Below, in pieces: positions 1 to 64,000 of a stretch of DNA of 64,000 nt (positions are counted from its first letter, which is position 1; the number at the start of each line of letters is the position of its first letter). Below the pieces are notes generated by a model. The model ran no database searches. It saw only the letters and a program-made list of their open reading frames with translations, and had not been told where the DNA came from. The translations under genes were made by a program, and so were the position numbers. This DNA comes from Pseudoxanthomonas sp. (GTDB taxonomy: Bacteria; Pseudomonadota; Gammaproteobacteria; Xanthomonadales; Xanthomonadaceae), in contig JAYRTC010000015.1 in the NCBI GenBank assembly GCA_041919795.1, positions 23,721 through 87,720 of the forward strand, written 5' to 3'.

Positions 1-658
1 CGCGCGCAGCCGCCGATACCCACGCATCGCGGCGTAGGTAGTACAGGGCCGTATCCATTTCATGGCGGGCGAACAGGTTGCGCAGCGCGATCATGCGCTG
101 GCGGGCGTCGGCGCTGTAGCGGCTGTTGGGGTAGCGCTCGGTCAGCAGGTTGAAGTCGCTGTAGGCCTGGATGGGCGTGGCCAGGTCGCGGCGGCTGGGA
201 TCGAGCCGCCACACCTTCTGCAGGAACACCGTGTCTCGGCCCGAATTGGCCAGGCCGCGCAGGTAGTACATGTACGGCACGTTGCGCTGGGTCGGATAAG
301 TACGCAGGAAACGGTCGATGGTGGAAACCGCGTCGTCGGTCTTGCCGGACTTGAACTGGGCATAGGCCGTTTCCATCAGCGCCTGTTCGGTGTACGGACC
401 GTAGGGGTACTGGGCGATGAGTTTGCGGAAGTCGAGTTCGGCCTTGGACCAGTTGCTGTTGGTCATTGACTTGTGCGCGGTCTGGTAGATCTCCTCGACC
501 GGCTTGCCTTCCAGCGAATCCTTGTCCTTCTTGAACATCTTGCCGCAGCCGCTGGCGACGAAGACGATCGCCAGCGCAAGGCCGGCCATGCGGATCAGGC
601 GCAGGCGGCTGGGGGCGGAATACCGTGGGGTGGAGCGGGCAACGGAGCGCTGGGTCAT
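1..658 (-). CDS. bamD: Outer membrane protein assembly factor BamD (partial, continues past the window start)
   Basis: This minus-strand frame is absent from the ORF track because it has no stop inside the window. Hand translation from ATG (rc of 656-658) gives MTQRSVARST...LALAIVFVASGCGKMFKK (lipobox ASGC), then TPR-like ...YPYGPYTEQALMETAYAQFKSGK.... It is divergent from rluD, as in E. coli. Confidence 0.8.
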   Translation of the reverse strand, partial: MTQRSVARSTPRYSAPSRLRLIRMAGLALAIVFVASGCGKMFKKDKDSLEGKPVEEIYQTAHKSMTNSNWSKAELDFRKLIAQYPYGPYTEQALMETAYAQFKSGKTDDAVSTIDRFLRTYPTQRNVPYMYYLRGLANSGRDTVFLQKVWRLDPSRRDLATPIQAYSDFNLLTERYPNSRYSADARQRMIALRNLFARHEMDTALYYLRRDAWVSAAAR

Positions 659-756
659 GGGCTGGCGGAAGGCCGCGACAGGGAAACGGAACGGCGATGA
701 TAGCCTAGGCGCCGCCCAAGCCATGAACCTGCGGCCAACATGCCGCCTGCAAAGCC

Positions 757-1770
757 ATGACCGAACCCGCCTCCCCCGTCGACGATTCCGACCTCTCCGA
801 CAGCCCGGAAGAGGATTCCCCGCGCACCGCCGTGGTCCCGGCCAGCGCCGCCGGGCGGCGCTTCGATGCGGTGCTGGCCGAACTTTTCCCCGAATATTCG
901 CGCACCCGCCTGTCGGAATGGATCAAGTCAGGCGATGCCCGCCTGGATGGCGAAACCGTGCGCGGGCGCGATCCCGTGCGCGGAGGCGAGACCGCCAGCC
1001 TGGACGTGGTCCTGGACACCCAGACCCATGCCCTGCCGCAGGACATCCCGATCGAGGTGCTGTACGAGGACGCGGATGTGTTCGTGATCAACAAGCCCGC
1101 CGGCCTGGTGGTGCACCCGGGCGCCGGCAATCACGATGGCACCCTGGTCAACGCCTTGCTGTTCCGCGATCCGTCGCTGTCCACGATCCCGCGCGCCGGC
1201 ATCGTCCACCGCCTGGACAAGGACACCAGCGGGGTCATGGTGGTGGCGCGCACGCTGCCGGCGCACACCGCGCTGGTCGAGCAATTGTCGTCGCGCGACG
1301 TGCACCGCCAGTACCTGGCGATCGTGGTCGGTTCGATGGTCTCCGGCGGCACCGTCAACGCGCCGATCGATCGCCATTCGCGCGACCGCATCCGCATGTC
1401 GGTGCGCGAGGAAGGCCGCGACGCGGTCACCCATTACCGCCTGCGCGAACGCTTCCGCGCCCATACCGCGCTGGAGTGCCGCCTGGAAACCGGCCGCACC
1501 CACCAGATCCGCGTGCACATGACCCATCTGAAGTACCCGCTCGTCGGCGACCCGATGTACGGCGGCCCGCTGAAACTGCCCAAGCACGCCACCGAGGAAC
1601 TGATCGCCGCATTGCGCGGCTTCAAGCGCCAGGCGTTGCATGCGGAAGTGCTGGAGTTCAGGCATCCGACCAGCGGCGAACCCCTGCGCGTGTCCGCGCC
1701 GGTGCCGGCCGACATGCTGGGCCTGCTGGCCGCGCTGCGCGCCGATGGCGAGGCGCAGAAGCAGCGATGA
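757..1770 (+). CDS. rluD: 23S rRNA pseudouridine synthase RluD
   Basis: 337 aa with an S4-like N-terminus and the RluA-family catalytic motif [16 protein letters not shown]. The rluD-pgeF pairing is conserved. Confidence 0.93.
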
Positions 1771-2552
1771 GCGCGGTGCTGCAAGCGCAGTGGCCGGTGC
1801 CGGCGAAGGTGCACGCCTTCACCACGCTGCGTCATGGCGCCGGGGTTTCGCGGGCGCCGTTCGACACGTTCAACCTGGGCAATCGCCTTGCCGCCGACGG
1901 CGATGATCCGGCGACGGTCGACCGCAACCGTGCCGAACTGGTGGATCGCTTCGAACTGCCTTCCGCGCCGCACTGGCTGCGGCAGGTGCATGGGACGCAA
2001 GTGCTGCGGTTCTTGGCTCCTTCCCCTGCGAAGGCAGAGGGAGGGGTCGAAGAGCCTGTTGCCGATGCCGCCGTCACTTCCGATGCGGGTGTCGTCCTCG
2101 CCATCCTCACCGCCGATTGCCTGCCGGTGGTGTTCGCCGCGCAGGACGGCAGCGAAATCGGCGCGGCCCATGCGGGTTGGCGCGGACTCGCGGGCGGCGT
2201 GCTGGAAAACACGGTGGCGGCGATGCGCACGCCTGCCGCGCAACTCACCGCCTGGCTGGGTCCCGCCGCCGGACCGCAGGCCTACGAGATTGGCGAAGAA
2301 GTCTTCACTGCGTTCGTGGAGCAGGATGCGCAAGCTGCTTCTGCTTTCGTCGCGACCCGGGCCGGACATTGGCGCGTGGACCTGTACGCGCTGGCGCGAC
2401 GGCGTCTTGCCGCAATCGGCATCGAGCGCGTGCAGGGTGGCGGCCTTTGCACCATTTCCGACCCGCAACGATTCTTCTCGCATCGCCGCAGCACCTCCGA
2501 TGGCAGCGGGCGCACCGGACGCATGGCCACCGTGGCGTGGCTTCAAGCGTGA
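1767..2552 (+). CDS. pgeF: YfiH/PgeF laccase-domain protein (peptidoglycan editing factor, DUF152)
   Basis: This is the C-terminal part of the 504..2552 ORF, starting [10 protein letters not shown]. It has the motifs LTADCLPV and AHAGWRG. The ATGA overlap with the rluD stop suggests translational coupling. Confidence 0.88.
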
Positions 2553-3082
2553 ACCCGCCGTTGTTCCGGCAGGTGCTGGGCGACGCCTTCGACAGCCTGC
2601 CGCCGGCAGTCGAAGCGCTGCATTCGCGTGAGGGATGCAGTCGCTATCGCGGTGAGGTCGAGGTCAGTCGTGGCGAGCATCCGCTGGCCCGATGGTTCGC
2701 CCGGGCCACCCGGCTTCCACCTGCGGGCAAGGGTGCGATCGAAGTCGAGATCGATGCGCGCGGGCACGGCGAGCGCTGGACGCGCCGCATCGGCGGTCAT
2801 GCGATGCCATCGCGGCTGTGGTCGCAGGATGGATTGCTGTGCGAACAATTGGGCCTGGTGCGTTTCGGTTTCGCGTTGACGGCGGAAGAAGGCGTGCTGG
2901 TCTGGCGCGTGGCGCGAGTGCACGCACTGGGCCTGCCGCTGCCGGCGCGCTGGTTCGACGCGGTGCGGGCGCGCGAATACGAAAGCGAAGGGCGTTACTG
3001 GTTCGATGTGACCGCGGCGATGCCGGTCGCCGGAGCGCTGGTGCATTACCGGGGCTGGCTGGAGGTCGATGGCGCGGCCTGA
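2549..3082 (+). CDS. DUF4166-like protein
   Basis: GTG start with a GTGA overlap on the pgeF stop. The sequence [25 protein letters not shown]... resembles DUF4166 family members. This assignment is from memory and was not searched. Confidence 0.6.
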   Translation: MNPPLFRQVLGDAFDSLPPAVEALHSREGCSRYRGEVEVSRGEHPLARWFARATRLPPAGKGAIEVEIDARGHGERWTRRIGGHAMPSRLWSQDGLLCEQLGLVRFGFALTAEEGVLVWRVARVHALGLPLPARWFDAVRAREYESEGRYWFDVTAAMPVAGALVHYRGWLEVDGAA

Positions 3083-3124
3083 CATGCGGTTGGCCTGAAC
3101 TGTGAGGGAGCTTGAATGCGGGAG

Positions 3125-3173
3125 ACGCTTCAGCCCCGACGCTCTTGCAGGCAGAAGCGTCGGGGCTGAAGCT
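3125..3173. repeat. REP-like 17-bp-stem palindrome
   Basis: gcttcagccccgacgct ... agcgtcggggctgaagc. Confidence 0.6.
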
Positions 3174-3186
3174 CCTTCCACACTTT

Positions 3187-3233
3187 GCAAGAAAGCGAAA
3201 AGCCGACCCTTGAGTCGGCTTTTCGCTTTCTTG
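3187..3233. terminator. Bidirectional intrinsic terminator (21-bp perfect stem)
   Basis: gcaagaaagcgaaaagccgac / ccttga / gtcggcttttcgctttcttgc, lying between convergent genes that end at 3082 (+) and 3248 (-). Confidence 0.7.
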
Positions 3234-3247
3234 CAGGTGAAGCGCGA

Positions 3248-4450
3248 TTACTGCGCCAGGCTGAACTCCATGCGCCGGTTCTGCGCGCGGCCTTCGGTAG
3301 TGCCGTTATCGGCCACCGGCTTGGTGTCGCCGTAACCCTTGGCGGTCAGGATCGCATCGGAGACACCGAGTTCGACCAGGCGGGCGCGCACTGCGGCCGC
3401 CCTTGCCTCGCTGAGCTTGAGGTTGGCCGCGGCGTTGCCGGTGTTGTCGGTATGGCCACCGATCTCCACGCGCGTTCCCTCAGGCGCTTTCTTCAGGGCT
3501 TCCGCCGCCTTGCCGAGGATGTCCTGGCTGGTGGCGCTGATCCGCGAGGAACCGGTATCGAACTGGATGCCGGTCAGGTTGAGCGCCTTGATCAGGTCAT
3601 CGGCGGTGAAGTTGCCGGCTTGCAATGCGCCGAGTGCTTCGTCGGCGGTCGGTGCGGGTGTCGCTGCAGCGTCTGCGTCTGCATTGGCGGCAGCCGCGGC
3701 GTCCGCCGGTGCAGCCGAGGCATCCGGGGCCGGCATTGCGGCATCCGTCGCCGGCATCGCATCGGTCGCGGAGGCAGCCACATCGGCCGCAGGCGTGGCA
3801 TCGGTGGCCGGAGCCTGATCGCCCCGCTTGGTCCACATGCAATAACCCAGGCCGAGTACGAGGGCGAGCGGGATCAGCCACTTCAGGAAGCCCAATCCGC
3901 CGCCGGCAGCGGCGCTGGCGCCGGCACCGACATTGGCGGCGGCGCGACCGGCGGCGGCACTGGCCGCACCGGCACCGTGGCTGACGGCGTCGCCCGCGCC
4001 ACGCGCTGCATTGCCGAGGCCGGCGGCGGCATTGCCGACGCCCGCGCCCAGACCGCCGAGACCGGGAATCAAGCCGCTCACGCTGGCCGGGATCGAGGTC
4101 GGGAGTTGGCCGCCAGGGGTCAGCGCGCCGATGATCTTGGGCAACAGGCCGGCGGTGGCCATGCTCACCGCCGATGCAGGCAAGCCGATCTTGCTGGCCA
4201 GCGAAGAAATGGTGTCGCTGCCGAGCGCGGCATGCACCTGGTCGGGTTGCAGGTCGTTGTCGCCGGGCGTGCCACCGACCCACGAAGCCGCAGCATCGCC
4301 GAGTCCGGCGTCCTTGAATTTCTGCAGGAAGCCCGAAATGCCGCCCGAACCGGGATTGAAGATCAAGCCAAGCAACTGGCCGACGAACTGCTTGGCGTTG
4401 TCGCCAAGGCCGAAACGTTCCGCCGCCTGGCGGATGATGGCGTCGAACAT
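3248..4450 (-). CDS. OmpA-family peptidoglycan-binding protein with a YidB/DUF937-like N-terminal domain
   Basis: 400 aa. N-terminus MFDAIIRQAAERFGLGDNAKQFVGQLLGLIF..., Gly/Ala-rich region, one TM segment (FLKWLIPLALVLGLGYCMW), Ala/Asp/Pro-rich linker. The C-terminus is OmpA-like (GHTDNTGNAAANLKLSEARAAAVRARL...NRRMEF). Confidence 0.8.
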   Translation of the reverse strand: MFDAIIRQAAERFGLGDNAKQFVGQLLGLIFNPGSGGISGFLQKFKDAGLGDAAASWVGGTPGDNDLQPDQVHAALGSDTISSLASKIGLPASAVSMATAGLLPKIIGALTPGGQLPTSIPASVSGLIPGLGGLGAGVGNAAAGLGNAARGAGDAVSHGAGAASAAAGRAAANVGAGASAAAGGGLGFLKWLIPLALVLGLGYCMWTKRGDQAPATDATPAADVAASATDAMPATDAAMPAPDASAAPADAAAAANADADAAATPAPTADEALGALQAGNFTADDLIKALNLTGIQFDTGSSRISATSQDILGKAAEALKKAPEGTRVEIGGHTDNTGNAAANLKLSEARAAAVRARLVELGVSDAILTAKGYGDTKPVADNGTTEGRAQNRRMEFSLAQ

Positions 4451-4652
4451 GTTGAATCTCCTTGTTGCTTATCGAACAGGGATGGATCGCTCGCCTGCGG
4501 CCGGGGCTCGCCGACGCCGCGGCAGCACACCACAGGCGGGAACACGCGGTGTTAAGTTCAGATCAAGACACGCGGCATTCACCCCGGATCGATTCCAAAC
4601 CTGCGACGTGGGTTACCTTCTTCATCCGCCGCCCCGTCAATCCGAGTGCCTG

Positions 4653-6254
4653 ATGTCTTCTTCCACTGCTTCTTTCCGCCGCTGGTTCGTCGCGGGCGAT
4701 CTCAATGGCTTCTTCGGACTGGTGGTCGACAACCTGTCGATCCTCGGCTTCATTGCCGCCGCGTTGATCGGGATCTTCCAGTTTCCCGCCGAGGTGGTGT
4801 TCGGAAAAATGTTTCCCGGCACCGCCTTCGGTGTACTGGTTGGCAATCTTTCCTACACGTGGATGGCGCGCAGGCTGGCGGCGAAGAGCGGGCGCGACGA
4901 CGTCACCGCGATGCCGCTGGGACTGGATGCGCCGACCAGCATCGGCATGGCCTTGCTGGTGCTGGGGCCGGCGTTCGTTGCCTTCAAGCAACAGGGCATG
5001 GACGCGAACGCCGCGGCGCTCGCCACCTGGCAACTGGGCATGGCCTCGCTGATGGTGATGGGCGTGTTGAAACTGGTGTTGTCGTTCTTCGGCGATGCGG
5101 TCACGCGGATGGTGCCGCGCGCGGGCTTGCTGGGATCGATCGGCGGGGCGGCATTGACCCTGCTTGGCTTCCTGCCGCTGATCGAGGCCCTGCGTTCGCC
5201 GGTGGTCGGCTTCGTCACTTTCGGATTGCTGTTGTACGTGCTGGTGGCGAAGGGCAGGTTGCCGGTGAAGATTCCCGGCGTGTTGCTGGCTTTCCTGGTC
5301 GGCACCGCACTGTATTACGCGTTGGGTCTGGCGGGTTTGGGGGCGCCGGGATTCGCCGTGCCGGAAGCGGTGCCGCTGCGTTTCACCTTGCCGCTGCCGA
5401 CGCTGGGTCTCCTCGATGGCCTGGCCTACACGGTGCCGTACCTGCCGCTGCTGCTGCCGTTCGGCCTGCTGATGGTGGTCGGCGGCATCAACGTCAGCGA
5501 AAGCGCGCGCGCCGCGGGCGACGACTACCGCACCCGCGACATCCTGCTGGTCGAAGCCGTGTCCACCCTGGTTGCCGGTTTTTGTGGCGGCGTGGCCCAG
5601 ACCACGCCCTACATCGGCCAGCCTGCGTACAAGCACATGGGCGCGCGCAGTGGTTACACCTTGCTCACCGGCTTGTTCATTGGCCTGGGCGGCATCTTCG
5701 GCTATGTGTCGGGGCTGGTGCAGTGGCTGCCGCTGGCGGTGCTGGCGCCGATCATCGTCTATGTCGGCCTGGACATCACCGTGCAGGCCTTCACCGAAAC
5801 CCCGCGCAAACATGCGTTGGCCGTTGCGTTGGGCTTCCTGCCATCGATCGCCTACCTGTTCAACATCAAGCTGGGCAATCCGGCGTGGATACCACTGGAG
5901 AGATTCGCCGCGCTCTACCACGGCGGCGACGGCCACGGTCTGCCCGACCTGGCCGCCATCGTCACCCTGGGCAATGGCTTCATCATCACCGCGATGATCT
6001 GGACCACCACGCTGGTGGCGATGATCGACGGACGCCTGCGCCATGCGGTGCTGGCGTTGCTGATCGGCGCGGCGCTGACCCTGTTCGGCTTCATCCATTC
6101 GGTCGATCCACGCGGCGGCATCTACCTGCCGTGGGAACTGGTGGACCTGCCGAAGGTGATCATGTGGCAATTCGCCGGCGCCTACGCGGCGCTGGCGGTG
6201 TTGCTGGGATTGTTGTCGTTGCAGAAACCTGCGACGGCAACCGCGCCCCAATGA
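4653..6254 (+). CDS. NCS2/AzgA-like nucleobase (xanthine/uracil family) permease
   Basis: 533 aa, polytopic. The start MSSSTASFRRWFVAGDLNGFFGLVVDNLS... is typical of AGZA-type permeases. The N-terminal part of the 3933..6254 ORF is a read-through artefact. Confidence 0.72.
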   Translation: MSSSTASFRRWFVAGDLNGFFGLVVDNLSILGFIAAALIGIFQFPAEVVFGKMFPGTAFGVLVGNLSYTWMARRLAAKSGRDDVTAMPLGLDAPTSIGMALLVLGPAFVAFKQQGMDANAAALATWQLGMASLMVMGVLKLVLSFFGDAVTRMVPRAGLLGSIGGAALTLLGFLPLIEALRSPVVGFVTFGLLLYVLVAKGRLPVKIPGVLLAFLVGTALYYALGLAGLGAPGFAVPEAVPLRFTLPLPTLGLLDGLAYTVPYLPLLLPFGLLMVVGGINVSESARAAGDDYRTRDILLVEAVSTLVAGFCGGVAQTTPYIGQPAYKHMGARSGYTLLTGLFIGLGGIFGYVSGLVQWLPLAVLAPIIVYVGLDITVQAFTETPRKHALAVALGFLPSIAYLFNIKLGNPAWIPLERFAALYHGGDGHGLPDLAAIVTLGNGFIITAMIWTTTLVAMIDGRLRHAVLALLIGAALTLFGFIHSVDPRGGIYLPWELVDLPKVIMWQFAGAYAALAVLLGLLSLQKPATATAPQ

Positions 6255-7174
6255 ACCCGCGAACACGTCGCTATACTCGCCGCATGCCGCGTTTGCTGCT
6301 GGTGCTGTCCTGTTTGCTAGTCGCCGCCTGTACCGCGACCGGGACTTCCTTGCGCGCGACATCGAAGGCGGAAGGCGCACTGGTGGTGGTCACCGCGAAC
6401 CTGCGCACTTCCTCCGCGCCGGACGGCGACAACGCCTGGCCCTTGCGCAAGGCGGGCGCACTGGCGCTGCTGCGCGGGCTGTCCCCGGATGTGCTTGGCG
6501 TACAGGAAGCGCTGGTCGATCAGCATGATGCGGTGGCGGCGGCGTTGCCCGGTTACCTGGCGGTGGGCGGCGGGCGCGACGACGGCAAGCGCAAGGGCGA
6601 GTTCTCTTCGCTGTTCCTGCGCCAGTCGCGGTTCGAGCTGCTCGATTCGGGCCAGTTCTGGCTTTCGCCCACGCCCGAAGTGCAGGGCTCGATGGGCTGG
6701 GATGCGGCTTACCCGCGCATATGCACCTGGGCGCGCGTGCGCGACCGGCGCAACGGCAGGGAATTATTGGTCGCCAACACCCACTTCGATCACCTGGGCG
6801 TGCTGGCGCGCGAACAATCGGCCAAGCTGATCGTGGCGCGCCTGCGTGCCGTGGCGGGTGCGCAAACCCCGGCCGCAGTCGCGCCGCCGATCCTGTTGCT
6901 GGGCGACTTCAACTCGGACGAGCACAGCAGCGCTTACCGGGCCCTCCTCGACGCCGGCCTGGTCGATGCCTATCGCTCCGTGCATCCGCAAGCCGGCGCC
7001 AATGAGCTGACCTTCCACGACTTCAAGGGCCTGACCCTGGGTCGACGCATCGATTTCATCTTCAACAGCACGGACCTGCATGCCGTCGACGCCACGATCG
7101 TGCGCACGCCGATCGCGCCCGGTCGCTTTCCTTCCGACCACTATTTCGTCAGCGCCCGGCTCGAATGGAAATGA
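6251..7174 (+). CDS. Secreted endonuclease/exonuclease/phosphatase (EEP) family lipoprotein
   Basis: Signal/lipobox [12 protein letters not shown] motifs [24 protein letters not shown] and SDHYFV are present. An alternative start exists at 6284. Confidence 0.8.
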
Positions 7175-7213
7175 GCGCGGCCTTGCCCGGCCCTGTCCGG
7201 CGACCCGCCACGG

Positions 7214-7241
7214 CTTGAATAGCGGTCCGGCGACCGCATCT
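7214..7241 (+). promoter_or_regulatory. Candidate sigma32 heat-shock promoter of clpB
   Basis: CTTGAA (7214-7219), a 14-nt spacer, then CCGCATCT (7234-7241). The consensus is CTTGAA-N13-14-CCCCATNT. The site is 50 nt upstream of the clpB ATG. Confidence 0.55.
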
Positions 7242-7290
7242 GGATAACATTGCCGGCGCCAGCCGGCCTCCCGAATCCAGAGGTAATCCC

Positions 7291-9891
<2,601 letters not shown>

Positions 9892-9948
9892 TTCAATCGA
9901 TCATTTCCACCCAACCCTTGGAGCGCATCCGCAAGCAGCCGCGATTCA

Positions 9949-9978
9949 GCCGCCACCCGGCATGGTGGCGGCCTGTTT
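9949..9978 (+). terminator. Intrinsic terminator after clpB
   Basis: gccgccac / ccggcat / gtggcggc followed by ctgtttcc. Confidence 0.55.
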
Positions 9979-9994
9979 CCACGGAGCAAGTCCC

Positions 9995-10426
9995 ATGCAC
10001 AAGACCTTGATCGGCACTTCCCTGGCACTGGCGCTGTTGGCGCTGGCTCCGGCGGCGCAGGCCGCGCAGACCTGCAAGCTCAGCTTCAACCTGGCCGGCT
10101 GGTCGATCTTCTACAAGACCGCCAGCGGCACCGGCACCGTGACCTGCAGCGATGGCAGCCGCCTGGCGGTGAAAATTTCCGCCAAGGGTGGCGGACTGAC
10201 TGTCGGCAAGACCAAGATCCAGAACGGCGTCGGCGAATTCGCCCGCGTGGAAAGGATCCGTGACGTGCTGGGCAGCTACGCCGCAGTCGAAGCCCACGCC
10301 GGCGCGGAAAAAGCCGCGCATGCGCAGGCCATGACCAACGGCAATGTTTCGCTTGCACTGGCCGGCAAGGGCCAGGGCTGGGATCTGGGCGTGGCCTTCA
10401 CCAAATTCACCATCGAAGCGCGCTGA
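9995..10426 (+). CDS. Secreted hypothetical protein
   Basis: Sec signal peptide MHKTLIGTSLALALLALAPAAQA|AQ and a GGAG-type RBS upstream. No family was recognised. Confidence 0.6.
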   Translation: MHKTLIGTSLALALLALAPAAQAAQTCKLSFNLAGWSIFYKTASGTGTVTCSDGSRLAVKISAKGGGLTVGKTKIQNGVGEFARVERIRDVLGSYAAVEAHAGAEKAAHAQAMTNGNVSLALAGKGQGWDLGVAFTKFTIEAR

Positions 10427-10473
10427 TATCCCGGCTGGTATTCCGCCCGACATCCCGATCGGACCACCGGAAG

Positions 10474-10516
10474 AAAAAGATGGATATGCCTCGGAGACGA
10501 GGCATATCCTCGTTTG
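10474..10516. terminator. Bidirectional terminator (12-bp perfect stem)
   Basis: ggatatgcctcg / gaga / cgaggcatatcc, flanked by an A-run and tcgtttg, between convergent genes. Confidence 0.6.
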
Positions 10517-10553
10517 AGGGACGAATATTCCTCGCGGGGAAGCAATGGCGAAT

Positions 10554-11015
10554 TTACGTTTCCTCCAATCTCGACACCCTGATCGTCGCGCGCTGCGATG
10601 AAGTCGCTTGCACTGGACCTTCCGCACTGCCGGGTTCCAGTTCCAACAGATGGAAGACATAACCGGCGTACGTGGCATCGGCAGGCAAGTCCATGCCCGA
10701 TGGCGCTTCCGTGCCTATCACCACGCGGCCCGCCGCGGAACCCGGCTTGCCGACCCGCAAGGTGACGGCGGCATGTCCCGCCCAGATGCAGGCGACTTTC
10801 GCCGGACAACGGCTGTCGTTGATCTCGACAAGTTCGACGGTCAGCGACTCGTTTGCGATGAAGGCCTGCTGCCCGCGTGCGAGGACAATCGTGTGGACCG
10901 GCGATGAAACCCGCGACGATTCTTCGCCCGCAATATTGCCGCGACCAGCCACGCAACCGGTCAATGCGGGGATGAGCAGGGCGAGGGTCATGCGGAGCAA
11001 TACATTCGGCATCAT
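10554..11015 (-). CDS. Hypothetical lipoprotein
   Basis: Lipobox LIPALTGC after MMPNVLLRMTLAL. No family was recognised. The start could be 11036, 11015 or 11012. Confidence 0.5.
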   Translation of the reverse strand: MMPNVLLRMTLALLIPALTGCVAGRGNIAGEESSRVSSPVHTIVLARGQQAFIANESLTVELVEINDSRCPAKVACIWAGHAAVTLRVGKPGSAAGRVVIGTEAPSGMDLPADATYAGYVFHLLELEPGSAEGPVQATSSQRATIRVSRLEET

Positions 11016-11133
11016 TGTCTTTCCAGCAAGTGGCACGCAGCGAGCCTACCCCAGCCGCCTGACGCCAGGATGAAATCGGCCGCGAATGTTCCGCGCAGGA
11101 GCGACGCAAGTCGCGAAAGATATCGCCTTGGCG

Positions 11134-11499
11134 CTACCAGGGCCCGACGAAATAGTCGAGCGTGGAAATGAAAGCAACGGGTATCACGCTGGCGAGCGCC
11201 GAAAAAACGATGACCATCCGGTTCTTGCGCGCACTGCCCTGGAATGCGCGGCCGGCGAAATAGCCGGCAACGCCACCCACAAGCGGCAAAAGAACGAATC
11301 CGCCGAAGAAACCATAGACAAGCCACGCGGCGGACACTGCGGCCATGACTCCCAGGAATCCAAAGGACTGCGCGCTGACCTCCCCGAACGGACCCAGCAT
11401 GCCCATCAGCGGTATCGGCAACCGGAATGTATATGCGAACAGCAAGCCGACCAGAAAGCTGGCGACCAATGCGGTAATCATGCCTTTCAGGATATCCAT
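11134..11499 (-). CDS. Hypothetical small integral membrane protein
   Basis: 121 aa with 3-4 predicted TM helices rich in Gly, Phe and Leu. No family was recognised. Confidence 0.5.
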   Translation of the reverse strand: MDILKGMITALVASFLVGLLFAYTFRLPIPLMGMLGPFGEVSAQSFGFLGVMAAVSAAWLVYGFFGGFVLLPLVGGVAGYFAGRAFQGSARKNRMVIVFSALASVIPVAFISTLDYFVGPW

Positions 11500-11674
11500 G
11501 GCTCACTTCACTCCAAGCAATGCGCCTCGAAGGACCGATGCCCTCCATGACTCCGACCGGAGCCCCGTGACCCGGATAGACCGCAGCGACACCCGATGCT
11601 CTTGGCGGATCATTCCAAAGGCCCGGGTTGACCAGCTTCGCTGTTGAAAGCCGCTGCGCTCTACCCGGACTACG

Positions 11675-11866
11675 TCACTCTCGAATCAACGCCTGGAAAA
11701 GGTAGGGCTCGAAAGTGTTCATTGTCTTGGCGCCCATGACCCCGCCTTGAGGTTTCCAGCCGCTTGCGATGTGTGAATTGACCTGCTGCGCCAACTCATT
11801 CGCCGCCCTGTCGAAATCGGTGCTCAGGCCAAAGGTGGCCTTGGTCGTGACTATCTTGTATTCCAT
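11675..11866 (-). CDS. Small hypothetical protein (possibly DUF1737/DUF4177-like, unverified)
   Basis: MEYKIVTTKATFGLSTDFDRAANELAQQVNSHIASGWKPQGGV.... An AGGA RBS lies 8 nt upstream of this internal ATG of the 11675..11950 ORF. Confidence 0.45.
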   Translation of the reverse strand: MEYKIVTTKATFGLSTDFDRAANELAQQVNSHIASGWKPQGGVMGAKTMNTFEPYLFQALIRE

Positions 11867-11981
11867 CTCGCGTTCCTTCTTGGTGGCTTTGGATAGTGCT
11901 TGAAGTACTCGTTGCGCATCCTGGACATTGCCGCCGATGCCCAGACCCACGTAAACACCCTGCCAAGGAATATCGCCCCGA

Positions 11982-12968
11982 TCAACTCGTGATCGTCTGC
12001 GTCAGCGATTCCCAGGTCGGCGGCAACGGCCAGTCGGCGGCCTGGTTGCCATCGAGCACGCGGCGCAAATCGCGGCGATCCACTTGCGGGGCGAGTACAT
12101 GGACCAGTTCCAGCGCGTAGTCGCGTAACACGCGCTCGCGCGGGAGCACGGCCCAGGCGATGCATTCGTTGATCTCTTTCGGCGCCGGCCAGGCGCGCAG
12201 GTCGGTATCCTTGGCGGTGACCGCCATTTCCGCCAGCAGGCCCACGCCCATGCCGGCACGCACGTAGGTCTTGATCAGATCCGCGTCCAGCGCGGTCAAG
12301 GCGAGACTGGGCTGCAGGCCGACGCCGGCGAAGGCACGTTGCAGGGAACTCTCCGCACGCGTGGAGGATTCGTAGCTGATCAGCGGTTGCGTGGCCAGAT
12401 CGGCCATGCCGGGCACGGCGCCGTCTTCGCGATCCAGCGCATGGCCGCGCGGCACCAGCACCAGTCGCCGCCAGCGGTACAAGGGCACGGCGATGCCGGC
12501 CTGCGGCTCGTCGCCGGCGGTGCTGATGATGGCGATGTCGGCGTCGCCCGCGCTGAGCAGGTCCAGCGCCGCGCTTTCCCCCGCCTGCTGCAGGTGCACG
12601 CTGACCTGCGGATAGGCCTGCTTGATCTGGCCGATGGCCGGCGGCAACACGAAGCGGGCCTGGGTGTGGGTGGTGGCGAGGATCAGCTGGCCCTGGCTCT
12701 CACGGCGCTGGTTGGCCGAATAGGTGCGGATGTTGTTGGCCTCGGCCAGCACCGCGCGGGCCCGGGCGATGACTTCGCCGCCGGCCGGGGTGATGGACTC
12801 CAGGCTGCGGCCCTTGCGCACGAACAACAGGAAACCCAGCTCGTCCTCCAGCTGCTTGAGCTGCTTGGACAGGCCCGGCTGGGTCGCATGCACCCGCGCC
12901 GCCGCCAGGGTGATGTTGAGGTCGGCGTCGGCGATGGCGACCAGGTAGCGGAGTTGGGTGAGGGTCAT
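11982..12968 (-). CDS. cysB: LysR-family transcriptional regulator CysB
   Basis: MTLTQLRYLVAIADADLNITLAAARVHATQPGLSKQLKQLEDELG... and the ATTHTQARFVLP motif are collinear with E. coli CysB. The gene is divergent from cysG-cysK. Confidence 0.85.
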   Translation of the reverse strand: MTLTQLRYLVAIADADLNITLAAARVHATQPGLSKQLKQLEDELGFLLFVRKGRSLESITPAGGEVIARARAVLAEANNIRTYSANQRRESQGQLILATTHTQARFVLPPAIGQIKQAYPQVSVHLQQAGESAALDLLSAGDADIAIISTAGDEPQAGIAVPLYRWRRLVLVPRGHALDREDGAVPGMADLATQPLISYESSTRAESSLQRAFAGVGLQPSLALTALDADLIKTYVRAGMGVGLLAEMAVTAKDTDLRAWPAPKEINECIAWAVLPRERVLRDYALELVHVLAPQVDRRDLRRVLDGNQAADWPLPPTWESLTQTITS

Positions 12969-13196
12969 GGAGGGAATCTTGGAAGGGAATGCCGTCATCC
13001 CCCGTGCAGGCGGGGATGACGATCTGAAGCGATGACGATCAAAGACGGATGCACGAAGGCATTGAATGTACGAGATTTCCCCCATTCTCTGCCTCGCCAG
13101 CTTATAACCACCCGTAATATGACATGCGCGGTTTGTCATTTCCGACCGCATATAACCGGACGTTAGGGTCATCACCCCTCCTTGATGTCCTGATCC

Positions 13197-14678
13197 GTGA
13201 CCGCGCCCCTCTTCCCCTTGTTCGCCGACCTGCGTGACCGCCCCGTGCTGGTGGTGGGTGGCGGTGCGGTCGCCGAGCGCAAGGTCGAGGCGTTACTGCA
13301 GGCGGGCGCCCTGCCCGTGGTCGGCTCACCGGACCTGACCGGGGCACTGCAAGCCTGGCGGGAAGCCGGGCGCATCCGCTGGCGACAGGGCGAATTCCAC
13401 CCGGACTGGCTGGACGAGGCCTGGCTGGTGATCGCCGCCACCGACGAAGCGGCGGTCAACCGCGCGGTGGCCGCCGCCGCTAACACGCGACGCATCTTCG
13501 CCAACGTGGTCGACGATGCCGAGCTTTCCAGCTTCCACGTGCCCGCCATCGTCCAGCGCGGGCCGCTGCAGATCGCGATTTCCAGCGGCGGCGGCGCACC
13601 GATGCTGGCCCGGCATGTCCGCCGGCAACTGGAAACCCTGTTCGACGATTCGCTGGGCACGCTGGCCGAACTGCTGACCCGCAATCGCGAACGCATCCGC
13701 ACGCGCTTCCAGGACCTGGGCCTGCGTCGTCGTTTCTTCGAAAACCTGCTCGCCGGCCCACTGCCGCGCCTGCTGCGCCAGCGCCTCGACGGCGAACAAG
13801 CCGACCAATACCTGCACGCGGCACTGGCCGATTCGACCACCGGCCAAACCACCGGCTCGGTGGTCCTGGTCGGCGCCGGTCCCGGCGATCCGGGCCTGGT
13901 GACCTTGAACGCGCTGCGGGCGATGAACGAGGCCGACGTGATCCTGCACGACCGCCTGGTCAGCGCCGAAGTGCTGCGCCTGGCGCGACGCGACGCAACC
14001 CGCATCGAGGTCGGCAAGTCCGCCAACGGCCACAGCGTGCGCCAGGAGGAAATCCACGCGCTGATGCTGCAACACGCCCGCGCCGGCAAGCGCGTGGTGC
14101 GGTTGAAGGGCGGCGACCCGTTCGTGTTCGGTCGTGGCGGCGAGGAACTGGAATTCCTGCACGCGCACGATATTCCCTATGAAGTGGTGCCCGGCATCAC
14201 CGCCGCGGTCGCGTGCGCGGCCTATGCCGGTATTCCGCTGACCCATCGCGACCACGCGCAATCGCTGCGCCTGGTCACCGCGCACTGCAAGGATTCGCTG
14301 GACACTTTGGACTGGAAGGCGCTGGCCCAGGAGAAACAGACCCTGGCGGTGTACATGGGCGTGGCCGGGCTGGAAAAGCTGCGCGAACGCCTGCTGCTGG
14401 CCGGTGTCGCCCCCACCCTGCCGTTTGCCTTGGTGGAAAACGGCTCGCGCCCGCAGCAGCGCGTGGTTGCCGGCACCCTGGCGACGCTGCCGGAAACCGC
14501 GCGCCAGCACCAGGTGCAATCGCCCGCGCTGCTGATCCTGGGCGAAGTGGCCGCGCTGGCCGGAACGCTGCACTGGTTCGGCGCCGCACCGCTGGTTGCT
14601 TCGCCGCCTTCCGCTTCATCGCAGCACCCCACTTCCCTTGGCGAACCTGCGCTTGCGCAGGCCGCCCTCGCCGCCTGA
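13197..14678 (+). CDS. cysG: Siroheme synthase CysG (precorrin-2 dehydrogenase/ferrochelatase plus uroporphyrinogen-III methyltransferase)
   Basis: N-terminus [13 protein letters not shown] (Rossmann fold). C-terminal SUMT motifs [13 protein letters not shown] and [16 protein letters not shown] are present. GTG start. Confidence 0.9.
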
Positions 14679-14712
14679 TCCCCCTTTCCGCGATTCATCC
14701 CAAGGAGTCCCC

Positions 14713-15672
14713 ATGGCCATCCACGACAGCATCCTCGACACCATCGGCCACACCCCGGTGGTCAAACTGCGCCGCCTCTCGCCCGGGCACGTCACCTTGT
14801 ACGCGAAGGTCGAGTCCTTCAATCCGGGCGGCTCGGTCAAGGATCGTCTCGCCCTGGCCATCGTGCTGGATGCCGAAGCGAAGGGATTGCTGAAACCGGG
14901 CGACACGATCGTCGAAGCGACTTCCGGCAACACCGGCGTGGCCTTGGCCATGGTCGCGGCGGCGCGCGGCTACAAGTTCGTGGCGACCATGGCGGAAACC
15001 TTTTCCATCGAACGCCGCAAACTGATGCGCGCCTATGGCGCGAAAGTGATCCTGACCCCCGCCGCCGAACGCGGCATCGGCATGGTTCGCCGCGCCGAGG
15101 AACTGGCCAAGCAGCACGGCTGGTTCCTGGCCAGCCAGTTCGCCAACCCGGCCAATCCCGCCTATCACCGGCAGACCACGGCGGCGGAAATCCTGCGCGA
15201 CTTCGCCGGCCGGCGCCTGGATTACTTCGTCAGCGGCTGGGGCACCGGCGGCACCCTGACCGGCGTGGGCGAAGTGCTCAAGATCGCGCGTCCGGAAGTG
15301 AAGATCATCGCCGCCGAACCCGCCGCCGCCCCGCTGCTGCAAGGCAAGGAATGGTCGCCGCACAAGATCCAGGGCTGGACCCCCGACTTCATCCCGGACG
15401 TCCTCAACCGCGGCGTGGCCGACCAGATCCTGTCCATCGCCGATGCCGACGCCATCGCCACCTCGCGCCGGCTTGCCGCCGAGGAAGGCATCTTCGCCGG
15501 CATCTCCGCCGGCGCCACCGTGCACGCGGCCTTGCAGGTCGCGGAAACCGCGCCGGAAGGTTCGGTGCTGCTGGCGGTATTGCCGGATACCGGCGAGCGC
15601 TATTTCTCCACGCCGTTGTTCGAAGGCGTCAACGAAGGCTCGGACGACGACTGGCTGGCTTCGCTGGGCTGA
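14713..15672 (+). CDS. cysK: Cysteine synthase A (O-acetylserine sulfhydrylase)
   Basis: AAGGAG RBS at 14702-14707. Motifs FNPGGSVKDR and TSGNTGV and full-length CysK collinearity. Confidence 0.93.
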   Translation: MAIHDSILDTIGHTPVVKLRRLSPGHVTLYAKVESFNPGGSVKDRLALAIVLDAEAKGLLKPGDTIVEATSGNTGVALAMVAAARGYKFVATMAETFSIERRKLMRAYGAKVILTPAAERGIGMVRRAEELAKQHGWFLASQFANPANPAYHRQTTAAEILRDFAGRRLDYFVSGWGTGGTLTGVGEVLKIARPEVKIIAAEPAAAPLLQGKEWSPHKIQGWTPDFIPDVLNRGVADQILSIADADAIATSRRLAAEEGIFAGISAGATVHAALQVAETAPEGSVLLAVLPDTGERYFSTPLFEGVNEGSDDDWLASLG

Positions 15673-15679
15673 GGCGCTG

Positions 15680-15930
15680 CTTTGGCCTCCTCCCTTGCAC
15701 AGCGGGGGCAGAGTCAGCCCCTCTCCCCTTGTGGGAGAGGGAAAGGCGCGCAGCGCCGAGAGCCTGCCCCCGCGAAGGCGGGGGGAAAGGGGTCGGCTCT
15801 ACTCACGGGAAGCAACAGCGAAAGCACGCATCGCTACGCTCGCGCCCCCTCTCCTGCCCCTTCGGGGCATCCTCTCCCACGAGGGGAGAGGAGAAAAACA
15901 GCCGCACGCAACCTTGAAGTCACGACACCA
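15680..15930. repeat. Cluster of REP-like palindromes
   Basis: Hairpins ccctctccc-cttgtg-ggagaggg and cctctccc-acga-ggggagagg, plus cccccgcgaaggcgggggg. Non-coding. Confidence 0.6.
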
Positions 15931-15972
15931 TCAGCGTGATCGATACTGGAGATTCGTGCACGACTCTTAATG

Positions 15973-16002
15973 AAAAAACGCCGGCACAAGGCCGGCGTTT
16001 TC
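15973..16002. terminator. Bidirectional intrinsic terminator (cysK / fba)
   Basis: aaaaaacgccggc-acaag-gccggcgtttt: an 8-bp GC stem flanked by an A-run and a T-run. Confidence 0.7.
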
Positions 16003-16024
16003 CTGTTCCATCAATGCGGGCGAC

Positions 16025-17029
16025 TCAACCTTCCCACTTCCCCAACGCAGCCAAGCCATTGTCGCGGGCGCGGGCGTGGACAATCGCCTGGGCCTTGCTG
16101 AAGTTGCCGACCAGGTCCTGCGACCACAGCTTCAACGCCGCCGACTGCATGGCGCGACCGTAGGAGAACGACAACGGCCACGGCAGGTTGCCGAGGCGGT
16201 TCATCGCATCCAGGTGCGCGGTGGCGTCTTCGTCGTTCTGGCCGCCGGACAGGAACACCACGCCCGGCAGGATCGCCGGCACGGTGCTCTTCAGGCACAT
16301 CACCGTGGCTTCGGCCACTTCGTCGATGCTGGCCTGCTCTTCGCAATCCTTGCCGGCCACGACCATCGAAGCCTTGAGGATGGTGCCTTCCAGCATCACG
16401 TTCTGTTCGTACAGCGCGCTGAACAACGCGCGCAGGGTGGCTTCGGTGACTTCGTAGCAGGTCTCGATGTCGTGGTCGCCGTCCATCAGCACTTCCGGCT
16501 CCACCATCGGCACCAGGCCGGCTTCCTGGCAGAGTGCGGCGTAACGGGCCAGTGCGTGGGCATTGGCCTCGATGCAGGTACCGGAGGGAATGTCGTCGCC
16601 GATATTGATCACCGCGCGCCACTTGGCGAAACGCGCGCCAAGCGCGTAGTACTCCTTGAGCCGGTCGCGAAGGCCGTCGAGGCCCTCGGTCACCACTTCG
16701 CCCTGGCAGCCGGCCAGCGGATGGGTGCCCTTGTCGACCTTGATGCCCGGGATGATGCCGTTGGCGGCCATGACCTTGGCGAACGGCACACCGTCCTTGG
16801 TCGACTGGCGCAGGGTTTCGTCGTAGAGGATGGCGCCGGAAATGTGGTCGCCCAGCTTCGGCGTGGTCAGCAGCATTTCGCGGTAGGCGCGACGGTTTTC
16901 CTCGGTGTTCTCGATGCCGACGCCGGCGAAACGCTTGGCGATGGTGGCGGTGGATTCGTCGATGGCGATGATGCCCTTGCCGGCGGCGACCATGGCCTGG
17001 GCGGTTTCGGCAAGCTGTTCAATGCTCAT
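16025..17029 (-). CDS. fba: Fructose-bisphosphate aldolase, class I
   Basis: 334 aa. GKGIIAIDES..., IIPGIKVDKG and LEGTILKASMV are typical of class I (Schiff-base) aldolases. Confidence 0.93.
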   Translation of the reverse strand: MSIEQLAETAQAMVAAGKGIIAIDESTATIAKRFAGVGIENTEENRRAYREMLLTTPKLGDHISGAILYDETLRQSTKDGVPFAKVMAANGIIPGIKVDKGTHPLAGCQGEVVTEGLDGLRDRLKEYYALGARFAKWRAVINIGDDIPSGTCIEANAHALARYAALCQEAGLVPMVEPEVLMDGDHDIETCYEVTEATLRALFSALYEQNVMLEGTILKASMVVAGKDCEEQASIDEVAEATVMCLKSTVPAILPGVVFLSGGQNDEDATAHLDAMNRLGNLPWPLSFSYGRAMQSAALKLWSQDLVGNFSKAQAIVHARARDNGLAALGKWEG

Positions 17030-17133
17030 GGAGTTCCTGTGGGGGCGCTGGAAAGGGGCTGGATTATAGCCCGGACGCCGCTACGCTTCCCTTCACCGGA
17101 CGCCTGCAAGCGGTTTCAAGCACCACGCACGCC

Positions 17134-17207
17134 GTAGGAGCGGGCCTTGCCCGCGATGCTCTTGCGCGATCTGACCGAAAGGCATCGCGCCCGAGGGGCG
17201 CTCCTAC
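17134..17207. repeat. REP palindrome, GTAGGAGCGGGCCTTGCCCGCGAT family
   Basis: gtaggagcgggccttgcccgcgatgc...gcatcgcgcccgaggggcgctcctac. Overlaps the pyk stop codon. Confidence 0.75.
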
Positions 17208-18670
17208 AGTTCGCCCAGGCCTTCGGCTTTTCCGTCGGCGCCAATCTGCAGCAGGCGCAGGGTATTCGTCGCGCCGTGCTGTTCCATGTGGTCGCCGCTG
17301 GTGAAGATCACGCGGTCGCCGGGGACCAGGCGATTGCGGTCATGCAGGATCCGCAGCGCATCGCGCGCGGCCTCGCGCGGGGCCAGGCCGCGACTGTCGA
17401 AGGCGATCGGGAACACGTCGCGGATCATCGCCATCCGGCGCCGCGCGCCATCGTGGCGCGAAAACGCGTAGATCGGCGCGCTGGAACGGAACCGCGACAG
17501 GTAGCGCGCGGTGCCGCCGGATTCGGTCATCGCCACGATCGCGCGCACGCCGATGTGTTCGGACAGGAACATGGTGGCCATGGCGATGGCCTGGTCGGCG
17601 CGCTGCAGGTTGCGCGGCGCCTTCTCGAAATCGGTGTCGATCTCGAACTGCTTCTCCGCGCCCAGGCAGATGCGCGCCATCGCTTCCACGGCCTTGACCG
17701 GATAGGCGCCGGCCGCGGTTTCGGCCGACAGCATCACCGCGTCGGTGCCGTCGATCACCGAGTTGGCCACGTCCAGCACCTCGGCACGGGTGGGAATGGG
17801 GCTTTCGACCATGGACTGCAGCATCTGCGTGGCGGTGATGACCACCTTGTTGCGCGCCAGCGACTCGCGGATGATTTTCTTCTGCAGGCCGGGCAGTTCG
17901 GCGTCGCCGATCTCCACGCCCAGGTCGCCACGCGCGACCATGACCACGTCGCTGGCGTCGATGATCTCGGCCAGGTTCTCGATGGCTTCGGTGCGCTCGA
18001 TCTTCGACACCAGTGCCGCGTCGCTGCCATGCGAGCGGGCGATACGGCGCGCTTCGTTCATGTCCTCGGCGTTGCGGCAGAACGACACGGCGATGAAATC
18101 AACGTCGATCCTGGCGACGATGCCGATCAATTCCTTGTCGCGCTCGGTCAATGCGCCCAGCGACAAGCCACCGCCCTGCTTGTTCAAGCCCTTGCGGTCG
18201 GACAGCACGCCATCGTTGAGCACGGCGCAGACGATGCGCTCGCCTTCCACCGACTCCACCCGCAGTTGCATCAGGCCGTCGTCCAGCAGCAGCACGTCGC
18301 CGGCTTGCACGTCGTCCGGCAGGCCCAGGTAACTGACCCCGACCTGCGAAGCATCCCCGAGTGGCGCGTCGGCATTCGCGATCAGGTCGAAGCGGTCGCC
18401 CATCTTCAGCCTGATCTTGCCTTCGGCGAAACGCTCGATGCGGATCTTCGGCCCCGGCAGGTCGGCGAGAATGCCGACCTCGGCGCCCACCCGTTGCGCG
18501 GCGGCGCGCACTGCGGCGGCGCGCTTGGCCTGCCCGGAAGGATCGCCATGGGAGAAATTCAGGCGCACCACGTTCACACCGGCGCGGAACAGTTCGTCTA
18601 GCACGCCGGGCGGATCGGTGGCGGGGCCGAGGGTGGCGAGAATCTTGGTACGGCGTTGGCGATCGGTCAC
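17204..18670 (-). CDS. pyk: Pyruvate kinase
   Basis: RRTKILATLGPATD and MVARGDLGVEI motifs. The GTG at 18670 was chosen because a GGGAGG SD lies 6 nt upstream. The ORF-track ATG at 18706 has no SD. Confidence 0.92.
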   Translation of the reverse strand: MTDRQRRTKILATLGPATDPPGVLDELFRAGVNVVRLNFSHGDPSGQAKRAAAVRAAAQRVGAEVGILADLPGPKIRIERFAEGKIRLKMGDRFDLIANADAPLGDASQVGVSYLGLPDDVQAGDVLLLDDGLMQLRVESVEGERIVCAVLNDGVLSDRKGLNKQGGGLSLGALTERDKELIGIVARIDVDFIAVSFCRNAEDMNEARRIARSHGSDAALVSKIERTEAIENLAEIIDASDVVMVARGDLGVEIGDAELPGLQKKIIRESLARNKVVITATQMLQSMVESPIPTRAEVLDVANSVIDGTDAVMLSAETAAGAYPVKAVEAMARICLGAEKQFEIDTDFEKAPRNLQRADQAIAMATMFLSEHIGVRAIVAMTESGGTARYLSRFRSSAPIYAFSRHDGARRRMAMIRDVFPIAFDSRGLAPREAARDALRILHDRNRLVPGDRVIFTSGDHMEQHGATNTLRLLQIGADGKAEGLGEL

Positions 18671-18856
18671 GGAGGCCTCCCTACTTGAGAGTCGGGAAAC
18701 TATCACATCCAGAAGACCACTACGATGCCATTAGCTGAGGCGATCTTCTTGCTGATTAATTTTTCGGGGAATACTTTGCTTCGCCGCTCCACATTGGTAT
18801 CTAAGTGGTTATTCACCGCCTATGAACCTGCCCCCCGAGGGGACTTTCTTCGGTGC

Positions 18857-18952
18857 GTAGAGCCGAGCTTGCTCGGCTGCTTTCCGCGAAGATCAAGAGC
18901 AGCCGAGCAAGCTCGGCTCTACAAAGGCATCGCGGGCAAGGCCCGCTCCTGC
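18857..18952. repeat. Nested REP palindromes
   Basis: gtagagccgagcttgctcggctgc...gcagccgagcaagctcggctctac, followed by a half REP gcatcgcgggcaaggcccgctcctgc. Outer inverted arms ccccgaggggactttctt / aaggaagtccccttgggg flank these. Confidence 0.7.
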
Positions 18953-18987
18953 GCCCCAAAGGAAGTCCCCTTGGGGGACAAACACAT

Positions 18988-20178
18988 TCAGGCGCCGCGC
19001 GCCTGCAGGGCCACGACCGCCGGCAGTGGCTTGCCTTCCAGGAACTCGAGGAACGCGCCGCCGCCGGTGGAGATATAGCCGACGTCGTCGGCGATGCCGT
19101 ACTTGTCCACCGCCGCGAGGGTGTCGCCACCGCCGGCGATGGAGAAGGCCTTCGAGGCGGCGATGGCGCGGGCCAGGGTTTCGGTACCCTTGCCGAAGGC
19201 GTCGAATTCGAACACCCCGACCGGTCCGTTCCAGACCACGGTCCCCGCCGCTTCGATCATCTTCGCGTAGCGCGCGGCGGTGTCCGGTCCGATGTCCAGG
19301 ATCATGTCGTCGGCGCCAACCGCGTCCACCGCCTTGACCGTGGCCACCGTGTCGGCCTTGAATTCGGAAGCGACCACGACATCGCTCGGCACCGGGATCT
19401 CGGCGCCGCGCGCCTTGGCATCGGCGATGATCTTGCGCGCGGTGTCGAGCAAGTCCATTTCCACCAGCGACTTGCCCACGCCATGGCCTTCGGCGGCGAT
19501 GAAGGTGTTGGCGATGCCGCCGCCAACGATCAACTGGTCGACCTTGCCGACCAGGTTGGACAACAGTTCCAATTTGGTCGAGACCTTGCTGCCGGCGACG
19601 ATCGCCAGCAGCGGATGCGCGGGCTGTTCCAATGCCTTGGCCAGCGCGTCCAGCTCGCCCATCAGCAGCGGCCCGCCGGCGGCTTGTCTGGCGAACTTGA
19701 TCACGCCGTGGGTGGAAGCCTGCGCGCGGTGCGCGGTGCCGAAGGCGTCCATGACGAACACGTCGCACAGCGCGGCGTACTTCTTCGACAGCGCTTCGTC
19801 GTCCTTGCCCTCGCCGACGTTCATGCGGCAGTTTTCCAGCAGGACCACGCTACCCGGCGCGACCTCCACGCCGTCCACCCAGTCCTTGACCAGGGGCACG
19901 TCCACGCCCAGCAATTCCGAAAGACGCTTGGCCACCGGCGCCAGCGAATCGGCTTCGCTCCACACGCCTTCCTTGGGCCGGCCCAGGTGCGAAGTAACCA
20001 TCACCGCCGCGCCTTTTGCCAGCGCCAGCTTCAGCGTCGGCAGCGAAGCGGTGATGCGCTGCTCCGAAGTGATGCGTCCCGGCTGTCCCTCGGCATGTTC
20101 GATCGGCACGTTGAGGTCCTGGCGGATCAGCACGCACTTGCCGGCGAGATCGAGGTCGGTCATGCGGAGGATGGACAT
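18988..20178 (-). CDS. pgk: Phosphoglycerate kinase
   Basis: [25 protein letters not shown]... with full PGK collinearity. The upstream 250 codons of the 650-aa ORF are a read-through artefact. Confidence 0.95.
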
Positions 20179-20239
20179 GCGTGGCGTTCCGTAGGGGATG
20201 GAGGCGGTCATTGTCCCGGCTTGGGCCTTGCGCGGCAAC

Positions 20240-20313
20240 GTAGGAGCGGGCCTTGCCCGCGATGCTCTTTTCGCGACGTGACGAAGAGCATCGCGGGCAA
20301 GGCCCGCTCCTAC
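20240..20313. repeat. REP palindrome, GTAGGAGC family (near-perfect 31-bp arms)
   Basis: gtaggagcgggccttgcccgcgatgctcttt ... aagagcatcgcgggcaaggcccgctcctac. Overlaps the rimI stop. Confidence 0.8.
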
Positions 20314-20819
20314 AACGGCGGCATCTTGCCGATGTCTTCGCCTACCAGTTCCATCGCCATCACCAGCGCATCCTCGCGGCCGTCGCGCGCCGGGTAGTAA
20401 CGCGGGCGGCGGCCGATTTCGTTGAATCCTTCGTCGTGGTACAGCGCAATGGCATAAGGATTGGAGGGCCGCACTTCCAGGAAGATGCGCGCGGCGCCCA
20501 GATCGCGCGCCAGCTTGACCAGCGCGCGCAGCAGCCGGCGACCATGACCGCGGCCCTGGCGCTCGGGAGCGATGCAGATATTGAGGATGTGGGCCTCGTC
20601 GGCGGCCACGCTGATCACCGCGTAGCCAATCGGCAGGCCGTGTTCCTGCAGGATCCAGGCCGGATAAGCGGCGGCCAGGCAATCGCGGAAGATGCCGCGC
20701 GTCCACGGGAACGGATAAGCGCGCTGCTCGATGGCCAGGATCGTATCCAGGTCGGTTTCGCGCATCGAACGCAGGTTGGCGTCCGGGAATCCGTCGGCGT
20801 CGACCGCCACCGCGCTCAC
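20310..20819 (-). CDS. rimI: Ribosomal-protein-alanine N-acetyltransferase RimI (GNAT)
   Basis: GNAT motif [14 protein letters not shown]. The GTG start overlaps the upstream stop (GTGA). Confidence 0.85.
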
Positions 20820-21229
20820 GGCAGCGCTTTCCTTCGCAGCGCGCGCAACTGCGGCCACAACGCGCGCTTGGCCGCGGGATTGCCGCGCAATTCGTGGGAA
20901 GCCGGCCATTGCGCGAAGATCGCGGCGGCGTCTTCGGCATTGGGATTGCAGCCGGAAGCGCGGATCAGGGCGAAATGCAGCTTGTCCGGCAATCGTGACG
21001 CGGCGCGGCGCGGCGCGGGTTCCGCGACGCGGGCAACGCCGGGTTCGGGCCTGGGTGCGCGACGGGCGGGCGCGGCACTCGGCGATGCGGAGGTCGATAC
21101 CGGCTGGCGGCGTGGCGCGGCGGATTCGACTCCGGGCGCCACAGGCGCTTCCGCCACTCCCTGCACATACAAGGTGTGGCCCAGCGCAGTCAGCCATTCA
21201 TGCTGTTGCGACGACCACAGCTCGCTCAC
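20816..21229 (-). CDS. DNA polymerase III psi-subunit-like protein (HolD-like)
   Basis: N-terminus [21 protein letters not shown] and C-terminus [15 protein letters not shown] resemble E. coli HolD (RRDWQLQQLGITQW ... LRANPTARAALWQQI, from memory). The position directly upstream of rimI matches E. coli holD-rimI. Confidence 0.5.
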
Positions 21230-22005
21230 GTCGCCGCCTCCGGCATCTTGCGGGTACGCCGCCACAGCCAGTACACCGGACCCGACAACGCATAGACCAC
21301 GCCGACGGCCAGCAGCGCGCGTGGCGGGTCCATGGCCAGCCCCGCGATCACCACCGGCACCAGCAGCAATACGTAGAAGGGAACCCGGATGGCGCGGTTC
21401 GCATTCGCGCCACTGGCCTTGAAACTCCAGAAGCGGATCCTGCTGACCATCAACAAGGCCGCCACCAGGGTCACGCCCAAGGCGACGTAACGCAATTGTT
21501 CGCCACTCCAGCCCAGGCCGCCATCGGCGAAGGCCCAGACGAAGGACATCATCAACCCCGCCGCCGCCGGACTGGCCAGGCCGATGAACCAGCGCTTGTC
21601 CACCGTTCCCACCTGGGTGTTGAAACGGGCCAGGCGCAGGGCCGCGCAGGCGGCATACAGGAACGCCACCGCCCAGCCCACCCTGCCCATCACGTCGCTG
21701 TCGAACTTCAGGTACGACAACGCCCAGTGGTACATCACCAGGGCCGGGGCCATGCCGAAGCTGACCAGGTCGGCCAGCGAGTCGTACTGCACGCCGAACT
21801 CGGTGCTGGTGCCGGTCAGCCGGGCCACGCGGCCGTCGATGCCGTCCATCAGCGCGGCGATGAACACCGCCACCGCCGCATGCACGAACTGGCCGTTGGC
21901 CGCGGCGATGATCGAATAGAACCCCGCGAACAGGCCCGCCGTGGTGAACAGGTTGGGCAGCAAATAGATGCTGCGCGAGCGTGGTGCTGGCTTGTTTTCG
22001 TCCAT
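21226..22005 (-). CDS. pssA: CDP-diacylglycerol--serine O-phosphatidyltransferase
   Basis: CDP-alcohol phosphatidyltransferase motif DGIDGRVARLTGTSTEFGVQYDSLADLV. Start at MDENKP. Confidence 0.9.
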   Translation of the reverse strand: MDENKPAPRSRSIYLLPNLFTTAGLFAGFYSIIAAANGQFVHAAVAVFIAALMDGIDGRVARLTGTSTEFGVQYDSLADLVSFGMAPALVMYHWALSYLKFDSDVMGRVGWAVAFLYAACAALRLARFNTQVGTVDKRWFIGLASPAAAGLMMSFVWAFADGGLGWSGEQLRYVALGVTLVAALLMVSRIRFWSFKASGANANRAIRVPFYVLLLVPVVIAGLAMDPPRALLAVGVVYALSGPVYWLWRRTRKMPEAAT

Positions 22006-22099
22006 GCGTCGCAGTTTATCCCAACCAGACGACTTGCCAGCCCGGCCCGGCAGTGCTGCAATCGCCTGCATCCCTCATCTTCCTTGCCTGGAGGCCGCC

Positions 22100-22528
22100 A
22101 TGCGCGCCCTGTCCACCCGCTTGTTCCCGGTCATTCTCCGAGGATCTCTTCGCGCCTGCGCCCTGCTGATCCTGGCCAGCGCCTGTACCACCGCCCTGGC
22201 CGGCAAGGTCTATCAATGGAAGGACGCCCAGGGCGTCAGCCATTACGCCGACAGCCCGCCGCCCAACCAGCAGGTCAAGAACCGCCGCATCGACAATCGC
22301 GGCGCGCCGGTGGCCGACGAAGCCAGCGTAGGCAAGTCGGTGGAAAACCCGCAATGCATCACCGCCAAGCTCAACCTGCAGATCCTGGCCGGCAACACCG
22401 GCGTGCAGCAGGACACCGATGGCGACGGCAAACCGGACAAGGTCCTGAACGACGACGACCGCGCCAACCAGCGCGGCCTGGCCGAAGCCGCCGTCAAGGC
22501 CTATTGCACGCCCCAGCCCAAGGCCTGA
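22100..22528 (+). CDS. DUF4124 domain protein (secreted)
   Basis: Signal peptide, then GKVYQWKDAQGVSHYADSPP (DUF4124 signature). Confidence 0.7.
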   Translation: MRALSTRLFPVILRGSLRACALLILASACTTALAGKVYQWKDAQGVSHYADSPPPNQQVKNRRIDNRGAPVADEASVGKSVENPQCITAKLNLQILAGNTGVQQDTDGDGKPDKVLNDDDRANQRGLAEAAVKAYCTPQPKA

Positions 22529-22531
22529 TCC

Positions 22532-22810
22532 GTGCGGCTGGCCTGGGCCATAGTTGCCGGCCTGGCGCTGGGCGGTGGCCTCGCCTGGTGGTTGTCGCGC
22601 GAACCCCCGGCCAGGACCGAAGCCAAGCAACGCCGCGCCGAACACGCGGCGGCCGAACTGGCCCGCGATGCCCGGCCTTCGCTGTACCGCTGGCGCGACG
22701 CCGCCGGGGTCCTGCAGATCACCGACAAACCGCCCAAGGGCCGGCCTTTCGAACGCCTCGACCGCAGTCCGGATCGCGGCATCGAGGTCAAGGGCGACCG
22801 CGGCGACTGA
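22532..22810 (+). CDS. Small DUF4124 domain membrane-anchored protein
   Basis: GTG start, TM segment WAIVAGLALGGGLAWWL, then LYRWRDAAGVLQITDKPP. Confidence 0.5.
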   Translation: MRLAWAIVAGLALGGGLAWWLSREPPARTEAKQRRAEHAAAELARDARPSLYRWRDAAGVLQITDKPPKGRPFERLDRSPDRGIEVKGDRGD

Positions 22811-22877
22811 GCGCAAGGCCGCATGACGGCGCCGCAACTGGCAAAATGCCGGTTCCCCACGCCGCGAAACCCCACTG

Positions 22878-24572
22878 ATGCGCCTGTCGCAATTCCATCT
22901 ACGCACCACCAAGGAAACCCCCGCCGATGCCGAGCTGGTCAGCCACCGGCTGATGCTGCGCGCCGGCATGATCCGCAAGCTGGCCACCGGCCTGTACACC
23001 TGGTCGCCGCTGGGCCTTCGCGTGCTGCGCAAGGTGGAAAGGATCGTGCGCGAGGAAATGAACCGCGCCGGCGCCATCGAATTGCTGCTGCCGACGATCC
23101 AGCCGCGCGAATTGTGGGAAGAAACCGGGCGCTGGCAGAAGTTCGGCGGCCAGTTGCTGAAGATCAAGGACCGCAAGGAAGCCGAATACTGCTACGGCCC
23201 CACCGCCGAGGAAGCGATCACCGACTTCGCCCGCCAGGAACTGGCCAGCTACAAGCAGCTGCCGGTCAATTTCTACCAGATCCAGACCAAGTTCCGTGAC
23301 GAGATCCGCCCGCGCTTCGGGGTCATGCGCGCGCGCGAGTTCCTGATGAAAGACGCGTATTCGTTCCACCTGACCGAGGCCGGCCTGGTCGACGAATACA
23401 ACAACATGCATGCGACCTATACCCGCATCTTCACCCGCCTGGGCCTGGACTTCCGCGCGGTGCTGGCGGACTCCGGCGCGATCGGCGGCGATGCCTCGCA
23501 GGAATTCCACGTGCTGGCCGATTCGGGCGAGGACGCCATCGCCTTCTCCACCGGTTCCGATTACGCAGCCAACCTGGAAAAGGCGCAGGCGGCGACGCCG
23601 GGCGCGCGTCCCGCCGCCGCCGAGGCGATGCGCAAGGTGGATACGCCGACGCAGAAGACCTGCGAGGACGTGGCCGCGTTGCTGGGCATTCCGCTGTCGC
23701 GCACGGTCAAGTCGATCGCGGTGATGACTGCGGAAGGTTTCGTGCTGGCGCTGGTGCGCGGTGACCACTCGGTCAACGAGATCAAGCTGGGCAAGGTCGC
23801 CGGCCTGGCCGACTACCGCATGGCCACGGAAGCCGAAATCCTGGAACACCTGGGCAGCGAGCCCGGCTTCCTCGGCCCGCTCGCTCCGAAATCCGCGATC
23901 CGCGTGATCGCCGACCGCGAAGTGGCGGCGCTGTCCGATTTCGTGATCGGAGCCAACGAGGCCGGTTTCCATATCTCCGGGGTCAACTGGGCGCGCGACC
24001 TGCCCGAACCCGGAACCATCGCCGATATCCGCAACGTGGTCGAAGGCGACCGCGCCGAGGACGGCGGAGAGCTGCGCATCGTGCGCGGCATCGAGGTGGG
24101 CCACGTGTTCCAGCTGGGCCGCAGCTACGCCGAGGCGATGGACGCGACCGTGCTGGACGAAAACGGCAAGGCCACGATCCTGTCGATGGGCTGCTACGGC
24201 ATCGGCGTCTCGCGGATCGTGGCGGCGGCGATCGAACAGAACCACGACGACGCCGGCATCATCTGGCCGGAGCCGATGGCGCCGTGGACGGTGGCGATCT
24301 GCACCATCAACCCGAAGAACGACGCGGCGGTGAATGCGGCCGCGCAGCAGTTGTTCGACGAACTGCAGAACGCCGGCATCGACACCGTATTCGACGACCG
24401 CGGCCTGCGCCCGGGCCAGATGTTCGCCGACATCGAATTGATCGGCATCCCCCACCGCGTGGTGGTTTCCGAACGCGGTTTGGCTGCAGGAACTTTCGAG
24501 TACCGCGCCCGACGGGCGACGGAAGCGGAGAACCTGGGGCGCGAGGAATTGCTGGCGAAGCTGATCGGCTGA
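22878..24572 (+). CDS. proS: Proline--tRNA ligase
   Basis: 564 aa. [34 protein letters not shown]... is a canonical bacterial-type ProRS with an editing insertion. Confidence 0.97.
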
Positions 24573-24598
24573 TTATTCGCTGTCGATAGAGGCACGGA

Positions 24599-24626
24599 AA
24601 CGCCGGCATTGCCGGCGTTCTCTTTT
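24599..24626 (+). terminator. Intrinsic terminator after proS
   Basis: aacgccggc-att-gccggcgtt followed by ctcttttg. Confidence 0.75.
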
Positions 24627-24639
24627 GTAGCGGCTGGCG

Positions 24640-25136
24640 CGGGCTTTGTTCTTTTCTTGCTTCTGCCTTGGAAGGCCCCGTGAGGCGCGGCAAGTGCGCC
24701 GGGATAAACCCGAAGGGCGGCGCACAGGATGTGCGCCGTTTTCGGACGGCACATGGATGTGCCTTCCGAAAATTCCCGGCGTGCTTGCGAACCCGGCGGC
24801 TTCATCGCCGGGCGCGCCGTAGGGCGGCTTTCTTTTGGTTACTTTTCTTTGCCATTCAAAGAAAAGTGACTCGCGCATCGCGCGAAAGCTTTTGCTTCAG
24901 GACTACTGGATGAAAGGCCAAGTCACTGGGTTCCCGCCTTCGCGGGAATGACGAGCAAAACAACTGAGCAAGAAATAAAAGCAAGATCAAAAGCACCCCT
25001 CCTCAATCCTCCCCTGCGCTGCGCGCAAGGGAGGAGGCCAGAAGCAAGAGCAAGACAGATGACCAGCCATTCGGCTGTTGAGAAGCACCTCCAGCTTGCG
25101 CCGGGATGACGACCTCGGAAGATTCGGAAACTCTAG
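24640..25136. repeat. Non-coding tract packed with several REP-like palindromes
   Basis: Examples are cttttctttg-ccattc-aaagaaaag, ttcccgc-cttc-gcgggaa and cctcccctgcgc-tgc-gcgcaagggagg (24995-25033, repeated at 60131-60170). No convincing ORF. Confidence 0.5.
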
Positions 25137-26426
25137 TCAGAGATTCTTCCGCGCCGGCAACAACAAATTGCCGAACAACAACCCCGCGATCAGCGCCATC
25201 ACGATGTTGATCACCGCCAGCAACGCCGAATTCCCCACCACCACATCCTGCTGCTGCATCAGGCTCAACACCCCGCGCAGACTGTTGCTGCCGGGCACCA
25301 GCATGATGATGCCCGGCACGCGGATGATCGCGCCGGGTTTGTTGGTCCAGCGCGCGAAGGCGTTGCCTGCCGCGGTAAGGGTCAGCGCCGACAGGAAGAT
25401 CCCGACCGGGCTGCCCCAGGCTTCCCCCGCATAGCGCGAGATCAGGTAACCGCAGATCGACGCGGCCATCACCCACACGTAATCGCGGCGGTGCGCCTTG
25501 AACAACACCGCGAACGCATACGACACCAGCACCAGCGAAGCCCATTCCACCCAGTCCGGCTGCGGCCGCAGCGCGCGCACCTCCGGGTACACCCCGATCA
25601 ACTGGGCCAGGGTCAAGGCGATCAGCGTGCCCACGGTCAGCTTGAGGATGGTGGTGATGGCTCCGGCGAAACGCGCGGTGCCCGAGACCAGGTGCCCGCT
25701 GGTGAGTTCGTTGACCGCATTGGTCAGGGTCAGGCCGGGCAACAGCACCACCAGCGAGGCGATGACCACGCTGTTGAGATTGAGCGGCTGGATGAAATTG
25801 GAAACCAGCACCGCGACCAGGCCCGCCATCAACGCCGATACCGCATCGCTGGCTTCCCTGAGCCGCGGACGATTTTCGCCCAGCAACGATTGCACGCCGA
25901 TCAGCAGGCCGATGAAAGTGGCGGTGGCGATGTCCAGCCACGGCAGGCGCCACAACCCGGCCACCGTGCCCGAGGCCAGCGCGAACGCCAGCAATTGCGT
26001 GGCCCGCCAGCGCAGGCTGGGCTTGCGATCCAGCGCATGCAGGGCGGTGTGGCCCTGGGCGATGCTGATCGCCCCGTCCGCCACCGCTTCGGCGATGCGG
26101 TCGGATTCGCCCAGCTTGTACAGGTCGTTGTCGCCATGGGCCAGGCGGATCACCCGGGTGGTATCGCTGGCGCCCAGCGGCCGCGACGGATCGCTGAAAC
26201 TCAGGATCAGGCCGGTGGGATTCGACCAGGGTTCGCAGGCCAGTCCGAGTCGCGTCGCCAACGCGACCACCGCCCCTTCCAGGCGTTGCGCGGTGGTGCC
26301 ATAGCTGTGCAGGCGGCTGGCCGTCTCGCAGACGAAGGCGATGCGTTGCGCATAGGTGGACGTGCTGGCGATGTGGTCGGCTTGCGGCATGGGATTAGTG
26401 TAGGGGCTTGCGCCACGGGAAAGCAT
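25137..26426 (-). CDS. Threonine/serine exporter (ThrE) family membrane protein
   Basis: The N-terminal soluble part plus about 10 TM segments is typical of DUF1212 plus DUF3815 (ThrE) proteins. An alternative start exists at 26390. Confidence 0.78.
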   Translation of the reverse strand: MLSRGASPYTNPMPQADHIASTSTYAQRIAFVCETASRLHSYGTTAQRLEGAVVALATRLGLACEPWSNPTGLILSFSDPSRPLGASDTTRVIRLAHGDNDLYKLGESDRIAEAVADGAISIAQGHTALHALDRKPSLRWRATQLLAFALASGTVAGLWRLPWLDIATATFIGLLIGVQSLLGENRPRLREASDAVSALMAGLVAVLVSNFIQPLNLNSVVIASLVVLLPGLTLTNAVNELTSGHLVSGTARFAGAITTILKLTVGTLIALTLAQLIGVYPEVRALRPQPDWVEWASLVLVSYAFAVLFKAHRRDYVWVMAASICGYLISRYAGEAWGSPVGIFLSALTLTAAGNAFARWTNKPGAIIRVPGIIMLVPGSNSLRGVLSLMQQQDVVVGNSALLAVINIVMALIAGLLFGNLLLPARKNL

Positions 26427-26473
26427 GCCCTGATCCGGTCACGGCATAGACTGTATGCTTCCGGACGCTCGCC

Positions 26474-27589
26474 ATGACCCAGACCGACGCCCTCCCCCGC
26501 TTCGTGACCGATGACGCCGACCCCGCACGGGTGCGGCTGGCCGGGCAATGGACCATCGCGACCGCGCTGCAGGTCGCCGAGCGCCTGCGCGAAATACCGG
26601 CCGGGGCCAAGGCCATCGATGCCACCGGCATCGCCCGGATCGATTCGGCCGGCGTGCTGCAACTGCTGCGCCATGCCGTGCGCAATGGCATCGCGGTGGA
26701 AGACCTGCACTTCCGCGAGGAGCACCGGGCGCTGGTTTCGACCATCGAAGACGTGGCCGACGATCGCCCGAAGAAGAAACGCGACTACGGCTTCACCGCC
26801 GCACTGGCGCGCCTGGGCTACCGGGTGCATGACAACGGCAAGGAAATGATGGCCCTGGTCAGCTTCACCGGCGAAAACCTGGTGAAGCTGCTGCGCATCC
26901 TGCGCGAACCCAGGCGCCTGCGCGTCACCGCCACCGTGCACCACATGGAACAGGTGGGCCTGGACGCGGTACCGCTGGTGATCCTGCTGTCGTACATGGT
27001 CGGCGCGGTGATCGCCTTCCTTGGTTCGACCGTGCTGCGCGACTTCGGCGCCGAGATCTTCGTGGTGGAACTGGTCAGCATCGCCTTCCTGCGCGAATTC
27101 GCGGTGTTGATGACCGCCATCGTGCTGGCCGGGCGCACCGCCAGCGCCTTCACCGCGCAGATCGGCGCGATGCAGAGCCGCGAGGAAGTCGATGCGATCC
27201 GCACCCTGGGCCTGGATCCGATCGACCTGCTGGTGATCCCGCGGGTCCTGGCGCTGCTGGTGATGCTGCCGCTGCTGACCTTCATCTCCATGATCGCGGG
27301 CCTGGCCGGCGGCGTCACCGTGGGCGCCTTCGATCTGGGCATCCCGCCGCAGATGTACCTGGCGCGCATGCACGAGACCATGGAGGTGCGGCATTTCTTC
27401 GTCGGCATGTCCAAGGCGCCGATATTTGCGCTGGTCATCGGCCTGATCGGTTGCCTGGAGGGCCTGCAGGTGGAAGGCACCGCGCAATCGGTGGGCGATC
27501 GCACCACTTCCAGCGTGGTGCAGACGATTTCACTGGTGATCATCCTCGATGCGCTGGCGGCGTTGTGGTTCATGAACATGGGTTGGTGA
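26474..27589 (+). CDS. MlaE-family ABC transporter permease with N-terminal STAS (MlaB-like) domain
   Basis: The first ~100 aa are STAS-like (VRLAGQWTIATALQVAERL...IDSAGVLQLL). The remainder is an MlaE/YrbE permease (GAEIFVVELVSIAFLREF...). Confidence 0.85.
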   Translation: MTQTDALPRFVTDDADPARVRLAGQWTIATALQVAERLREIPAGAKAIDATGIARIDSAGVLQLLRHAVRNGIAVEDLHFREEHRALVSTIEDVADDRPKKKRDYGFTAALARLGYRVHDNGKEMMALVSFTGENLVKLLRILREPRRLRVTATVHHMEQVGLDAVPLVILLSYMVGAVIAFLGSTVLRDFGAEIFVVELVSIAFLREFAVLMTAIVLAGRTASAFTAQIGAMQSREEVDAIRTLGLDPIDLLVIPRVLALLVMLPLLTFISMIAGLAGGVTVGAFDLGIPPQMYLARMHETMEVRHFFVGMSKAPIFALVIGLIGCLEGLQVEGTAQSVGDRTTSSVVQTISLVIILDALAALWFMNMGW

Positions 27590-27790
27590 GGAGTGAAGCG
27601 TGAATGGTGAAGTCGCCCGCTGCGCGGGCTGTAAGGAGTAAAGAGTGAAGAGTGAAGTCGCCCGCTGCGCGGGCTGTAAATGGAGAAGTAAGAGCAAAGG
27701 CGCGCCTGTGCTTTTCATTGGCTATTGGCAGGCGACGCAGCCGCCGACTTCACCCTTCCCCGCTTCCCATTCACTCTTCCCCACTTTCCG
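27590..27790. repeat. Composite palindromic repeat element inside the transporter operon
   Basis: The 28-bp direct repeat gtgaagtcgcccgctgcgcgggctgtaa occurs at 27607-27634 and 27652-27679. GTGAAG-rich left arm and CTTCAC-rich right arm (gacttcaccc...cattcactcttcc). Confidence 0.65.
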
Positions 27791-27814
27791 ATGCCGTACA
27801 GGCAACGTCTCGTG

Positions 27815-28645
27815 ATGCCTGACGATACCAGCGCCGCCGCCATCCGCGTCCGCGGCCTCGTCAACCGCTTCGGCGAGCAGACCGTGCACGACGGCCTGGA
27901 CCTGGATGTGGTGCCGGGCGAGATCCTTGGCGTGGTCGGCGGCTCCGGCACCGGCAAGTCGGTGCTGATGCGTTCGATCCTGGGCTTGCGCATTCCCGAT
28001 GCCGGCCAGATCGAGGTGCTGGGCACCGATGCGCGTTCGACCCGCGCGCAGGATCGCCAGCACATCGAGCGCAATACCGGCGTGCTGTTCCAGGACGGCG
28101 CGCTGTTCTCGTCATTGACCGTCGGCGAGAACGTGCAGGTGCCGCTGAAGGAACACCATTCCGAGCTGCCCGACAGCTGGCGCTACGAGCTGGCGCTGCT
28201 GAAGGTGAAGCTGGCCGGGTTGCCGGCCGATGCCTTGAACAAGCTGCCCTCGCAACTGTCCGGCGGCATGCGCAAGCGCGCCGGGCTGGCCCGCGCATTG
28301 GCCCTGGATCCACCGCTGCTGTTCCTGGACGAACCCACTGCCGGACTGGATCCGATCGGCGCGGCCGCCTTCGACCGCCTGATCCGGACCCTGCAGCAGG
28401 CGTTGGGCCTGACCGTGTTCCTCATCACCCACGACCTGGACACCCTGTACGCTATCTGCGACCGGGTCGCGGTGCTGGCCGACCGCAAGGTGGTGATCAA
28501 TGCGCCGATCACCGAGGTCGAACAACTCGACCACCCGTGGGTGCAGGAATACTTCCACGGCCCGCGTGCGCGCGCCGCGCGCAACGGCCGCGATGCCTAC
28601 CAGGAAAAAACCATGCAAGAACGAACCCGGCAAGAGGCGTCCTGA
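27815..28645 (+). CDS. MlaF-like ABC transporter ATP-binding protein
   Basis: Walker A GGSGTGKS, signature LSGGMRKR, Walker B LLFLDEP. An alternative start exists at 27791. Confidence 0.88.
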   Translation: MPDDTSAAAIRVRGLVNRFGEQTVHDGLDLDVVPGEILGVVGGSGTGKSVLMRSILGLRIPDAGQIEVLGTDARSTRAQDRQHIERNTGVLFQDGALFSSLTVGENVQVPLKEHHSELPDSWRYELALLKVKLAGLPADALNKLPSQLSGGMRKRAGLARALALDPPLLFLDEPTAGLDPIGAAAFDRLIRTLQQALGLTVFLITHDLDTLYAICDRVAVLADRKVVINAPITEVEQLDHPWVQEYFHGPRARAARNGRDAYQEKTMQERTRQEAS

Positions 28646-28648
28646 ACC

Positions 28649-29575
28649 ATGGAAACCAAAGCCAATTACGTCCTGATCGGCGCCTTCACCCTGATCGTCG
28701 CCGCGGCGCTGCTGCTGTTCGGGCTGTGGGCCGCCAAGTATTCGTCCGAGCGCAGCTGGCAGGACTACCAGGTGGTGTTCCGCGAGGCCGTGACCGGCCT
28801 GTCGGTGGGCAGCCCGGTGCAATACAACGGCATCGCGGTCGGCTCGATCACCAAACTGTCGCTGGCGCCGAACGATCCGCGCCAGGTGATCGCGCGGATC
28901 CGCCTGGAATCCGATACCCCGGTCAAGACCGACACCCGCGCCAAGCTGGCCATCACCAGCGTGACCGGACCCTCGATCATCCAGCTCAGCGGCGGCACCC
29001 CGCAGGCGCCGGCGCTGACCACGGTCGACACCCGCGATGCACCACTGATCCAGACCACGCCCTCGGCCTTGCAGAACATCTCCGACACCGCCAATCGCAT
29101 CGTCGAACGCCTGGACCAGGTGCTGAGCGACAAGAACGTGGCGCGGATCGCGGCCACCCTGGAGAACCTGGAAACCATCAGCGGCTCCATGGCCGATCGC
29201 GACCAGGGCTTGGAGGCCCTGATCGTCAGCGCACGCGATGCCGCCCGCAACCTCGACCGGACCCTCGACACCACCAACGGCACCATGCAACGACTGGATC
29301 AGAACCTGGTGAAGCAGTTGCCACCGCTGTTGGACAAGCTCGACAGCACCCTGACCCAGCTGGACTCGGCGGCCGGCAACGCCGATGCGATCCTTGGCGA
29401 GAACCGCGCCGCCATCAACAACTTCGCCAACGAAGGGCTGGGCCAGTTGGGCCCCACCCTGTCCGAGTTGCGTCGGCTGATCCGCGACCTGCGCCAGGTC
29501 AGCGACCGCCTGGAGAGCAACCCCGCGCGCTACCTGCTGGGCCGCGACGCACCCAAGGAGTTCGAACCAAAATGA
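28649..29575 (+). CDS. MlaD/MCE-domain substrate-binding protein
   Basis: N-terminal TM anchor (METKANYVLIGAFTLIVAAALLLFGLW), an MCE domain, then a long helical C-terminus. Confidence 0.88.
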   Translation: METKANYVLIGAFTLIVAAALLLFGLWAAKYSSERSWQDYQVVFREAVTGLSVGSPVQYNGIAVGSITKLSLAPNDPRQVIARIRLESDTPVKTDTRAKLAITSVTGPSIIQLSGGTPQAPALTTVDTRDAPLIQTTPSALQNISDTANRIVERLDQVLSDKNVARIAATLENLETISGSMADRDQGLEALIVSARDAARNLDRTLDTTNGTMQRLDQNLVKQLPPLLDKLDSTLTQLDSAAGNADAILGENRAAINNFANEGLGQLGPTLSELRRLIRDLRQVSDRLESNPARYLLGRDAPKEFEPK

Positions 29576-30213
29576 GATCCATGCGCTCCACCCGCCCACA
29601 TCTGCTTGCCGTGGTCGCGCTGCTCGCGCTGACCGGCTGCTCGATCCTGGGTGGCGAACAACGCGATCCGGTCACGATCTATGCGCCGCGGCCACAGGTC
29701 GCAACGGATCCTTCCTGGCCGACGGTGGCCTGGCAATTGTCGGTCGGCAAGCCCACCGCCCCGCGCGTGGTCGACAGCCCGCGCATCGCCGTGCGCCCCT
29801 CACCCGGCGAGTTGCAGGTGTACAAGGGCGCGAGCTGGTCGCAGCCCTCCACCGACCTGGTCGAAGCCACCGTGCTTCGCGCACTGGAGGATTCGGGCCG
29901 GATTCCCGCCGTCGCCCGCGATGGCAGCGGCATCCGCGCCGACTACAAGCTGGTCATGGATCTGCGCCGTTTCGAATCCGACTACGCCGGCGCCGCGATT
30001 CCTTCCGCCACCATCGAGCTCACCGCCAAGCTGTTGCACGCCAGCGACCAGCGCATCGTCGCCTCGCGCACCTTCCTGCAGGTGCAACCTTCCAGCGGAA
30101 CCGAACTGGCCCAGGTGACCAGTGCCTTCGACCAGGCACTGGGAAAGCTGGGCGCTGAAGTAACGGGCTGGGTGCTGGTCACCGGTGAGGCGGATGCGAG
30201 GAGCAAGCCGTAG
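29572..30213 (+). CDS. ABC-type transport auxiliary lipoprotein (PqiC/DUF330-like)
   Basis: ATGA overlap with the upstream stop. Lipobox LALTGC. This fourth-gene position is typical of MCE operons. Confidence 0.78.
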   Translation: MRSMRSTRPHLLAVVALLALTGCSILGGEQRDPVTIYAPRPQVATDPSWPTVAWQLSVGKPTAPRVVDSPRIAVRPSPGELQVYKGASWSQPSTDLVEATVLRALEDSGRIPAVARDGSGIRADYKLVMDLRRFESDYAGAAIPSATIELTAKLLHASDQRIVASRTFLQVQPSSGTELAQVTSAFDQALGKLGAEVTGWVLVTGEADARSKP

Positions 30214-30277
30214 GAGCGACGTGAGTCGCGAAACCTGAATGCACGATGCGTGGTTTCGCGACTCACGTCGCTCCTAC
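30210..30277. repeat. REP palindrome (GTAGGAGCGACGTGAGTCGCGAA variant)
   Basis: gtaggagcgacgtgagtcgcgaaacc ... ggtttcgcgactcacgtcgctcctac. Overlaps the lipoprotein stop codon. Confidence 0.8.
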
Positions 30278-30300
30278 GCCTATCCATGCCATTGGCTCGA

Positions 30301-30912
30301 TCAGGCCACGATCCTGCGAAATGTGAGGTTGATGCGCTCCCCCACCGGCCTGGCCGTGCGCGGCAAGGCATGCTTGTAGTTCCGTTGCGTATCGCCCCCC
30401 ATCACCAGCAGGCTGCCGTGCGGCAATTCCAGCTCCAGTTTCCGCGATGACTCCTCTCGGTGTTTCAACACGAAGCGCCGCGTCGCTCCCAGGCTCAGCG
30501 AGGCGATCAGCGGCCGCGGGCCCAGCGCGGATTCGTTGTCGCTATGCCAACCCATATAGTCGCGTCCCTCGCGATAGCGATTGGCCAGGACGCTGTTGAA
30601 TGCGCTATCCAGTTCGTCCGCCAGCCGCTGGCGGACGGGGAGCAACGATGCAGGCCAGGGATACGGCTGGAAATGTGTGCCGGAATAGGTGTAGGCCGCG
30701 CCTTCATCGCCGATCCAGCAACTGAGCCGTGGCGAATCCACTTCGCGTCCGAACAGGCGGATACGATGGGTTTGCCAACGGATTCCCTCGCGCAGCGAAA
30801 CCAGCAACGCATCTGCCTCTACCGTTGCCAGCCAATCGGACGCGAACCGGAGTTCCGCGCCCGGCAATGCGTCCTCGTTACCATTCGCTGCAAGCGGACG
30901 CAGTACGGTCAT
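30301..30912 (-). CDS. alkB: Alpha-ketoglutarate-dependent dioxygenase AlkB
   Basis: Fe/2OG motifs MGWHSDNE, HAL and RINLTFR. Start at MTVLRP. Confidence 0.85.
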   Translation of the reverse strand: MTVLRPLAANGNEDALPGAELRFASDWLATVEADALLVSLREGIRWQTHRIRLFGREVDSPRLSCWIGDEGAAYTYSGTHFQPYPWPASLLPVRQRLADELDSAFNSVLANRYREGRDYMGWHSDNESALGPRPLIASLSLGATRRFVLKHREESSRKLELELPHGSLLVMGGDTQRNYKHALPRTARPVGERINLTFRRIVA

Positions 30913-30980
30913 GCCGCCATGCTCGCGGATTTGCCCCGCACTGCGCAAACACTGAAAATGACCACAGCCATAAGCCAGCC

Positions 30981-32645
30981 ATGGAGTTCCCGATGACCGA
31001 TGCCGAACAAGCCAGCGCGGCGCATGATGCAGTAGAGCGCGACGTGATGGAGTACGACGTCGTCACCGTCGGCGCGGGCCCGGCCGGCCTCTCGTTCGCC
31101 ATTCGCCTGAAGCAGCTGAATCCGGAACTCACGGTCTGCGTGATCGAGAAGTCCAGCACCATCGGCGCGCACATCCTGTCCGGCGCGGTGGTCGAGCCCG
31201 GCCCGCTGGATGCGCTGCTGCCCGGCTGGCGCGAGGCGCCACCGCCGATCTGCGTGGCGGCGAAGGAAGACGAGTTCTGGCATCTCGGCAAGACCGGCGG
31301 GCGCAAGTTCCCGCTGGTGCCGCCAGGCATGCACAACAAGGGCAACTTCATCGTCAGCCTCGGCGCGATGTGCGCCTGGCTGGCGCCGCAGGCCGAAGCC
31401 CTGGGCGTGGAGATCTATCCCGGTTTCGCCGCCGCCGAGACCTTGCATGACGCGGATGGCAAGGTCATCGGCGTGCGCATCGGCGACATGGGCGTGGCCA
31501 GGGACGGTTCGCACAAGCCCGGCTACACCGCCGGCATCGACATCCACGCCAAGGTCACGGTGCTGGCCGAGGGCGCGCGCGGCCACCTGACCAAGCGCCT
31601 GGTCAAACGCTTCGCCCTGGACCGGGACAGCGATCCGCAGGCCTATTCGATCGGCATCAAGGAACTGTGGCAGGTGCCGGAAGGCCGCGTGTCGCCCGGC
31701 AAGATCGTGCACACACTGGGCTGGCCGGCCGACAACAGGATCTACGGCGGCAGCTTCCTCTACCACCTGGACAACAACCAGATCGCGCTGGGCTACGTCA
31801 GTGGGCTGGATTACACGGACCCGGAATACAAGCCTTGGGAAGCCTTCCAGCAATGGAAGAACCACCCGCTGATCGCGCCATTGCTCGAAGGCGGCACCAT
31901 CCTTTCCGCCGGCGCGCGCGCCATCGTCACCGGCGGCTGGCAGTCGCTACCCAAGGTCGAGATGCCGGGCGCGCTGTTGATCGGCGACACCGCCGGCTTG
32001 CTCAACGTGCCCAAGATCAAGGGCACCCACCAGGCGATCCGCAGCGGCATGCTGGCCGCCGAACACCTGGCGCAGTCATCGCAACAGGGCGCGCTGGATC
32101 CGGCCGGCTTCGACGCCAGGCTACGCGCTTCCGAGGCGATGAAGGAACTCAGGCAAGTCCGCAACATCAAGCCCGGCTTCAAGAAGGGCCTGTGGTTCGG
32201 CATGCTCAATGCGGCCTGGGAAACCGTCACCGCCGGCCTGTCACCATGGACGCTGAAGGTGAAACCGGACTGGTCGTCGCTGGACAAGATCGGCGAACAC
32301 GAGGCGCCGAAGCGCGACTACGTGCAACGCACTCTGGCCCCGCGCGACCGCCTGCAAGCCGTGTACTACGCCGCCACCGAACACGACGAAGACCAGCCGG
32401 TGCACCTCAAGGTCGCCGACACCTCGATCTGCGTGACGAAATGCACCGAGGAATACGACAACCCCTGCACCCGCTTCTGCCCGGCCAACGTCTACGAGAT
32501 CGTGTCTGACGAAGCCGGCAAGCGCCTGCAGATCAACTCAGCCAACTGCGTCCACTGCAAGACCTGCGACATCAAGGACCCGTACGAAATCATCACCTGG
32601 GTCACGCCGGAAGGCGGCTCGGGGCCGAATTACCAAGGACTTTAG
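30981..32645 (+). CDS. Electron transfer flavoprotein-ubiquinone oxidoreductase (ETF-QO)
   Basis: FAD motif DVVTVGAGPAGLS. C-terminal 4Fe-4S motif CPANVYE...NCVHCKTCDIKDP. An alternative start exists at 30993. Confidence 0.93.
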   Translation: MEFPMTDAEQASAAHDAVERDVMEYDVVTVGAGPAGLSFAIRLKQLNPELTVCVIEKSSTIGAHILSGAVVEPGPLDALLPGWREAPPPICVAAKEDEFWHLGKTGGRKFPLVPPGMHNKGNFIVSLGAMCAWLAPQAEALGVEIYPGFAAAETLHDADGKVIGVRIGDMGVARDGSHKPGYTAGIDIHAKVTVLAEGARGHLTKRLVKRFALDRDSDPQAYSIGIKELWQVPEGRVSPGKIVHTLGWPADNRIYGGSFLYHLDNNQIALGYVSGLDYTDPEYKPWEAFQQWKNHPLIAPLLEGGTILSAGARAIVTGGWQSLPKVEMPGALLIGDTAGLLNVPKIKGTHQAIRSGMLAAEHLAQSSQQGALDPAGFDARLRASEAMKELRQVRNIKPGFKKGLWFGMLNAAWETVTAGLSPWTLKVKPDWSSLDKIGEHEAPKRDYVQRTLAPRDRLQAVYYAATEHDEDQPVHLKVADTSICVTKCTEEYDNPCTRFCPANVYEIVSDEAGKRLQINSANCVHCKTCDIKDPYEIITWVTPEGGSGPNYQGL

Positions 32646-32668
32646 ACAGCCGACGCGTAGAACGACGC

Positions 32669-32702
32669 AAAAAAAAAGCCCCGGTTAACGGGGCTTTTTA
32701 TT
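32669..32702. terminator. Bidirectional intrinsic terminator
   Basis: aaaaaaaaagccccg-gttaa-cggggcttttta between convergent ETF-QO and the metalloprotease. Confidence 0.8.
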
Positions 32703-32706
32703 GAAC

Positions 32707-35010
32707 CTATTGGACTGGCTGTGCCGCCCAGACGTTGGGCTGGGTGGCTACCGTTAACTGGCTGGATGCAATGGCTGCCTTCCAGACCACATTCGAACTA
32801 CCTGTCCTCCAATGAATATCGGCTCTTCCATCTCCATCAAAATCTCCCGTACCCACCACCTTCCAGTAAGTCGCTACGGAACTGACCGATTGCTGCGTGC
32901 TGGAGTTTCCACTTTTCCAGATCGTATTGTTGCCGCCAGTGTTGCGCCAAAGGATATCGCTCCTGCCATCCCCATCGAAATCGCCTACCCCCGCAACAGA
33001 CCAGTAACTCGGCACTGAAGTTACATTCTGTGGCGTCGAAGCATTTGCGCCTTTCCAGATGACGGCTCCACCCGTGCTGGAATTGCGCCAGAGAATATCC
33101 GCAGTCCCACTGGCATCGAAATCTCCAATGCCAGCGACTGCCCAGGCACTGCTCAGCGAAGCAACAGCCTGCTGGGTCGAAGCGATTCCACTCTTCCAGA
33201 TTACATTCGAGCTGCCATTGCGCCACAGGATATCGGCTCGCCCATCTCCATCGAAATCACCTACGCCAGCAACAAGCCAATAACTGGGCACTGAACTAAT
33301 TAATTGCGCTGAAGTAGCCAGTCCGCCTCTCCAGATTGCATTGGCACTTCCGTTACGCCAGAGGATGTCGGCCTTGCCATCACCACTGAAATCACCCACT
33401 CCAGCAACTTTCCAAGCCGTGGATAGTGAAGATACGTGTTGCGTAGTCAGCGAATTCGCCGCCTTCCAAATAATGTTGTTGCCTGCCGTGTTTCGCCACA
33501 AGATGTCGGACTTTCCATTCCCGTCAAAATCATTGATTGCACCACCAATGAAGGGGACTACCGGGGCACGGAAAGTAGCCGCCACCGGAATCGTCTGATT
33601 CAAGCTCCGCGCATTGTCGGCCTGGTTGGTGACACCGCAAGCCAAGCTGCCGCAAGTAGTGATCAACGGATTGGAGAAAACGCGGTACAGCGTCTGGCCG
33701 TCGTCGCCGTAAGCCATCACGGTGAAGAAGTTGCCCTGCGCCGCCGCGGTCTTGTAGCCGTAGGAATACGGGTAACGGCCGGTGTTGCCGCCAGCGTTGC
33801 CGACATCGTGCGCCGAGCCCATGTTGTGGGCCATCTCATGCGCCATCGTGATGTCTTCGCAGTAATAAGTACTGCCACCCTGGTCGTAGCTGCCTTCACT
33901 GATGACGGAATAGGCGAAAGGCGCATCGCCGGCGATCGTGATGGGCTCCTGGTTCGCACCGAGCAGCCAGGCGATACCGCAACCATTGTTCTCGGATTTG
34001 AAGTCGCGCACCAAGGTCACGAGGTCCGCGCCATAGGTCTCGCGTGCGGCACGCAGCGGTGCAAGGCTGGCCGGCACGGTCACCGGGCCTGTACCGTTGT
34101 TTCCGGTCAACTCATTCAAGGCCGCCCCGTTGTCCGTGTTGTCGGCATAACTCACCTGGAGCGTGCTGACCAGGCGGATCTTGCCGTTGACGTTGCTGTT
34201 GGTCAGCGCCGCATTGGCGGCGGCAACCAGACTGACCAACTTGGTGACTGCGACTGAAGGGCCGCCCAGGCGCGTGGCCAGTCCATTGGAATAGCCTGCG
34301 ACCAGATCGACCGTATTGGCTGCCGGGACTGCCTTGGAGCTCCCGGCCAGCGCTTGCGCCTGGACTTTCCGCATTGCGGATGCAACCAGCGAATCGGCTT
34401 CATGCGAGCCGGAAGCCGCATAGGAAGCAGCGATCCGGGTATCACCACCGGCACGGACTCCCTTGACCAGCCTGGAAACATCGGCCTGCACCAGGTAGGC
34501 GATGCCTCGCTCAGTGGTCAATTGCAAAGACGTGCCATCCGCCTGCGGGATGGAGCCGAACACGGCATGCTCGCCGAAGGTGATGATGGCTTCGCGACCC
34601 GCATCCCCACCGACCACGCGTCCGATCCAGGACCAGTTGCCGTCCGGGCTCTCCTCGTGACGCTGGTAACGGATCTTGATCTGTTCGCCATTCGGACCAG
34701 GCACGGTCATCATGCCGGTGGCTACGCCACGCAGGGCGTGCTCTTCGCTCAGCGCGATGGGGCGAAGGGTGTAAGCGCCCTTGTGCAGGACTGCGGCATC
34801 TTTCTTGTAGCCAAACAGTTCGCCGCGATCAGGGGCGTTGCCCAAGGTGCGCTTGCTGTCGTTCGAATATCCCGAGATGGCTGCGCCGACCCCTGGGCTG
34901 GTGGCCGAAGCCTGACTTCCTTTTTGCGAGTTGCCGGTTTCGGTTTGGTCCTGGCTGGAACAAGCCGCCAGCATGGCCACCAGGGCAAGCGCGCCAAATC
35001 GGATCTTCAT
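32707..35010 (-). CDS. Secreted reprolysin-like (M12B) zinc metalloprotease lipoprotein with six C-terminal FG-GAP/VCBS repeats
   Basis: Lipobox MKIRFGALALVAMLAAC. Zinc motif HEMAHNMGSAHD (HExxHxxGxxHD). Six ~45-aa repeats of GDFDGDGRADILWRN type. GC is markedly lower than the flanks. Confidence 0.8.
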   Translation of the reverse strand: MKIRFGALALVAMLAACSSQDQTETGNSQKGSQASATSPGVGAAISGYSNDSKRTLGNAPDRGELFGYKKDAAVLHKGAYTLRPIALSEEHALRGVATGMMTVPGPNGEQIKIRYQRHEESPDGNWSWIGRVVGGDAGREAIITFGEHAVFGSIPQADGTSLQLTTERGIAYLVQADVSRLVKGVRAGGDTRIAASYAASGSHEADSLVASAMRKVQAQALAGSSKAVPAANTVDLVAGYSNGLATRLGGPSVAVTKLVSLVAAANAALTNSNVNGKIRLVSTLQVSYADNTDNGAALNELTGNNGTGPVTVPASLAPLRAARETYGADLVTLVRDFKSENNGCGIAWLLGANQEPITIAGDAPFAYSVISEGSYDQGGSTYYCEDITMAHEMAHNMGSAHDVGNAGGNTGRYPYSYGYKTAAAQGNFFTVMAYGDDGQTLYRVFSNPLITTCGSLACGVTNQADNARSLNQTIPVAATFRAPVVPFIGGAINDFDGNGKSDILWRNTAGNNIIWKAANSLTTQHVSSLSTAWKVAGVGDFSGDGKADILWRNGSANAIWRGGLATSAQLISSVPSYWLVAGVGDFDGDGRADILWRNGSSNVIWKSGIASTQQAVASLSSAWAVAGIGDFDASGTADILWRNSSTGGAVIWKGANASTPQNVTSVPSYWSVAGVGDFDGDGRSDILWRNTGGNNTIWKSGNSSTQQSVSSVATYWKVVGTGDFDGDGRADIHWRTGSSNVVWKAAIASSQLTVATQPNVWAAQPVQ

Positions 35011-35135
35011 ACGGGATTCCTGAGCAAGTTTCACGGGGGTCAGTTACTTTAACTTAGCTTTGGCCGCCAAAGACCAGCCCAAATCACATCCCACCGCAGA
35101 CCCTGTGGCTGCCTCCCGCCCTGTTTCCCAAGCAT

Positions 35136-35771
35136 TCAGCTGGAAATGGAGAATGGCACCCCGGTTTTCTGCTCCAGTTCCTTCCGATCCACTCCATCCG
35201 CCATTTCGACCAGCTGCAGGCCCTGTTCAGTCACATCGAACACCGCCAGGTCGGTGATGATCCGGTTGACCACCCCCACCCCGGTCAGCGGCAGGTCGCA
35301 TTGCGGCAGGATCTTGTGGCTTCCGTCCTTGGCCACGTGTTCCATCAGCACCACGATCCGCTTGACCCCGGCAACCAGATCCATGGCCCCGCCCATGCCC
35401 TTGACCATCTTGCCCGGGACCATCCAGTTGGCCAGGTCGCCCTGGTCGGTGACCTGCATGGCGCCCAGCACGGCCAGGTCGATATGGCCGCCGCGGATCA
35501 TGGCGAAGGAGTCGTGGCTGCCGAAATAACTGGCACCCTTGCGCGCGGTCACGGTCTGCTTGCCGGCGTTGATCAGATCGGCGTCGAGTTCTTCCTCGGT
35601 CGGGAACGGACCGATGCCCAGCAAGCCATTCTCGGATTGCAGCCACACATCCATACCTTCCGGTATGTAATTGGCGACCATGGTGGGCAGGCCGATGCCC
35701 AGGTTCACATAGGCGCCATCGGTCAGTTCGCGGGCGGCGCGCTGCGCCATCTCGTCACGGGTCCAGGCCAT
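35136..35771 (-). CDS. scoB: 3-oxoacid CoA-transferase subunit B
   Basis: [30 protein letters not shown]...SENG motif. Only the C-terminal half of the 421-aa ORF is real. Confidence 0.92.
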
Positions 35772-36541
35772 CAGCGTGCTCCTCCATTGATTGCGGCACT
35801 CACGGTGCGGTTCTCGATGCGCTTCTCGGGATGCGGGTTGTGGACCAGCCGATCCACGAAGATGCCGGGGGTGTGGATCTGGTCGGGGTCGAGTTCGCCG
35901 ACCTCGACGATGATCTCGGCCTCGGCGATGCAGACCTTGCCGGCGGTGGCCACGGCCGGATTGAAATTGCGCGCGGTCTTGCGGTAAATCAGGTTGCCGG
36001 CCGTGTCGGCCTTCCACGCCTTGACCAGCGAGATATCCGCCTTCAGCGCGGTTTCCATGACGTAATGATGGCCGTCGAACTCGCGCGTCTCCTTGCCCTC
36101 GGCGACGATGGTGCCGTAGCCGGTGCGGGTGAAGAAGGCCGGAATGCCCGCGCCGCCGGCGCGCAGGCGCTCGGCCAGGGTGCCTTGCGGGTTGAACTCG
36201 AGCTCGAGCTCGCCGGACAGGTACTGGCGCTCGAATTCCTTGTTCTCGCCCACGTAGGACGAAATCATCTTGCGGATCTGGCGGGTGTTCAGCAGCTGGC
36301 CCAGGCCGAAGCCGTCCACGCCGGCGTTGTTGGAAATGGCGGTCAGCCCGGTCACGCCGCTGTCGCGCAAGGCCGCGATCAGGGCCTCGGGGATGCCGCA
36401 CAGGCCGAAACCGCCGACCGCCACGATCTGGCCATTGGCGACGACGCCCTGCAAGGCCGCAGCGGCGCTGGGGTGGAGCTTGCTCTTCGATCCACCGCGC
36501 GCAGGCAGGGAGGCGACCGCATCAACCATGACCGTATCCAT
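35771..36541 (-). CDS. scoA: 3-oxoacid CoA-transferase subunit A
   Basis: [10 protein letters not shown] motif. The stop overlaps the scoB start by 1 nt. Confidence 0.9.
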
Positions 36542-36686
36542 TTCGTGAAGTGTCCTTCATTTTAACCAGCGATCAGCGGCACACACAGGTACTTTCGGCC
36601 AATGCCCGCGGACAGGCTCTTTGGGGAGGGCTTGCATGACTGCCGTTCTCTCTCCGGAAGCCGTAAGCCGGTAGCCGGAGAGCGAC

Positions 36687-36720
36687 GCTTCCGGCTTCCG
36701 GCTTCCGGCTTCCGACTTCC
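36687..36720. repeat. Heptanucleotide microsatellite (GCTTCCG)x4 plus one degenerate unit
   Basis: gcttccg gcttccg gcttccg gcttccg acttcc, in the scoA / ATP-grasp divergent intergenic region. Confidence 0.85.
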
Positions 36721-36787
36721 ACAAGACCTGAAACAGTCCGATAGCCCGGAGGAAGAGAATTCTCCAGAGTTTCCTTAGACTGCAGCC

Positions 36788-37690
36788 ATGAAGAACCTTG
36801 CCCTCGTTACCGCGGTGGCCGCCACGGGCCATGACGATGACCTTGCTCCCTTGCTGCAAGCCTGCGCACGGGCCGGCTTGCAGGCGCGCGCCGTTGCCTG
36901 GGACGATGCCTCCATCGGCTGGCGGCGTTTTGATGCGGCACTTTTGCGCTCGCCCTGGGATTACACCGAACGCCTGGGCGAATTCCTGCGCTGGTGCAAT
37001 CGCGTGGAGGAGTCGACGCAGCTGCTGAATCCTCTGTCAGTGGTGCAGTGGAACACCGACAAGCACTATCTTTCCGACCTGGCCTGCGCCGGCGTGCCGG
37101 TCGTTCCCACGACCTTCGTGGAACCGGAAGCCGAACCCCTGGAAGCCCTGCAGACTTTCCTGTTGCAGCAGTCCGCCGCGGAGTTCGTGGTCAAGCCGGC
37201 GGTCAGCGCCGGCGCGCGCGACACGCAGCGCTATGCGCGAACACAGGAATTCGCGGCCAGCAACCACATCGCCCGATTGCTGGAACAGAACCGGAGCGTG
37301 ATGCTGCAGCCCTATCTGGGTTCGGTGGACCAGGCCGGCGAAACCGCGCTGATCTATTTCGACGGCCAGTTCAGCCACGCGATCCGCAAGGGCGCGCTGC
37401 TGCGAAACGAACCGCCCGCCATCGACGCGCCTTATGCCACTGGCGACATCACCCCGCGCGATGCGGGACCAGACGAGCGCGCGCTTGCCGAGCTCGCCCT
37501 GTCGGCGGTTACCCGACAGCTGCAGCTTGAGCAGCCGCTGCCCTATGCGCGCATCGACCTGATCCGCGACGACCAGGGCTTGCCTTCCCTGCTGGAACTG
37601 GAACTGACCGAACCCTCGCTTTTCTTCGCCCAGGCACCCGGCAGCGTCGACCAGTTCGCGGCGGTCCTCGCCCGCCGACTGGGCAGCTGA
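36788..37690 (+). CDS. ATP-grasp domain protein (RimK-like ligase family)
   Basis: 300 aa. The pattern ...NTDKHYLSDL...VVKPAVSAGARDT...MLQPYL...ETALIYFDG... is typical of the ATP-grasp fold. Confidence 0.72.
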   Translation: MKNLALVTAVAATGHDDDLAPLLQACARAGLQARAVAWDDASIGWRRFDAALLRSPWDYTERLGEFLRWCNRVEESTQLLNPLSVVQWNTDKHYLSDLACAGVPVVPTTFVEPEAEPLEALQTFLLQQSAAEFVVKPAVSAGARDTQRYARTQEFAASNHIARLLEQNRSVMLQPYLGSVDQAGETALIYFDGQFSHAIRKGALLRNEPPAIDAPYATGDITPRDAGPDERALAELALSAVTRQLQLEQPLPYARIDLIRDDQGLPSLLELELTEPSLFFAQAPGSVDQFAAVLARRLGS

Positions 37691-37799
37691 TCCATGCGCA
37701 CTCGCATGGTCGGTCTTCCCCCGGTAAAATCCCCCTCCTGACCTCGGCCAGCCATCGCCTCGCCGGGCCATTCCCCCAGCACCCAGGAATCCCCACAGG

Positions 37800-38546
37800 A
37801 TGAAGATTCTCGTCGCCTACAAGCGCGTGGTGGACTACAACGTCCGCGTCCAGGTCAAGCCGGATGGTTCCGGCGTGGTCACCGAAGGCGTCAAGCTTTC
37901 GGCCAACCCCTTCGATGAAATCGCGCTTGAAGAAGCCCTGCGCCTGCGCGACAAGGGCATCGCCACCGAAGTCATCGTCGCCACCATCGCCCCGGCCGAT
38001 GCCCAGGCGCACCTGCGCAACGGACTGGCCATGGGCGCCAACCGCGCCCTCCATGTGGTCAGCGACAGCCCGATCCAGCCGCTGACCGCCGCCCGCACGC
38101 TGTTGAAGCTGGTGGAAAAGGAACAGCCTGACCTGGTGATCCTGGGCAAGCAGGCGATCGACGACGATTCCAGCCAGACCGGGCAGATGCTGGCCACACT
38201 GTGGGGCCGCCCGCAGGCGACTTTTGCCTCGAAGCTCGACATCGCCGACGGCAAGGCCACGGTGACCCGCGAGGTCGATGCCGGCCTGGAAACGCTGGAA
38301 GTGGACCTGCCGGCCGTGGTCACCACCGACCTGCGCCTCAACGAGCCACGCTTCATCAAGCTGCCGGACATCATGAAGGCCAAGAGCAAGCCGCTGGAAA
38401 GCATCCCTTTCGCCGATCTGGGCGTGGACAGCGGCGACACGCTGAAGACCACCCATTACGCCGCCCCCGCCAAGCGCGGCAAGGGCGTGATGGTCAAGGA
38501 CGCGGCCGAACTGGTCGCCGCCCTCAAGCAAAAAGGCTTGTTGTAG
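37800..38546 (+). CDS. etfB: Electron transfer flavoprotein subunit beta
   Basis: MKILVAYKRVVDYNVRVQVKPDG... with full EtfB collinearity. Confidence 0.95.
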   Translation: MKILVAYKRVVDYNVRVQVKPDGSGVVTEGVKLSANPFDEIALEEALRLRDKGIATEVIVATIAPADAQAHLRNGLAMGANRALHVVSDSPIQPLTAARTLLKLVEKEQPDLVILGKQAIDDDSSQTGQMLATLWGRPQATFASKLDIADGKATVTREVDAGLETLEVDLPAVVTTDLRLNEPRFIKLPDIMKAKSKPLESIPFADLGVDSGDTLKTTHYAAPAKRGKGVMVKDAAELVAALKQKGLL

Positions 38547-38605
38547 GGTGGGCTTGAGCCCACCGCTCTTCAACTTCGATCATGGTGGGCTGAAGCCCAC
38601 CCTAC
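38543..38605. repeat. REP palindrome (GTAGGGTGGGCTTGAGCCCACC variant)
   Basis: gtagggtgggcttgagcccacc ... ggtgggctgaagcccaccctac. Overlaps the etfB stop. Confidence 0.8.
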
Positions 38606-38618
38606 GTGAGACTCCCCC

Positions 38619-39557
38619 GTGAGCAAAGTTCTCGTCATCGCCGAACACCTGGACGGCAAACTCAACGCCGCCACCGCCAAGACCGTCAGCGCCGCGCTGG
38701 CACTGAAGCCCGACTCCATCGACATCGCCGTGCTGGCCGCCGACCCGGCCGCGGTCGCCACCGAGGCCGCGCAGATCACTGGCATCGCCAAGGTGCTGGC
38801 TGTTTCCAACGCCGCCAACACCCATGCCATCGGCCAGGTGCTGGCCCCGCAGATCGCCAAGCTGGCTGAGGGTTACACGCATGTCTTCGGTCCCTCGACC
38901 ACCTTCGGCAAGGACCTGATGCCCTGCGTCGCCGCGCTGCTCGGCACCGCCCAGGTCTCGGACGTGATGGCGGTCGAAGGCAGCCACACCTTCAAGCGTC
39001 CGATCTACGCCGGCAACGCCATCATCACCGTGGAAGCTCCCACCGATCACGTGGTGGTCGCCACCGTGCGCACTGCATCGTGGCCGGAAGCTCCCAAGGG
39101 CGGCAGCGCCACGGTCGAAGCTGTTTCGGTCGACGCCGCCCTGCCTACCCACACCCGCTTCGTCGGCCTGGCCGCCGGCAAGTCCGACCGCCCCGACCTG
39201 CAGAGCGCCAAGCGCGTGGTCTCCGGCGGCCGCGGCGTGGGTTCTGAAGAGAACTTCAAGATCATCTACGCCTTCGCCGACAAGCTCGGCGCCGCCGTCG
39301 GCGCCTCGCGCGCGGCCGTCGATGCCGGCTACTGCCCCAACGAAATGCAGGTCGGCCAGACCGGCAAGATCATCGCCCCGGAGCTCTACGTGGCCATCGG
39401 CATCAGCGGCGCCATCCAGCACCTGACCGGCATCAAGGACGCCGGCACCATCGTCGCGATCAACAAGGATGCGGAAGCGCCGATCTTCGAGATCGCGGAT
39501 ATCGGACTGGTGGGGGATTTGTTCAAGTTGCTGCCAGAACTGGAAGCAGCGCTTTGA
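38619..39557 (+). CDS. etfA: Electron transfer flavoprotein subunit alpha
   Basis: GTG start, [10 protein letters not shown]..., C-terminal FAD-binding [15 protein letters not shown]. Confidence 0.95.
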
Positions 39558-39580
39558 CTCCAATCGATACGGAACGAGTA

Positions 39581-40726
39581 ATGGCCCCGCCCAAGATTAA
39601 AATCATGGTCGTTTTCGGTACCCGTCCGGAAGCCATCAAGATGGCACCTCTCGTACATGCGCTTCACGCGCACCCACGGCTCCAGCCCCAGGTCGTGGTA
39701 ACTGCGCAGCATCGGCAGATGCTCGATCAGGTGCTGGAGATCTTCAGGATCGTGCCGGACGCCGACCTCGACATCATGCAGCCTGGCCAGACTTTGCCCG
39801 ACGTAACGGCGAAGATCCTCCAAGGCATGACCCCACTGTTGGCAAGGCTGGAGCCTGCACTTGTACTGGTTCATGGCGACACCTCGACCACCCTGTCTAC
39901 CGCGCTGGCAGCCTTCTACGCACGGGTGCCGATTGGCCACGTTGAAGCCGGCCTGCGCACGGGAGACATGCAGGCGCCCTGGCCGGAGGAGATGAACCGC
40001 CGGCTGACCTCACCCCTCAGCACGATGCACTTTGCGCCGACAGCAGGCTCGCAAGCCAACCTGGTGCGTGAGGGAATCGCCGCAGACAGAATCCACGTCA
40101 CCGGCAATACCGTGATTGACGCGCTGCTGCAGGTCGATGCGCAGTTGAAGTCCGACCAGGCATTACGTGCTTCCATGCAGGCGCGGTTCCCATTCCTCGA
40201 CCCATCAAAGCGCCTGCTGCTGGTCACCGGTCATCGTCGTGAAAACTTCGGCCAGGGCTTCGAGCGCATTTGCAAGGCTTTGGCCAAGATCGCTGAAAGA
40301 GATGACCTCCAGGTCGTCTATCCGGTACACCTGAATCCGAACGTGCAGGAACCGGTGCGCCGGCACCTGTCAGGCCACAACAACGTGCATCTGATCGAGC
40401 CACAGGACTACCTGCCCTTCGTCTACCTCATGCAGCAGGCGCACCTTATCCTTACCGACTCCGGCGGCGTGCAGGAAGAAGCGCCTTCGCTCGGGAAACC
40501 CGTCCTCGTGATGCGCGAGACGACCGAACGGCCCGAAGCGGTCGAGGCAGGCACCGTGCGTCTGGTGGGCACGGACGATACGCGCATCGTCGCCGCTGTG
40601 GAGCAACTATTGGACGACGCCGGGGAATACGCCCGCATGTCGGAAGCGCACAACCCCTACGGCGATGGTCTCGCTTCGCGTCGCATCGCCGAACTCATCG
40701 CCAAGTCGCTCGACGCGGACGCCTGA
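39581..40726 (+). CDS. wecB: UDP-N-acetylglucosamine 2-epimerase (non-hydrolysing)
   Basis: [26 protein letters not shown] and [27 protein letters not shown] motifs. Confidence 0.92.
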
Positions 40727-40735
40727 CGGCACTTG

Positions 40736-41443
40736 TCATTCGCTGCGGGCCAGTGCCTGCAGCGAATGAATGCTGTGCTCGTAGAAGGGTTGCGCATAGT
40801 GGTACGGCGCCTTGCCCCAGCGGCGGTCGGGATCGGCAAAGACCGCGACTTCGGGATACTCAATCGTGCGCAGCGACCAGCGTGTATCTACGGCGTCGTA
40901 AAGCTGCTGGAGCATCGCATTGCTGGCACGGATCCAATGCAGGCTCGAAGCGTCGGAACCGTCCAGGAATTTCTCCGCCCAGTACACGTGATTGAATACA
41001 ACTATCGAAGCATCTACTGTCGCGAGGAGTCATTCGAACCCGGCGATCCACTGCGCCAGGAATTCCTCGCTCCTTGGCCCGATCACAGCGTGTTCGCTGG
41101 GCTCGGCGACCACGCTGCGCAGTTCGCCTGAATGAATTAAGAACGAATCGCCCATTGAAAACAGGTTGAAGCGCTCGTCGATGAAGTCGATGAGCAGCAC
41201 GTCGTGCGGCGTCGACGCGATCGCTGACAACGTGCCCTTGTCGAGGCCATTGGCTCCTATGCGCCACTGGAATGGGCTGAGAATATCGACAGCCGCGACA
41301 CACATCTGCGCGTCGTCGACTTTCCGCGTGTCGATGCTCACCATCGAGTTACGTGCAGGGTAATCTGCGATTTCGAACACTCCCGCATGCCGCAGTGCAT
41401 CCCGGGACACTCAACTCCCGAAGATGAAGACTCGTTGCGTCAT
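40736..41443 (-). pseudogene. DUF6270/SGNH-like gene interrupted by two in-frame TGA codons
   Basis: One continuous frame of 236 codons: MTQRVFIFGS-TGA(41411-41413)-VSRDALRH...AQWIAGFE-TGA(41030-41032)-LLATVDASIVVFNHVYWAEKF...ALARSE. The ATGA overlap with the upstream methyltransferase stop supports 41443 as the native start. Confidence 0.6.
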
Positions 41444-42138
41444 TCGGCTTTCTTCACCCAGAACGCGAAATGGCCGCAAAACGCAAGCTTGCGGAATGCC
41501 GCCTGCTGCACGCTGTGGTTGCCCTCCTTCGCCCACGCGTCTATCTCCTGGTTGATCGGCGACTCCTCGCCGAACCAGCGATTCATCGCAGGGTCGTTGT
41601 TGCGGTACGCACGCGTGATCAGCGTGACGCCGTCGATGCCGGGGCGGATCTCCACCAGCTGCAGGCCCGAGTCGTCCACCAGGCGCTTGAAGCCGAACGG
41701 GGTAAAGTTCCAGAAGCTGTAGGAATGGTAGGGCTCCAGGTGCGACGTCGAACCTATGAACACGCCGCCTGGCTTCAGCACGCGCTTGATGTCGACGAGC
41801 ACCTGTTCCGGGTAGCGGACATGCTCGAACACTTGGCGGCTGTAGACCATGTCGATCGAATCCGCTTCGGCGGGAATGTTCACGCCGTCGTAGGTGCGGA
41901 ATTCGGCGTCGACGCGCGCGCGCGCGTCGACTTCCGGCGAATGTTCGATGTCGACACCGAGCCACCTCGTATGCGGTGCGGCGCGTTTGAACAGATCGAT
42001 GGAGACACCTGAGCCGCATCCAAGGTCAATGACAATGGCTCCAGGGGGAAGTGACGGCGCAAGTTCCAGCGCGTACTGCACTGCACTGTACTGCGCCGCG
42101 CTATTCTTGGGCAGGTAAGGCTTCAGCTCGTTCCACAT
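41440..42138 (-). CDS. Class I SAM-dependent methyltransferase
   Basis: Motif I VIDLGCGSG and post-I/II elements (DMVYSRQVFEHV, LKPGGVF). Confidence 0.85.
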   Translation of the reverse strand: MWNELKPYLPKNSAAQYSAVQYALELAPSLPPGAIVIDLGCGSGVSIDLFKRAAPHTRWLGVDIEHSPEVDARARVDAEFRTYDGVNIPAEADSIDMVYSRQVFEHVRYPEQVLVDIKRVLKPGGVFIGSTSHLEPYHSYSFWNFTPFGFKRLVDDSGLQLVEIRPGIDGVTLITRAYRNNDPAMNRWFGEESPINQEIDAWAKEGNHSVQQAAFRKLAFCGHFAFWVKKAE

Positions 42139-42165
42139 GCACTACTCCATGGCCTGCGTACTAAG

Positions 42166-44553
42166 TCACCATCGCAGATAGACGATTCCTGACACCTTGG
42201 GTGCCTGGGGCCGTAACGCACCAAGCGGCCCGATATTGATGGACACACGAGGAAAGCCGGGCTTCTCGAAATCCAACCGATCCGCATCTCCAGATAATCG
42301 ATGAGCGACGAGCAAAAAGCCCAAGCGACCCATGTCGTTCTTGATTGAAGCGCGCACCTCTTCCTCACCCACATCCCAGTATTCGAGGACCGCCGCCGCC
42401 GGGCCGTGGAGGGAGTCAAGCCCATGCTGAGAGCGCACATGGTATGGAAAGCCCGGATGATAGCCGCCCAAAATAGCAGGCAATAGGCGCGGGGCGAATT
42501 TAGACACGCGCAAAGCCGACATTGCGGTCGCTGCCGAAGGGGTGTCAATCTCGGTTGCCATCGCAGCGCCCGGGTTCAATGCCGCAATCCACCTCCTGGC
42601 CTCGCGATCGGTCAACAGCTTCGTTCCCATTAGCCATGAGCCATCCATGCTCAGGTGTGAACTGTCGTAGTACACCGGCCGACCATCAACATAGGGACTG
42701 CACATGCCGTTGTCGCAAATGAGGTGGCGAATGTCCAGATAGGTCACTTGGTGATCTTGGCGCGCCAGTGATGCCAGATACCGGTTTATATTGCTATCGC
42801 CTTGATCGGCAACGACCAAGTGATCTCCGCAATCAAGACCCCCGATACGCAATCCTCGCAGCTCGCACTTGCGGTTGTAGCCGGCGAAATGCGGTGCTTC
42901 GCCGATAATCACTACGCGGACGCCCTTGGTGGTGAGGGCCGCAATCGTGTCTTGCAAGTCCTTGCGAAAGCCGGCGTTCGCATCGTAGACACTCCACGCA
43001 CCGCTGATGATCACCGTGCGAATCGCACCCGACAGGAGTACCTGCCGCATGTACGGCCGGAACTGGTCACAACCAGCCTTGTAACGCGATCCACCGTAAT
43101 CGCCACCGAACACGGGTGGGCAGGAGGAGTGGGTGGCATTTCGGAATCTGAAGCCATCGCGCTTCGCCAGTTGCCCGATCACGCCGATGTAATGGGCAGC
43201 CTCGGAATCGCCCCACAGCAGCATCCCCGTCGTGACTGCGAGTTCACCCTGCCCAGGCGCCGGAATTATGCATCGTGGGGAGTACAGGATGTTCGGATCG
43301 AACGCCGAGAGTTGGCAATTGTAAGAAAATTCATAGGCGGGGGCAGTGTGCTGCTCCACCAATGCGCGCCCCTCGCGATAGCCAGGAGCCAATTCAATCA
43401 TCGAACGCAGGCCGCCGCTGTACCAAATCGCGCCTGTCATCACGCAGAGCACGGCGCTCGGCGCCGCATACAGCGCGATCGCTTGCTTGAGACGGCCACC
43501 GCGCCAGTGCCGCGCAGGTAATTCGACCCAGCGATAGCTCGCATACGCCAGCGCGAACATCGCTACGATGGCGCCGGCGATCCACGGGCCTTCCACTTCG
43601 CCGAGGAAGTAGCGGAGGAAGGCGAGGATCGGCCAATGCCAGAGGTAGAGCGAATACGAGATCAGGCCAATAAACACCATCGGCCGGGGCGTGAGCACCC
43701 AAGCTACCAAGCGCGAGCTCATCCCGCCGGCCAACATCAGCAGCGCCGCGCCGACGCAGGGATAGATAGCATTGATGCCCGGGAACGTCGAGTTGTCGTC
43801 GAGTGCGTACAACGACCAGGCGATCAATCCGAAGCCCGCAGTGGCAAGGGCTTCCACGGTCACGCGCCACCCATCGCCCGCCGGATCCCGGGGCTTACGC
43901 ATCCATAGCGCAAGCAACGCGCCTACCATCAGCTCGCCCGCACGCGCTGGCAACATGTAGTACGCGAACTTCTGTGCAGAGATACTGGTCATCTCGCCGA
44001 TGGCGAATGATGCCACGCAGATCGCCGCCGCGATGGCCAGTGCCGCGACACGCCGGCTTCGCACCATCGATGCGAGAAGCAGCACGCTCGGCCAGAGGAA
44101 GTAAAACTGTTCTTCCACGCCCAGCGACCAGGTGTGCAGCAGCGGTACTTCACTGGCCGAGTCCGCGAAATAACCAGTGTCGAGGTAACGCCAGAAGTAG
44201 ACATTGGAGAGCGAGAACACTCCCCACAACGCCGATTTTCCAAGTGCGAGCAGTTCTTCCGGCAACAGCAGCAGCGCGCCTGCGACCAAGGTGACCGCAG
44301 TCATCACCAGGAACGCCGGTGCGATGCGCCGGATCCGCCGCAAATAAAACTCGGCGAAGGAGAACCGGCCGTCCTCCATCTCGCTCCAGATGTTGCGGGT
44401 GATTAGATAGCCGGAGATGACAAAAAAGATGTCAACGCCGACGTAGCCCCCCGGCATCCATGCCTTGTTGAGGTGGTAGATGACGACGCTGAGGACGGCG
44501 ACGGCGCGCAGACCATCGATGTCGGGCCGGTAGACGGTCCCGATCTTGCGCAT
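42166..44553 (-). CDS. OafA/YrhL-type acyltransferase-3 with SGNH domain and an extra ~150-aa C-terminal extension
   Basis: RPDIDGLRAVAVLSVVIYH and VDIFFVISGYLIT (AT3). About 10 TM segments. SGNH part (WGDSEAAH...DSSHLS). An alternative start exists at 44625. Confidence 0.85.
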   Translation of the reverse strand: MRKIGTVYRPDIDGLRAVAVLSVVIYHLNKAWMPGGYVGVDIFFVISGYLITRNIWSEMEDGRFSFAEFYLRRIRRIAPAFLVMTAVTLVAGALLLLPEELLALGKSALWGVFSLSNVYFWRYLDTGYFADSASEVPLLHTWSLGVEEQFYFLWPSVLLLASMVRSRRVAALAIAAAICVASFAIGEMTSISAQKFAYYMLPARAGELMVGALLALWMRKPRDPAGDGWRVTVEALATAGFGLIAWSLYALDDNSTFPGINAIYPCVGAALLMLAGGMSSRLVAWVLTPRPMVFIGLISYSLYLWHWPILAFLRYFLGEVEGPWIAGAIVAMFALAYASYRWVELPARHWRGGRLKQAIALYAAPSAVLCVMTGAIWYSGGLRSMIELAPGYREGRALVEQHTAPAYEFSYNCQLSAFDPNILYSPRCIIPAPGQGELAVTTGMLLWGDSEAAHYIGVIGQLAKRDGFRFRNATHSSCPPVFGGDYGGSRYKAGCDQFRPYMRQVLLSGAIRTVIISGAWSVYDANAGFRKDLQDTIAALTTKGVRVVIIGEAPHFAGYNRKCELRGLRIGGLDCGDHLVVADQGDSNINRYLASLARQDHQVTYLDIRHLICDNGMCSPYVDGRPVYYDSSHLSMDGSWLMGTKLLTDREARRWIAALNPGAAMATEIDTPSAATAMSALRVSKFAPRLLPAILGGYHPGFPYHVRSQHGLDSLHGPAAAVLEYWDVGEEEVRASIKNDMGRLGFLLVAHRLSGDADRLDFEKPGFPRVSINIGPLGALRPQAPKVSGIVYLRW

Positions 44554-44638
44554 TGTGGTCGCAACCGAGCCGCGCTCGACATCCGCACCCGCTGGCGCCA
44601 TCACTGCCACCCCTGACATTTCCATGGCCTTCAGGCCA

Positions 44639-45112
44639 TCATTCCTGCCAGACGAAATACACCGTGCCCAGCGAATCGGCGGCGAGCTGCAGCTTGTCAT
44701 TCACCCGAGTGGTCGTCACGGTGATGCGCTTGCCGACGTTGCCGTAGTCGCCAACGAGGTCGTCGCCACGCTCGAACGTCTTGTAGCGCTTGTAGCCCTT
44801 GGCGGCCAGAAGGTCCTCGAGCTGCTTGTCGACACTGCGCGCATCTCCGTCCTTGAACTCGATGACGAGCCTGCGCAGCTTGCCACCGGGCACGTCTTCG
44901 GCCGTACGCGAACGGATCGAGTACTTGAAGGTGGGCACGAAACCCGTCGGGAAGTCGGGGTTGTACGTAGCCGTGGTCGCGCCCTGCAGCGCCGGCGAAT
45001 CGACCGGCGCCGCGGCATTCCCGGCAGCGGTATCGACAGGAGCCTGCTGCGCAGGCTGGTTGCAGGCGACGAGAAGCAGGGCGGCGATACTCAAGCCGAT
45101 GATACGACGCAT
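44639..45112 (-). CDS. Hypothetical lipoprotein within the O-antigen locus
   Basis: MRRIIGLSIAALLLVAC lipobox. No family was recognised. Confidence 0.6.
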   Translation of the reverse strand: MRRIIGLSIAALLLVACNQPAQQAPVDTAAGNAAAPVDSPALQGATTATYNPDFPTGFVPTFKYSIRSRTAEDVPGGKLRRLVIEFKDGDARSVDKQLEDLLAAKGYKRYKTFERGDDLVGDYGNVGKRITVTTTRVNDKLQLAADSLGTVYFVWQE

Positions 45113-45194
45113 TTTGGGAGCTCCAACAAAATTCTGGGCCGGGCAGTATACAGCCCAGCGGGGTGGGGACCCCACCTCCCCCGAGACCGCGGAA

Positions 45195-47141
45195 TCAAAG
45201 AAGATCGCGGAAGATCCGGTCCAGACGGTCCAGGAACAGCTCGACCGAATACTCATGCCCGATGAATTGGCGCCCCTTGCGCGCTCCTTCCTGGAACAGC
45301 GCGTAATCCGCATTGCGCAGGATGTGGTCGCGCATGGCATCCAGCGAGGGGAAGACGAACTCCGCCGGGTAGATGTACTCGACACCCGACCAGTCCAGCA
45401 GCAGCCCCTGCCCGCCCGCCGCGAAACCATCCGACGGCGCGATGTGGAAGCTCTCCGGCAAATGCTCGTCGTCGCTGACGGACAACACGAACCCGGTGTC
45501 GGCCAGGGCCCGGGTCACGTCGACGTAGCCCTTGTAACGCACGTGCTCGCGCAGGCCATGTTGATGGATGTAGTGGTCGCACCGCTGGAAGTACGCCTTC
45601 TCCTCAGGGTCTCGCGAGAGCCACTCCGTATCTGCGGCACTCCTCCCGTAGATCGACAGATTATAGCGGGGATCGAGCTGGACGAGAGAGTGCAACAGCT
45701 GGAGCGCCTTGATCAGCCCCTTGCGCGACGGCACCGAACCGACGAGCGCGAGGTTGAACACGCGCGATGAGTCGTCGATCGAAGCGTAGCCCCCGGAACC
45801 CACGTGATTCGGCAGCAACCGTACCTTGGCCCGATCGAGATTGAAGATCTCGACCAGGCGTTCGAAATAAAGGACGGAAACCGCGATATAGGCATCCACA
45901 TTGTCGTCCTCGACGATGTGGCCAAACTGGCGTGAAAGCTCGAAGCGGTGCGTCCGGACGATGAGCCGCTGGTCCTTGCGCTTGTTGCGCGAATACCAGA
46001 CGGCGTTGCCAAGGAACCATTCGCAGAAGATCAGCTCCGCCCAATCCAGCGCGTCGCGCGAGGTTGCGGCATCGTGCGCGTTGTGGCCTGTCCATTCGTC
46101 CATGCGCACCTGGAATCTGCGCGACAGCGCAGGGACCAGTTTCTCGATGAACTTCAGGTCGTAGCCCGCGATGAGCAGTCGCGGCCTGGCTTCCTCGAAG
46201 AACCCCTCATAATCGTTTTTTCGCAACCGTTCCAACAACGGCGCCAGGCGCACATTCAGGCTATAGGTCGACACCACGCGCCAATGCTCGGACACGAAAT
46301 CCGAGAAGCGCTTGAACAATGCCTCATCGATGTCGCCCCGGTAGTAGCGGATCAATGCCTGTAATACGGTTTGCAGCCCGACCTGGAAACGGATCGCAAC
46401 GTAGGAAATACCCAGATGCGCGAGCTTGCGCTCGGCGGTGGTCCACACCTCGAGGTGGTTTCCCAGTTCGCGGGCGCCGTAGGTTCGCGTCGAAGATGCA
46501 ACGCGCGAGACCGCCTTGTTGTAGACGAATGTCGGATGGTCGATGTAACCGATCCGCTCGCACGCGGTAAGTACGTCGATGAGGAAGACTGTGTCTTCGC
46601 CCATGCGCAGAGCTTCATTCCAGGCGATGCCGTGGCGCAGCAGCAAGTCGCGCTTGATGAGCGAAGGAACGGTCGTGCTCTGCCTTCGCATGATCAACGC
46701 GATACGCTGCTTGTTGTTCCTCGCATCGTTGAATTCGGCGATGCGGTTCATCTCAACCAGCGACGCGCCATCATCGACGACGAGGAAACCGCGGACCAGG
46801 CAGCAACCATTGGCGACGGCATGCGCGTGGTGGACTGACAGCGTGTCTTCGAAGATACGATCGTCGCAATCGAGGAAGAACACGTAGTCGCCGCGCGCTG
46901 ACTGGATGCCGAGGTTGCGAGGATGCGAGGGAGATCCGCTGTTGCGCTCAGTCCGCAGCACTCGCCAATCCGGATGGCTCGCCGCTTCGGCCTCGAGGAA
47001 GGCGTGGGTGCCGTCTTCGGAACAGTCGTCGACGAAGATCACCTCGTACGGGTGCGCGAAATCCTGCGCACGCAACGACGCAATGCAACGTTCGATCTTC
47101 CCGATTGCATTGTGGCAGGGGACGATGACGGAGACTTTCAT
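45195..47141 (-). CDS. Two-domain glycosyltransferase (N-terminal GT2, C-terminal GT-B-like module A)
   Basis: GT2 elements VSVIVPCHN, IFVDDCSEDGT and FLDCDD. The C-terminal ~330 aa are paralogous to the N-terminus of the next gene. Confidence 0.85.
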   Translation of the reverse strand: MKVSVIVPCHNAIGKIERCIASLRAQDFAHPYEVIFVDDCSEDGTHAFLEAEAASHPDWRVLRTERNSGSPSHPRNLGIQSARGDYVFFLDCDDRIFEDTLSVHHAHAVANGCCLVRGFLVVDDGASLVEMNRIAEFNDARNNKQRIALIMRRQSTTVPSLIKRDLLLRHGIAWNEALRMGEDTVFLIDVLTACERIGYIDHPTFVYNKAVSRVASSTRTYGARELGNHLEVWTTAERKLAHLGISYVAIRFQVGLQTVLQALIRYYRGDIDEALFKRFSDFVSEHWRVVSTYSLNVRLAPLLERLRKNDYEGFFEEARPRLLIAGYDLKFIEKLVPALSRRFQVRMDEWTGHNAHDAATSRDALDWAELIFCEWFLGNAVWYSRNKRKDQRLIVRTHRFELSRQFGHIVEDDNVDAYIAVSVLYFERLVEIFNLDRAKVRLLPNHVGSGGYASIDDSSRVFNLALVGSVPSRKGLIKALQLLHSLVQLDPRYNLSIYGRSAADTEWLSRDPEEKAYFQRCDHYIHQHGLREHVRYKGYVDVTRALADTGFVLSVSDDEHLPESFHIAPSDGFAAGGQGLLLDWSGVEYIYPAEFVFPSLDAMRDHILRNADYALFQEGARKGRQFIGHEYSVELFLDRLDRIFRDLL

Positions 47142-47145
47142 CGGT

Positions 47146-49707
47146 TCAAACCGAGTAGAAGCGCGACACGAGGGTCTTGCCGTGGTTCCTGAGCAACAGC
47201 AGGAAGTTACGGCTGTCCGCGATCAGATCTCCTACCTCTCCATCGGATCTGTACTCGTACTTATGTTCCTGGCCCATCGCGATGATGGCGTCGCCTGAGT
47301 AGCTCGCATGCAGGAAGGCGTTGGCGATGTAATCCGGCGCCACCGTGCGGGTCTGGTCGACCAGGGCGAAATGGCTCGTCTTGATCGCCGCAGCGGGCCT
47401 CTCCGCGTAGCGTTCCAGGCAACTCCAGGACAGCACCGCCACCCCGAGACGATTGTATTGCTCGTAATAATGCGCAACTTCGATCTCGGGGATGGAATCA
47501 GCGAGTACGAGCAGCAGGCCTGCTTTCGGTATCGACGGCGCCTGTCTGTTGAAGTACGCGATGGCGGCCTGCGCCGATGAACGAGAATCCACGATGCAAA
47601 TGACAGTCAACTGCTCCCCACGGTCCACGAAGGGGATGTCGACGGCGCGCAGGATCGTCTTGAAGCGCTCCTTGTAAGTGTGGTTGGCGAGCACATTGTT
47701 CAGCGCGCGTGCGCGCATGTCGTCGATCTCTCCGGGCAGCAACTTGGCCAGCGCGCCCGGATCGCGATCGAGAAATACGACGGTGTCGCCGAACATCCGC
47801 TCCATGCCGACCGAATGGTTCGACAGGCACAGCGTGTTGCACGACATTAGCTCGAACACGCGACGCGCAAACATCGTCGGTGACTGCGTCTCGGTATTGA
47901 GGTTCAAACCGAAGAAACTCGACTTGTAGACCTTGTCGATTTCCGAATGCGGCACGGCCGGGCGAGTGTACTGCCTGTATTCTTCCGGGAACAAGTGATT
48001 CGGGTCGTCGTCACCGAAGAAGCGATCGTAGATCACCAAGCTTCGGCCGCTCGCGATCACCTCATCGAAGATCTGCCGCATGACCGCGCTTCTGTCGAGG
48101 TGGTAGGCATACCAACTGCCGGCAAATACCACGTCATCGCTGCGTTCTCCTGCCTCGACTGGATTGAAGATCCGGGGATTGGACGCGAACGGCAGGCAGT
48201 AGGCATGCTTCACGCCGTGGTCCTGTTTGTAGCGTTCGACGCACTCCGCGTCGGTGGTAAACACCACATCGAAACGCTTCGCAGTGTCGACGAAATTATG
48301 GATCTCGTCTTCGTAGTGGGATGGATCTTCCTTGTTCCAGAATACCGTCGGGATGCGATGCTCCCTGCAATACTCGAGAATCTCGAGTAGCTCACCGCGA
48401 TTTTCGTTCCTGAAGTTCGCACTCGTGTAGACGCGCCCCTTCCACGGACGTCGCACCGAATCCACGCCCGACCACGCCGATTCGCAGAAGAACAGATCCG
48501 GCTTGTCGCGCTCGAACAGCATGCGCCAGTTGTCCGGCTCGATGACGATCGGTCGAAACTCATCCTTGAAGCTGTTGTAGGTGAACTCGTCGCACAACAG
48601 CGCGACCCTGAGTTCCGATAGCTCCTTCGCGCCGATGCGCTCCTCGCGCCGATGCGGGCGCGGCGCGGTCATGTACGCGCGCATTTCCGTCGAAGGCATA
48701 CGACCCGTTCCGGATGCGGGCGTGCGCAGCAACTCATCCCACCGCCCGATCACCGCCTCGATGCCGTAACGGGCGCGCACGCCCTCGCGGATCGCGCCGA
48801 TGCGATCGCCAGCCTCGTTCTTCAGCACCGACTCGATCTGGTCGGCGGCCTCTACCGCCGAGTGCACCAAGGCCAATTCCGGGTAGATCTCCTCCGCGCC
48901 TTCCCAGCGCCACACGACCGGTAGCGCACCCGATGCCGCGCCCTCGGCCACCGCCATGTGGAAACTTTCGAAATCGGATGGCGACATGATCGATCCGACC
49001 AAGCGCAGCCAGTGCTGCACGTCGTTGGCCGGCGGGTCGAAGATCACGCGGTGGCGCAGGTTCTGGTTGCCATTGATGCGGCGATACAGCGCCTCGTAGT
49101 ACGCGCGCTCGTCCGGACGTTCCCACAACCATTCGTACGCCGCCGGATTTTCGCCCTTCACTCGTAGCGTGTAGCGGTCGTCGCGCCCGGCGAGCACCTC
49201 CAGCACGTCCAGCGCGCGGTCCAACCGCTTGCGCGATGGCGCGGTGCCGATCATGCCCATGGTGAACTCGGCACTGTCCAGCTTGCCGAGCGCGTAGCGC
49301 TCGCAATCCACGAAATTACCAAGGACGCAACAAATGTCCGGCGGAATCGCAAACTTCTCCACGCACTCGCGCAGGATGTGCGGACCCACGAACACCACCT
49401 GTTCGACGTTGGCCCAGTCAATTTGCGCAGGGTATGCGGTCCCGCGTTCCTGCAGATGCAGTCGGATGACCAGCTTCTGGTGCGGCAGCTTGTTGCGCGA
49501 GCAGAAGACCGCGTTGCCCAACGCCCATTCGGCGACGACGACGTCGGCCCAAGCCATTACCGATAAGGTGCGCTCGCGATCATGGACATCATGGTTCTCC
49601 CATTCGTCCTCGCGGAATTCGTAATGGCCAGTTTGCTCGAGCTGCACCTGGATAGCGTGCCAGAACTTCAGGTCGTGGCCGATGACTGCTACACGGATCT
49701 TGCGCAC
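47146..49707 (-). CDS. Three-module glycosyltransferase (module A, CgeB/DUF3880-like GT module B, C-terminal module C)
   Basis: 853 aa. aa 1-300 resemble the C-terminal half of the 45195..47141 product. aa ~365-690 carry FCESAWSG...PTVFWNKEDP...FAGSWY...MFARRVFELMSCNT (CgeB-like). Confidence 0.8.
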   Translation of the reverse strand: MRKIRVAVIGHDLKFWHAIQVQLEQTGHYEFREDEWENHDVHDRERTLSVMAWADVVVAEWALGNAVFCSRNKLPHQKLVIRLHLQERGTAYPAQIDWANVEQVVFVGPHILRECVEKFAIPPDICCVLGNFVDCERYALGKLDSAEFTMGMIGTAPSRKRLDRALDVLEVLAGRDDRYTLRVKGENPAAYEWLWERPDERAYYEALYRRINGNQNLRHRVIFDPPANDVQHWLRLVGSIMSPSDFESFHMAVAEGAASGALPVVWRWEGAEEIYPELALVHSAVEAADQIESVLKNEAGDRIGAIREGVRARYGIEAVIGRWDELLRTPASGTGRMPSTEMRAYMTAPRPHRREERIGAKELSELRVALLCDEFTYNSFKDEFRPIVIEPDNWRMLFERDKPDLFFCESAWSGVDSVRRPWKGRVYTSANFRNENRGELLEILEYCREHRIPTVFWNKEDPSHYEDEIHNFVDTAKRFDVVFTTDAECVERYKQDHGVKHAYCLPFASNPRIFNPVEAGERSDDVVFAGSWYAYHLDRSAVMRQIFDEVIASGRSLVIYDRFFGDDDPNHLFPEEYRQYTRPAVPHSEIDKVYKSSFFGLNLNTETQSPTMFARRVFELMSCNTLCLSNHSVGMERMFGDTVVFLDRDPGALAKLLPGEIDDMRARALNNVLANHTYKERFKTILRAVDIPFVDRGEQLTVICIVDSRSSAQAAIAYFNRQAPSIPKAGLLLVLADSIPEIEVAHYYEQYNRLGVAVLSWSCLERYAERPAAAIKTSHFALVDQTRTVAPDYIANAFLHASYSGDAIIAMGQEHKYEYRSDGEVGDLIADSRNFLLLLRNHGKTLVSRFYSV

Positions 49708-49715
49708 CGTTCCCC

Positions 49716-52700
49716 CTAGACTTCGATCTTCTGCAGCAGCGCATCGCGATCATCCTGCGCATCCACTGCGGCGAAATTCGCCGAGTCGGATGCGTAGGCC
49801 TTCGATGCGAAGGCCGGCGCAAGGCCGCCCTGCGCATCCAGCAATCCGCCAGCTTTCGTGCCTGCGGTACGCATTGCGGCCGTGTTGATGACCAACGTAC
49901 GCGAATCCAGCGTCCGCCCCCATTCGTACTCTGCGCCATCGACGGCCTTGCCGACGACCAGTGCACCGCTGTAGCGGACGGCGTGCACCGCATCCTGCAG
50001 ATAATGGCGACCGTATACCGCACGCGGCGACAGTAGGGCGACCACCGCGTCGGGGACGGATTCGCGCTCCCAGTCGATAAGTTGCGTAAGCGGCACCTGC
50101 GTGTCAGGTATCGTGCGCACATCGGGCCATTGGCCGTCAAAGCGGAAGCCGTTGCGGCACACGAGTAGCAGCTGCCTGCGGATATCGTCGGTGGTCTGCT
50201 GTCGCCCGAACGTGGCGAACGCCGCCTCCGCCTCCGCCTGGTCGGCGATCTCTGCGATCGCGATCAGCCGCAGGCCGCTTCCCTCTCGCTCGCCCATCAA
50301 CGACAGGATCCTTCCGAAACGATGGCGGTACGTATGCCGGGCGAGTACCGCACGGATGCCAGCGAGGCTGCGCCGCCGCCATTCCAGTGGATCGGTGGTG
50401 AGCACGCGTAGGGCGGCCTCGGCCTCGTCCTGACTCCTCACCTGCCAGACGATGTCGTCGCCGAATGTCTCGGCTATACCGTGTGACCATGTGCTCACGA
50501 CAGGCGTGCCGCAAGCCAGCAACTCGAACACGCGGCGCGAGAACATCGTGGACGAATCGTCTACCGAATTGACGTTGAGGAACACTTGGTACTCGCGGTA
50601 CTTTCTCGAGAGCGCGTCGTAGTCGAGCCGGCCGCGGATGTATGGCGCGTAGTCTTGAGGGAACGCGAACTCGCTGCGCGCGCCGACGTCGCGATGGTTG
50701 CGATCGTAGATATCAAGGTCGTATGCCTTCGCCGCTTCGAGCAGCATCGACTGTCCGCTCTTGCGGGCTTCGAAACCTTCCGTGTAATAGCTTCCGGCGA
50801 AGCATACCTTGCCGTTCCGGCGAGAGGATCCCTGCGGATTTTGCAGACTGTCCTCGGCGGCGAACTGCATCACCTCCACGCGCGCAGAGGTCTTCAGCCG
50901 ATACCTATCGATCGATTCCGCGGATGTCGTCAGGACCACGTCGCACCGGCTGGCGGACTCGATGAACGCATCGAAGTGAACGGGATCTTCCTTGTTCCAG
51001 AAGATCGTCGGCACGCCGCGGCTGCGGAACCCTTCGACCATATTCGCGAATTCATCGCCCGGCGGGTGCTCGGCACTGGCTACGCGGTAGCGCCACGTCC
51101 CGCGATTACCGCGCCAGGCCGACTCGGCCAGAAGGAAGCGCGGCGAGAACCTTTCGAGCAGACCTTCCCAGTTGTCGGGGCGGGTTTCGATCAGGTTCGC
51201 ATGTGGCGCGAAGCAGGCGCGTGAGAACTCATCCAGCACGCTCATGACTGGGATCGAACCATGAGGGCTCTCTTGTTCCCATCCGATCACCGCCAACTTT
51301 TTTTTTTGCTCCTCGTTGCGGGACAACGGATCTTCGTGTTTGTCCGACTTGCCTGGTGCGGCGGCACCACCCGACTTCGCGGTGGGCTTGGGTTTGGGTA
51401 GCGGAGGCAGCACGAGTTGCGCCATCGGCAGCGTTCCGTCCCGTCGCCGCTGGTACATGCGTACAACCCGCGCCACCGCGCGCGGGAATCCAATGATTCC
51501 GCGTACGCTGCCTAGCCCCAGCATCGCACGCCCGATCGCCAGCGCGATCGAATGCTCGTAGCGCTGGCTCTCCTCGTGCAGGCTCTGCGCGAGCGCGATC
51601 AACGCCTTCGAGCGCGCCTGTTCGGCCTCGAGCTTTGCCCAGTGCCCGGAACGCTTTTCCTGCGCCTCGGCGAGCTCTGCCGTCATCTTGCGAATGCGGA
51701 CATTCATTTCGTCCGCCGCAGTCTGCAATTCCTGCGCGCGCGCGCGCGCGGCGCCGAGCGATTCGTTGAAAGCGCGCGAACGAGTGCCGTCGGCGTCGTG
51801 CAAGGCCTTGACTTCGTCTTGCAGCGCCTGCGCGCGGTCGGTGGCGATGCGCTCTGCGGCTTGCGCGCTGGCCGTGTCGACCTGCAACGTGGCCAGCTGC
51901 TGCATCAGCGCGTCGACACGTCGCGAATGCGTGTCGACGAGCGACTCCTGCATGCGTATCCGCTCCGAGTGGTCGTCGCGCAGCGCGTTGACACGCTCCA
52001 TGTGGTCCTCTCGCAGCGTGCGCAAAGCCTGGGCGTGCTCCTCTCGTTGCGCATGCAGGGCCTGGGCGTGCTCCTCTTTTTTCGTGCGCAGGGCTTCGGC
52101 GTGTTCGGTACCGCTGTCGGCCGCAGCAAGGCGTGCGTTATCGAATGCGGCCTGCAGGCTGCTGGCGCGTTCCGCACCAAGCGCCAGAGAGAGCTCGAGC
52201 TCGCCTTGGCGCGCGACCAGCGCAGCCTTTTCGCCGCGCATTCCTTTCAGGGTGTGCTCAAGCGCGCCCCGCGCCTTCGCATTCTCCTGCGCGGCGGAAT
52301 TCGCCGCGTAGTAGCTTGTTTGCGCATCGATGGCGCCGGTTTCGGTGACGCGCAGCAACATGTCCATGTCGTCGCCCACAGGTTCGTCGGCGGCGCGGCG
52401 GTCAGCGACCACGCGGATGTAGCCGTCGGTAACTGCGATGGTCTGCAGCATGAACCCATCGACGATCGCTTCATGCAGGTGGCGGGGGAAGATCGACGAT
52501 TTGTGATCCGGCCATGGATGCAGGCCGTAGGGCACGGTGATGATGATGCGTCCACCAGGCGCGACGTGCGCGGCACCCTGGCGGATGAAGCGCACGGGGT
52601 TGGTCTGGTGTTCAACAACCTCGCCCATGACTACGGTGTCGTACTGGCCCTCTCCTAGCGCGGCGAGTTCGCCACAACGGAATTCCAGACGCTGCTGGAC

Positions 52701-52979
52701 CGACGCGATCTCCTTCGCGCGCTCCGCCATGGCGTACTCGATCGCGGGCGGATAGATGTCCAGTCCCGTCACGACCAAGCCCTCGCGAGCCATCAGGATC
52801 GCGGCAATGCCCTGGCTGCAGCCAATGTCGAGCACGGTCGAGCCACGCGCGTTAGCGCACATCCAGTTGATCCGATCGCGCGTCTTCTGCCCAAAGGCAG
52901 CACCCATTGCATCGTAATAGGCCTCGTTGATGCGATCTGCCAACGGATTGGTGGCGTCATGGTCGTCATGCATGGTCAT
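49716..52979 (-). CDS. Methyltransferase / long coiled-coil / CgeB-like glycosyltransferase fusion protein (1087 aa)
   Basis: SAM motif I VLDIGCSQG (aa ~49-56). aa ~225-480 are Ala/Glu/Arg/Gln/Leu-rich helical sequence with 11-residue repeats. Lys/Pro linker. aa ~575-895 are paralogous to module B of the 47146..49707 product (AESAWRG...PTIFWNKEDP...FAGSYY...MFSRRVFELLACGT). Confidence 0.8.
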   Translation of the reverse strand: MTMHDDHDATNPLADRINEAYYDAMGAAFGQKTRDRINWMCANARGSTVLDIGCSQGIAAILMAREGLVVTGLDIYPPAIEYAMAERAKEIASVQQRLEFRCGELAALGEGQYDTVVMGEVVEHQTNPVRFIRQGAAHVAPGGRIIITVPYGLHPWPDHKSSIFPRHLHEAIVDGFMLQTIAVTDGYIRVVADRRAADEPVGDDMDMLLRVTETGAIDAQTSYYAANSAAQENAKARGALEHTLKGMRGEKAALVARQGELELSLALGAERASSLQAAFDNARLAAADSGTEHAEALRTKKEEHAQALHAQREEHAQALRTLREDHMERVNALRDDHSERIRMQESLVDTHSRRVDALMQQLATLQVDTASAQAAERIATDRAQALQDEVKALHDADGTRSRAFNESLGAARARAQELQTAADEMNVRIRKMTAELAEAQEKRSGHWAKLEAEQARSKALIALAQSLHEESQRYEHSIALAIGRAMLGLGSVRGIIGFPRAVARVVRMYQRRRDGTLPMAQLVLPPLPKPKPTAKSGGAAAPGKSDKHEDPLSRNEEQKKKLAVIGWEQESPHGSIPVMSVLDEFSRACFAPHANLIETRPDNWEGLLERFSPRFLLAESAWRGNRGTWRYRVASAEHPPGDEFANMVEGFRSRGVPTIFWNKEDPVHFDAFIESASRCDVVLTTSAESIDRYRLKTSARVEVMQFAAEDSLQNPQGSSRRNGKVCFAGSYYTEGFEARKSGQSMLLEAAKAYDLDIYDRNHRDVGARSEFAFPQDYAPYIRGRLDYDALSRKYREYQVFLNVNSVDDSSTMFSRRVFELLACGTPVVSTWSHGIAETFGDDIVWQVRSQDEAEAALRVLTTDPLEWRRRSLAGIRAVLARHTYRHRFGRILSLMGEREGSGLRLIAIAEIADQAEAEAAFATFGRQQTTDDIRRQLLLVCRNGFRFDGQWPDVRTIPDTQVPLTQLIDWERESVPDAVVALLSPRAVYGRHYLQDAVHAVRYSGALVVGKAVDGAEYEWGRTLDSRTLVINTAAMRTAGTKAGGLLDAQGGLAPAFASKAYASDSANFAAVDAQDDRDALLQKIEV

Positions 52980-52990
52980 TGGGGCCTTGC

Positions 52991-54265
52991 TCAGGGCGAC
53001 TTGGAGTTCCAGAATCCGGTAGCGTCGATTACCGTCTTGCCCACGGGGCGCGCGACACTGCGGAACGCAGAGTGGCTGACGAGCATGACGACCACGTCGG
53101 CGGCGTCCACCGTCGATTCCAGGGGGCCGAACACGATGTCATCGTACGACTCATGCGCCTCGCCCGAATGCCCGATCGTGTTGGCGAACGGGTCGATGCA
53201 GGTCACGCGGCCCGGGTAGCGCGCGGTGATAGCGCGTGCGATCTGCAACGACGGGCTTTCGCGGAAGTCGTCCACATCCGGCTTGTAGGTCAGGCCCAAG
53301 CACGCGATGCGCGGCTGCGACACGGCGGCCGCAGCCACGGCGTGTGCGACTTGCTCGAGCACGTAGGCAGGCTTGGTGTCGTTGACCTCGCGCGCGGTGC
53401 GGATCAAGCGCGCCCGTTCGGGCGCGCCGGAAACAATGAACCATGGATCCACCGCGATGCAGTGGCCGCCAACACCAGGACCCGGCGCCAGAATGTTGAC
53501 CCGGGGATGGTGATTAGCCAATTCGATGACGCGCCATGCGTCCATTCCCGCATCACCGCAGATCATCGACAGTTCATTTGCGAAGGCGATGTTCACGTCG
53601 CGGAACGCGTTTTCGGCGAGCTTGCACAGCTCTGCGGTGCGATCATCCGCCTTCAGGCACGCGCCCTTTACGAATGCCCCGTATAGCCCGGCAGCAGCAT
53701 CCGAGCATTTCTGCGACATGCCACCGATGATCCGATCATTCTCGACCAATTCGGTCAGCATGCGCCCGGGAATGATCCGTTCGGGGCAATATGCGAGATG
53801 GATATCCGCATCCGCCACGCCATCTAGCGGGAAGCGCAGATCGGGCCTTAGCTTGGCAAGAGTCCGCGCCAACTCCTTGGTCGTCCCGACCGGCGAAGTT
53901 GATTCGAGGACTATCAGGTTACCCGGACGAAGAACCGGGGCCAAAGCTCGCCCGACCGCCTCGACATAACTCGTATCGGGAGCCTTGCTGTCGTGATCCA
54001 CCGGCGTCGGAACCGCAATTATGAACGCATCAGCCGGCTCAGGACTCATGGTTGCGCGCAAGCTGCCATTGGCGACCGCTGCTTCGACGAGCTCCCCGAG
54101 CATGGGCTCAACGATGTGAGTACGTCCACTGTTGATGGTGTCGACCGCGTGCTGATTGACATCTACGCCAATGACACGCTTTCCACACGTCGCGAACATG
54201 GTCGCGGTAGGAAGTCCGATATAGCCCAAGCCGATGACCGATACGGTATCGAATGACTGCTCCAT
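52991..54265 (-). CDS. wecC: UDP-N-acetyl-D-mannosamine dehydrogenase (nucleotide-sugar dehydrogenase)
   Basis: VSVIGLGYIGLPTA Rossmann motif, catalytic GGHCI. Collinear with WecC/Cap5O-type enzymes. Confidence 0.88.
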   Translation of the reverse strand: MEQSFDTVSVIGLGYIGLPTATMFATCGKRVIGVDVNQHAVDTINSGRTHIVEPMLGELVEAAVANGSLRATMSPEPADAFIIAVPTPVDHDSKAPDTSYVEAVGRALAPVLRPGNLIVLESTSPVGTTKELARTLAKLRPDLRFPLDGVADADIHLAYCPERIIPGRMLTELVENDRIIGGMSQKCSDAAAGLYGAFVKGACLKADDRTAELCKLAENAFRDVNIAFANELSMICGDAGMDAWRVIELANHHPRVNILAPGPGVGGHCIAVDPWFIVSGAPERARLIRTAREVNDTKPAYVLEQVAHAVAAAAVSQPRIACLGLTYKPDVDDFRESPSLQIARAITARYPGRVTCIDPFANTIGHSGEAHESYDDIVFGPLESTVDAADVVVMLVSHSAFRSVARPVGKTVIDATGFWNSKSP

Positions 54266-54417
54266 TAGAAAAATCCTGTTTTTGATGAGTTACTTTTCTG
54301 TGCCGACGCATCGCGACCACGCCGCGATGGTAACGCAGACCCCGTCAAGGGAACGGGGCCGCCACAAATCCTCGACACGCAACCATGCGGGGAGTGGCAG
54401 AGGAATGGAATCCCGCA

Positions 54418-55194
54418 TCACGCCGCCGGCGCTACACTCGGCGGAGCGGGGGCACGGAGCAGGTCGGCGTATTCCTGCAACACGTCATCTACGGTCCCCA
54501 GCGCGCGCAACCGCCCCGCCTCGATAAGCATGGCGCGGTTACACACGCTACGCAACAAGTGCGCGCTATGGCTTGCAAGAACCACAATCTTCGCGTTCTC
54601 CACCCGCGACTTGAGCCGCTCAGTCGCCTTCTCGACGAAAGCGCTGTCCCCAGTGCCGATCCATTCGTCCATGATGAGGATCTCGTGCTGTACTGCCGTG
54701 GCAAGCGCAAACCCGAGACGCATTTTTTGTCCCGCCGACAGCGTGCGCAACCGATGGCCCGATTTCTCCTGGAGCTCGGCGAAATCGAGTACTTCGTCAA
54801 TTACCGCGGCTGCCTGGGCCGGGCGCAGGCCCATCGCGATTCCCCGCAGGAGGATATTCTCGACTAACGTCGCCTCATGATTGAAGCCAAGCGAGATATT
54901 AAGCAATGCTTGACGCGTACCTTTCACCTCAAGGATTCCGCGGCTGGGTGGATATGCTCCAATCAATACTTTCAGCAGTGTCGACTTGCCGGCACCATTG
55001 CGCCCTACAACCGCTACCCGCTCACCTGCCAGAATCTCGAAACTGATGTCATCAAGTGTGGTCCGCAGCTCCCTGCGCGGCGGATTGAATGCTGCGCGCA
55101 GCAGTACACCTAGACCCGCGCGAATGCTCCTTTGGCCCTGGGTATAGATGGGCAGGTCCAGGCCAATTCCATCCGCTCGCAAAAAGCTGCTCAT
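54418..55194 (-). CDS. wzt: O-antigen/polysaccharide ABC exporter ATP-binding protein Wzt (short form, no C-terminal carbohydrate-binding domain)
   Basis: Walker A GRNGAGKST, signature LSAGQKMR, Walker B ILIMDEW. Only 258 aa. Confidence 0.88.
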   Translation of the reverse strand: MSSFLRADGIGLDLPIYTQGQRSIRAGLGVLLRAAFNPPRRELRTTLDDISFEILAGERVAVVGRNGAGKSTLLKVLIGAYPPSRGILEVKGTRQALLNISLGFNHEATLVENILLRGIAMGLRPAQAAAVIDEVLDFAELQEKSGHRLRTLSAGQKMRLGFALATAVQHEILIMDEWIGTGDSAFVEKATERLKSRVENAKIVVLASHSAHLLRSVCNRAMLIEAGRLRALGTVDDVLQEYADLLRAPAPPSVAPAA

Positions 55195-55197
55195 ATT

Positions 55198-55989
55198 TCA
55201 GATCCAGATAGGAACGAAGCGCGCGTAACGCCGATAGACCCAACTGGCCAGCAACCAGCCCCCCGCGGTCATTACACCAAGATAAGTCGGGGTCAGGCGT
55301 CCAACGGGTTCGCTCAGCAGCGGCGCACGCACCACCTCCACCAAGTGGAACAGGGGGTTGAGGCGGGCAATGAAACCTTGCAGGGTGTTGATCGGCACCT
55401 GATCTGCGCGCCACAGGATCGGTGTGAACAGGAAGCTCACCATCATGATGCTGCCGATAAGCTCATTCACGTCCGGCAACCTCGCGCCAAGAACAGCGAC
55501 GACCGTACCCATCCACGCTACGTTGACAAGCACTACGAGCAGCGCAGGCCATATGGTTACGAGGCCGAACAGATCAAAATCGGGGCTGATATACAGCGCA
55601 ACGGCGATAACAGGCACCGCGATGAAGAAGTAAAACAAAGCTTTTGCAATGACCCGTAGTACGTAATCGGTAAACCGCACTCGACCATCCTGGATAAACC
55701 CGGCATGGCTGTTGAACGTGCTGGTGCACTCGCTCAACGACACGGTTACGAGCCGGTAAACCACGTAGCCGATTCCCAAGTGCGCGATAATTCTAGCTGG
55801 CGGTTGTTGGCCTATCTGTGCATAGAACGCACCGATACCGAACGCGTAGAGGATTGGTGGAACGATGGCCCATATCAACCCAAGCCGTGACCGGCGATAC
55901 TTGCTCAGCAGGTCCAGCCACATCGCATACATCCAGAAACTTGGGTTTTTCAGGCTGTCCCGGTAATCCTTCCACAAAGAATGTTGCAT
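55198..55989 (-). CDS. wzm: O-antigen/polysaccharide ABC-2 type exporter permease Wzm
   Basis: 263 aa with 6 TM segments. Start region KNPSFWMYAMWLDLLSKYRRSRLGLIWAIV is typical of ABC-2 permeases. 3 nt upstream of wzt. Confidence 0.88.
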   Translation of the reverse strand: MQHSLWKDYRDSLKNPSFWMYAMWLDLLSKYRRSRLGLIWAIVPPILYAFGIGAFYAQIGQQPPARIIAHLGIGYVVYRLVTVSLSECTSTFNSHAGFIQDGRVRFTDYVLRVIAKALFYFFIAVPVIAVALYISPDFDLFGLVTIWPALLVVLVNVAWMGTVVAVLGARLPDVNELIGSIMMVSFLFTPILWRADQVPINTLQGFIARLNPLFHLVEVVRAPLLSEPVGRLTPTYLGVMTAGGWLLASWVYRRYARFVPIWI

Positions 55990-57161
55990 CAGCGAAGGGC
56001 CCTCTCGAGATCCACTCGAAGGTCATCAAACGATTCCACCCCCACGCTCAAGCGCACGAGATGATCCACTACGCCCAGTTCCAACCGTCGCTCCGCCGGC
56101 ACCGACGCATGCGTCATGATTGCCGGATGATTTACCAGGCTCTCTACCCCACCGAGTGATTCGGCCAGGGCGAACAATTCGGTTCGTTCGCAGAACCGCT
56201 TCGCTACGCTGGCACCGCCTTTGAGCAGGATCGACACCATGCCGCCGTAGCCATCCATCTGGCGCTTGGCCAACTCATGTTGCGGGTGCGACTTCAAGCC
56301 GGGGTACACCGCTTTCTCGATTGCCGGATGCCTTTCCAGCCATTCCGCCAGCGCCTGCGCGTTGTCGCAATGCGCCTTCATCCGCAGGTGCAGGGTCTTC
56401 AGTCCCCGCAAGGCCAGGAAGCTGTCGAACGGCCCCTGCACGCCGCCGATCGAGTTCTGCAGAAACGCGATCTGCTCGGCTAGTGCGGCATCGTCGCCAA
56501 CCACCACCATGCCACCGACCATGTCGGAGTGGCCATTGAGGTACTTGGTCGCCGAGTGCATGACGATGTGCGCGCCATGCTCGATCGGGCGCTGCAGGAT
56601 CGGCGAGCAGAAGGTGTTGTCGACCACCACGACGAGGTCGCGCTTGCGGGCGATCGCGGCTATCTGTGCGATGTCGACCAGCTTCAACAGCGGATTGGTC
56701 GGAGTCTCGATCCAGACCAACTTGGTCTCGGGGCGGATCGCGGCCTGGAACGCGGCTGGGTCGGTCAGGTCGACCCAGCTGAAGTCCAGCCCGGCGCTGC
56801 GGCGGCGGACGCGTTCGAACAGGCGGTAGGTCCCACCGTAGACATCGTCCATGGCGATGACGTGACTGCCGGTATCGAGCAGCTCGAGGATGGTCGAGGT
56901 CGCGGCCATGCCTGATGCGAAAGCGAAGCCGCGGCTGCCACCTTCTAGCGCGGCGACGCAACGCTCGTAGGCGAAGCGGGTCGGGTTGTGGCTGCGGGTG
57001 TACTCAAAGCCCTGGTGCACGCCGGGACTGGACTGGACGTAGGTCGAGGTCTGGTAGATCGGTGTCATCACCGCGCCGGTGCTGGAGTCGGGGGACTGGC
57101 CAGCATGGATGGCGAGTGTCCCGAGCCCGGGCCTGTGTGTTTCTGTCTCACCGGCGTTCAT
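55989..57161 (-). CDS. metB: Cys/Met-metabolism PLP enzyme (cystathionine gamma-lyase/synthase family)
   Basis: SATKYLNGHSDMVGG PLP-lysine motif. Its stop overlaps the wzm start (TGATG). Confidence 0.9.
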   Translation of the reverse strand: MNAGETETHRPGLGTLAIHAGQSPDSSTGAVMTPIYQTSTYVQSSPGVHQGFEYTRSHNPTRFAYERCVAALEGGSRGFAFASGMAATSTILELLDTGSHVIAMDDVYGGTYRLFERVRRRSAGLDFSWVDLTDPAAFQAAIRPETKLVWIETPTNPLLKLVDIAQIAAIARKRDLVVVVDNTFCSPILQRPIEHGAHIVMHSATKYLNGHSDMVGGMVVVGDDAALAEQIAFLQNSIGGVQGPFDSFLALRGLKTLHLRMKAHCDNAQALAEWLERHPAIEKAVYPGLKSHPQHELAKRQMDGYGGMVSILLKGGASVAKRFCERTELFALAESLGGVESLVNHPAIMTHASVPAERRLELGVVDHLVRLSVGVESFDDLRVDLERALR

Positions 57162-57251
57162 GCATGCACCTCAGCCACGGCCATCGTTTAAAGCGAGCCG
57201 GGCATGGTAACACCGGCGCCCATTCCGTACGCCTGGATCCATTTACATGGA

Positions 57252-58592
57252 TTAACAAATACCTCGTGATACGGCTTCATTCAGCATCATTTCGAGCCTG
57301 GCTGCGGCGGCGCTCCAGCTCCAGGGCGCGACGCTGTCCGCAGATACGTCCAAACCTGCATGGAGTCCGCCAGACTCATGCTGGAGCCGAAGGCTAGTCA
57401 ACGCGTTGACGATGCCTTCCCGGGTTCCCGGAATCGACCAGCCGCGTTGCAGCTTTCCTAAAAGCGCACTGGCGGCGTCCTGGTCGACGGCTCGCACGTG
57501 CAGGATCGGGCGGCCGGCCCCGAAATATTCATAGAATTTCCCGGGAACCTGGGCCGGGTCCTGGTTGGCGAGATTGACCAGCACGTCGGCTTTGCGCTGC
57601 AGATCCAGCAGTTGGCGATGCGGCACGCACCCCAGTAGCCGCAGCTGGTCCGGATATGCGATAGCTTCGGCCAACAGCCAGTCGGGGAGATTGGCCGATG
57701 CTATGCTCAGCCGGATCCCGGGAATGGCAAGCACCGCCTTCACCAGCATTGACGGGTCCCGGAAGCTGTAGAAGCTGCCGGAGTACAGCAGTTCCAACGG
57801 CGCTTTCGCATCACCAGCTTGGTGAGGCTGTGCGGGAACCCGTTCGTCGAAACCCTGCTCAAGCACCGTCATGGGCGCTCCCGTCCGGTAACGACCTCTC
57901 AATCTCTCTGCTGTCTTCAGCGTCGTCACCAGCACTTGGTCGGCCCGACGTAGAGTTGCTTCCTCCAGCTTCCCTGCTCGCCGCTGCCAGCGCGGAGGCG
58001 TATAGACCGCCAATACCGGGTCACCCAGATCGGCTACCCACGGATATCCTGATGCCTTGGCGACCAAACCGACCTGTAGGGTAGTCGCCGGTTCGTGCGA
58101 AGAGACGACCACGTCAGGACCGATCTGATCCAGCAATCCCGGCAACGCCCGTAATGCGGGCCCCAGCCATTCGCCGCGCAGGTCCGGGAAAATCACCCAG
58201 GACACTGCTTTCCGGAATCGCTCCACCAAGCGACCTTTCCAATTCAGACGAAGCGGCGCGGGCGCTATCGCGGTAGCCGGTACGATCGACCGCGCAGCTT
58301 GCTCAGCCGCAGGCAGCACAGGCCGCCGCGATACCAGCCAGTCCAGAAACGCACGGATCGGACCGGGATTCACGCGGTGAATCCGCATTCCCGGCCATGG
58401 ATCCGGCAATCCTGCGAACGTGCCGGAAATATCCGGAGCCATGACATGGACTTCATGGCCAAGCTCAGCCAGTCTCCCGCTCAGATAGGCCCAGCGAAGT
58501 GATTGCGGCGATGGGCTCGGCGGATATTCATAGGCGATCACCAGGATCCGCAGCTTGCGAATGCTGTTTTCTAACCTCTCCGTCGTGATCAC
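57252..58592 (-). CDS. GT-B fold glycosyltransferase (GT4-like)
   Basis: N-terminus RILVIAYEYPPSPSPQSLR. C-terminal nucleotide-sugar-binding half with EYFGAGRPIL. The GTG start overlaps the cbs stop (GTGA). Confidence 0.78.
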   Translation of the reverse strand: MITTERLENSIRKLRILVIAYEYPPSPSPQSLRWAYLSGRLAELGHEVHVMAPDISGTFAGLPDPWPGMRIHRVNPGPIRAFLDWLVSRRPVLPAAEQAARSIVPATAIAPAPLRLNWKGRLVERFRKAVSWVIFPDLRGEWLGPALRALPGLLDQIGPDVVVSSHEPATTLQVGLVAKASGYPWVADLGDPVLAVYTPPRWQRRAGKLEEATLRRADQVLVTTLKTAERLRGRYRTGAPMTVLEQGFDERVPAQPHQAGDAKAPLELLYSGSFYSFRDPSMLVKAVLAIPGIRLSIASANLPDWLLAEAIAYPDQLRLLGCVPHRQLLDLQRKADVLVNLANQDPAQVPGKFYEYFGAGRPILHVRAVDQDAASALLGKLQRGWSIPGTREGIVNALTSLRLQHESGGLHAGLDVSADSVAPWSWSAAAARLEMMLNEAVSRGIC

Positions 58593-59959
58593 TGCACCCG
58601 CCGCCGCAGGTAGTTCAGCAGATCGATGCGGGTGATCAGGCCGAGGAAGGCGTCGCCGTCGGTGACGATGGCGACCTGGCCGCGGTCGAACACCGGCAGC
58701 AGGGCCTCGATCGGCGATTTCACGTCCAGCCGGTCCAGCTTGCTGACCATGGCGGTGGAAACCGGGTCGCGGAAACGGTCCTCGTCGCCGTACACGTGCA
58801 GCAGCACGTCGCTCTCGTCGACGATGCCGACCAGCTTCTCGCCCTGCATCACCGGCAGCTGCGAGACGTCGTAGAGCTTCATGCGCTGGTAGGCGGTGGT
58901 CAGCAGGTCGGTGGGGCTGACCACCACCGTGTCCTTCTGGCTGTACGGGCGCAGGATCAGGTCGCGCAGGTCGCCGTGCTGGGCGCGTTCGATGAAGCCG
59001 TTGTCCAGCATCCAGTAGTCGTTGTACATCTTCGACAGATACTTGTTGCCGGTGTCGCAGACGAACACCAGCACCTTCTTCGGCGTGGCCTGTTCCCTGC
59101 AGTATTTCAGCGCCGCGGCCAGCAGGGTGCCGGTGGAGGAACCGCCGAGGATGCCCTCCTTGGCCAGCAGCTCGCGCGCGGTCAGGAAGCTTTCCTTGTC
59201 GCTGATCGCGTAGGCCTTCTTCACCCGGGTGAAGTCGGAGATCGGCGGCAGGAAATCCTCGCCGATGCCTTCCACCATCCAGCTGCCGGATTTTTCGCTG
59301 AGCGTGCCTTCGTTGATGTATTCGGTGAGGATGGAGCCGACCGGGTCGGCCAGGATCAGTTCCACGTTTGGCGCATGTTCGGCGAAGGCGCGCGACAGGC
59401 CGGTCATGGTCCCTGAGCTGCCGCAGCCGAAGACGATGGCGTCCAGCTGCCCATCCATCTGCCGCAGGATTTCCGGGCCGGTGCCGAATTCGTGCGCGGC
59501 CGGATTGTCGGGATTGCCGAACTGGTTGATGAAGAACGCGCCCGGGGTCTCGCTGGCGATGCGCGCGGCCAGGTCCTGGTAGTACTCGGGGTGGCCCTTG
59601 GCCACGTCCGAGCGGGTCAGCACGACTTCAGCGCCCATCGCCTTGAGGTTGAAGATCTTCTCCCGGCTCATCTTGTCCGGAACCACCAGCACCAGCTTGT
59701 AGCCCTTCTGCTGGGCCACCAGGGCCAGGCCGATGCCGGTATTGCCGGCGGTGCCTTCCACCAGGGTCGCGCCGGGCTTCAGCTCGCCGCGCCGCTCGGC
59801 GGCTTCGATCATCGACAGCCCGATGCGGTCCTTGATCGAACCGCCCGGGTTGGCGCTTTCCAGTTTCAGGTACAGCTCGCAGACGCCGGCATCCAGGCGC
59901 TGGGCCTTGACGATCGGGGTCTCGCCGATGAGTTCCAGTACCGATGAATATGTGGTCAT
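58589..59959 (-). CDS. cbs: Cystathionine beta-synthase (PLP domain plus tandem CBS domains)
   Basis: NPGGSIKDR, TAGNTGIGLA and C-terminal Bateman module (VSQLPVM...GIVDESDVL...VAIVTD). Confidence 0.92.
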   Translation of the reverse strand: MTTYSSVLELIGETPIVKAQRLDAGVCELYLKLESANPGGSIKDRIGLSMIEAAERRGELKPGATLVEGTAGNTGIGLALVAQQKGYKLVLVVPDKMSREKIFNLKAMGAEVVLTRSDVAKGHPEYYQDLAARIASETPGAFFINQFGNPDNPAAHEFGTGPEILRQMDGQLDAIVFGCGSSGTMTGLSRAFAEHAPNVELILADPVGSILTEYINEGTLSEKSGSWMVEGIGEDFLPPISDFTRVKKAYAISDKESFLTARELLAKEGILGGSSTGTLLAAALKYCREQATPKKVLVFVCDTGNKYLSKMYNDYWMLDNGFIERAQHGDLRDLILRPYSQKDTVVVSPTDLLTTAYQRMKLYDVSQLPVMQGEKLVGIVDESDVLLHVYGDEDRFRDPVSTAMVSKLDRLDVKSPIEALLPVFDRGQVAIVTDGDAFLGLITRIDLLNYLRRRVQ

Positions 59960-60130
59960 GCCGGTCGTGCGCTCGCATGCAGCGTGAGAGGGTTGGAATT
60001 ATCGCATCGCCGGGCCGGACCGGCGAACCGGGGCAGCGCGCTTGCCCCCCTTCCTTGCGTAGCAAGGAAGGGCTGAGGAGGGGTTGCTCGGGTATCTATG
60101 CACTTCATGGGAAGCGAGGAAGGTCAAGGG

Positions 60131-60170
60131 CACCCTCCTCAATCCTCCCCTGCGCTGCGCGCAAGGGAGG
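60131..60170. repeat. REP-like element nearly identical to 24995-25033
   Basis: caccctcctcaatcctcccctgcgctgcgcgcaagggagg, in the same orientation at both sites. Confidence 0.8.
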
Positions 60171-60178
60171 CCCAGCAC

Positions 60179-60206
60179 GAAAAAGCCCGCGACTGGACTC
60201 GCGGGC
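60179..60206 (-). terminator. Intrinsic terminator after the DUF465 gene
   Basis: Minus strand reads gcccgcgagtccagtcgcgggc followed by TTTTT. Confidence 0.7.
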
Positions 60207-60286
60207 CTTGCTTGCAATCGAGTGACGCGGACGGCGACCGCCGACGAGGAGGCGATCGCCGCCCGCGACAATGGAACGCGGGGACG

Positions 60287-60505
60287 TCAGTGGAGGTTGG
60301 CGTCGTAGATTCGTATAAGTCGTTCTTTCGCGGCGAGTTTCTCGCGCTTCATCTGGCCCAGGGTGGTGTCGTCGATGGGCAGCACGCCGAGTTCGGCGTC
60401 GGTGACCTTCTTGTTGAGTTCGCGGTGGCGCTGGTACAGCTGCTTGAACTCCGGATCGGCCTTGATCAGTGCGTCGATTTCGGTTTGCGGTTGTCCTTCG
60501 AACAT
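60287..60505 (-). CDS. YdcH/DUF465 family protein
   Basis: 72 aa. ...DPEFKQLYQRHRELNKKV...LKREKLAAKERL is typical of DUF465. Confidence 0.8.
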   Translation of the reverse strand: MFEGQPQTEIDALIKADPEFKQLYQRHRELNKKVTDAELGVLPIDDTTLGQMKREKLAAKERLIRIYDANLH

Positions 60506-60854
60506 GGGGTTACCTCCTTCAGCGGAAATACGAACGCCCCGGCCTTTGCAGGCACAGGGCGTTGGCTTGGGAGCGGAACATCAGGCGATTACGGGCACAT
60601 TCCCCAAAATCACCCGCGCTGGCCTTTTGGCCGGGAGCGGCGTCCTCTGGGTTGTGGGTCGGCGTCATCGGCCCGATTCTCCGGTGAACCAAGCGACGGG
60701 AGTCGCTTGGGTATACGACCCTACTCCCTGCCATCGAGCCCGGCAAGCTCCTTCACAAGTACTTGATTGGCTTGGGAAAGCTGGATCCCCGGATCCTTCT
60801 CAAAACCAGCCCAAGAGCCTTTGGTCGCCGTGCAACTTGTTGTTTCAATTGAGT

Positions 60855-61733
60855 TTATTGATGCGCAACGACGATTTCCACGGCACGGCTGCGGCTGCCC
60901 TCGCCCTTGCCGGCTGATTGCAGGCGCGCCTTGTCGACTCCCGCGGCCACCAGGGCATCACGCAGGGCATCGGCACGGCGCTGGCCCGGGGTCTGCTTGT
61001 CGCCGAACCCCTGGATCCTGGCCTTGGCCTTGGGATTGACCTGCAGGTAAGCCGCCAACGCAGTGACCTGGGAAGCGCCCGCCACCGACAGGGTGGCCTG
61101 GCCGGCATTGAAGGTGGCGGCCGCCAAGGTAAATACCTCGCCGCGAGTCTCGAACTTCGAGGCCGGCAGTTTGGCCCCGGACATCAGTTCGGCTTCCTGG
61201 CGGGCCAGCCGCGCTTCCTTCTGGCGTGCGGCGCTGAGTTTGGCGGTCTGCTGCCCGGCAACCGAGGTCAGCATGTCCTCGGCATCCTGGCGAGCCAGCG
61301 ATTCGGCCTCGGCGGCCTGGCGCAGGCGTTCGGCTTCCTCGGACTGGATCTGGGCCTGCACGCGCAGGCGTTCGGCTTCCTGGCGCGCACGCGCCGCATC
61401 GCGACGGCTGGCTTCGATCAGCAGGTCGCTGCGGGTGCGATCCAGGCGGTCGGCTTCGCGTTGCGCGGATTCGGCGCGGGCCATGGTTTCGGCGATCTCG
61501 ACCCGGCGATCGGCGACATACAGGGCGCTTTCGCGCTGCTTGCCTCGCGCCTTGGCCAGCACGGCCACGGCCTGCTGCGCCTGCAGCCTTTCGTAGGCGG
61601 CGAACTCGACCAGTTGCGGGTTCGACTGCAACGCGGCCAGGCGCTGGTTGAGCGCGGTCACTTCGGGGCGCTCGGCGGCCAGGGCAGGCAATGCGGCCAG
61701 CAACAGGAGAGTGGCCAACAGATTCCTTTTCAT
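60855..61733 (-). CDS. OmpA-family protein with N-terminal DUF4398-like domain and charged coiled-coil linker
   Basis: Signal peptide MKRNLLATLLLLAALPALAA. Arg/Glu/Ala-rich helical middle. C-terminal OmpA-like fold (FNAGQATL...RRADALRDALVAAGV...). Confidence 0.78.
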   Translation of the reverse strand: MKRNLLATLLLLAALPALAAERPEVTALNQRLAALQSNPQLVEFAAYERLQAQQAVAVLAKARGKQRESALYVADRRVEIAETMARAESAQREADRLDRTRSDLLIEASRRDAARARQEAERLRVQAQIQSEEAERLRQAAEAESLARQDAEDMLTSVAGQQTAKLSAARQKEARLARQEAELMSGAKLPASKFETRGEVFTLAAATFNAGQATLSVAGASQVTALAAYLQVNPKAKARIQGFGDKQTPGQRRADALRDALVAAGVDKARLQSAGKGEGSRSRAVEIVVAHQ

Positions 61734-62131
61734 CGTGTCGCTCCTTCGCCCAGGGTGCGCTGCAGTTCGCCGATTTCCTGGCGGCGTTGCTGCAGCCGGG
61801 CATTGGCCACGGCTTCCTCGCTGCGCGCGCGCGCCAGGTCGGCATCGACGGTGGCGCGCAAGGCAAGGCCGGGGGCGAGCTTGCGCTCGCGTCGACTGGC
61901 CGCCGCCGCGGCCTGCGCCTGGCTCAGCGCCGTGCGCGCCGAATCCAGCAGCTCGGGTGCGTACTGGTCCGCATCGGCCTGGTCCGCGCGATTGACCGCC
62001 TGCTGCGCGGCGACCAGTTCCGGGCTGGCCGCGACCTGGGCATGCGCCGGTGCGGCAAGCGCCGCCAGCAGGGCGAAAGCGCCAACCGTCACACACAGGA
62101 ATCGGTGGAATTGTGCGAAGCTAGGATGCAT
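61730..62131 (-). CDS. DUF4398 domain protein (secreted)
   Basis: Signal peptide ...LAALAAPAHA|Q. ADQYAPELLDSARTALSQAQ matches the DUF4398 pattern. ATGA overlap with the downstream gene. Confidence 0.68.
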   Translation of the reverse strand: MHPSFAQFHRFLCVTVGAFALLAALAAPAHAQVAASPELVAAQQAVNRADQADADQYAPELLDSARTALSQAQAAAAASRRERKLAPGLALRATVDADLARARSEEAVANARLQQRRQEIGELQRTLGEGATR

Positions 62132-62226
62132 TGGAGTGCCGTTGCGTCAAGGGGAATGCGCGGCCATTGTCGGAAGCCTGCGTCGCACATGCAAACGGTG
62201 CGCGCCATTGTTGGGGACCATTGCAC

Positions 62227-63372
62227 ATGGATATCGGCTATTTCCTGAAGCTGATGACGGAAAAGAACGCCTCGGACATGTTCCTGACCACCGGGGCGCC
62301 CGTCTACATCAAGATCGAAGGGAAACTCTATCCCCTGGGCAACACCGGCCTGCCCGCCGGCATGGTCAAGAAGATCGCCTATTCGCTGATGGACGAAGGC
62401 CAGGTGCCGATCTTCGAGCGCGAGCTGGAATTGAACATGGCCCTGGCCCTGCAGGACGCCGGCCGCTTCCGCATCAACGTGTTCAAGCAGCGCGGCGAAG
62501 TGGGCATGGTGATCCGCGCGATCCGCAGCGTGATCCCGTCGATCGAGGAGCTGAACCTGCCGCAGGTGCTGAAGGACATCATTATGACCCCGCGCGGGCT
62601 GGTGCTGCTGGTCGGCTCCACCGGCTCGGGCAAGTCCACCTCGCTGGCCTCGATGATCGACCATCGCAACAGCACCACCACCGGCCACATCCTCACCATC
62701 GAGGACCCGATCGAATACCTGCACAAGCACAAGCAATCGATCGTCAACCAGCGCGAGGTCGGCCTGGACACCCACGCCTTCCACAACGCGCTGAAGAACG
62801 CGATGCGCGAGGCGCCGGACGTGATCCTGATCGGCGAGATCCTGGACGCGACCACCATGGAAGCGGCCATCGCCTTCGCCGAGACCGGCCACCTGTGCCT
62901 GGCCACCCTGCACTCGAACAACGCCGACCAGACCATCGAGCGCATCCTCAATTTCTTCCCCGAGACCGCGCACAAGAACGTGCTGATGAACCTGGCCCTG
63001 AACCTGCGCGCGGTGGTCTCGCAACGCCTGGTCAAGGGCATGGACGGCCGGCGCCTGCCGGCGGCGGAAGTGCTGATCAACACGCCGATGATCCGCGACC
63101 TGCTGCGTCGCGGCCAGGTCCACGAGGTCAAGGCCGCGATGGAAGCCTCGCTGGAAGACGGCATGGAATCGTTCGACCAGTGCCTGTTCCGCATGGTCAA
63201 GGAAGGCCGCATCGAGCAGGAGGAAGCGCTGCGCGCCGCCGATTCGCGCGACGGACTGGCGCTGAAGTTCCGCCTGTCCGAAGGCAGCAGCGGCGAACAC
63301 GACCCCTATGCGGACTACGACGCGGCCTCGGCCGGTGGCGCCTCGCCGCGGATCACCCAGGGATTTGGCTGA
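62227..63372 (+). CDS. pilU: PilT/PilU-family type IV pilus retraction ATPase (PilU-like)
   Basis: Walker A GSTGSGKST, Asp box ILTIEDPIEY, Walker B VILIGEI, His box ATLHSNNA. N-terminus MDIGYFLKLMTEKNASDMFLTTGAP is PilU-like. Confidence 0.85.
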   Translation: MDIGYFLKLMTEKNASDMFLTTGAPVYIKIEGKLYPLGNTGLPAGMVKKIAYSLMDEGQVPIFERELELNMALALQDAGRFRINVFKQRGEVGMVIRAIRSVIPSIEELNLPQVLKDIIMTPRGLVLLVGSTGSGKSTSLASMIDHRNSTTTGHILTIEDPIEYLHKHKQSIVNQREVGLDTHAFHNALKNAMREAPDVILIGEILDATTMEAAIAFAETGHLCLATLHSNNADQTIERILNFFPETAHKNVLMNLALNLRAVVSQRLVKGMDGRRLPAAEVLINTPMIRDLLRRGQVHEVKAAMEASLEDGMESFDQCLFRMVKEGRIEQEEALRAADSRDGLALKFRLSEGSSGEHDPYADYDAASAGGASPRITQGFG

Positions 63373-63426
63373 GGGGTGTTGGTAGCCGGTAGCCGGAAAG
63401 CCTGACCGGCAAACCGGCGTTCCCGC

Positions 63427-64000
63427 TTACCTGTCCGGCTCCACCGCGTCCGGCTGCCGGTCCGGGCGCGCGTCGATGAAGGCGGGCAATTCGAGGCAAG
63501 CCGCCTCGATCCGCGAAATGGTCGGGAATGACGTCATGTCCACCTTGAAGCGGCGGGCATTGAAAACCTGCGGGACCAGACAGCAGTCGGCCAGTCCCGG
63601 CGCCTGTCCATGGCAGAACACGCCTGTCGCCGGGTCGCCCTCCAGCAGCGCCTCCAGTGCGGAGAAGCCTTCGCTGATCCAGTGCCTGACCCACTCGTCG
63701 CGTCGGGATTGCGAGATGCGCCAGGCATCCTCTAAATAGCGCAGCACGCGCAGGTTGTTGAGCGGGTGGATGTCGCTGGCGATCATCTGGGCCATGCCGC
63801 GTACACGGGCGCGGTCGCGCGCGGTCATCGGCAACAGGGGCGGCGACGGCCAGGCTTCGTCGAGGTATTCCAGGATCGCCAGCGACTGGCGGATGACGCG
63901 CTCGCCATGCATCAGGGTCGGCACCAGCCGTTGCGGATTCATCGCCGCATATTCGGGCCGGTGCTGTTCGCCGCCGTCGCGCACCAGGTGCACCGGTGCG
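63427..64000 (-). CDS. maiA: Maleylacetoacetate isomerase / GST zeta (partial, N-terminus beyond the window end)
   Basis: VHLVRDGGEQHRPEYAAMNPQRLVPTL...SLAILEYLDE is typical of MaiA. About 30 N-terminal residues are missing. Confidence 0.85.
   Translation of the reverse strand, partial: APVHLVRDGGEQHRPEYAAMNPQRLVPTLMHGERVIRQSLAILEYLDEAWPSPPLLPMTARDRARVRGMAQMIASDIHPLNNLRVLRYLEDAWRISQSRRDEWVRHWISEGFSALEALLEGDPATGVFCHGQAPGLADCCLVPQVFNARRFKVDMTSFPTISRIEAACLELPAFIDARPDRQPDAVEPDR

Follow-up and report, generated by a model that had tools for sequence, protein, structure and literature searches.

A block of about 19 kb begins directly behind etfA in the 64,000-nt window analysed here, raising the question of which surface polymer it encodes and whether it is an inherited part of its chromosome. 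An earlier note had described the block as a Wzm/Wzt-dependent O-antigen locus at the etfA/metB hotspot, and both the gene content and the hotspot position agree with that description. Our reading, with a probability of about 0.8, is that positions 39558-58588 of this chromosome segment, which belongs to an uncultured activated-sludge Pseudoxanthomonas, are a cassette exchanged by horizontal transfer and encode an LPS O-antigen of the ABC-transporter-dependent type. The block is an ordinary though well-preserved case of horizontal cassette swap at an established hotspot.

The only plus-strand gene of the locus is wecB (39581-40726), encoding a non-hydrolysing UDP-GlcNAc 2-epimerase (Pfam Epimerase_2, 419 bits; NCBIfam TIGR00236, 527 bits against a cutoff of 210); its alternative start, a TTG at 39554, overlaps the etfA stop. 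All other locus genes form a co-directional, closely spaced minus-strand array from 58592 down to 40736, as had been noted. The transporter genes wzm (55198-55989; Pfam ABC2_membrane) and wzt (54418-55194, 258 aa; Pfam ABC_tran only) were both confirmed. The wzm start shares 1 nt with the metB stop, and the best NCBIfam match of wzm is Wzm/RfbD NF050109, at 141 bits under the 380-bit cutoff of that model. The UDP-ManNAc dehydrogenase gene wecC (52991-54265; NCBIfam NF008286, 586 bits, cutoff 459) is present as expected; however, it does not lie at the end of the locus opposite to wecB, as had been supposed, but in the interior, adjoining wzt across a gap of 152 nt. In agreement with the earlier note, the locus ORFs scanned (Pfam/NCBIfam) contain neither a WecA/WbaP-type initiating transferase domain nor one of a transposase or integrase. 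Among the window ORFs scanned, which outside the locus were a subset, neither an initiating transferase nor a WaaL ligase was found. The layout, with wzm-wzt right after metB and a convergent unit beside etfA, is the same as in LPS loci of Xanthomonas and Stenotrophomonas, which is the basis for our assignment of the LPS pathway type; Xanthomonas loci with this metB-wzm-wzt layout and position have been described as serving LPS biosynthesis (PMC524487, PMC2238763).

In the pathway that we propose, UDP-ManNAc and UDP-ManNAcA would be made by WecB and WecC, and an initiating transferase encoded outside the locus would begin the chain on undecaprenyl phosphate. The GT4 glycosyltransferase, a proposed primer/adaptor transferase, would add a primer or adaptor sugar, and five glycosyltransferase modules within three large proteins would polymerise the chain in the cytoplasm. 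In the 1087-aa protein, the N-terminal methyltransferase, separated from the glycosyltransferase module by about 270 helical residues, might cap chains that are sufficiently long, in a manner resembling WbdD and Klebsiella O7 ORF6. Wzm and a Wzt without a carbohydrate-binding module would then export the chain. The AT3-SGNH enzyme may O-acetylate the polymer in the periplasm, perhaps aided by a paralogous lipoprotein, and a second methyltransferase could supply further methyl groups.

The three large proteins share paralogous modules, as the description of mosaic glycosyltransferases had implied. The 648-aa protein (45195-47141) combines an N-terminal GT2 module with a C-terminal GT-B-like module (Pfam Glycos_transf_2, 94 bits, and a weak Glycos_transf_1 match), and its GT2 relatives in the PDB include TarS/TarP-like enzymes. 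Its residues 321-645 align at 32% identity with residues 5-328 of the 853-aa protein (47146-49707; Pfam), which has a GT-B-like and a CgeB-like module (DUF3880 + Glyco_trans_1_2), followed by a small C-terminal domain without family assignment. Residues 368-686 of the latter are in turn 34% identical to residues 578-892 of the 1087-aa protein (49716-52979). From its N-terminus, this third protein runs through a SAM methyltransferase, a long helical spacer and conserved helices to a Pro-rich linker, which is followed by a CgeB-like GT-B module and a C-terminal alpha/beta domain. Together with the stand-alone 232-aa class I SAM methyltransferase (41440-42138; Pfam Methyltransf_11/23/25; 88% identical to its Lysobacter cavernae orthologue), it accounts for the two methyltransferase functions noted earlier. 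Its AF2 model has a mean pLDDT of 77 and contains helices at residues 205-318 and 326-475, the long helices having been modelled as a monomer with a pLDDT of 50-68. Foldseek returned methyltransferases and the GT-B enzyme SdgB, and the methyltransferase domain of WbdD was matched weakly (E ~1e-3). The architecture of methyltransferase plus Glyco_trans_1_2 recurs in 45 clusters, whose named members are from Lysobacter, Pseudoxanthomonas and Stenotrophomonas.

According to PMC11231755, coiled-coil proteins mark terminators, and the terminator/ruler ORF6 of Klebsiella O7 described there resembles the 1087-aa protein in its arrangement of methyltransferase, helical spacer and glycosyltransferase. 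We therefore propose that the 1087-aa protein may act as chain terminator, ruler and polymerase subunit in one. The region encoding the spacer (residues 205-475 by AF2 secondary structure; 51555-52367) contains a tandem repeat at 52002-52103 with a period of 33 nt and 3.1 copies (TRF), encoding 11-aa repeats. The 34 homologues have spacers of 148 to 311 aa, with constant length in all remaining segments, a pattern more in keeping with a ruler than with a fixed scaffold. However, PMC11231755 states that every characterised O-polysaccharide with a terminated chain has a Wzt bearing a carbohydrate-binding module, and the 258-aa Wzt here has no additional domain: no such module was found by Pfam, and the PDB match is limited to residues 12-243, the best matches being mycobacterial RfbE of 260 aa. 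The Wzt ORFs of the other loci carrying a homologue of the 1087-aa protein are likewise short and lack an additional domain. Because of this missing module, the methyltransferase may not be a terminator at all; it could methylate the repeat unit internally, with the helices only oligomerising or scaffolding the polymerase. Chain length would then be set by coupling of synthesis and export, as in Klebsiella O2a, whose Wzt likewise lacks the module; module-less transporters (O1/O2) use obligatory coupling of extension and export (PMC11231755). We consider this alternative a serious one, though doubtful on balance, given the variable spacer and the separate methyltransferase in the locus that could serve internal methylation.

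Two further parts of the cassette concern the putative modification of the polymer. The AT3-SGNH O-acetyltransferase (42166-44619, 817 aa; Pfam Acyl_transf_3 + SGNH) was identified as the earlier note had it, and its gene call in L081 is 817 aa. It carries an extra C-terminal domain of ~110 aa that is homologous to the adjacent 157-aa lipoprotein (44639-45112; hhalign probability 91%, E 1e-6, 106 columns). The lipoprotein had been called an orphan; a signal peptide and the lipobox LVAC support its class, but by sequence comparison it is evidently a paralogue of the C-terminus of its neighbour. Its AF2 model exceeds a pLDDT of 90 at residues 50-157, and the fold has no significant match in the PDB. 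About 30 homologue clusters were found, seven of them on contigs equal in size to contigs with homologues of the 1087-aa protein.

A different surface glycan, i.e., a capsule, an ECA-like or teichuronic-acid-like polymer or a protein-glycosylation glycan, appears improbable as the product. WecB and WecC are also precursor enzymes of ECA and teichuronic acid, the locus has no ligase gene, and for Wzm/Wzt the mycobacterial galactan exporter is the closest match in both NCBIfam and the PDB. However, both the position and the metB-wzm-wzt layout are those of the Xanthomonas LPS loci, and the search of the locus found no domains of the KpsC/S/D/E, Wza/Wzc or oligosaccharyltransferase type.

The borders of the O-antigen cassette were located by comparison with relatives. 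On the left, etfA (38619-39557, plus strand) is a conserved flank whose best named matches are Pseudoxanthomonas (92-94%). Matches in blastn searches against Pseudoxanthomonas relatives (L083, L084 and L086) run to 39557 or 39553 and then end, i.e., at the etfA stop codon. On the right, relatives become similar again at 58589-58591, the stop codon of the cystathionine beta-synthase gene CBS (58589-59959, minus strand; Pfam PALP + CBS), and P. sacheonensis does so from 58591; the contigs of co-occurring strains part ways at the same 58589-58591. CBS is Pseudoxanthomonas-like through its last 150 nt and 96% identical to that of P. sacheonensis over its full length. The etfA anchor holds, but metB (55989-57161; cystathionine gamma-lyase/synthase family, Pfam Cys_Met_Meta_PP 511 bits) lies inside the block, and the conserved right flank is CBS. 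The two genes are phylogenetically incongruent: metB shares 86-88% identity with the Lysobacter group and 79-81% with Pseudoxanthomonas, and CBS shows the reverse. Since metB groups with Lysobacter-type metB, it arrived together with the cassette and is a passenger of the transferred block and no fixed anchor. Wedged between metB and CBS is the GT4 gene (57252-58592, 446 aa; Pfam Glyco_transf_4), whose start shares 4 nt with the CBS stop. Its homologues lie directly after wzt in eight loci (L008, L010, L018, L045, L057, L062, L073 and L082) and before wecC in L087; among the loci listed, only L027 and L061 have one between CBS and metB, with 56-57% identity.

The composition of the locus differs from that of its surroundings. 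Across the 12 locus genes GC3 runs from 0.67 to 0.82 (0.67 in GT4, 0.74-0.75 in wecB and 0.81 in metB), as against 0.83-0.91 in 15 housekeeping genes, with disjoint ranges and means of 0.74 and 0.86 (Mann-Whitney p = 1e-5). Total GC is 61.4% inside the locus and 65.3% outside, with 1-kb windows within the locus from 56% to 65%. The reported reduction in GC is therefore real, but the shift is moderate and below the contrast given by the earlier hand counts. A Reprolysin gene has a GC3 of 0.66 and yet is syntenic in relatives, clearly no island.

Synteny across relatives, a comparison suggested in the earlier note, showed that the etfA-adjacent gene sets differ within the genus. Three relatives within Pseudoxanthomonas, whose EtfA is 93-96% identical and whose genes upstream are fully syntenic, each have a different, unrelated gene set directly after the etfA stop, so the locus is variable, not core, as had been claimed. 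Among at least 80 metB-anchored Lysobacteraceae loci (one genome per species, 10-kb flanks), most keep only a diverged wzt and about half also wzm. L. cavernae has the identical gene set and order, and P. japonensis the same locus type joined to etfA, with AT3-SGNH missing; the content is thus distinct from that of Xanthomonas, as proposed, but not unique. The cassette is closer to the L. cavernae version than to that of the congeneric P. japonensis. Its glycosyltransferase core is 81.8% identical to L. cavernae at the nucleotide level, compared with ~75% for flanking genes. This excess, the metB/CBS incongruence and a similarity that does not follow taxonomy uphold the suggestion of horizontal transfer. 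WecC shares 56% identity with that of L. cavernae, 68% with that of P. japonensis and 64% with that of Stenotrophomonas sp. Iso1, and the wecC allele has an origin different from that of the adjacent glycosyltransferase genes.

The orthologous L. cavernae cassette likewise has a GC3 below that of its own flanks, so low GC goes with the cassette itself, whatever its genomic location. This, like the Reprolysin gene, would suit a vertically inherited core block whose low GC merely comes from weakly expressed or membrane-protein genes, a very improbable reading that is already contradicted by the unrelated genes at the same site next to 93-96% identical EtfA, by the metB/CBS incongruence and by cassette similarities that do not mirror taxonomy.

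Considering that the sequence comes from an activated-sludge metagenome in which many co-occurring strains cover CBS at up to 400x depth, the assembly could have joined a Lysobacter-type cassette to Pseudoxanthomonas flanks. However, two independent Logan contigs at a uniform depth of 52-53x cross the junctions without differences, one of 2472 nt over etfA/wecB and one of 1789 nt (52x) over metB, GT4 and CBS. Fragments of the same locus recur across other wastewater studies, and the isolate genome of P. japonensis has the same locus type attached to etfA. A chimera is hardly credible.

Next to wecB lies a DUF6270 gene (40736-41443), whose start overlaps the stop of the 232-aa methyltransferase gene. 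As had been reported, wecB and this gene converge with 9 nt between their stops and no terminator-like site there. The gene is indeed disrupted, but by two in-frame TGA codons (41411-41413 and 41030-41032) and not by a frameshift, none being present; its read-through translation matches the whole Pfam DUF6270 profile (139 bits), and it is a pseudogene, presumably dead in this strain. Recoding of the TGA codons as selenocysteine or by read-through, leaving a functional gene, is highly unlikely: the first TGA falls exactly on the conserved Cys of GSCVSRD, and both stops and the intact frame are kept in contigs of other wastewater runs, but the second TGA is matched by Arg or Glu in homologues, not by Cys, and a search of 36000-62000 against Rfam gave neither a SECIS-like element nor any other match. 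Moreover, three of the five SNPs between strains in this gene are at second codon positions, which suggests relaxed constraint. Intact orthologues are found in loci L082 and L087.

On the evidence of sequence comparison, the region from the etfA stop to the stop of the cystathionine beta-synthase (CBS) gene (39558-58588) is a genuine and correctly bounded O-antigen cassette, horizontally exchanged at a hotspot known from the literature. EtfA (38619-39557, plus strand) is 92-94% identical to named Pseudoxanthomonas proteins, and CBS (58589-59959, minus strand) is 96% identical to that of P. sacheonensis. The comparison covered three Pseudoxanthomonas relatives: an ENA contig, strain CF125 and P. 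sacheonensis (EtfA identity 96%, 94% and 93%, respectively). In each of them the upstream genes run ETF-QO, Reprolysin/FG-GAP protein, CoA-transferase A and B, DcsG_N-like gene, etfB (37800-38546, plus strand in the window) and etfA, and each has a different, unrelated sugar-modification gene set directly 3' of etfA. The nucleotide identity of etfA to these relatives is 86-91%, and the similarity stops in the last bases of the gene (39553-39557). CBS is Pseudoxanthomonas-like as far as its last 150 nt, and similarity to P. sacheonensis picks up again at 58591. By these alignments, the exchanged segment extends from the stop codon of etfA to that of CBS, with both ends mapped to the codon.

The whole sequence is present in one activated-sludge metagenome run, and portions were found in wastewater runs of other studies. 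An artificial joining of the block to its flanks during assembly is unlikely, because independent contigs with a uniform depth of about 52x span both the etfA-wecB and the metB-GT4-CBS junctions with 0 differences. Contigs of co-occurring strains from three wastewater/sludge metagenomes match CBS (at up to 400x depth) and split at 58589-58591 into several sequences, which shows that the hotspot varies within a single community. A metB-anchored survey listed 80 Lysobacteraceae loci, in which the CBS-metB order is nearly universal and wzt is usually next after metB. A wzm homologue is detectable in about half of the listed loci, wzm and wzt are 22-68% identical, and the genes beyond them are diverse. 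Variability between relatives, as claimed in the earlier note, is thus borne out by the three unrelated sets after etfA and by the diverse content of the listed loci; the same gene set with normal GC in all relatives was looked for and was not found.

The site corresponds to the metB-etfA LPS loci of Xanthomonas and Stenotrophomonas, represented by Xoo BXO1/BXO8, Xac 306, Xoc BLS256, the Xcc wxc cluster and S. maltophilia R551-3 (PMC524487, PMC2238763). The cassette shares with them the chromosomal site, wzm-wzt as the first genes after metB, a convergent unit at the etfA end, a length in the range of about 12-24 kb, a GC content under that of the genome as a whole, a chimeric make-up, replacement between relatives and nearby CoA-transferase genes of the lpsI/J type. 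The gene map agrees with both papers on the hotspot layout that had been proposed from the sequence alone, and wzm/wzt on the metB side with a convergent wecB is the layout described in PMC2238763. The locus has the etfA-metB placement, with one extra cassette gene, that of a GT4 glycosyltransferase, past metB. Unlike the Xanthomonas and Stenotrophomonas loci, it has a Pseudoxanthomonas host, carries wecB/wecC, CgeB-like glycosyltransferases and AT3-SGNH, includes metB in the exchanged segment, has GT4 past metB beside CBS, and lacks IS elements. No direct or inverted repeats flank the block and no tRNA gene adjoins it (the sole one is tRNA-Trp at 27480). The Xanthomonas LPS hotspot thus appears to work alike in environmental wastewater Pseudoxanthomonas and Lysobacter. 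The two CoA-transferase subunit genes upstream of etfB (35136-36600), kept in all relatives examined, are of the type called lpsI/lpsJ in publications on Xanthomonas.

O-antigen cassettes determine serotype, sensitivity to phages and resistance to grazing. The gene map of the present cassette was derived from an ORF listing with Pfam and NCBIfam scans. Wzm (55198-55989, minus strand; ABC2_membrane) and Wzt (54418-55194, minus strand; ABC_tran) are encoded by neighbouring genes, and their best NCBIfam models, Wzm/RfbD and Wzt/RfbE, both score under the equivalog cutoffs. The wzm start overlaps the metB stop, with wzt 3 nt further on. None of the locus ORFs has a Pfam domain of a Wzx flippase, Wzy polymerase or Wzz, and no gene for a WecA-like initiator or WaaL ligase was seen among the window ORFs scanned. 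WecB (39581-40726, plus strand; TIGR00236, 527.5 bits against a cutoff of 210) and WecC (52991-54265, minus strand; NF008286, 586.5 bits against 459) are above the equivalog cutoffs, so UDP-ManNAc and UDP-ManNAcA should be available. Six glycosyltransferase modules of four kinds were found in the locus, and two pairs are paralogous between proteins. All of them are encoded on the minus strand, by GT4 (57252-58592), a 648-aa GT2 plus GT-B-like protein (45195-47141), an 853-aa GT-B-like plus CgeB-like protein (47146-49707) and a 1087-aa protein in which a methyltransferase and a helical spacer precede a CgeB-like glycosyltransferase (49716-52979). A PDB sequence search with the 853-aa glycosyltransferase, GT4 and AT3-SGNH gave 0 matches.

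The minus-strand genes are spaced from a 4-nt overlap to 27 nt apart, save for gaps of 82 nt (lipoprotein/GT2), 152 nt (wzt/wecC) and 90 nt (metB/GT4). At the other end, wecB and the DUF6270 gene are convergent, with stop codons 9 nt apart; a consensus scan found no terminator-like hairpin between the stops, in line with what the earlier note had read by eye. The ops/JUMPstart motif GGCGGTAG occurs twice, both times within genes and at chance level, and no Rfam family matched in 36000-62000. The list of functions in that note proved correct in the ORF and Pfam/NCBIfam scans, and three of its placements were wrong: metB lies inside the cassette, wecC is interior beside wzt, and the gene at the far end encodes the GT4 glycosyltransferase.

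Total GC is 61.4% in 39581-58592 versus 65.3% in the rest of the window. GC3 is 0.67-0.82 in 12 locus genes versus 0.83-0.91 in 15 Pfam-supported housekeeping genes, and the two ranges do not overlap (Mann-Whitney p = 1e-5). The reduced GC noted earlier is therefore clear at third codon positions, but the hand counts had exaggerated the contrast. metB has an intermediate GC3 of 0.81, and the orthologous cassette of Lysobacter cavernae likewise has a GC3 below that of its flanks. A 775-aa Reprolysin-like metalloprotease with FG-GAP repeats (32707-35034, minus strand) also has low values (GC 56-60%, GC3 0.66); it was rejected as a second low-GC island because the gene is syntenic in relatives (L083-L087).

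Sister cassettes were found in L. cavernae (JBHRXK010000004.1, 199576-222743) and P. japonensis (PDWW01000005.1, 84390-104878). Both agree with the window from wecC to wecB in genes, order and orientation, with protein identities of 56-88% and 61-84%, respectively. The order in L. cavernae is CBS, metB, wzm, wzt, GT4, wecC, the methyltransferase-spacer-glycosyltransferase gene, the 852-aa and 648-aa glycosyltransferases, lipoprotein, AT3-SGNH, methyltransferase, DUF6270 (intact) and convergent wecB; P. japonensis has the same gene set apart from AT3-SGNH, joined to etfA. From wecB through the 1087-aa protein gene, identity is 67-88% to L. cavernae and 61-84% to P. japonensis, whereas for wecC it is 56% and 68%, and for GT4 it is 44% and a partial match (55% over 17% of the query). 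For most genes, then, the cassette of another genus is nearer than the congeneric one, with the exception of wecC, whose alleles in the window and the two sister cassettes have different origins. Furthermore, the glycosyltransferase core has 81.8% nucleotide identity to L. cavernae over 8.6 kb, while the flank at 60-63 kb has about 75%. This identity pattern and the contrast between core and flank indicate that the cassette spread laterally and is mosaic in make-up. The proposal of horizontal transfer is upheld by both the core-flank comparison and the cross-genus order of similarity. The cassette is not unique, as judged from these relatives, and represents a recurrent, uncharacterised type.

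The right-hand side of the block was resolved by pairwise identity matrices. The CBS of the window is 90-96% identical to Pseudoxanthomonas and 84-86% to the Lysobacter group, whereas its metB (55989-57161, minus strand) is 79-81% identical to Pseudoxanthomonas and 86-88% to the Lysobacter group; Pseudoxanthomonas metB genes are 85-90% identical to one another. Because CBS and metB group oppositely, the right-hand crossover lies between them, at the GT4 gene. This is clean evidence that metB hitch-hiked with the cassette as a passenger. In E. coli, gnd likewise hitch-hikes with O-antigen loci. The end at 58592 in the earlier note is therefore the true end of the exchanged block, but the reasoning behind it, with metB as an anchor, was incorrect. 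Outside Xanthomonas, metB should not be relied on as a PCR anchor or neutral marker for this locus.

Comparison of gene positions points to a relocation of the GT4 gene. GT4 homologues in the listed loci normally stand directly after wzt (L008, L010, L018, L045, L057, L062, L073 and L082, the last being L. cavernae), and a partial GT4 is located before wecC in P. japonensis (L087). GT4 precedes wecC in both sister cassettes, and in L. cavernae it comes after wzt, unlike in the window. No GT4 remnant was found in the 152-nt wzt-wecC gap of the window, where the post-wzt position is empty. Among the loci listed, the order CBS-GT4-metB occurs elsewhere only in L027 and L061, which also carry the closest GT4 relatives (56-57% identity).

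Some database labels are at odds with the sequences. A MAG labelled Pseudoxanthomonas sp. (L007) carries a Lysobacter-type metB, 88% identical to that of the window and 92% to Novilysobacter, which suggests that its metB was replaced in a similar way or that the bin carries the wrong label. Loci labelled Nocardiopsis yanglingensis (L048) and Bryobacteraceae (L046, a MAG) have a Lysobacteraceae-type CBS-metB-wzt with 76-88% identity, probably through contamination or misbinning, and the same seems to hold for an EtfA filed under Devosia sp. (P0160, 93% identical).

Nothing in the cassette is categorically new. Three points are worth a specialist's time: a ruler-like protein together with a Wzt without a binding module, the AT3-SGNH/lipoprotein pair, and the hitch-hiking of metB.

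The acyltransferase (42166-44619, minus strand) combines Acyl_transf_3 with SGNH (PF01757, 107 bits; PF19040, 139 bits) and carries an extra C-terminal domain of about 110 aa. It resembles Salmonella OafA/OafB in joining a membrane AT3 domain to a periplasmic SGNH domain and in being encoded inside an O-antigen locus; no solved structure was detectable by sequence. Unlike OafA/OafB, it has the extra domain and a stand-alone lipoprotein paralogue next door. This 157-aa lipoprotein (44639-45112, minus strand) has no Pfam or NCBIfam match and is homologous to the last ~108 residues of the acyltransferase (coded at 42166-42500; hhalign probability 91%, E 1e-6). About 30 homologue clusters exist, 7 of them on contigs of matching size to carriers of homologues of the 1087-aa protein. 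The AF2 model of the lipoprotein is confident, and Foldseek found no significant solved-structure match (best E 0.04; closest superposition DcrB, TM ~0.4), leaving a weak DcrB/PsbP-like resemblance. In P. japonensis, AT3-SGNH has been reduced to 35 aa of its 3' end, just upstream of the methyltransferase gene (10489-11356 of the L087 locus, PDWW01000005.1), and the lipoprotein has been kept despite this loss. Most simply read, the lipoprotein would be a periplasmic accessory of the O-acetylation step.

A 232-aa methyltransferase gene (41440-42138) and the DUF6270 gene (40736-41443) follow on the minus strand. The latter, already suspected of being disrupted, does contain two in-frame TGA stops. 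Its read-through translation matches the profile over positions 1-222 of 222 (139 bits), and the frame is kept across 235 codons apart from TGA at codon 11, the conserved Cys of GSCVSRD, and at codon 138, which is Arg or Glu in homologues. Low-depth contigs of other wastewater runs show both stops as well, which excludes assembly error. Selenocysteine recoding is very unlikely, given that the second TGA stands at an Arg/Glu position and that 36000-62000 had no Rfam match. With two stops in frame, the gene is by its sequence a pseudogene member of the family; it is intact in both L. cavernae and P. japonensis.

The 1087-aa protein belongs to a family of 45 homologue clusters that share the methyltransferase plus Glyco_trans_1_2 architecture; those with names belong to Lysobacter, Pseudoxanthomonas and Stenotrophomonas. 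The N-terminal class I methyltransferase fold is clear by Pfam, sequence search, AF2 and Foldseek. In the AF2 model (mean pLDDT 77), a Rossmann methyltransferase domain (27-194) leads into very long helices (205-318 and 326-475), strand 187-194 passing directly into helix 205. Next come conserved helices (478-513) and a linker that is disordered and Pro-rich, and then a GT-B module (576-894); the C-terminal domain (903-1087) is modelled with confidence and predicted to be alpha/beta, not a beta-sandwich. Foldseek matches of the full model were dominated by the methyltransferase domain and gave no information on the C-terminal domain. In the sequence search, the methyltransferase domain was the only part to match WbdD, and weakly (E 0.9-1.6e-3, ~85 residues). 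The spacer is rich in Ala, Glu, Leu and Arg and ranges from 148 to 311 residues in 34 homologues, in which no other segment changes length. A 33-nt tandem repeat of 3.1 copies (52002-52103), encoding 11-aa repeats in the spacer, could be a route to such changes. Modelled as one chain, the spacer extends between the methyltransferase and glycosyltransferase parts, as in coiled-coil terminator/ruler proteins.

By analogy, this architecture is that of Klebsiella pneumoniae O7 ORF6, described as a methyltransferase-kinase, a coiled coil and two GT2 modules (PMC11231755), and it resembles WbdD and WbbB, whose coiled coil is a molecular ruler (PMC11231755), more loosely. ORF6, by its description, likewise joins an N-terminal SAM methyltransferase, a long central helical spacer and a C-terminal glycosyltransferase in one polypeptide, within a wzm/wzt locus that has further polymerase modules on other proteins. 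However, the 1087-aa protein has no kinase-like or Ig-like domain between methyltransferase and spacer, and its glycosyltransferase is a CgeB-like GT-B rather than GT2. WbdD of E. coli O9a and K. pneumoniae O3 also has its methyltransferase at the far end of the coiled coil, which is followed by conserved membrane-proximal helices, and chain length is proposed to follow spacer length. Unlike the 1087-aa protein, WbdD has no glycosyltransferase module, recruits WbdA and, in O9a, includes a kinase domain.

One point does not fit the terminator model. Wzt (258 aa) lacks a carbohydrate-binding module, with ABC_tran as its only Pfam domain and a PDB match over residues 12-243, whereas Wzt has this module in all terminated OPS examples, O7 included (PMC11231755), and export in the WbdD system needs it. 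A search for such a domain elsewhere in the locus gave no Pfam match for the C-terminal domains of both CgeB-like proteins. The Wzt ORFs are also short in other loci of the 1087-aa family, versus 380-520 aa in most other hotspot cassettes. In size (~260 aa) and in having the nucleotide-binding domain only, Wzt is like that of K. pneumoniae O2a, where chain length is set by extension-export coupling and not by a terminator (PMC11231755), and like RfbE of the mycobacterial galactan exporter RfbD/RfbE, its best PDB and NCBIfam match, a comparison confined to Wzt. Either the methyltransferase does not terminate chains, as the absent module and the O2a-like Wzt would have it and the ruler-like spacer would not, or, in this family, export of capped chains does not involve reading the cap.

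In the most likely way of working, GT4 would be a primer or adaptor transferase, because it recurs beside wzt in cassettes with differing polymerases. The three large proteins together would form the polymerase, and the N-terminal methyltransferase of the 1087-aa protein would cap finished chains. The family might then represent a third mode of ABC-transporter-dependent O-antigen synthesis, a proposal to which we give roughly one chance in four. A coiled-coil ruler would methyl-cap the chains and a Wzt without a carbohydrate-binding module would export them, with cap recognition unneeded or provided in trans, e.g., by the alpha/beta domain after each CgeB-like module; periplasmic O-acetylation would draw on a new accessory domain that occurs as part of AT3-SGNH and also as a free lipoprotein. 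The cassette offers a compact test case for the rule that coiled-coil terminators are always paired with a Wzt bearing this module.

Two minor features were observed on the etfA side. A palindrome (38543-38605; 22-nt arms, 95% complementary) fills the 73-nt etfB/etfA spacer; since etfB and etfA abut in the Pseudoxanthomonas relatives, it looks like a small REP- or MITE-like insertion. In P. sacheonensis, a 691-aa WbsX/RgpF-type glycosyltransferase gene (2076-4151 of the L086 locus), absent from the window and the other relatives, lies between ETF-QO and the protease gene and may mark a second small variable site.

Follow-up and report, generated by a model that had tools for sequence, protein, structure and literature searches.

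Proteins that join a chain terminator to other parts of an ABC-transporter-dependent glycan pathway have been described in several bacteria. WbdD has a methyltransferase (MT) at its N terminus, followed by a coiled-coil ruler and then by a region for membrane association and polymerase recruitment at the C terminus, and the separate polymerase WbdA is recruited non-covalently. WbdD caps are methyl in Escherichia coli O8 and Klebsiella pneumoniae O5 and methyl-phosphate in E. coli O9a and K. pneumoniae O3. In WbbB of K. pneumoniae O12 and Raoultella terrigena, a terminator, a coiled-coil ruler and polymerising glycosyltransferases (GTs) are on a single chain. In K. pneumoniae O7 ORF6, which has been biochemically characterised, a central coiled coil connects a methyltransferase(-kinase) at the N terminus to two polymerising GTs at the C terminus (Kelly et al. 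2024, PMC11231755). The WsaE protein of Geobacillus stearothermophilus NRS 2004/3a contains an N-terminal 2-O-methyl capping MT and two rhamnosyltransferases (PMC2943079). The CPA loci ('TET operon') of Pseudomonas syringae encode O-methyltransferases and GTs in split and fused forms (PMC7820976), and an MT and a coiled coil are combined in a protein of E. coli O101/O162 (PMC13168486).

Here we describe a gene of this kind in a 64,000-nucleotide stretch of DNA from Pseudoxanthomonas sp. (the window, meaning the whole stretch that was analysed). The gene has an ATG start and its features are listed in Table 1. A sequence-only reading of the window had given its coordinates exactly but had overlooked that it lies on the minus strand; a plus-strand reading of 49716-52979 was rejected, as the translation is full of stops and contains no ORF. 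The 1087-aa ORF is not a chance one, because its homologues are 42-77% identical over the full length. The nearest named relative is from Lysobacter cavernae (74% identity), and its locus is fully syntenic. The protein is uncharacterised and its family is abundant in databases, where the present labels of its members are just 'glycosyltransferase' or 'CgeB'. From the N terminus on, an MT is followed by a 271-residue helix and an amphipathic helix, and then, after a disordered linker, by a GT-B module and a GT-A-like domain. All four parts that the sequence-only reading had proposed for the polypeptide (MT, helical stretch, linker and GT region) were found.

Table 1. Features of the 1087-aa protein and its locus, with positions in the window
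Feature	Residues	Position	Strand	Evidence
Whole gene: 1087-aa MT/coiled coil/amphipathic helix/linker/GT-B/GT-A-like protein		49716..52979	-	ORF list and translation
Class I SAM-dependent MT head, candidate capping enzyme	17-194	52398..52931	-	Pfam, invariant motifs, AlphaFold, Foldseek
Coiled-coil rod, ~271 aa, ~40 nm if extended, candidate ruler	205-475	51555..52367	-	AF2, periodicity, indels
Five tandem 11-residue (hendecad) repeats	289-343	51951..52115	-	TRF; copy number differs in relatives
Cationic amphipathic helix, predicted membrane anchor, GT-proximal end of coil	491-513	51441..51509	-	Moment, charge, conservation
Disordered Pro/Lys-rich linker, joint of terminator part and GT part	514-553	51321..51440	-	AlphaFold; split-gene boundary
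GT-B module, CgeB-like (PF13524), candidate polymerising GT	554-895	50295..51320	-	Pfam, AlphaFold, Foldseek, paralogy
C-terminal GT-A-like domain	896-1087	49719..50294	-	AF2 and Foldseek fold match
wzm		55198-55989	-	Pfam ABC2_membrane
wzt, 258 aa, without C-terminal carbohydrate-binding module		54418-55194	-	Pfam ABC_tran
UDP-ManNAc dehydrogenase (WecC-like), 11 bp upstream of 1087-aa gene		52991..54265	-	NCBIfam NF008286
853-aa three-module GT, downstream, same operon		47146-49707	-	Pfam; paralogy to 1087-aa protein
648-aa GT2+GT1 protein, downstream, same operon		45195-47141	-	Pfam
AT3-SGNH O-acyltransferase		42166-44700	-	Pfam
Stand-alone class I MT		41440-42138	-	Pfam
wecB		39554-40726	+	Pfam

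The N-terminal head has a Rossmann-like fold, a glycine-rich motif I (VLDIGCSQG) and an acidic residue after beta-2, and is a class I MT. The Pfam profiles Methyltransf_23, 11, 12, 25 and 31 all scored above cut-off over residues 42-155, and L50, D51, G53, C54, G57 and D74 were invariant among 44 homologues. AlphaFold gave a pLDDT >90 throughout the domain. Foldseek matched the 1087-aa protein to many class I MTs with probability 1.00, and the Foldseek and PDB matches of the head included the sugar O-MTs RebM and AtmM. The earlier assignment to the class I SAM-dependent MTs, made from the VLDIGCSQG motif, was thus borne out. A WbdD-type methyl cap chemistry had also been proposed, but an MT of the WbdD type was rejected. 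In a PDB profile search the head matched UbiG at E 1e-14, with WbdD far behind as a weak, generic class I match at E 2e-6, and WbdD chains reached E 1e-3 in a single-sequence search. The idea of a kinase between MT and coil was rejected as well, because the MT ends at about residue 194 and the coil starts at residue 205, so that only residues 195-204 would be available. In sequence, the head most closely resembles small-molecule O-MTs such as UbiG. Whether the protein or the family profile was the query, PDB searches returned relatives of the MT domain only; the coil, GT and C-terminal parts had no match, and WbbB chains were absent from the matches. When the MT head alone was used as query, the homologues recovered were just five short fragments.

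AlphaFold modelled the coil as one helix (205-322 and 326-475) interrupted by a single 3-residue break, with a low pLDDT of 47-70 in the monomer. The region is nearly free of Pro and Gly, consists to 65-75% of A/E/R/Q/L/K/D, and has a weak SMC coiled-coil match over residues 221-473. Single-sequence, per-window Fourier analysis was noisy (mixed periods of 3.5, 3.6 and 3.67), so a family-averaged spectrum was used instead, in which the hydrophobic periodicity peaked at 3.52 residues in the coil and at 3.60 in the GT domain. Model, composition, SMC match and periodicity agree with the helical stretch of about 250 residues that had been noted before. The hendecad blocks of the sequence-only reading are real but local, and the coil as a whole is heptad-based. 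TRF detected tandem repetition at 52002-52103 (33-bp period, 3.1 copies), which matches the hendecad repeats. There are five of these repeats in the window compared with three and about two in the nearest relatives, and in this region the L. cavernae protein is shorter by 36 residues and another relative (P0003) by 2 x 11.

Nearly all length variation in the family falls in the coil, the other domains being near-constant. Among the 44 homologues, the coil segment varied from 79 to 308 aa (SD 57). The MT head was mostly 209-224 aa long (two shorter outliers had 176 and 186 aa), the GT module was 328-335 aa, and the 78-aa segment that contains the coil end and the amphipathic helix had an identical length in 40 of the 44. 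Of the 24 coil indels between relatives with an identity of at least 70%, 10 were multiples of 7 (binomial P = 0.001). Single coil indels of 28, 35 and 36 residues were found in pairs that were 92%, 89% and 75% identical, respectively, the first two at positions 461 and 281. The indels among close relatives keep the register of the coil, being multiples of 7 or of 11.

The amphipathic helix is conserved in the family and has a hydrophobic moment of 0.69-0.72, a mean hydrophobicity near 0 and a net charge of +4 or +5. The linker behind it is Lys/Pro-rich, as had been described, and is disordered, with a pLDDT of ~36 and without secondary structure in the AlphaFold model. In Neobacillus (L080), Sediminibacillus (L040) and Polyangiales (L006), the MT, coil and amphipathic helix form a separate protein with the exact layout of WbdD. 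This protein is encoded directly upstream of a homologous GT in L080 and L040, while in L006 the two ORFs are ~4 kb apart. The amphipathic helix is the extreme C terminus of the split proteins, and the gene boundary of the split versions maps to the linker region. As gene fusion or fission (Rosetta stone) evidence, the split versions support a putative terminator/ruler role. Other relatives have the same coil-helix-GT chassis with a different head, which is an FkbM-type MT with a weak match to Vibrio cholerae RfbT in L007 and L067, and a different class I MT in L013.

The GT-B module scored 65.2 bits against Glyco_trans_1_2 (PF13524; cut-off 25) and was modelled with a pLDDT >90, and its Foldseek matches were the GT-B enzymes SenB and BshA (8rz3, 3mbo). 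It shares 33% identity (E 5e-49) with the adjacent 853-aa GT over residues 368-722 of the latter. Of the earlier label CgeB/DUF3880-like, the CgeB part stood, whereas DUF3880 was below threshold in the 1087-aa protein and was reached by the neighbouring GT (27.2 bits vs 25.2). The C-terminal domain (~185 aa) was modelled and searched separately; full-length Foldseek results were dominated by MT matches. Its AF2 pLDDT was 94.5, and it matched chondroitin synthase, SpsA, RmlT, TarP and WrtF (TMq 0.42-0.61, E 1e-5 to 1e-4). By eye, not by computed alignment, SPR seems to occupy the place where DXD would be expected. D996 does not vary within the family, yet it is Asn in the paralogous neighbour GT. 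The profile of the domain matches this neighbour at residues 694-825, confirming that the two proteins have a C-terminal module in common, as had been suggested. A search of the literature for CgeB-like ManNAcA transferases that have been characterised found nothing directly relevant.

The gene lies in a probable O-antigen gene cluster of Lysobacter type and is part of a tight minus-strand operon, wzm-wzt-wecC-1087-aa gene-GT-GT, flanked by metB and etfA, with gaps of 8 and 4 bp at the two downstream GT genes. The WecC-like protein scored 586 bits against its NCBIfam profile (cut-off 459). The metB-etfA interval is a known variable LPS locus of xanthomonads (PMC2238763). Its metB side, beside wzm/wzt, is also the cluster site in relatives from Lysobacter, Noviluteimonas and Stenotrophomonas, while etfA on the far side was found in the window and in L002 only. 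The Wzt of the window consists of the NBD only, and the Wzt ORFs beside fused MT-coil-GT genes are at most 329 aa long; the best NCBIfam match of Wzm and Wzt is the galactan type, which has no carbohydrate-binding module (CBM). In every characterised terminated O-polysaccharide system Wzt has a CBM (PMC11231755). The CBM-less Wzt, here and in the relatives, is the one real departure from the characterised terminator systems. The sequence-only reading had overlooked both the missing CBM of Wzt and the second, stand-alone MT of the locus.

Compared with the described systems, the protein is likened, by description, to ORF6 (PMC11231755), which has the same single-chain terminator-coil-GT plan in a wzm/wzt O-antigen locus with further polymerase GTs on separate proteins. 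ORF6 differs in having a kinase, a CBM-like Ig domain, a methyl-phosphate cap and two GT2 rhamnosyltransferases, whereas the 1087-aa protein has neither kinase nor CBM, its GT modules are GT-B (CgeB-like) and GT-A-like, and an amphipathic helix lies between coil and GTs. It resembles WbdD in the order of its terminator part, but its GT is covalently tethered, and WbdD systems have a CBM on Wzt. The arrangement on one chain is also that of WbbB, which has a GT99 beta-Kdo transferase as terminator, GT102 and GT103 modules, and a Kdo-binding CBM on Wzt. WsaE likewise belongs to an ABC-transporter glycan pathway and joins an N-terminal MT for a pure methyl cap to polymerising GTs, but with rhamnosyltransferases as the GTs and an S-layer glycan rhamnan as the target. 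The fused P. syringae genes and the E. coli O101/O162 protein, likened by architecture, are predicted pure-methyl terminators in wzm/wzt loci with other GT and sugar contexts (D-rhamnan; GlcNAc/GalNAc), and the P. syringae Wzt has a cap-binding C-terminal domain that the window Wzt lacks. The layout had been thought undescribed, but ORF6, WsaE and the P. syringae fused MT-GT genes are precedents. The terminator-polymerase design has therefore already been described in other bacteria and is no new principle.

We consider the 1087-aa protein to be probably a fusion of a WbdD-like chain terminator and ruler with one part of the polymerase that makes O-antigen in an ABC-transporter-dependent pathway. 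The heptad coiled coil of ~270 residues would oligomerise in parallel into a rod of ~40 nm, and the cationic amphipathic helix would anchor its C-terminal end at the inner membrane, on the cytoplasmic side. Through the 40-residue flexible linker, the GT-B module and the GT-A-like one would be tethered at the membrane, where they and the downstream paralogous GTs would extend an undecaprenyl-linked O-polysaccharide that probably contains ManNAcA. The MT at the far end of the rod would O-methylate the non-reducing end only once the chain is long enough, and this methylation would block further extension. Because only long chains would reach the MT, the modal chain length would be set by the length of the rod. 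Wzm/Wzt would then export the finished chain, probably without a gate that depends on recognition of the cap, since Wzt lacks a CBM. [quoted passage not shown] A built-in terminator and ruler, as the sequence-only reading had suggested, is thus the best-supported function that we infer, and it is strengthened by the length variation confined to the coil, the register-preserving indels, the membrane-binding helix at the GT-proximal end, and the split and head-swapped versions. The absence of a CBM from Wzt in the window and in related loci is evidence against it, as are the closer resemblance of the head to small-molecule O-MTs such as UbiG than to WbdD, and the break and low pLDDT of the coil in the monomer model. 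Moreover, the fused head would not have to be the source of a glycan methyl group, as the locus has a stand-alone second MT. More tentatively, and with some doubt on our part, the family might represent a cap-and-ruler system without a cap-reading CBM, in which termination and length control are uncoupled from export gating. Its modular chassis of coiled coil, amphipathic helix and tethered GT-B/GT-A-like polymerase for a ManNAcA-type glycan might have repeatedly recruited unrelated MT heads in Gram-negative and Gram-positive phyla, with the rod retuned by tandem heptad or hendecad duplications.

The lack of a CBM would also fit a different function, which we regard as unlikely, in which the MT decorates internal residues (one methyl per repeat) or a precursor, the coil is a scaffold or oligomerisation element, and length follows from the stoichiometry of transporter and polymerase, as it does in Klebsiella O2a. 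The transporter best matches the O2a/galactan type, export is coupled to elongation in O2a-type systems, which lack a terminator, and the coiled-coil protein of known systems has been called a scaffold for complex assembly (PMC11231755). However, an enzyme up to ~40 nm away from the GTs would be badly placed to methylate each new repeat, a task for which the stand-alone MT is already available. A mere scaffold would not explain why the coil length is hypervariable while the register is kept, or why unrelated MT heads were recruited repeatedly to the distal end.

Less probable still is that the coil is not extended but folds back, for example as an antiparallel hairpin, so that the MT lies near the membrane and the GTs and may cap the chain without measuring it. 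The break at 323-325 in the AlphaFold monomer would give arms of 118 and 150 residues at low pLDDT, and the hendecad expansion is right at this break, where a tip would tolerate changes in length. Coiled-coil monomer models, however, often kink artefactually, and the 28- and 35-residue indels in close relatives would unpair the arms. In the split homologues the MT is the extreme N-terminal part and the amphipathic helix the extreme C-terminal part, as in WbdD, which oligomerises via a parallel trimeric C-terminal helical bundle. It is very improbable that the cluster makes another ABC-exported glycan (a capsule-like or teichuronic-acid-like ManNAcA polymer) and not LPS O-antigen, with a role of the protein specific to that polymer. 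Although the GT chassis occurs together with wecB/wecC in many phyla, including LPS-less Gram-positives (Listeria, Bacillus), the cluster is at the canonical xanthomonad LPS locus, on the metB side and beside wzm/wzt, and another product would leave the mechanism unchanged.

If the terminator/ruler reading is right, the near-identical loci that differ by 28-36 coil residues would be a natural experiment on the ruler, with predicted steps in modal chain length of ~4-5 nm. In E. coli O9a uncapped chains are not exported, whereas in a CBM-less system an MT-dead mutant should export over-long chains. Proteins of this family could be flagged in annotation as candidate terminator-polymerase fusions, and the 'made-to-measure' glycan paradigm would extend past the Enterobacteriaceae to the Lysobacteraceae/Xanthomonadales and to many other phyla.

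The gene under study is an uninterrupted 1087-codon ORF with its ATG at 52979. The sequence-only reading had placed a single polypeptide here; the ORF and its proposed parts are present, but they lie on the minus strand, and translation of the plus strand over the same interval gave stops throughout. Pfam class I SAM-methyltransferase families matched residues 42-155 and Glyco_trans_1_2 (PF13524) matched residues 767-892 (65 bits; cut-off 25), while NCBIfam gave a weak SMC coiled-coil match at residues 221-473. Full-length homologues with 42-77% identity were found in Lysobacter, Noviluteimonas, Pseudoxanthomonas, Stenotrophomonas, and many metagenomes. Given the open frame, the domain matches, and these homologues, this is a real gene.

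An AlphaFold2 model was built from the alignment of 44 homologues (mean pLDDT 81), and segment lengths were compared across the 44 proteins (see the table). The long helix has the pLDDT commonly seen when a coiled coil is modelled as a single chain. In Foldseek searches against PDB, the methyltransferase (MT) head resembled class I methyltransferases including the sugar O-methyltransferases RebM and AtmM, and the first glycosyltransferase (GT) module resembled the GT-B enzymes SenB and BshA. The C-terminal domain, which reached a pLDDT of 94.5 when modelled alone, resembled in Foldseek the GT-A enzymes chondroitin synthase, SpsA, RmlT, TarP/TarS, and WrtF (TMq 0.42-0.61). It is small, and by eye the usual DXD position seems to be 'SPR'. 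Residues 368-722 of the adjoining 853-aa GT share 33% identity with the GT-B module (E 5e-49), and the profile of the C-terminal domain also matched that protein, which bears out the earlier proposal of a module shared with the neighboring GT. A helix at residues 491-513 (SVRGIIGFPRAVARVVRMYQRRR), conserved throughout the family, is cationic and strongly amphipathic, with a hydrophobic moment of ~0.7 and a net charge of +4/+5; we read it as a predicted membrane anchor.

Features of the window locus, of the 1087-residue protein and of related loci, with segment lengths across 44 proteins
Feature	Location	pLDDT	Segment length
Gene for the MT-coiled coil-GT protein	49716-52979 (-)		
33-bp tandem repeat	52002-52103		
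wzt (258 aa)	54418-55194 (-)		
Stand-alone class I MT (232 aa)	41440-42138 (-)		
GT4-family GT (446 aa)	57252-58592 (-)		
Cystathionine beta-synthase gene	58589-59959		
132-aa ORF	40733-41131 (+)		
775-aa protein gene	32707-35034 (-)		
MT domain (head)	residues 17-194	>90	mostly 209-224 aa; two outliers, 176 and 186
Essentially continuous helix	residues 205-322 and 326-475	47-70	
Coil, variable part			79-308 aa (SD 57)
Coil-end/amphipathic-helix segment			78 aa in 40/44
Two short helices	residues 478-513	~80	
Pro/Lys-rich disordered linker	residues 514-553	~36	
Alpha/beta domain (GT-B module)	residues 554-895	>90	328-335 aa
Second alpha/beta domain, C-terminal	residues 903-1087	>90	~200 aa
GT orthologues without coil	L040:11152-14667, L080:11757-14783, L010:9218-11593, L015:8300-11548, L004:9380-11629		
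398-aa MT-coil ORF	L032:9992-12860		
1710-aa relatives	L011:9926-15058, L016:9926-15055		

At E of 1e-30 or better the family comprises 2,938 clusters (50% identity), and at least 28 of the top 150 clusters matched over the whole profile, MT through GT. Scanning one genome per species yielded 80 loci. The MT-coil stands as a protein of its own in Neobacillus cucumis (L080), Sediminibacillus albus (L040), and a Polyangiales MAG (L006), and there finishes in a cationic amphipathic helix, which is the layout of WbdD, the Escherichia coli terminator and ruler. Its gene is directly upstream of the homologous GT in L080 and L040, and about 4 kb away from the GT ORF in L006. Given the WbdD layout of these split forms, the window protein has the appearance of a WbdD-type terminator joined through the Pro/Lys linker to a polymerase GT. 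The MT head is generic. Its best match in sequence searches was UbiG, and WbdD reached only E 2e-6, which would count against the terminator reading.

Unrelated heads also occur. L007 (Pistricoccus) and L067 (Cupriavidus) carry an FkbM-type MT on the same coil-helix-linker-GT chassis, and the L067 head also weakly matched Vibrio cholerae RfbT, the terminal O-methyltransferase of the Ogawa serotype. Another class I MT is present in L013 and, judging by sequence inspection, in L009 and L014 too, and some loci have a headless chassis. Repeated recruitment of methyltransferases to the distal end of the coil is what a capping role would predict.

Other relatives differ in architecture. The GT orthologues without a coil instead have N-terminal beta-rich repeats of ~100-130 aa, in up to four or more copies, for which Pfam gave no match; they might be carbohydrate-binding modules replacing the coil/terminator arrangement. 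The MT-coil ORF of an Anaerolineales MAG (L032) has a Cys/Arg-rich, non-protein-like tail and lies just before the GT ORF, and it probably reflects a fused gene disrupted by a frameshift or by misassembly, not a true split. In Ochrobactrum teleogrylli (L011) and Brucella haematophila (L016), the 1710-aa relatives adjoin wecB/wecC and have an MT, a long spacer, a CgeB-like GT, and an extra C-terminal GT1 on one chain; a larger share of the polymerase is joined together here than in the window protein.

The transporter raises a difficulty for a capping role. Kelly et al. noted that every terminated O-polysaccharide example has a carbohydrate-binding module (CBM) on Wzt reading the cap, and assigned transporters without a CBM (O1/O2) to systems that lack ruler control (PMC11231755). 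The window Wzt consists of the NBD only. CBM-less Wzt was found in essentially all loci with the fused form (L001, L002, L003, L019, L020, L022, L033, and L035 as well as the window), where the ORFs are about 255-310 aa and at most 329 aa. Thus, either the cap goes unread by the transporter here, or the MT does not act as a terminator. The Wzt/TagH-like ORFs of the split-form Firmicute loci L040 and L080 are 540-546 aa. Moreover, the stand-alone MT in the window O-antigen locus, 87.5% conserved in the syntenic Lysobacter cavernae locus (L001), could perform in-chain methylation or be the true source of any methyl group, which makes it harder to assign a cap to the fused MT.

The coil behaves as a ruler might. 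In the family average, the coil region had its strongest hydrophobic periodicity at 3.52 residues (power 0.69, median 0.14). For the GT domain the peak was at 3.60, and for the MT and C-terminal domains it fell at unrelated values. Length variation across the 44 proteins was restricted to the coil. Of the 24 coil indels between proteins sharing at least 70% identity, 10 have lengths exactly divisible by 7 (binomial P = 0.001), and some others measure 11 or 36 residues. Proteins with 92%, 89%, and 75% identity differ by one indel of 28, 35, and 36 residues, respectively. The window protein has five tandem 11-residue repeats (residues 289-343), corresponding to the 33-bp repeat, while its close homologue P0003 has three copies and L. 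cavernae ~2. The periodicity, the coil-only variation, the register-keeping indels, and the tandem hendecads indicate that selection keeps the rod a coiled coil while its length changes in quantised steps. Together with the modelled helix (205-475), they confirm the ~250-residue helical stretch as a coiled coil. If extended, 271 residues would span ~40 nm, and the family ~19-53 nm. The helix may instead fold as a hairpin at residues 323-325, where the monomer model is interrupted, but the split homologues, and the large single indels at other coil positions, favor an extended parallel rod.

The minus-strand operon is tight, with intergenic gaps of 11, 8, and 4 bp. Its locus runs metB, wzm, wzt, wecC (UDP-ManNAc dehydrogenase), the target, the 853-aa GT, and a GT2+GT1 protein, followed by an AT3-SGNH acyltransferase, the stand-alone MT, wecB (opposite strand), and etfA and etfB. 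The target thus sits, as had been suggested, in a hypervariable hotspot, the metB-etfA LPS locus of xanthomonads and Stenotrophomonas (PMC2238763). G+C is 0.58-0.64 in the locus and 0.65-0.68 in the flanks, and the L. cavernae locus is fully syntenic. Since the GT chassis accompanies wecB/wecC across phyla, the polymer likely contains ManNAcA. The GT4-family gene, inserted between metB and the cystathionine beta-synthase gene and thus beyond the wzm end of the LPS locus, could encode an adaptor or initiating GT. Pfam matched nothing in the 132-aa ORF that lies between wecB and the stand-alone MT, and this ORF may be spurious or a small locus component. The 775-aa protein has reprolysin-like metallopeptidase domains, FG-GAP repeats, and a TcdB-toxin mid/N-like stretch; its location in the lowest-GC stretch (0.58) on that side of the window points to a secreted protease or toxin-like protein gained by horizontal transfer.

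The layout had been thought undescribed, but this does not hold. In Klebsiella pneumoniae O7 ORF6, which has been biochemically characterised, an MT(-kinase) at the N-terminus is followed by a central coiled coil and by two polymerising GTs at the C-terminus, and one more GT is encoded separately (PMC11231755); by description ORF6 shares the single chain of MT, coiled coil, and GTs with the window protein. Geobacillus stearothermophilus WsaE, in which a 2-O-methyl capping MT is joined to two rhamnosyltransferases (PMC2943079), likewise has MT and GTs on one chain, and Pseudomonas syringae CPA loci contain both split and fused MT-GT genes (PMC7820976). Terminators with a methyltransferase only are represented by E. 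coli O8 WbdD and by the O101 MT, a predicted methyl-only coiled-coil terminator (PMC13168486), and the Whitfield group regards the coiled-coil strategy as widespread (PMC11231755). The design is therefore already known. Unlike O7 ORF6, the window protein has an MT-only head, without a kinase and without a CBM. Particular to it are the pair of GT-B (CgeB-like) and GT-A-like domains, the predicted internal amphipathic anchor at the fusion joint, and, in its locus, a transporter that lacks a CBM. We consider its reading as a terminator and ruler plausible, now better supported, and moderately probable on the comparative evidence. What is notable about the system is its CBM-less transporter, a clean natural series of coil lengths, and modular head-swapping.
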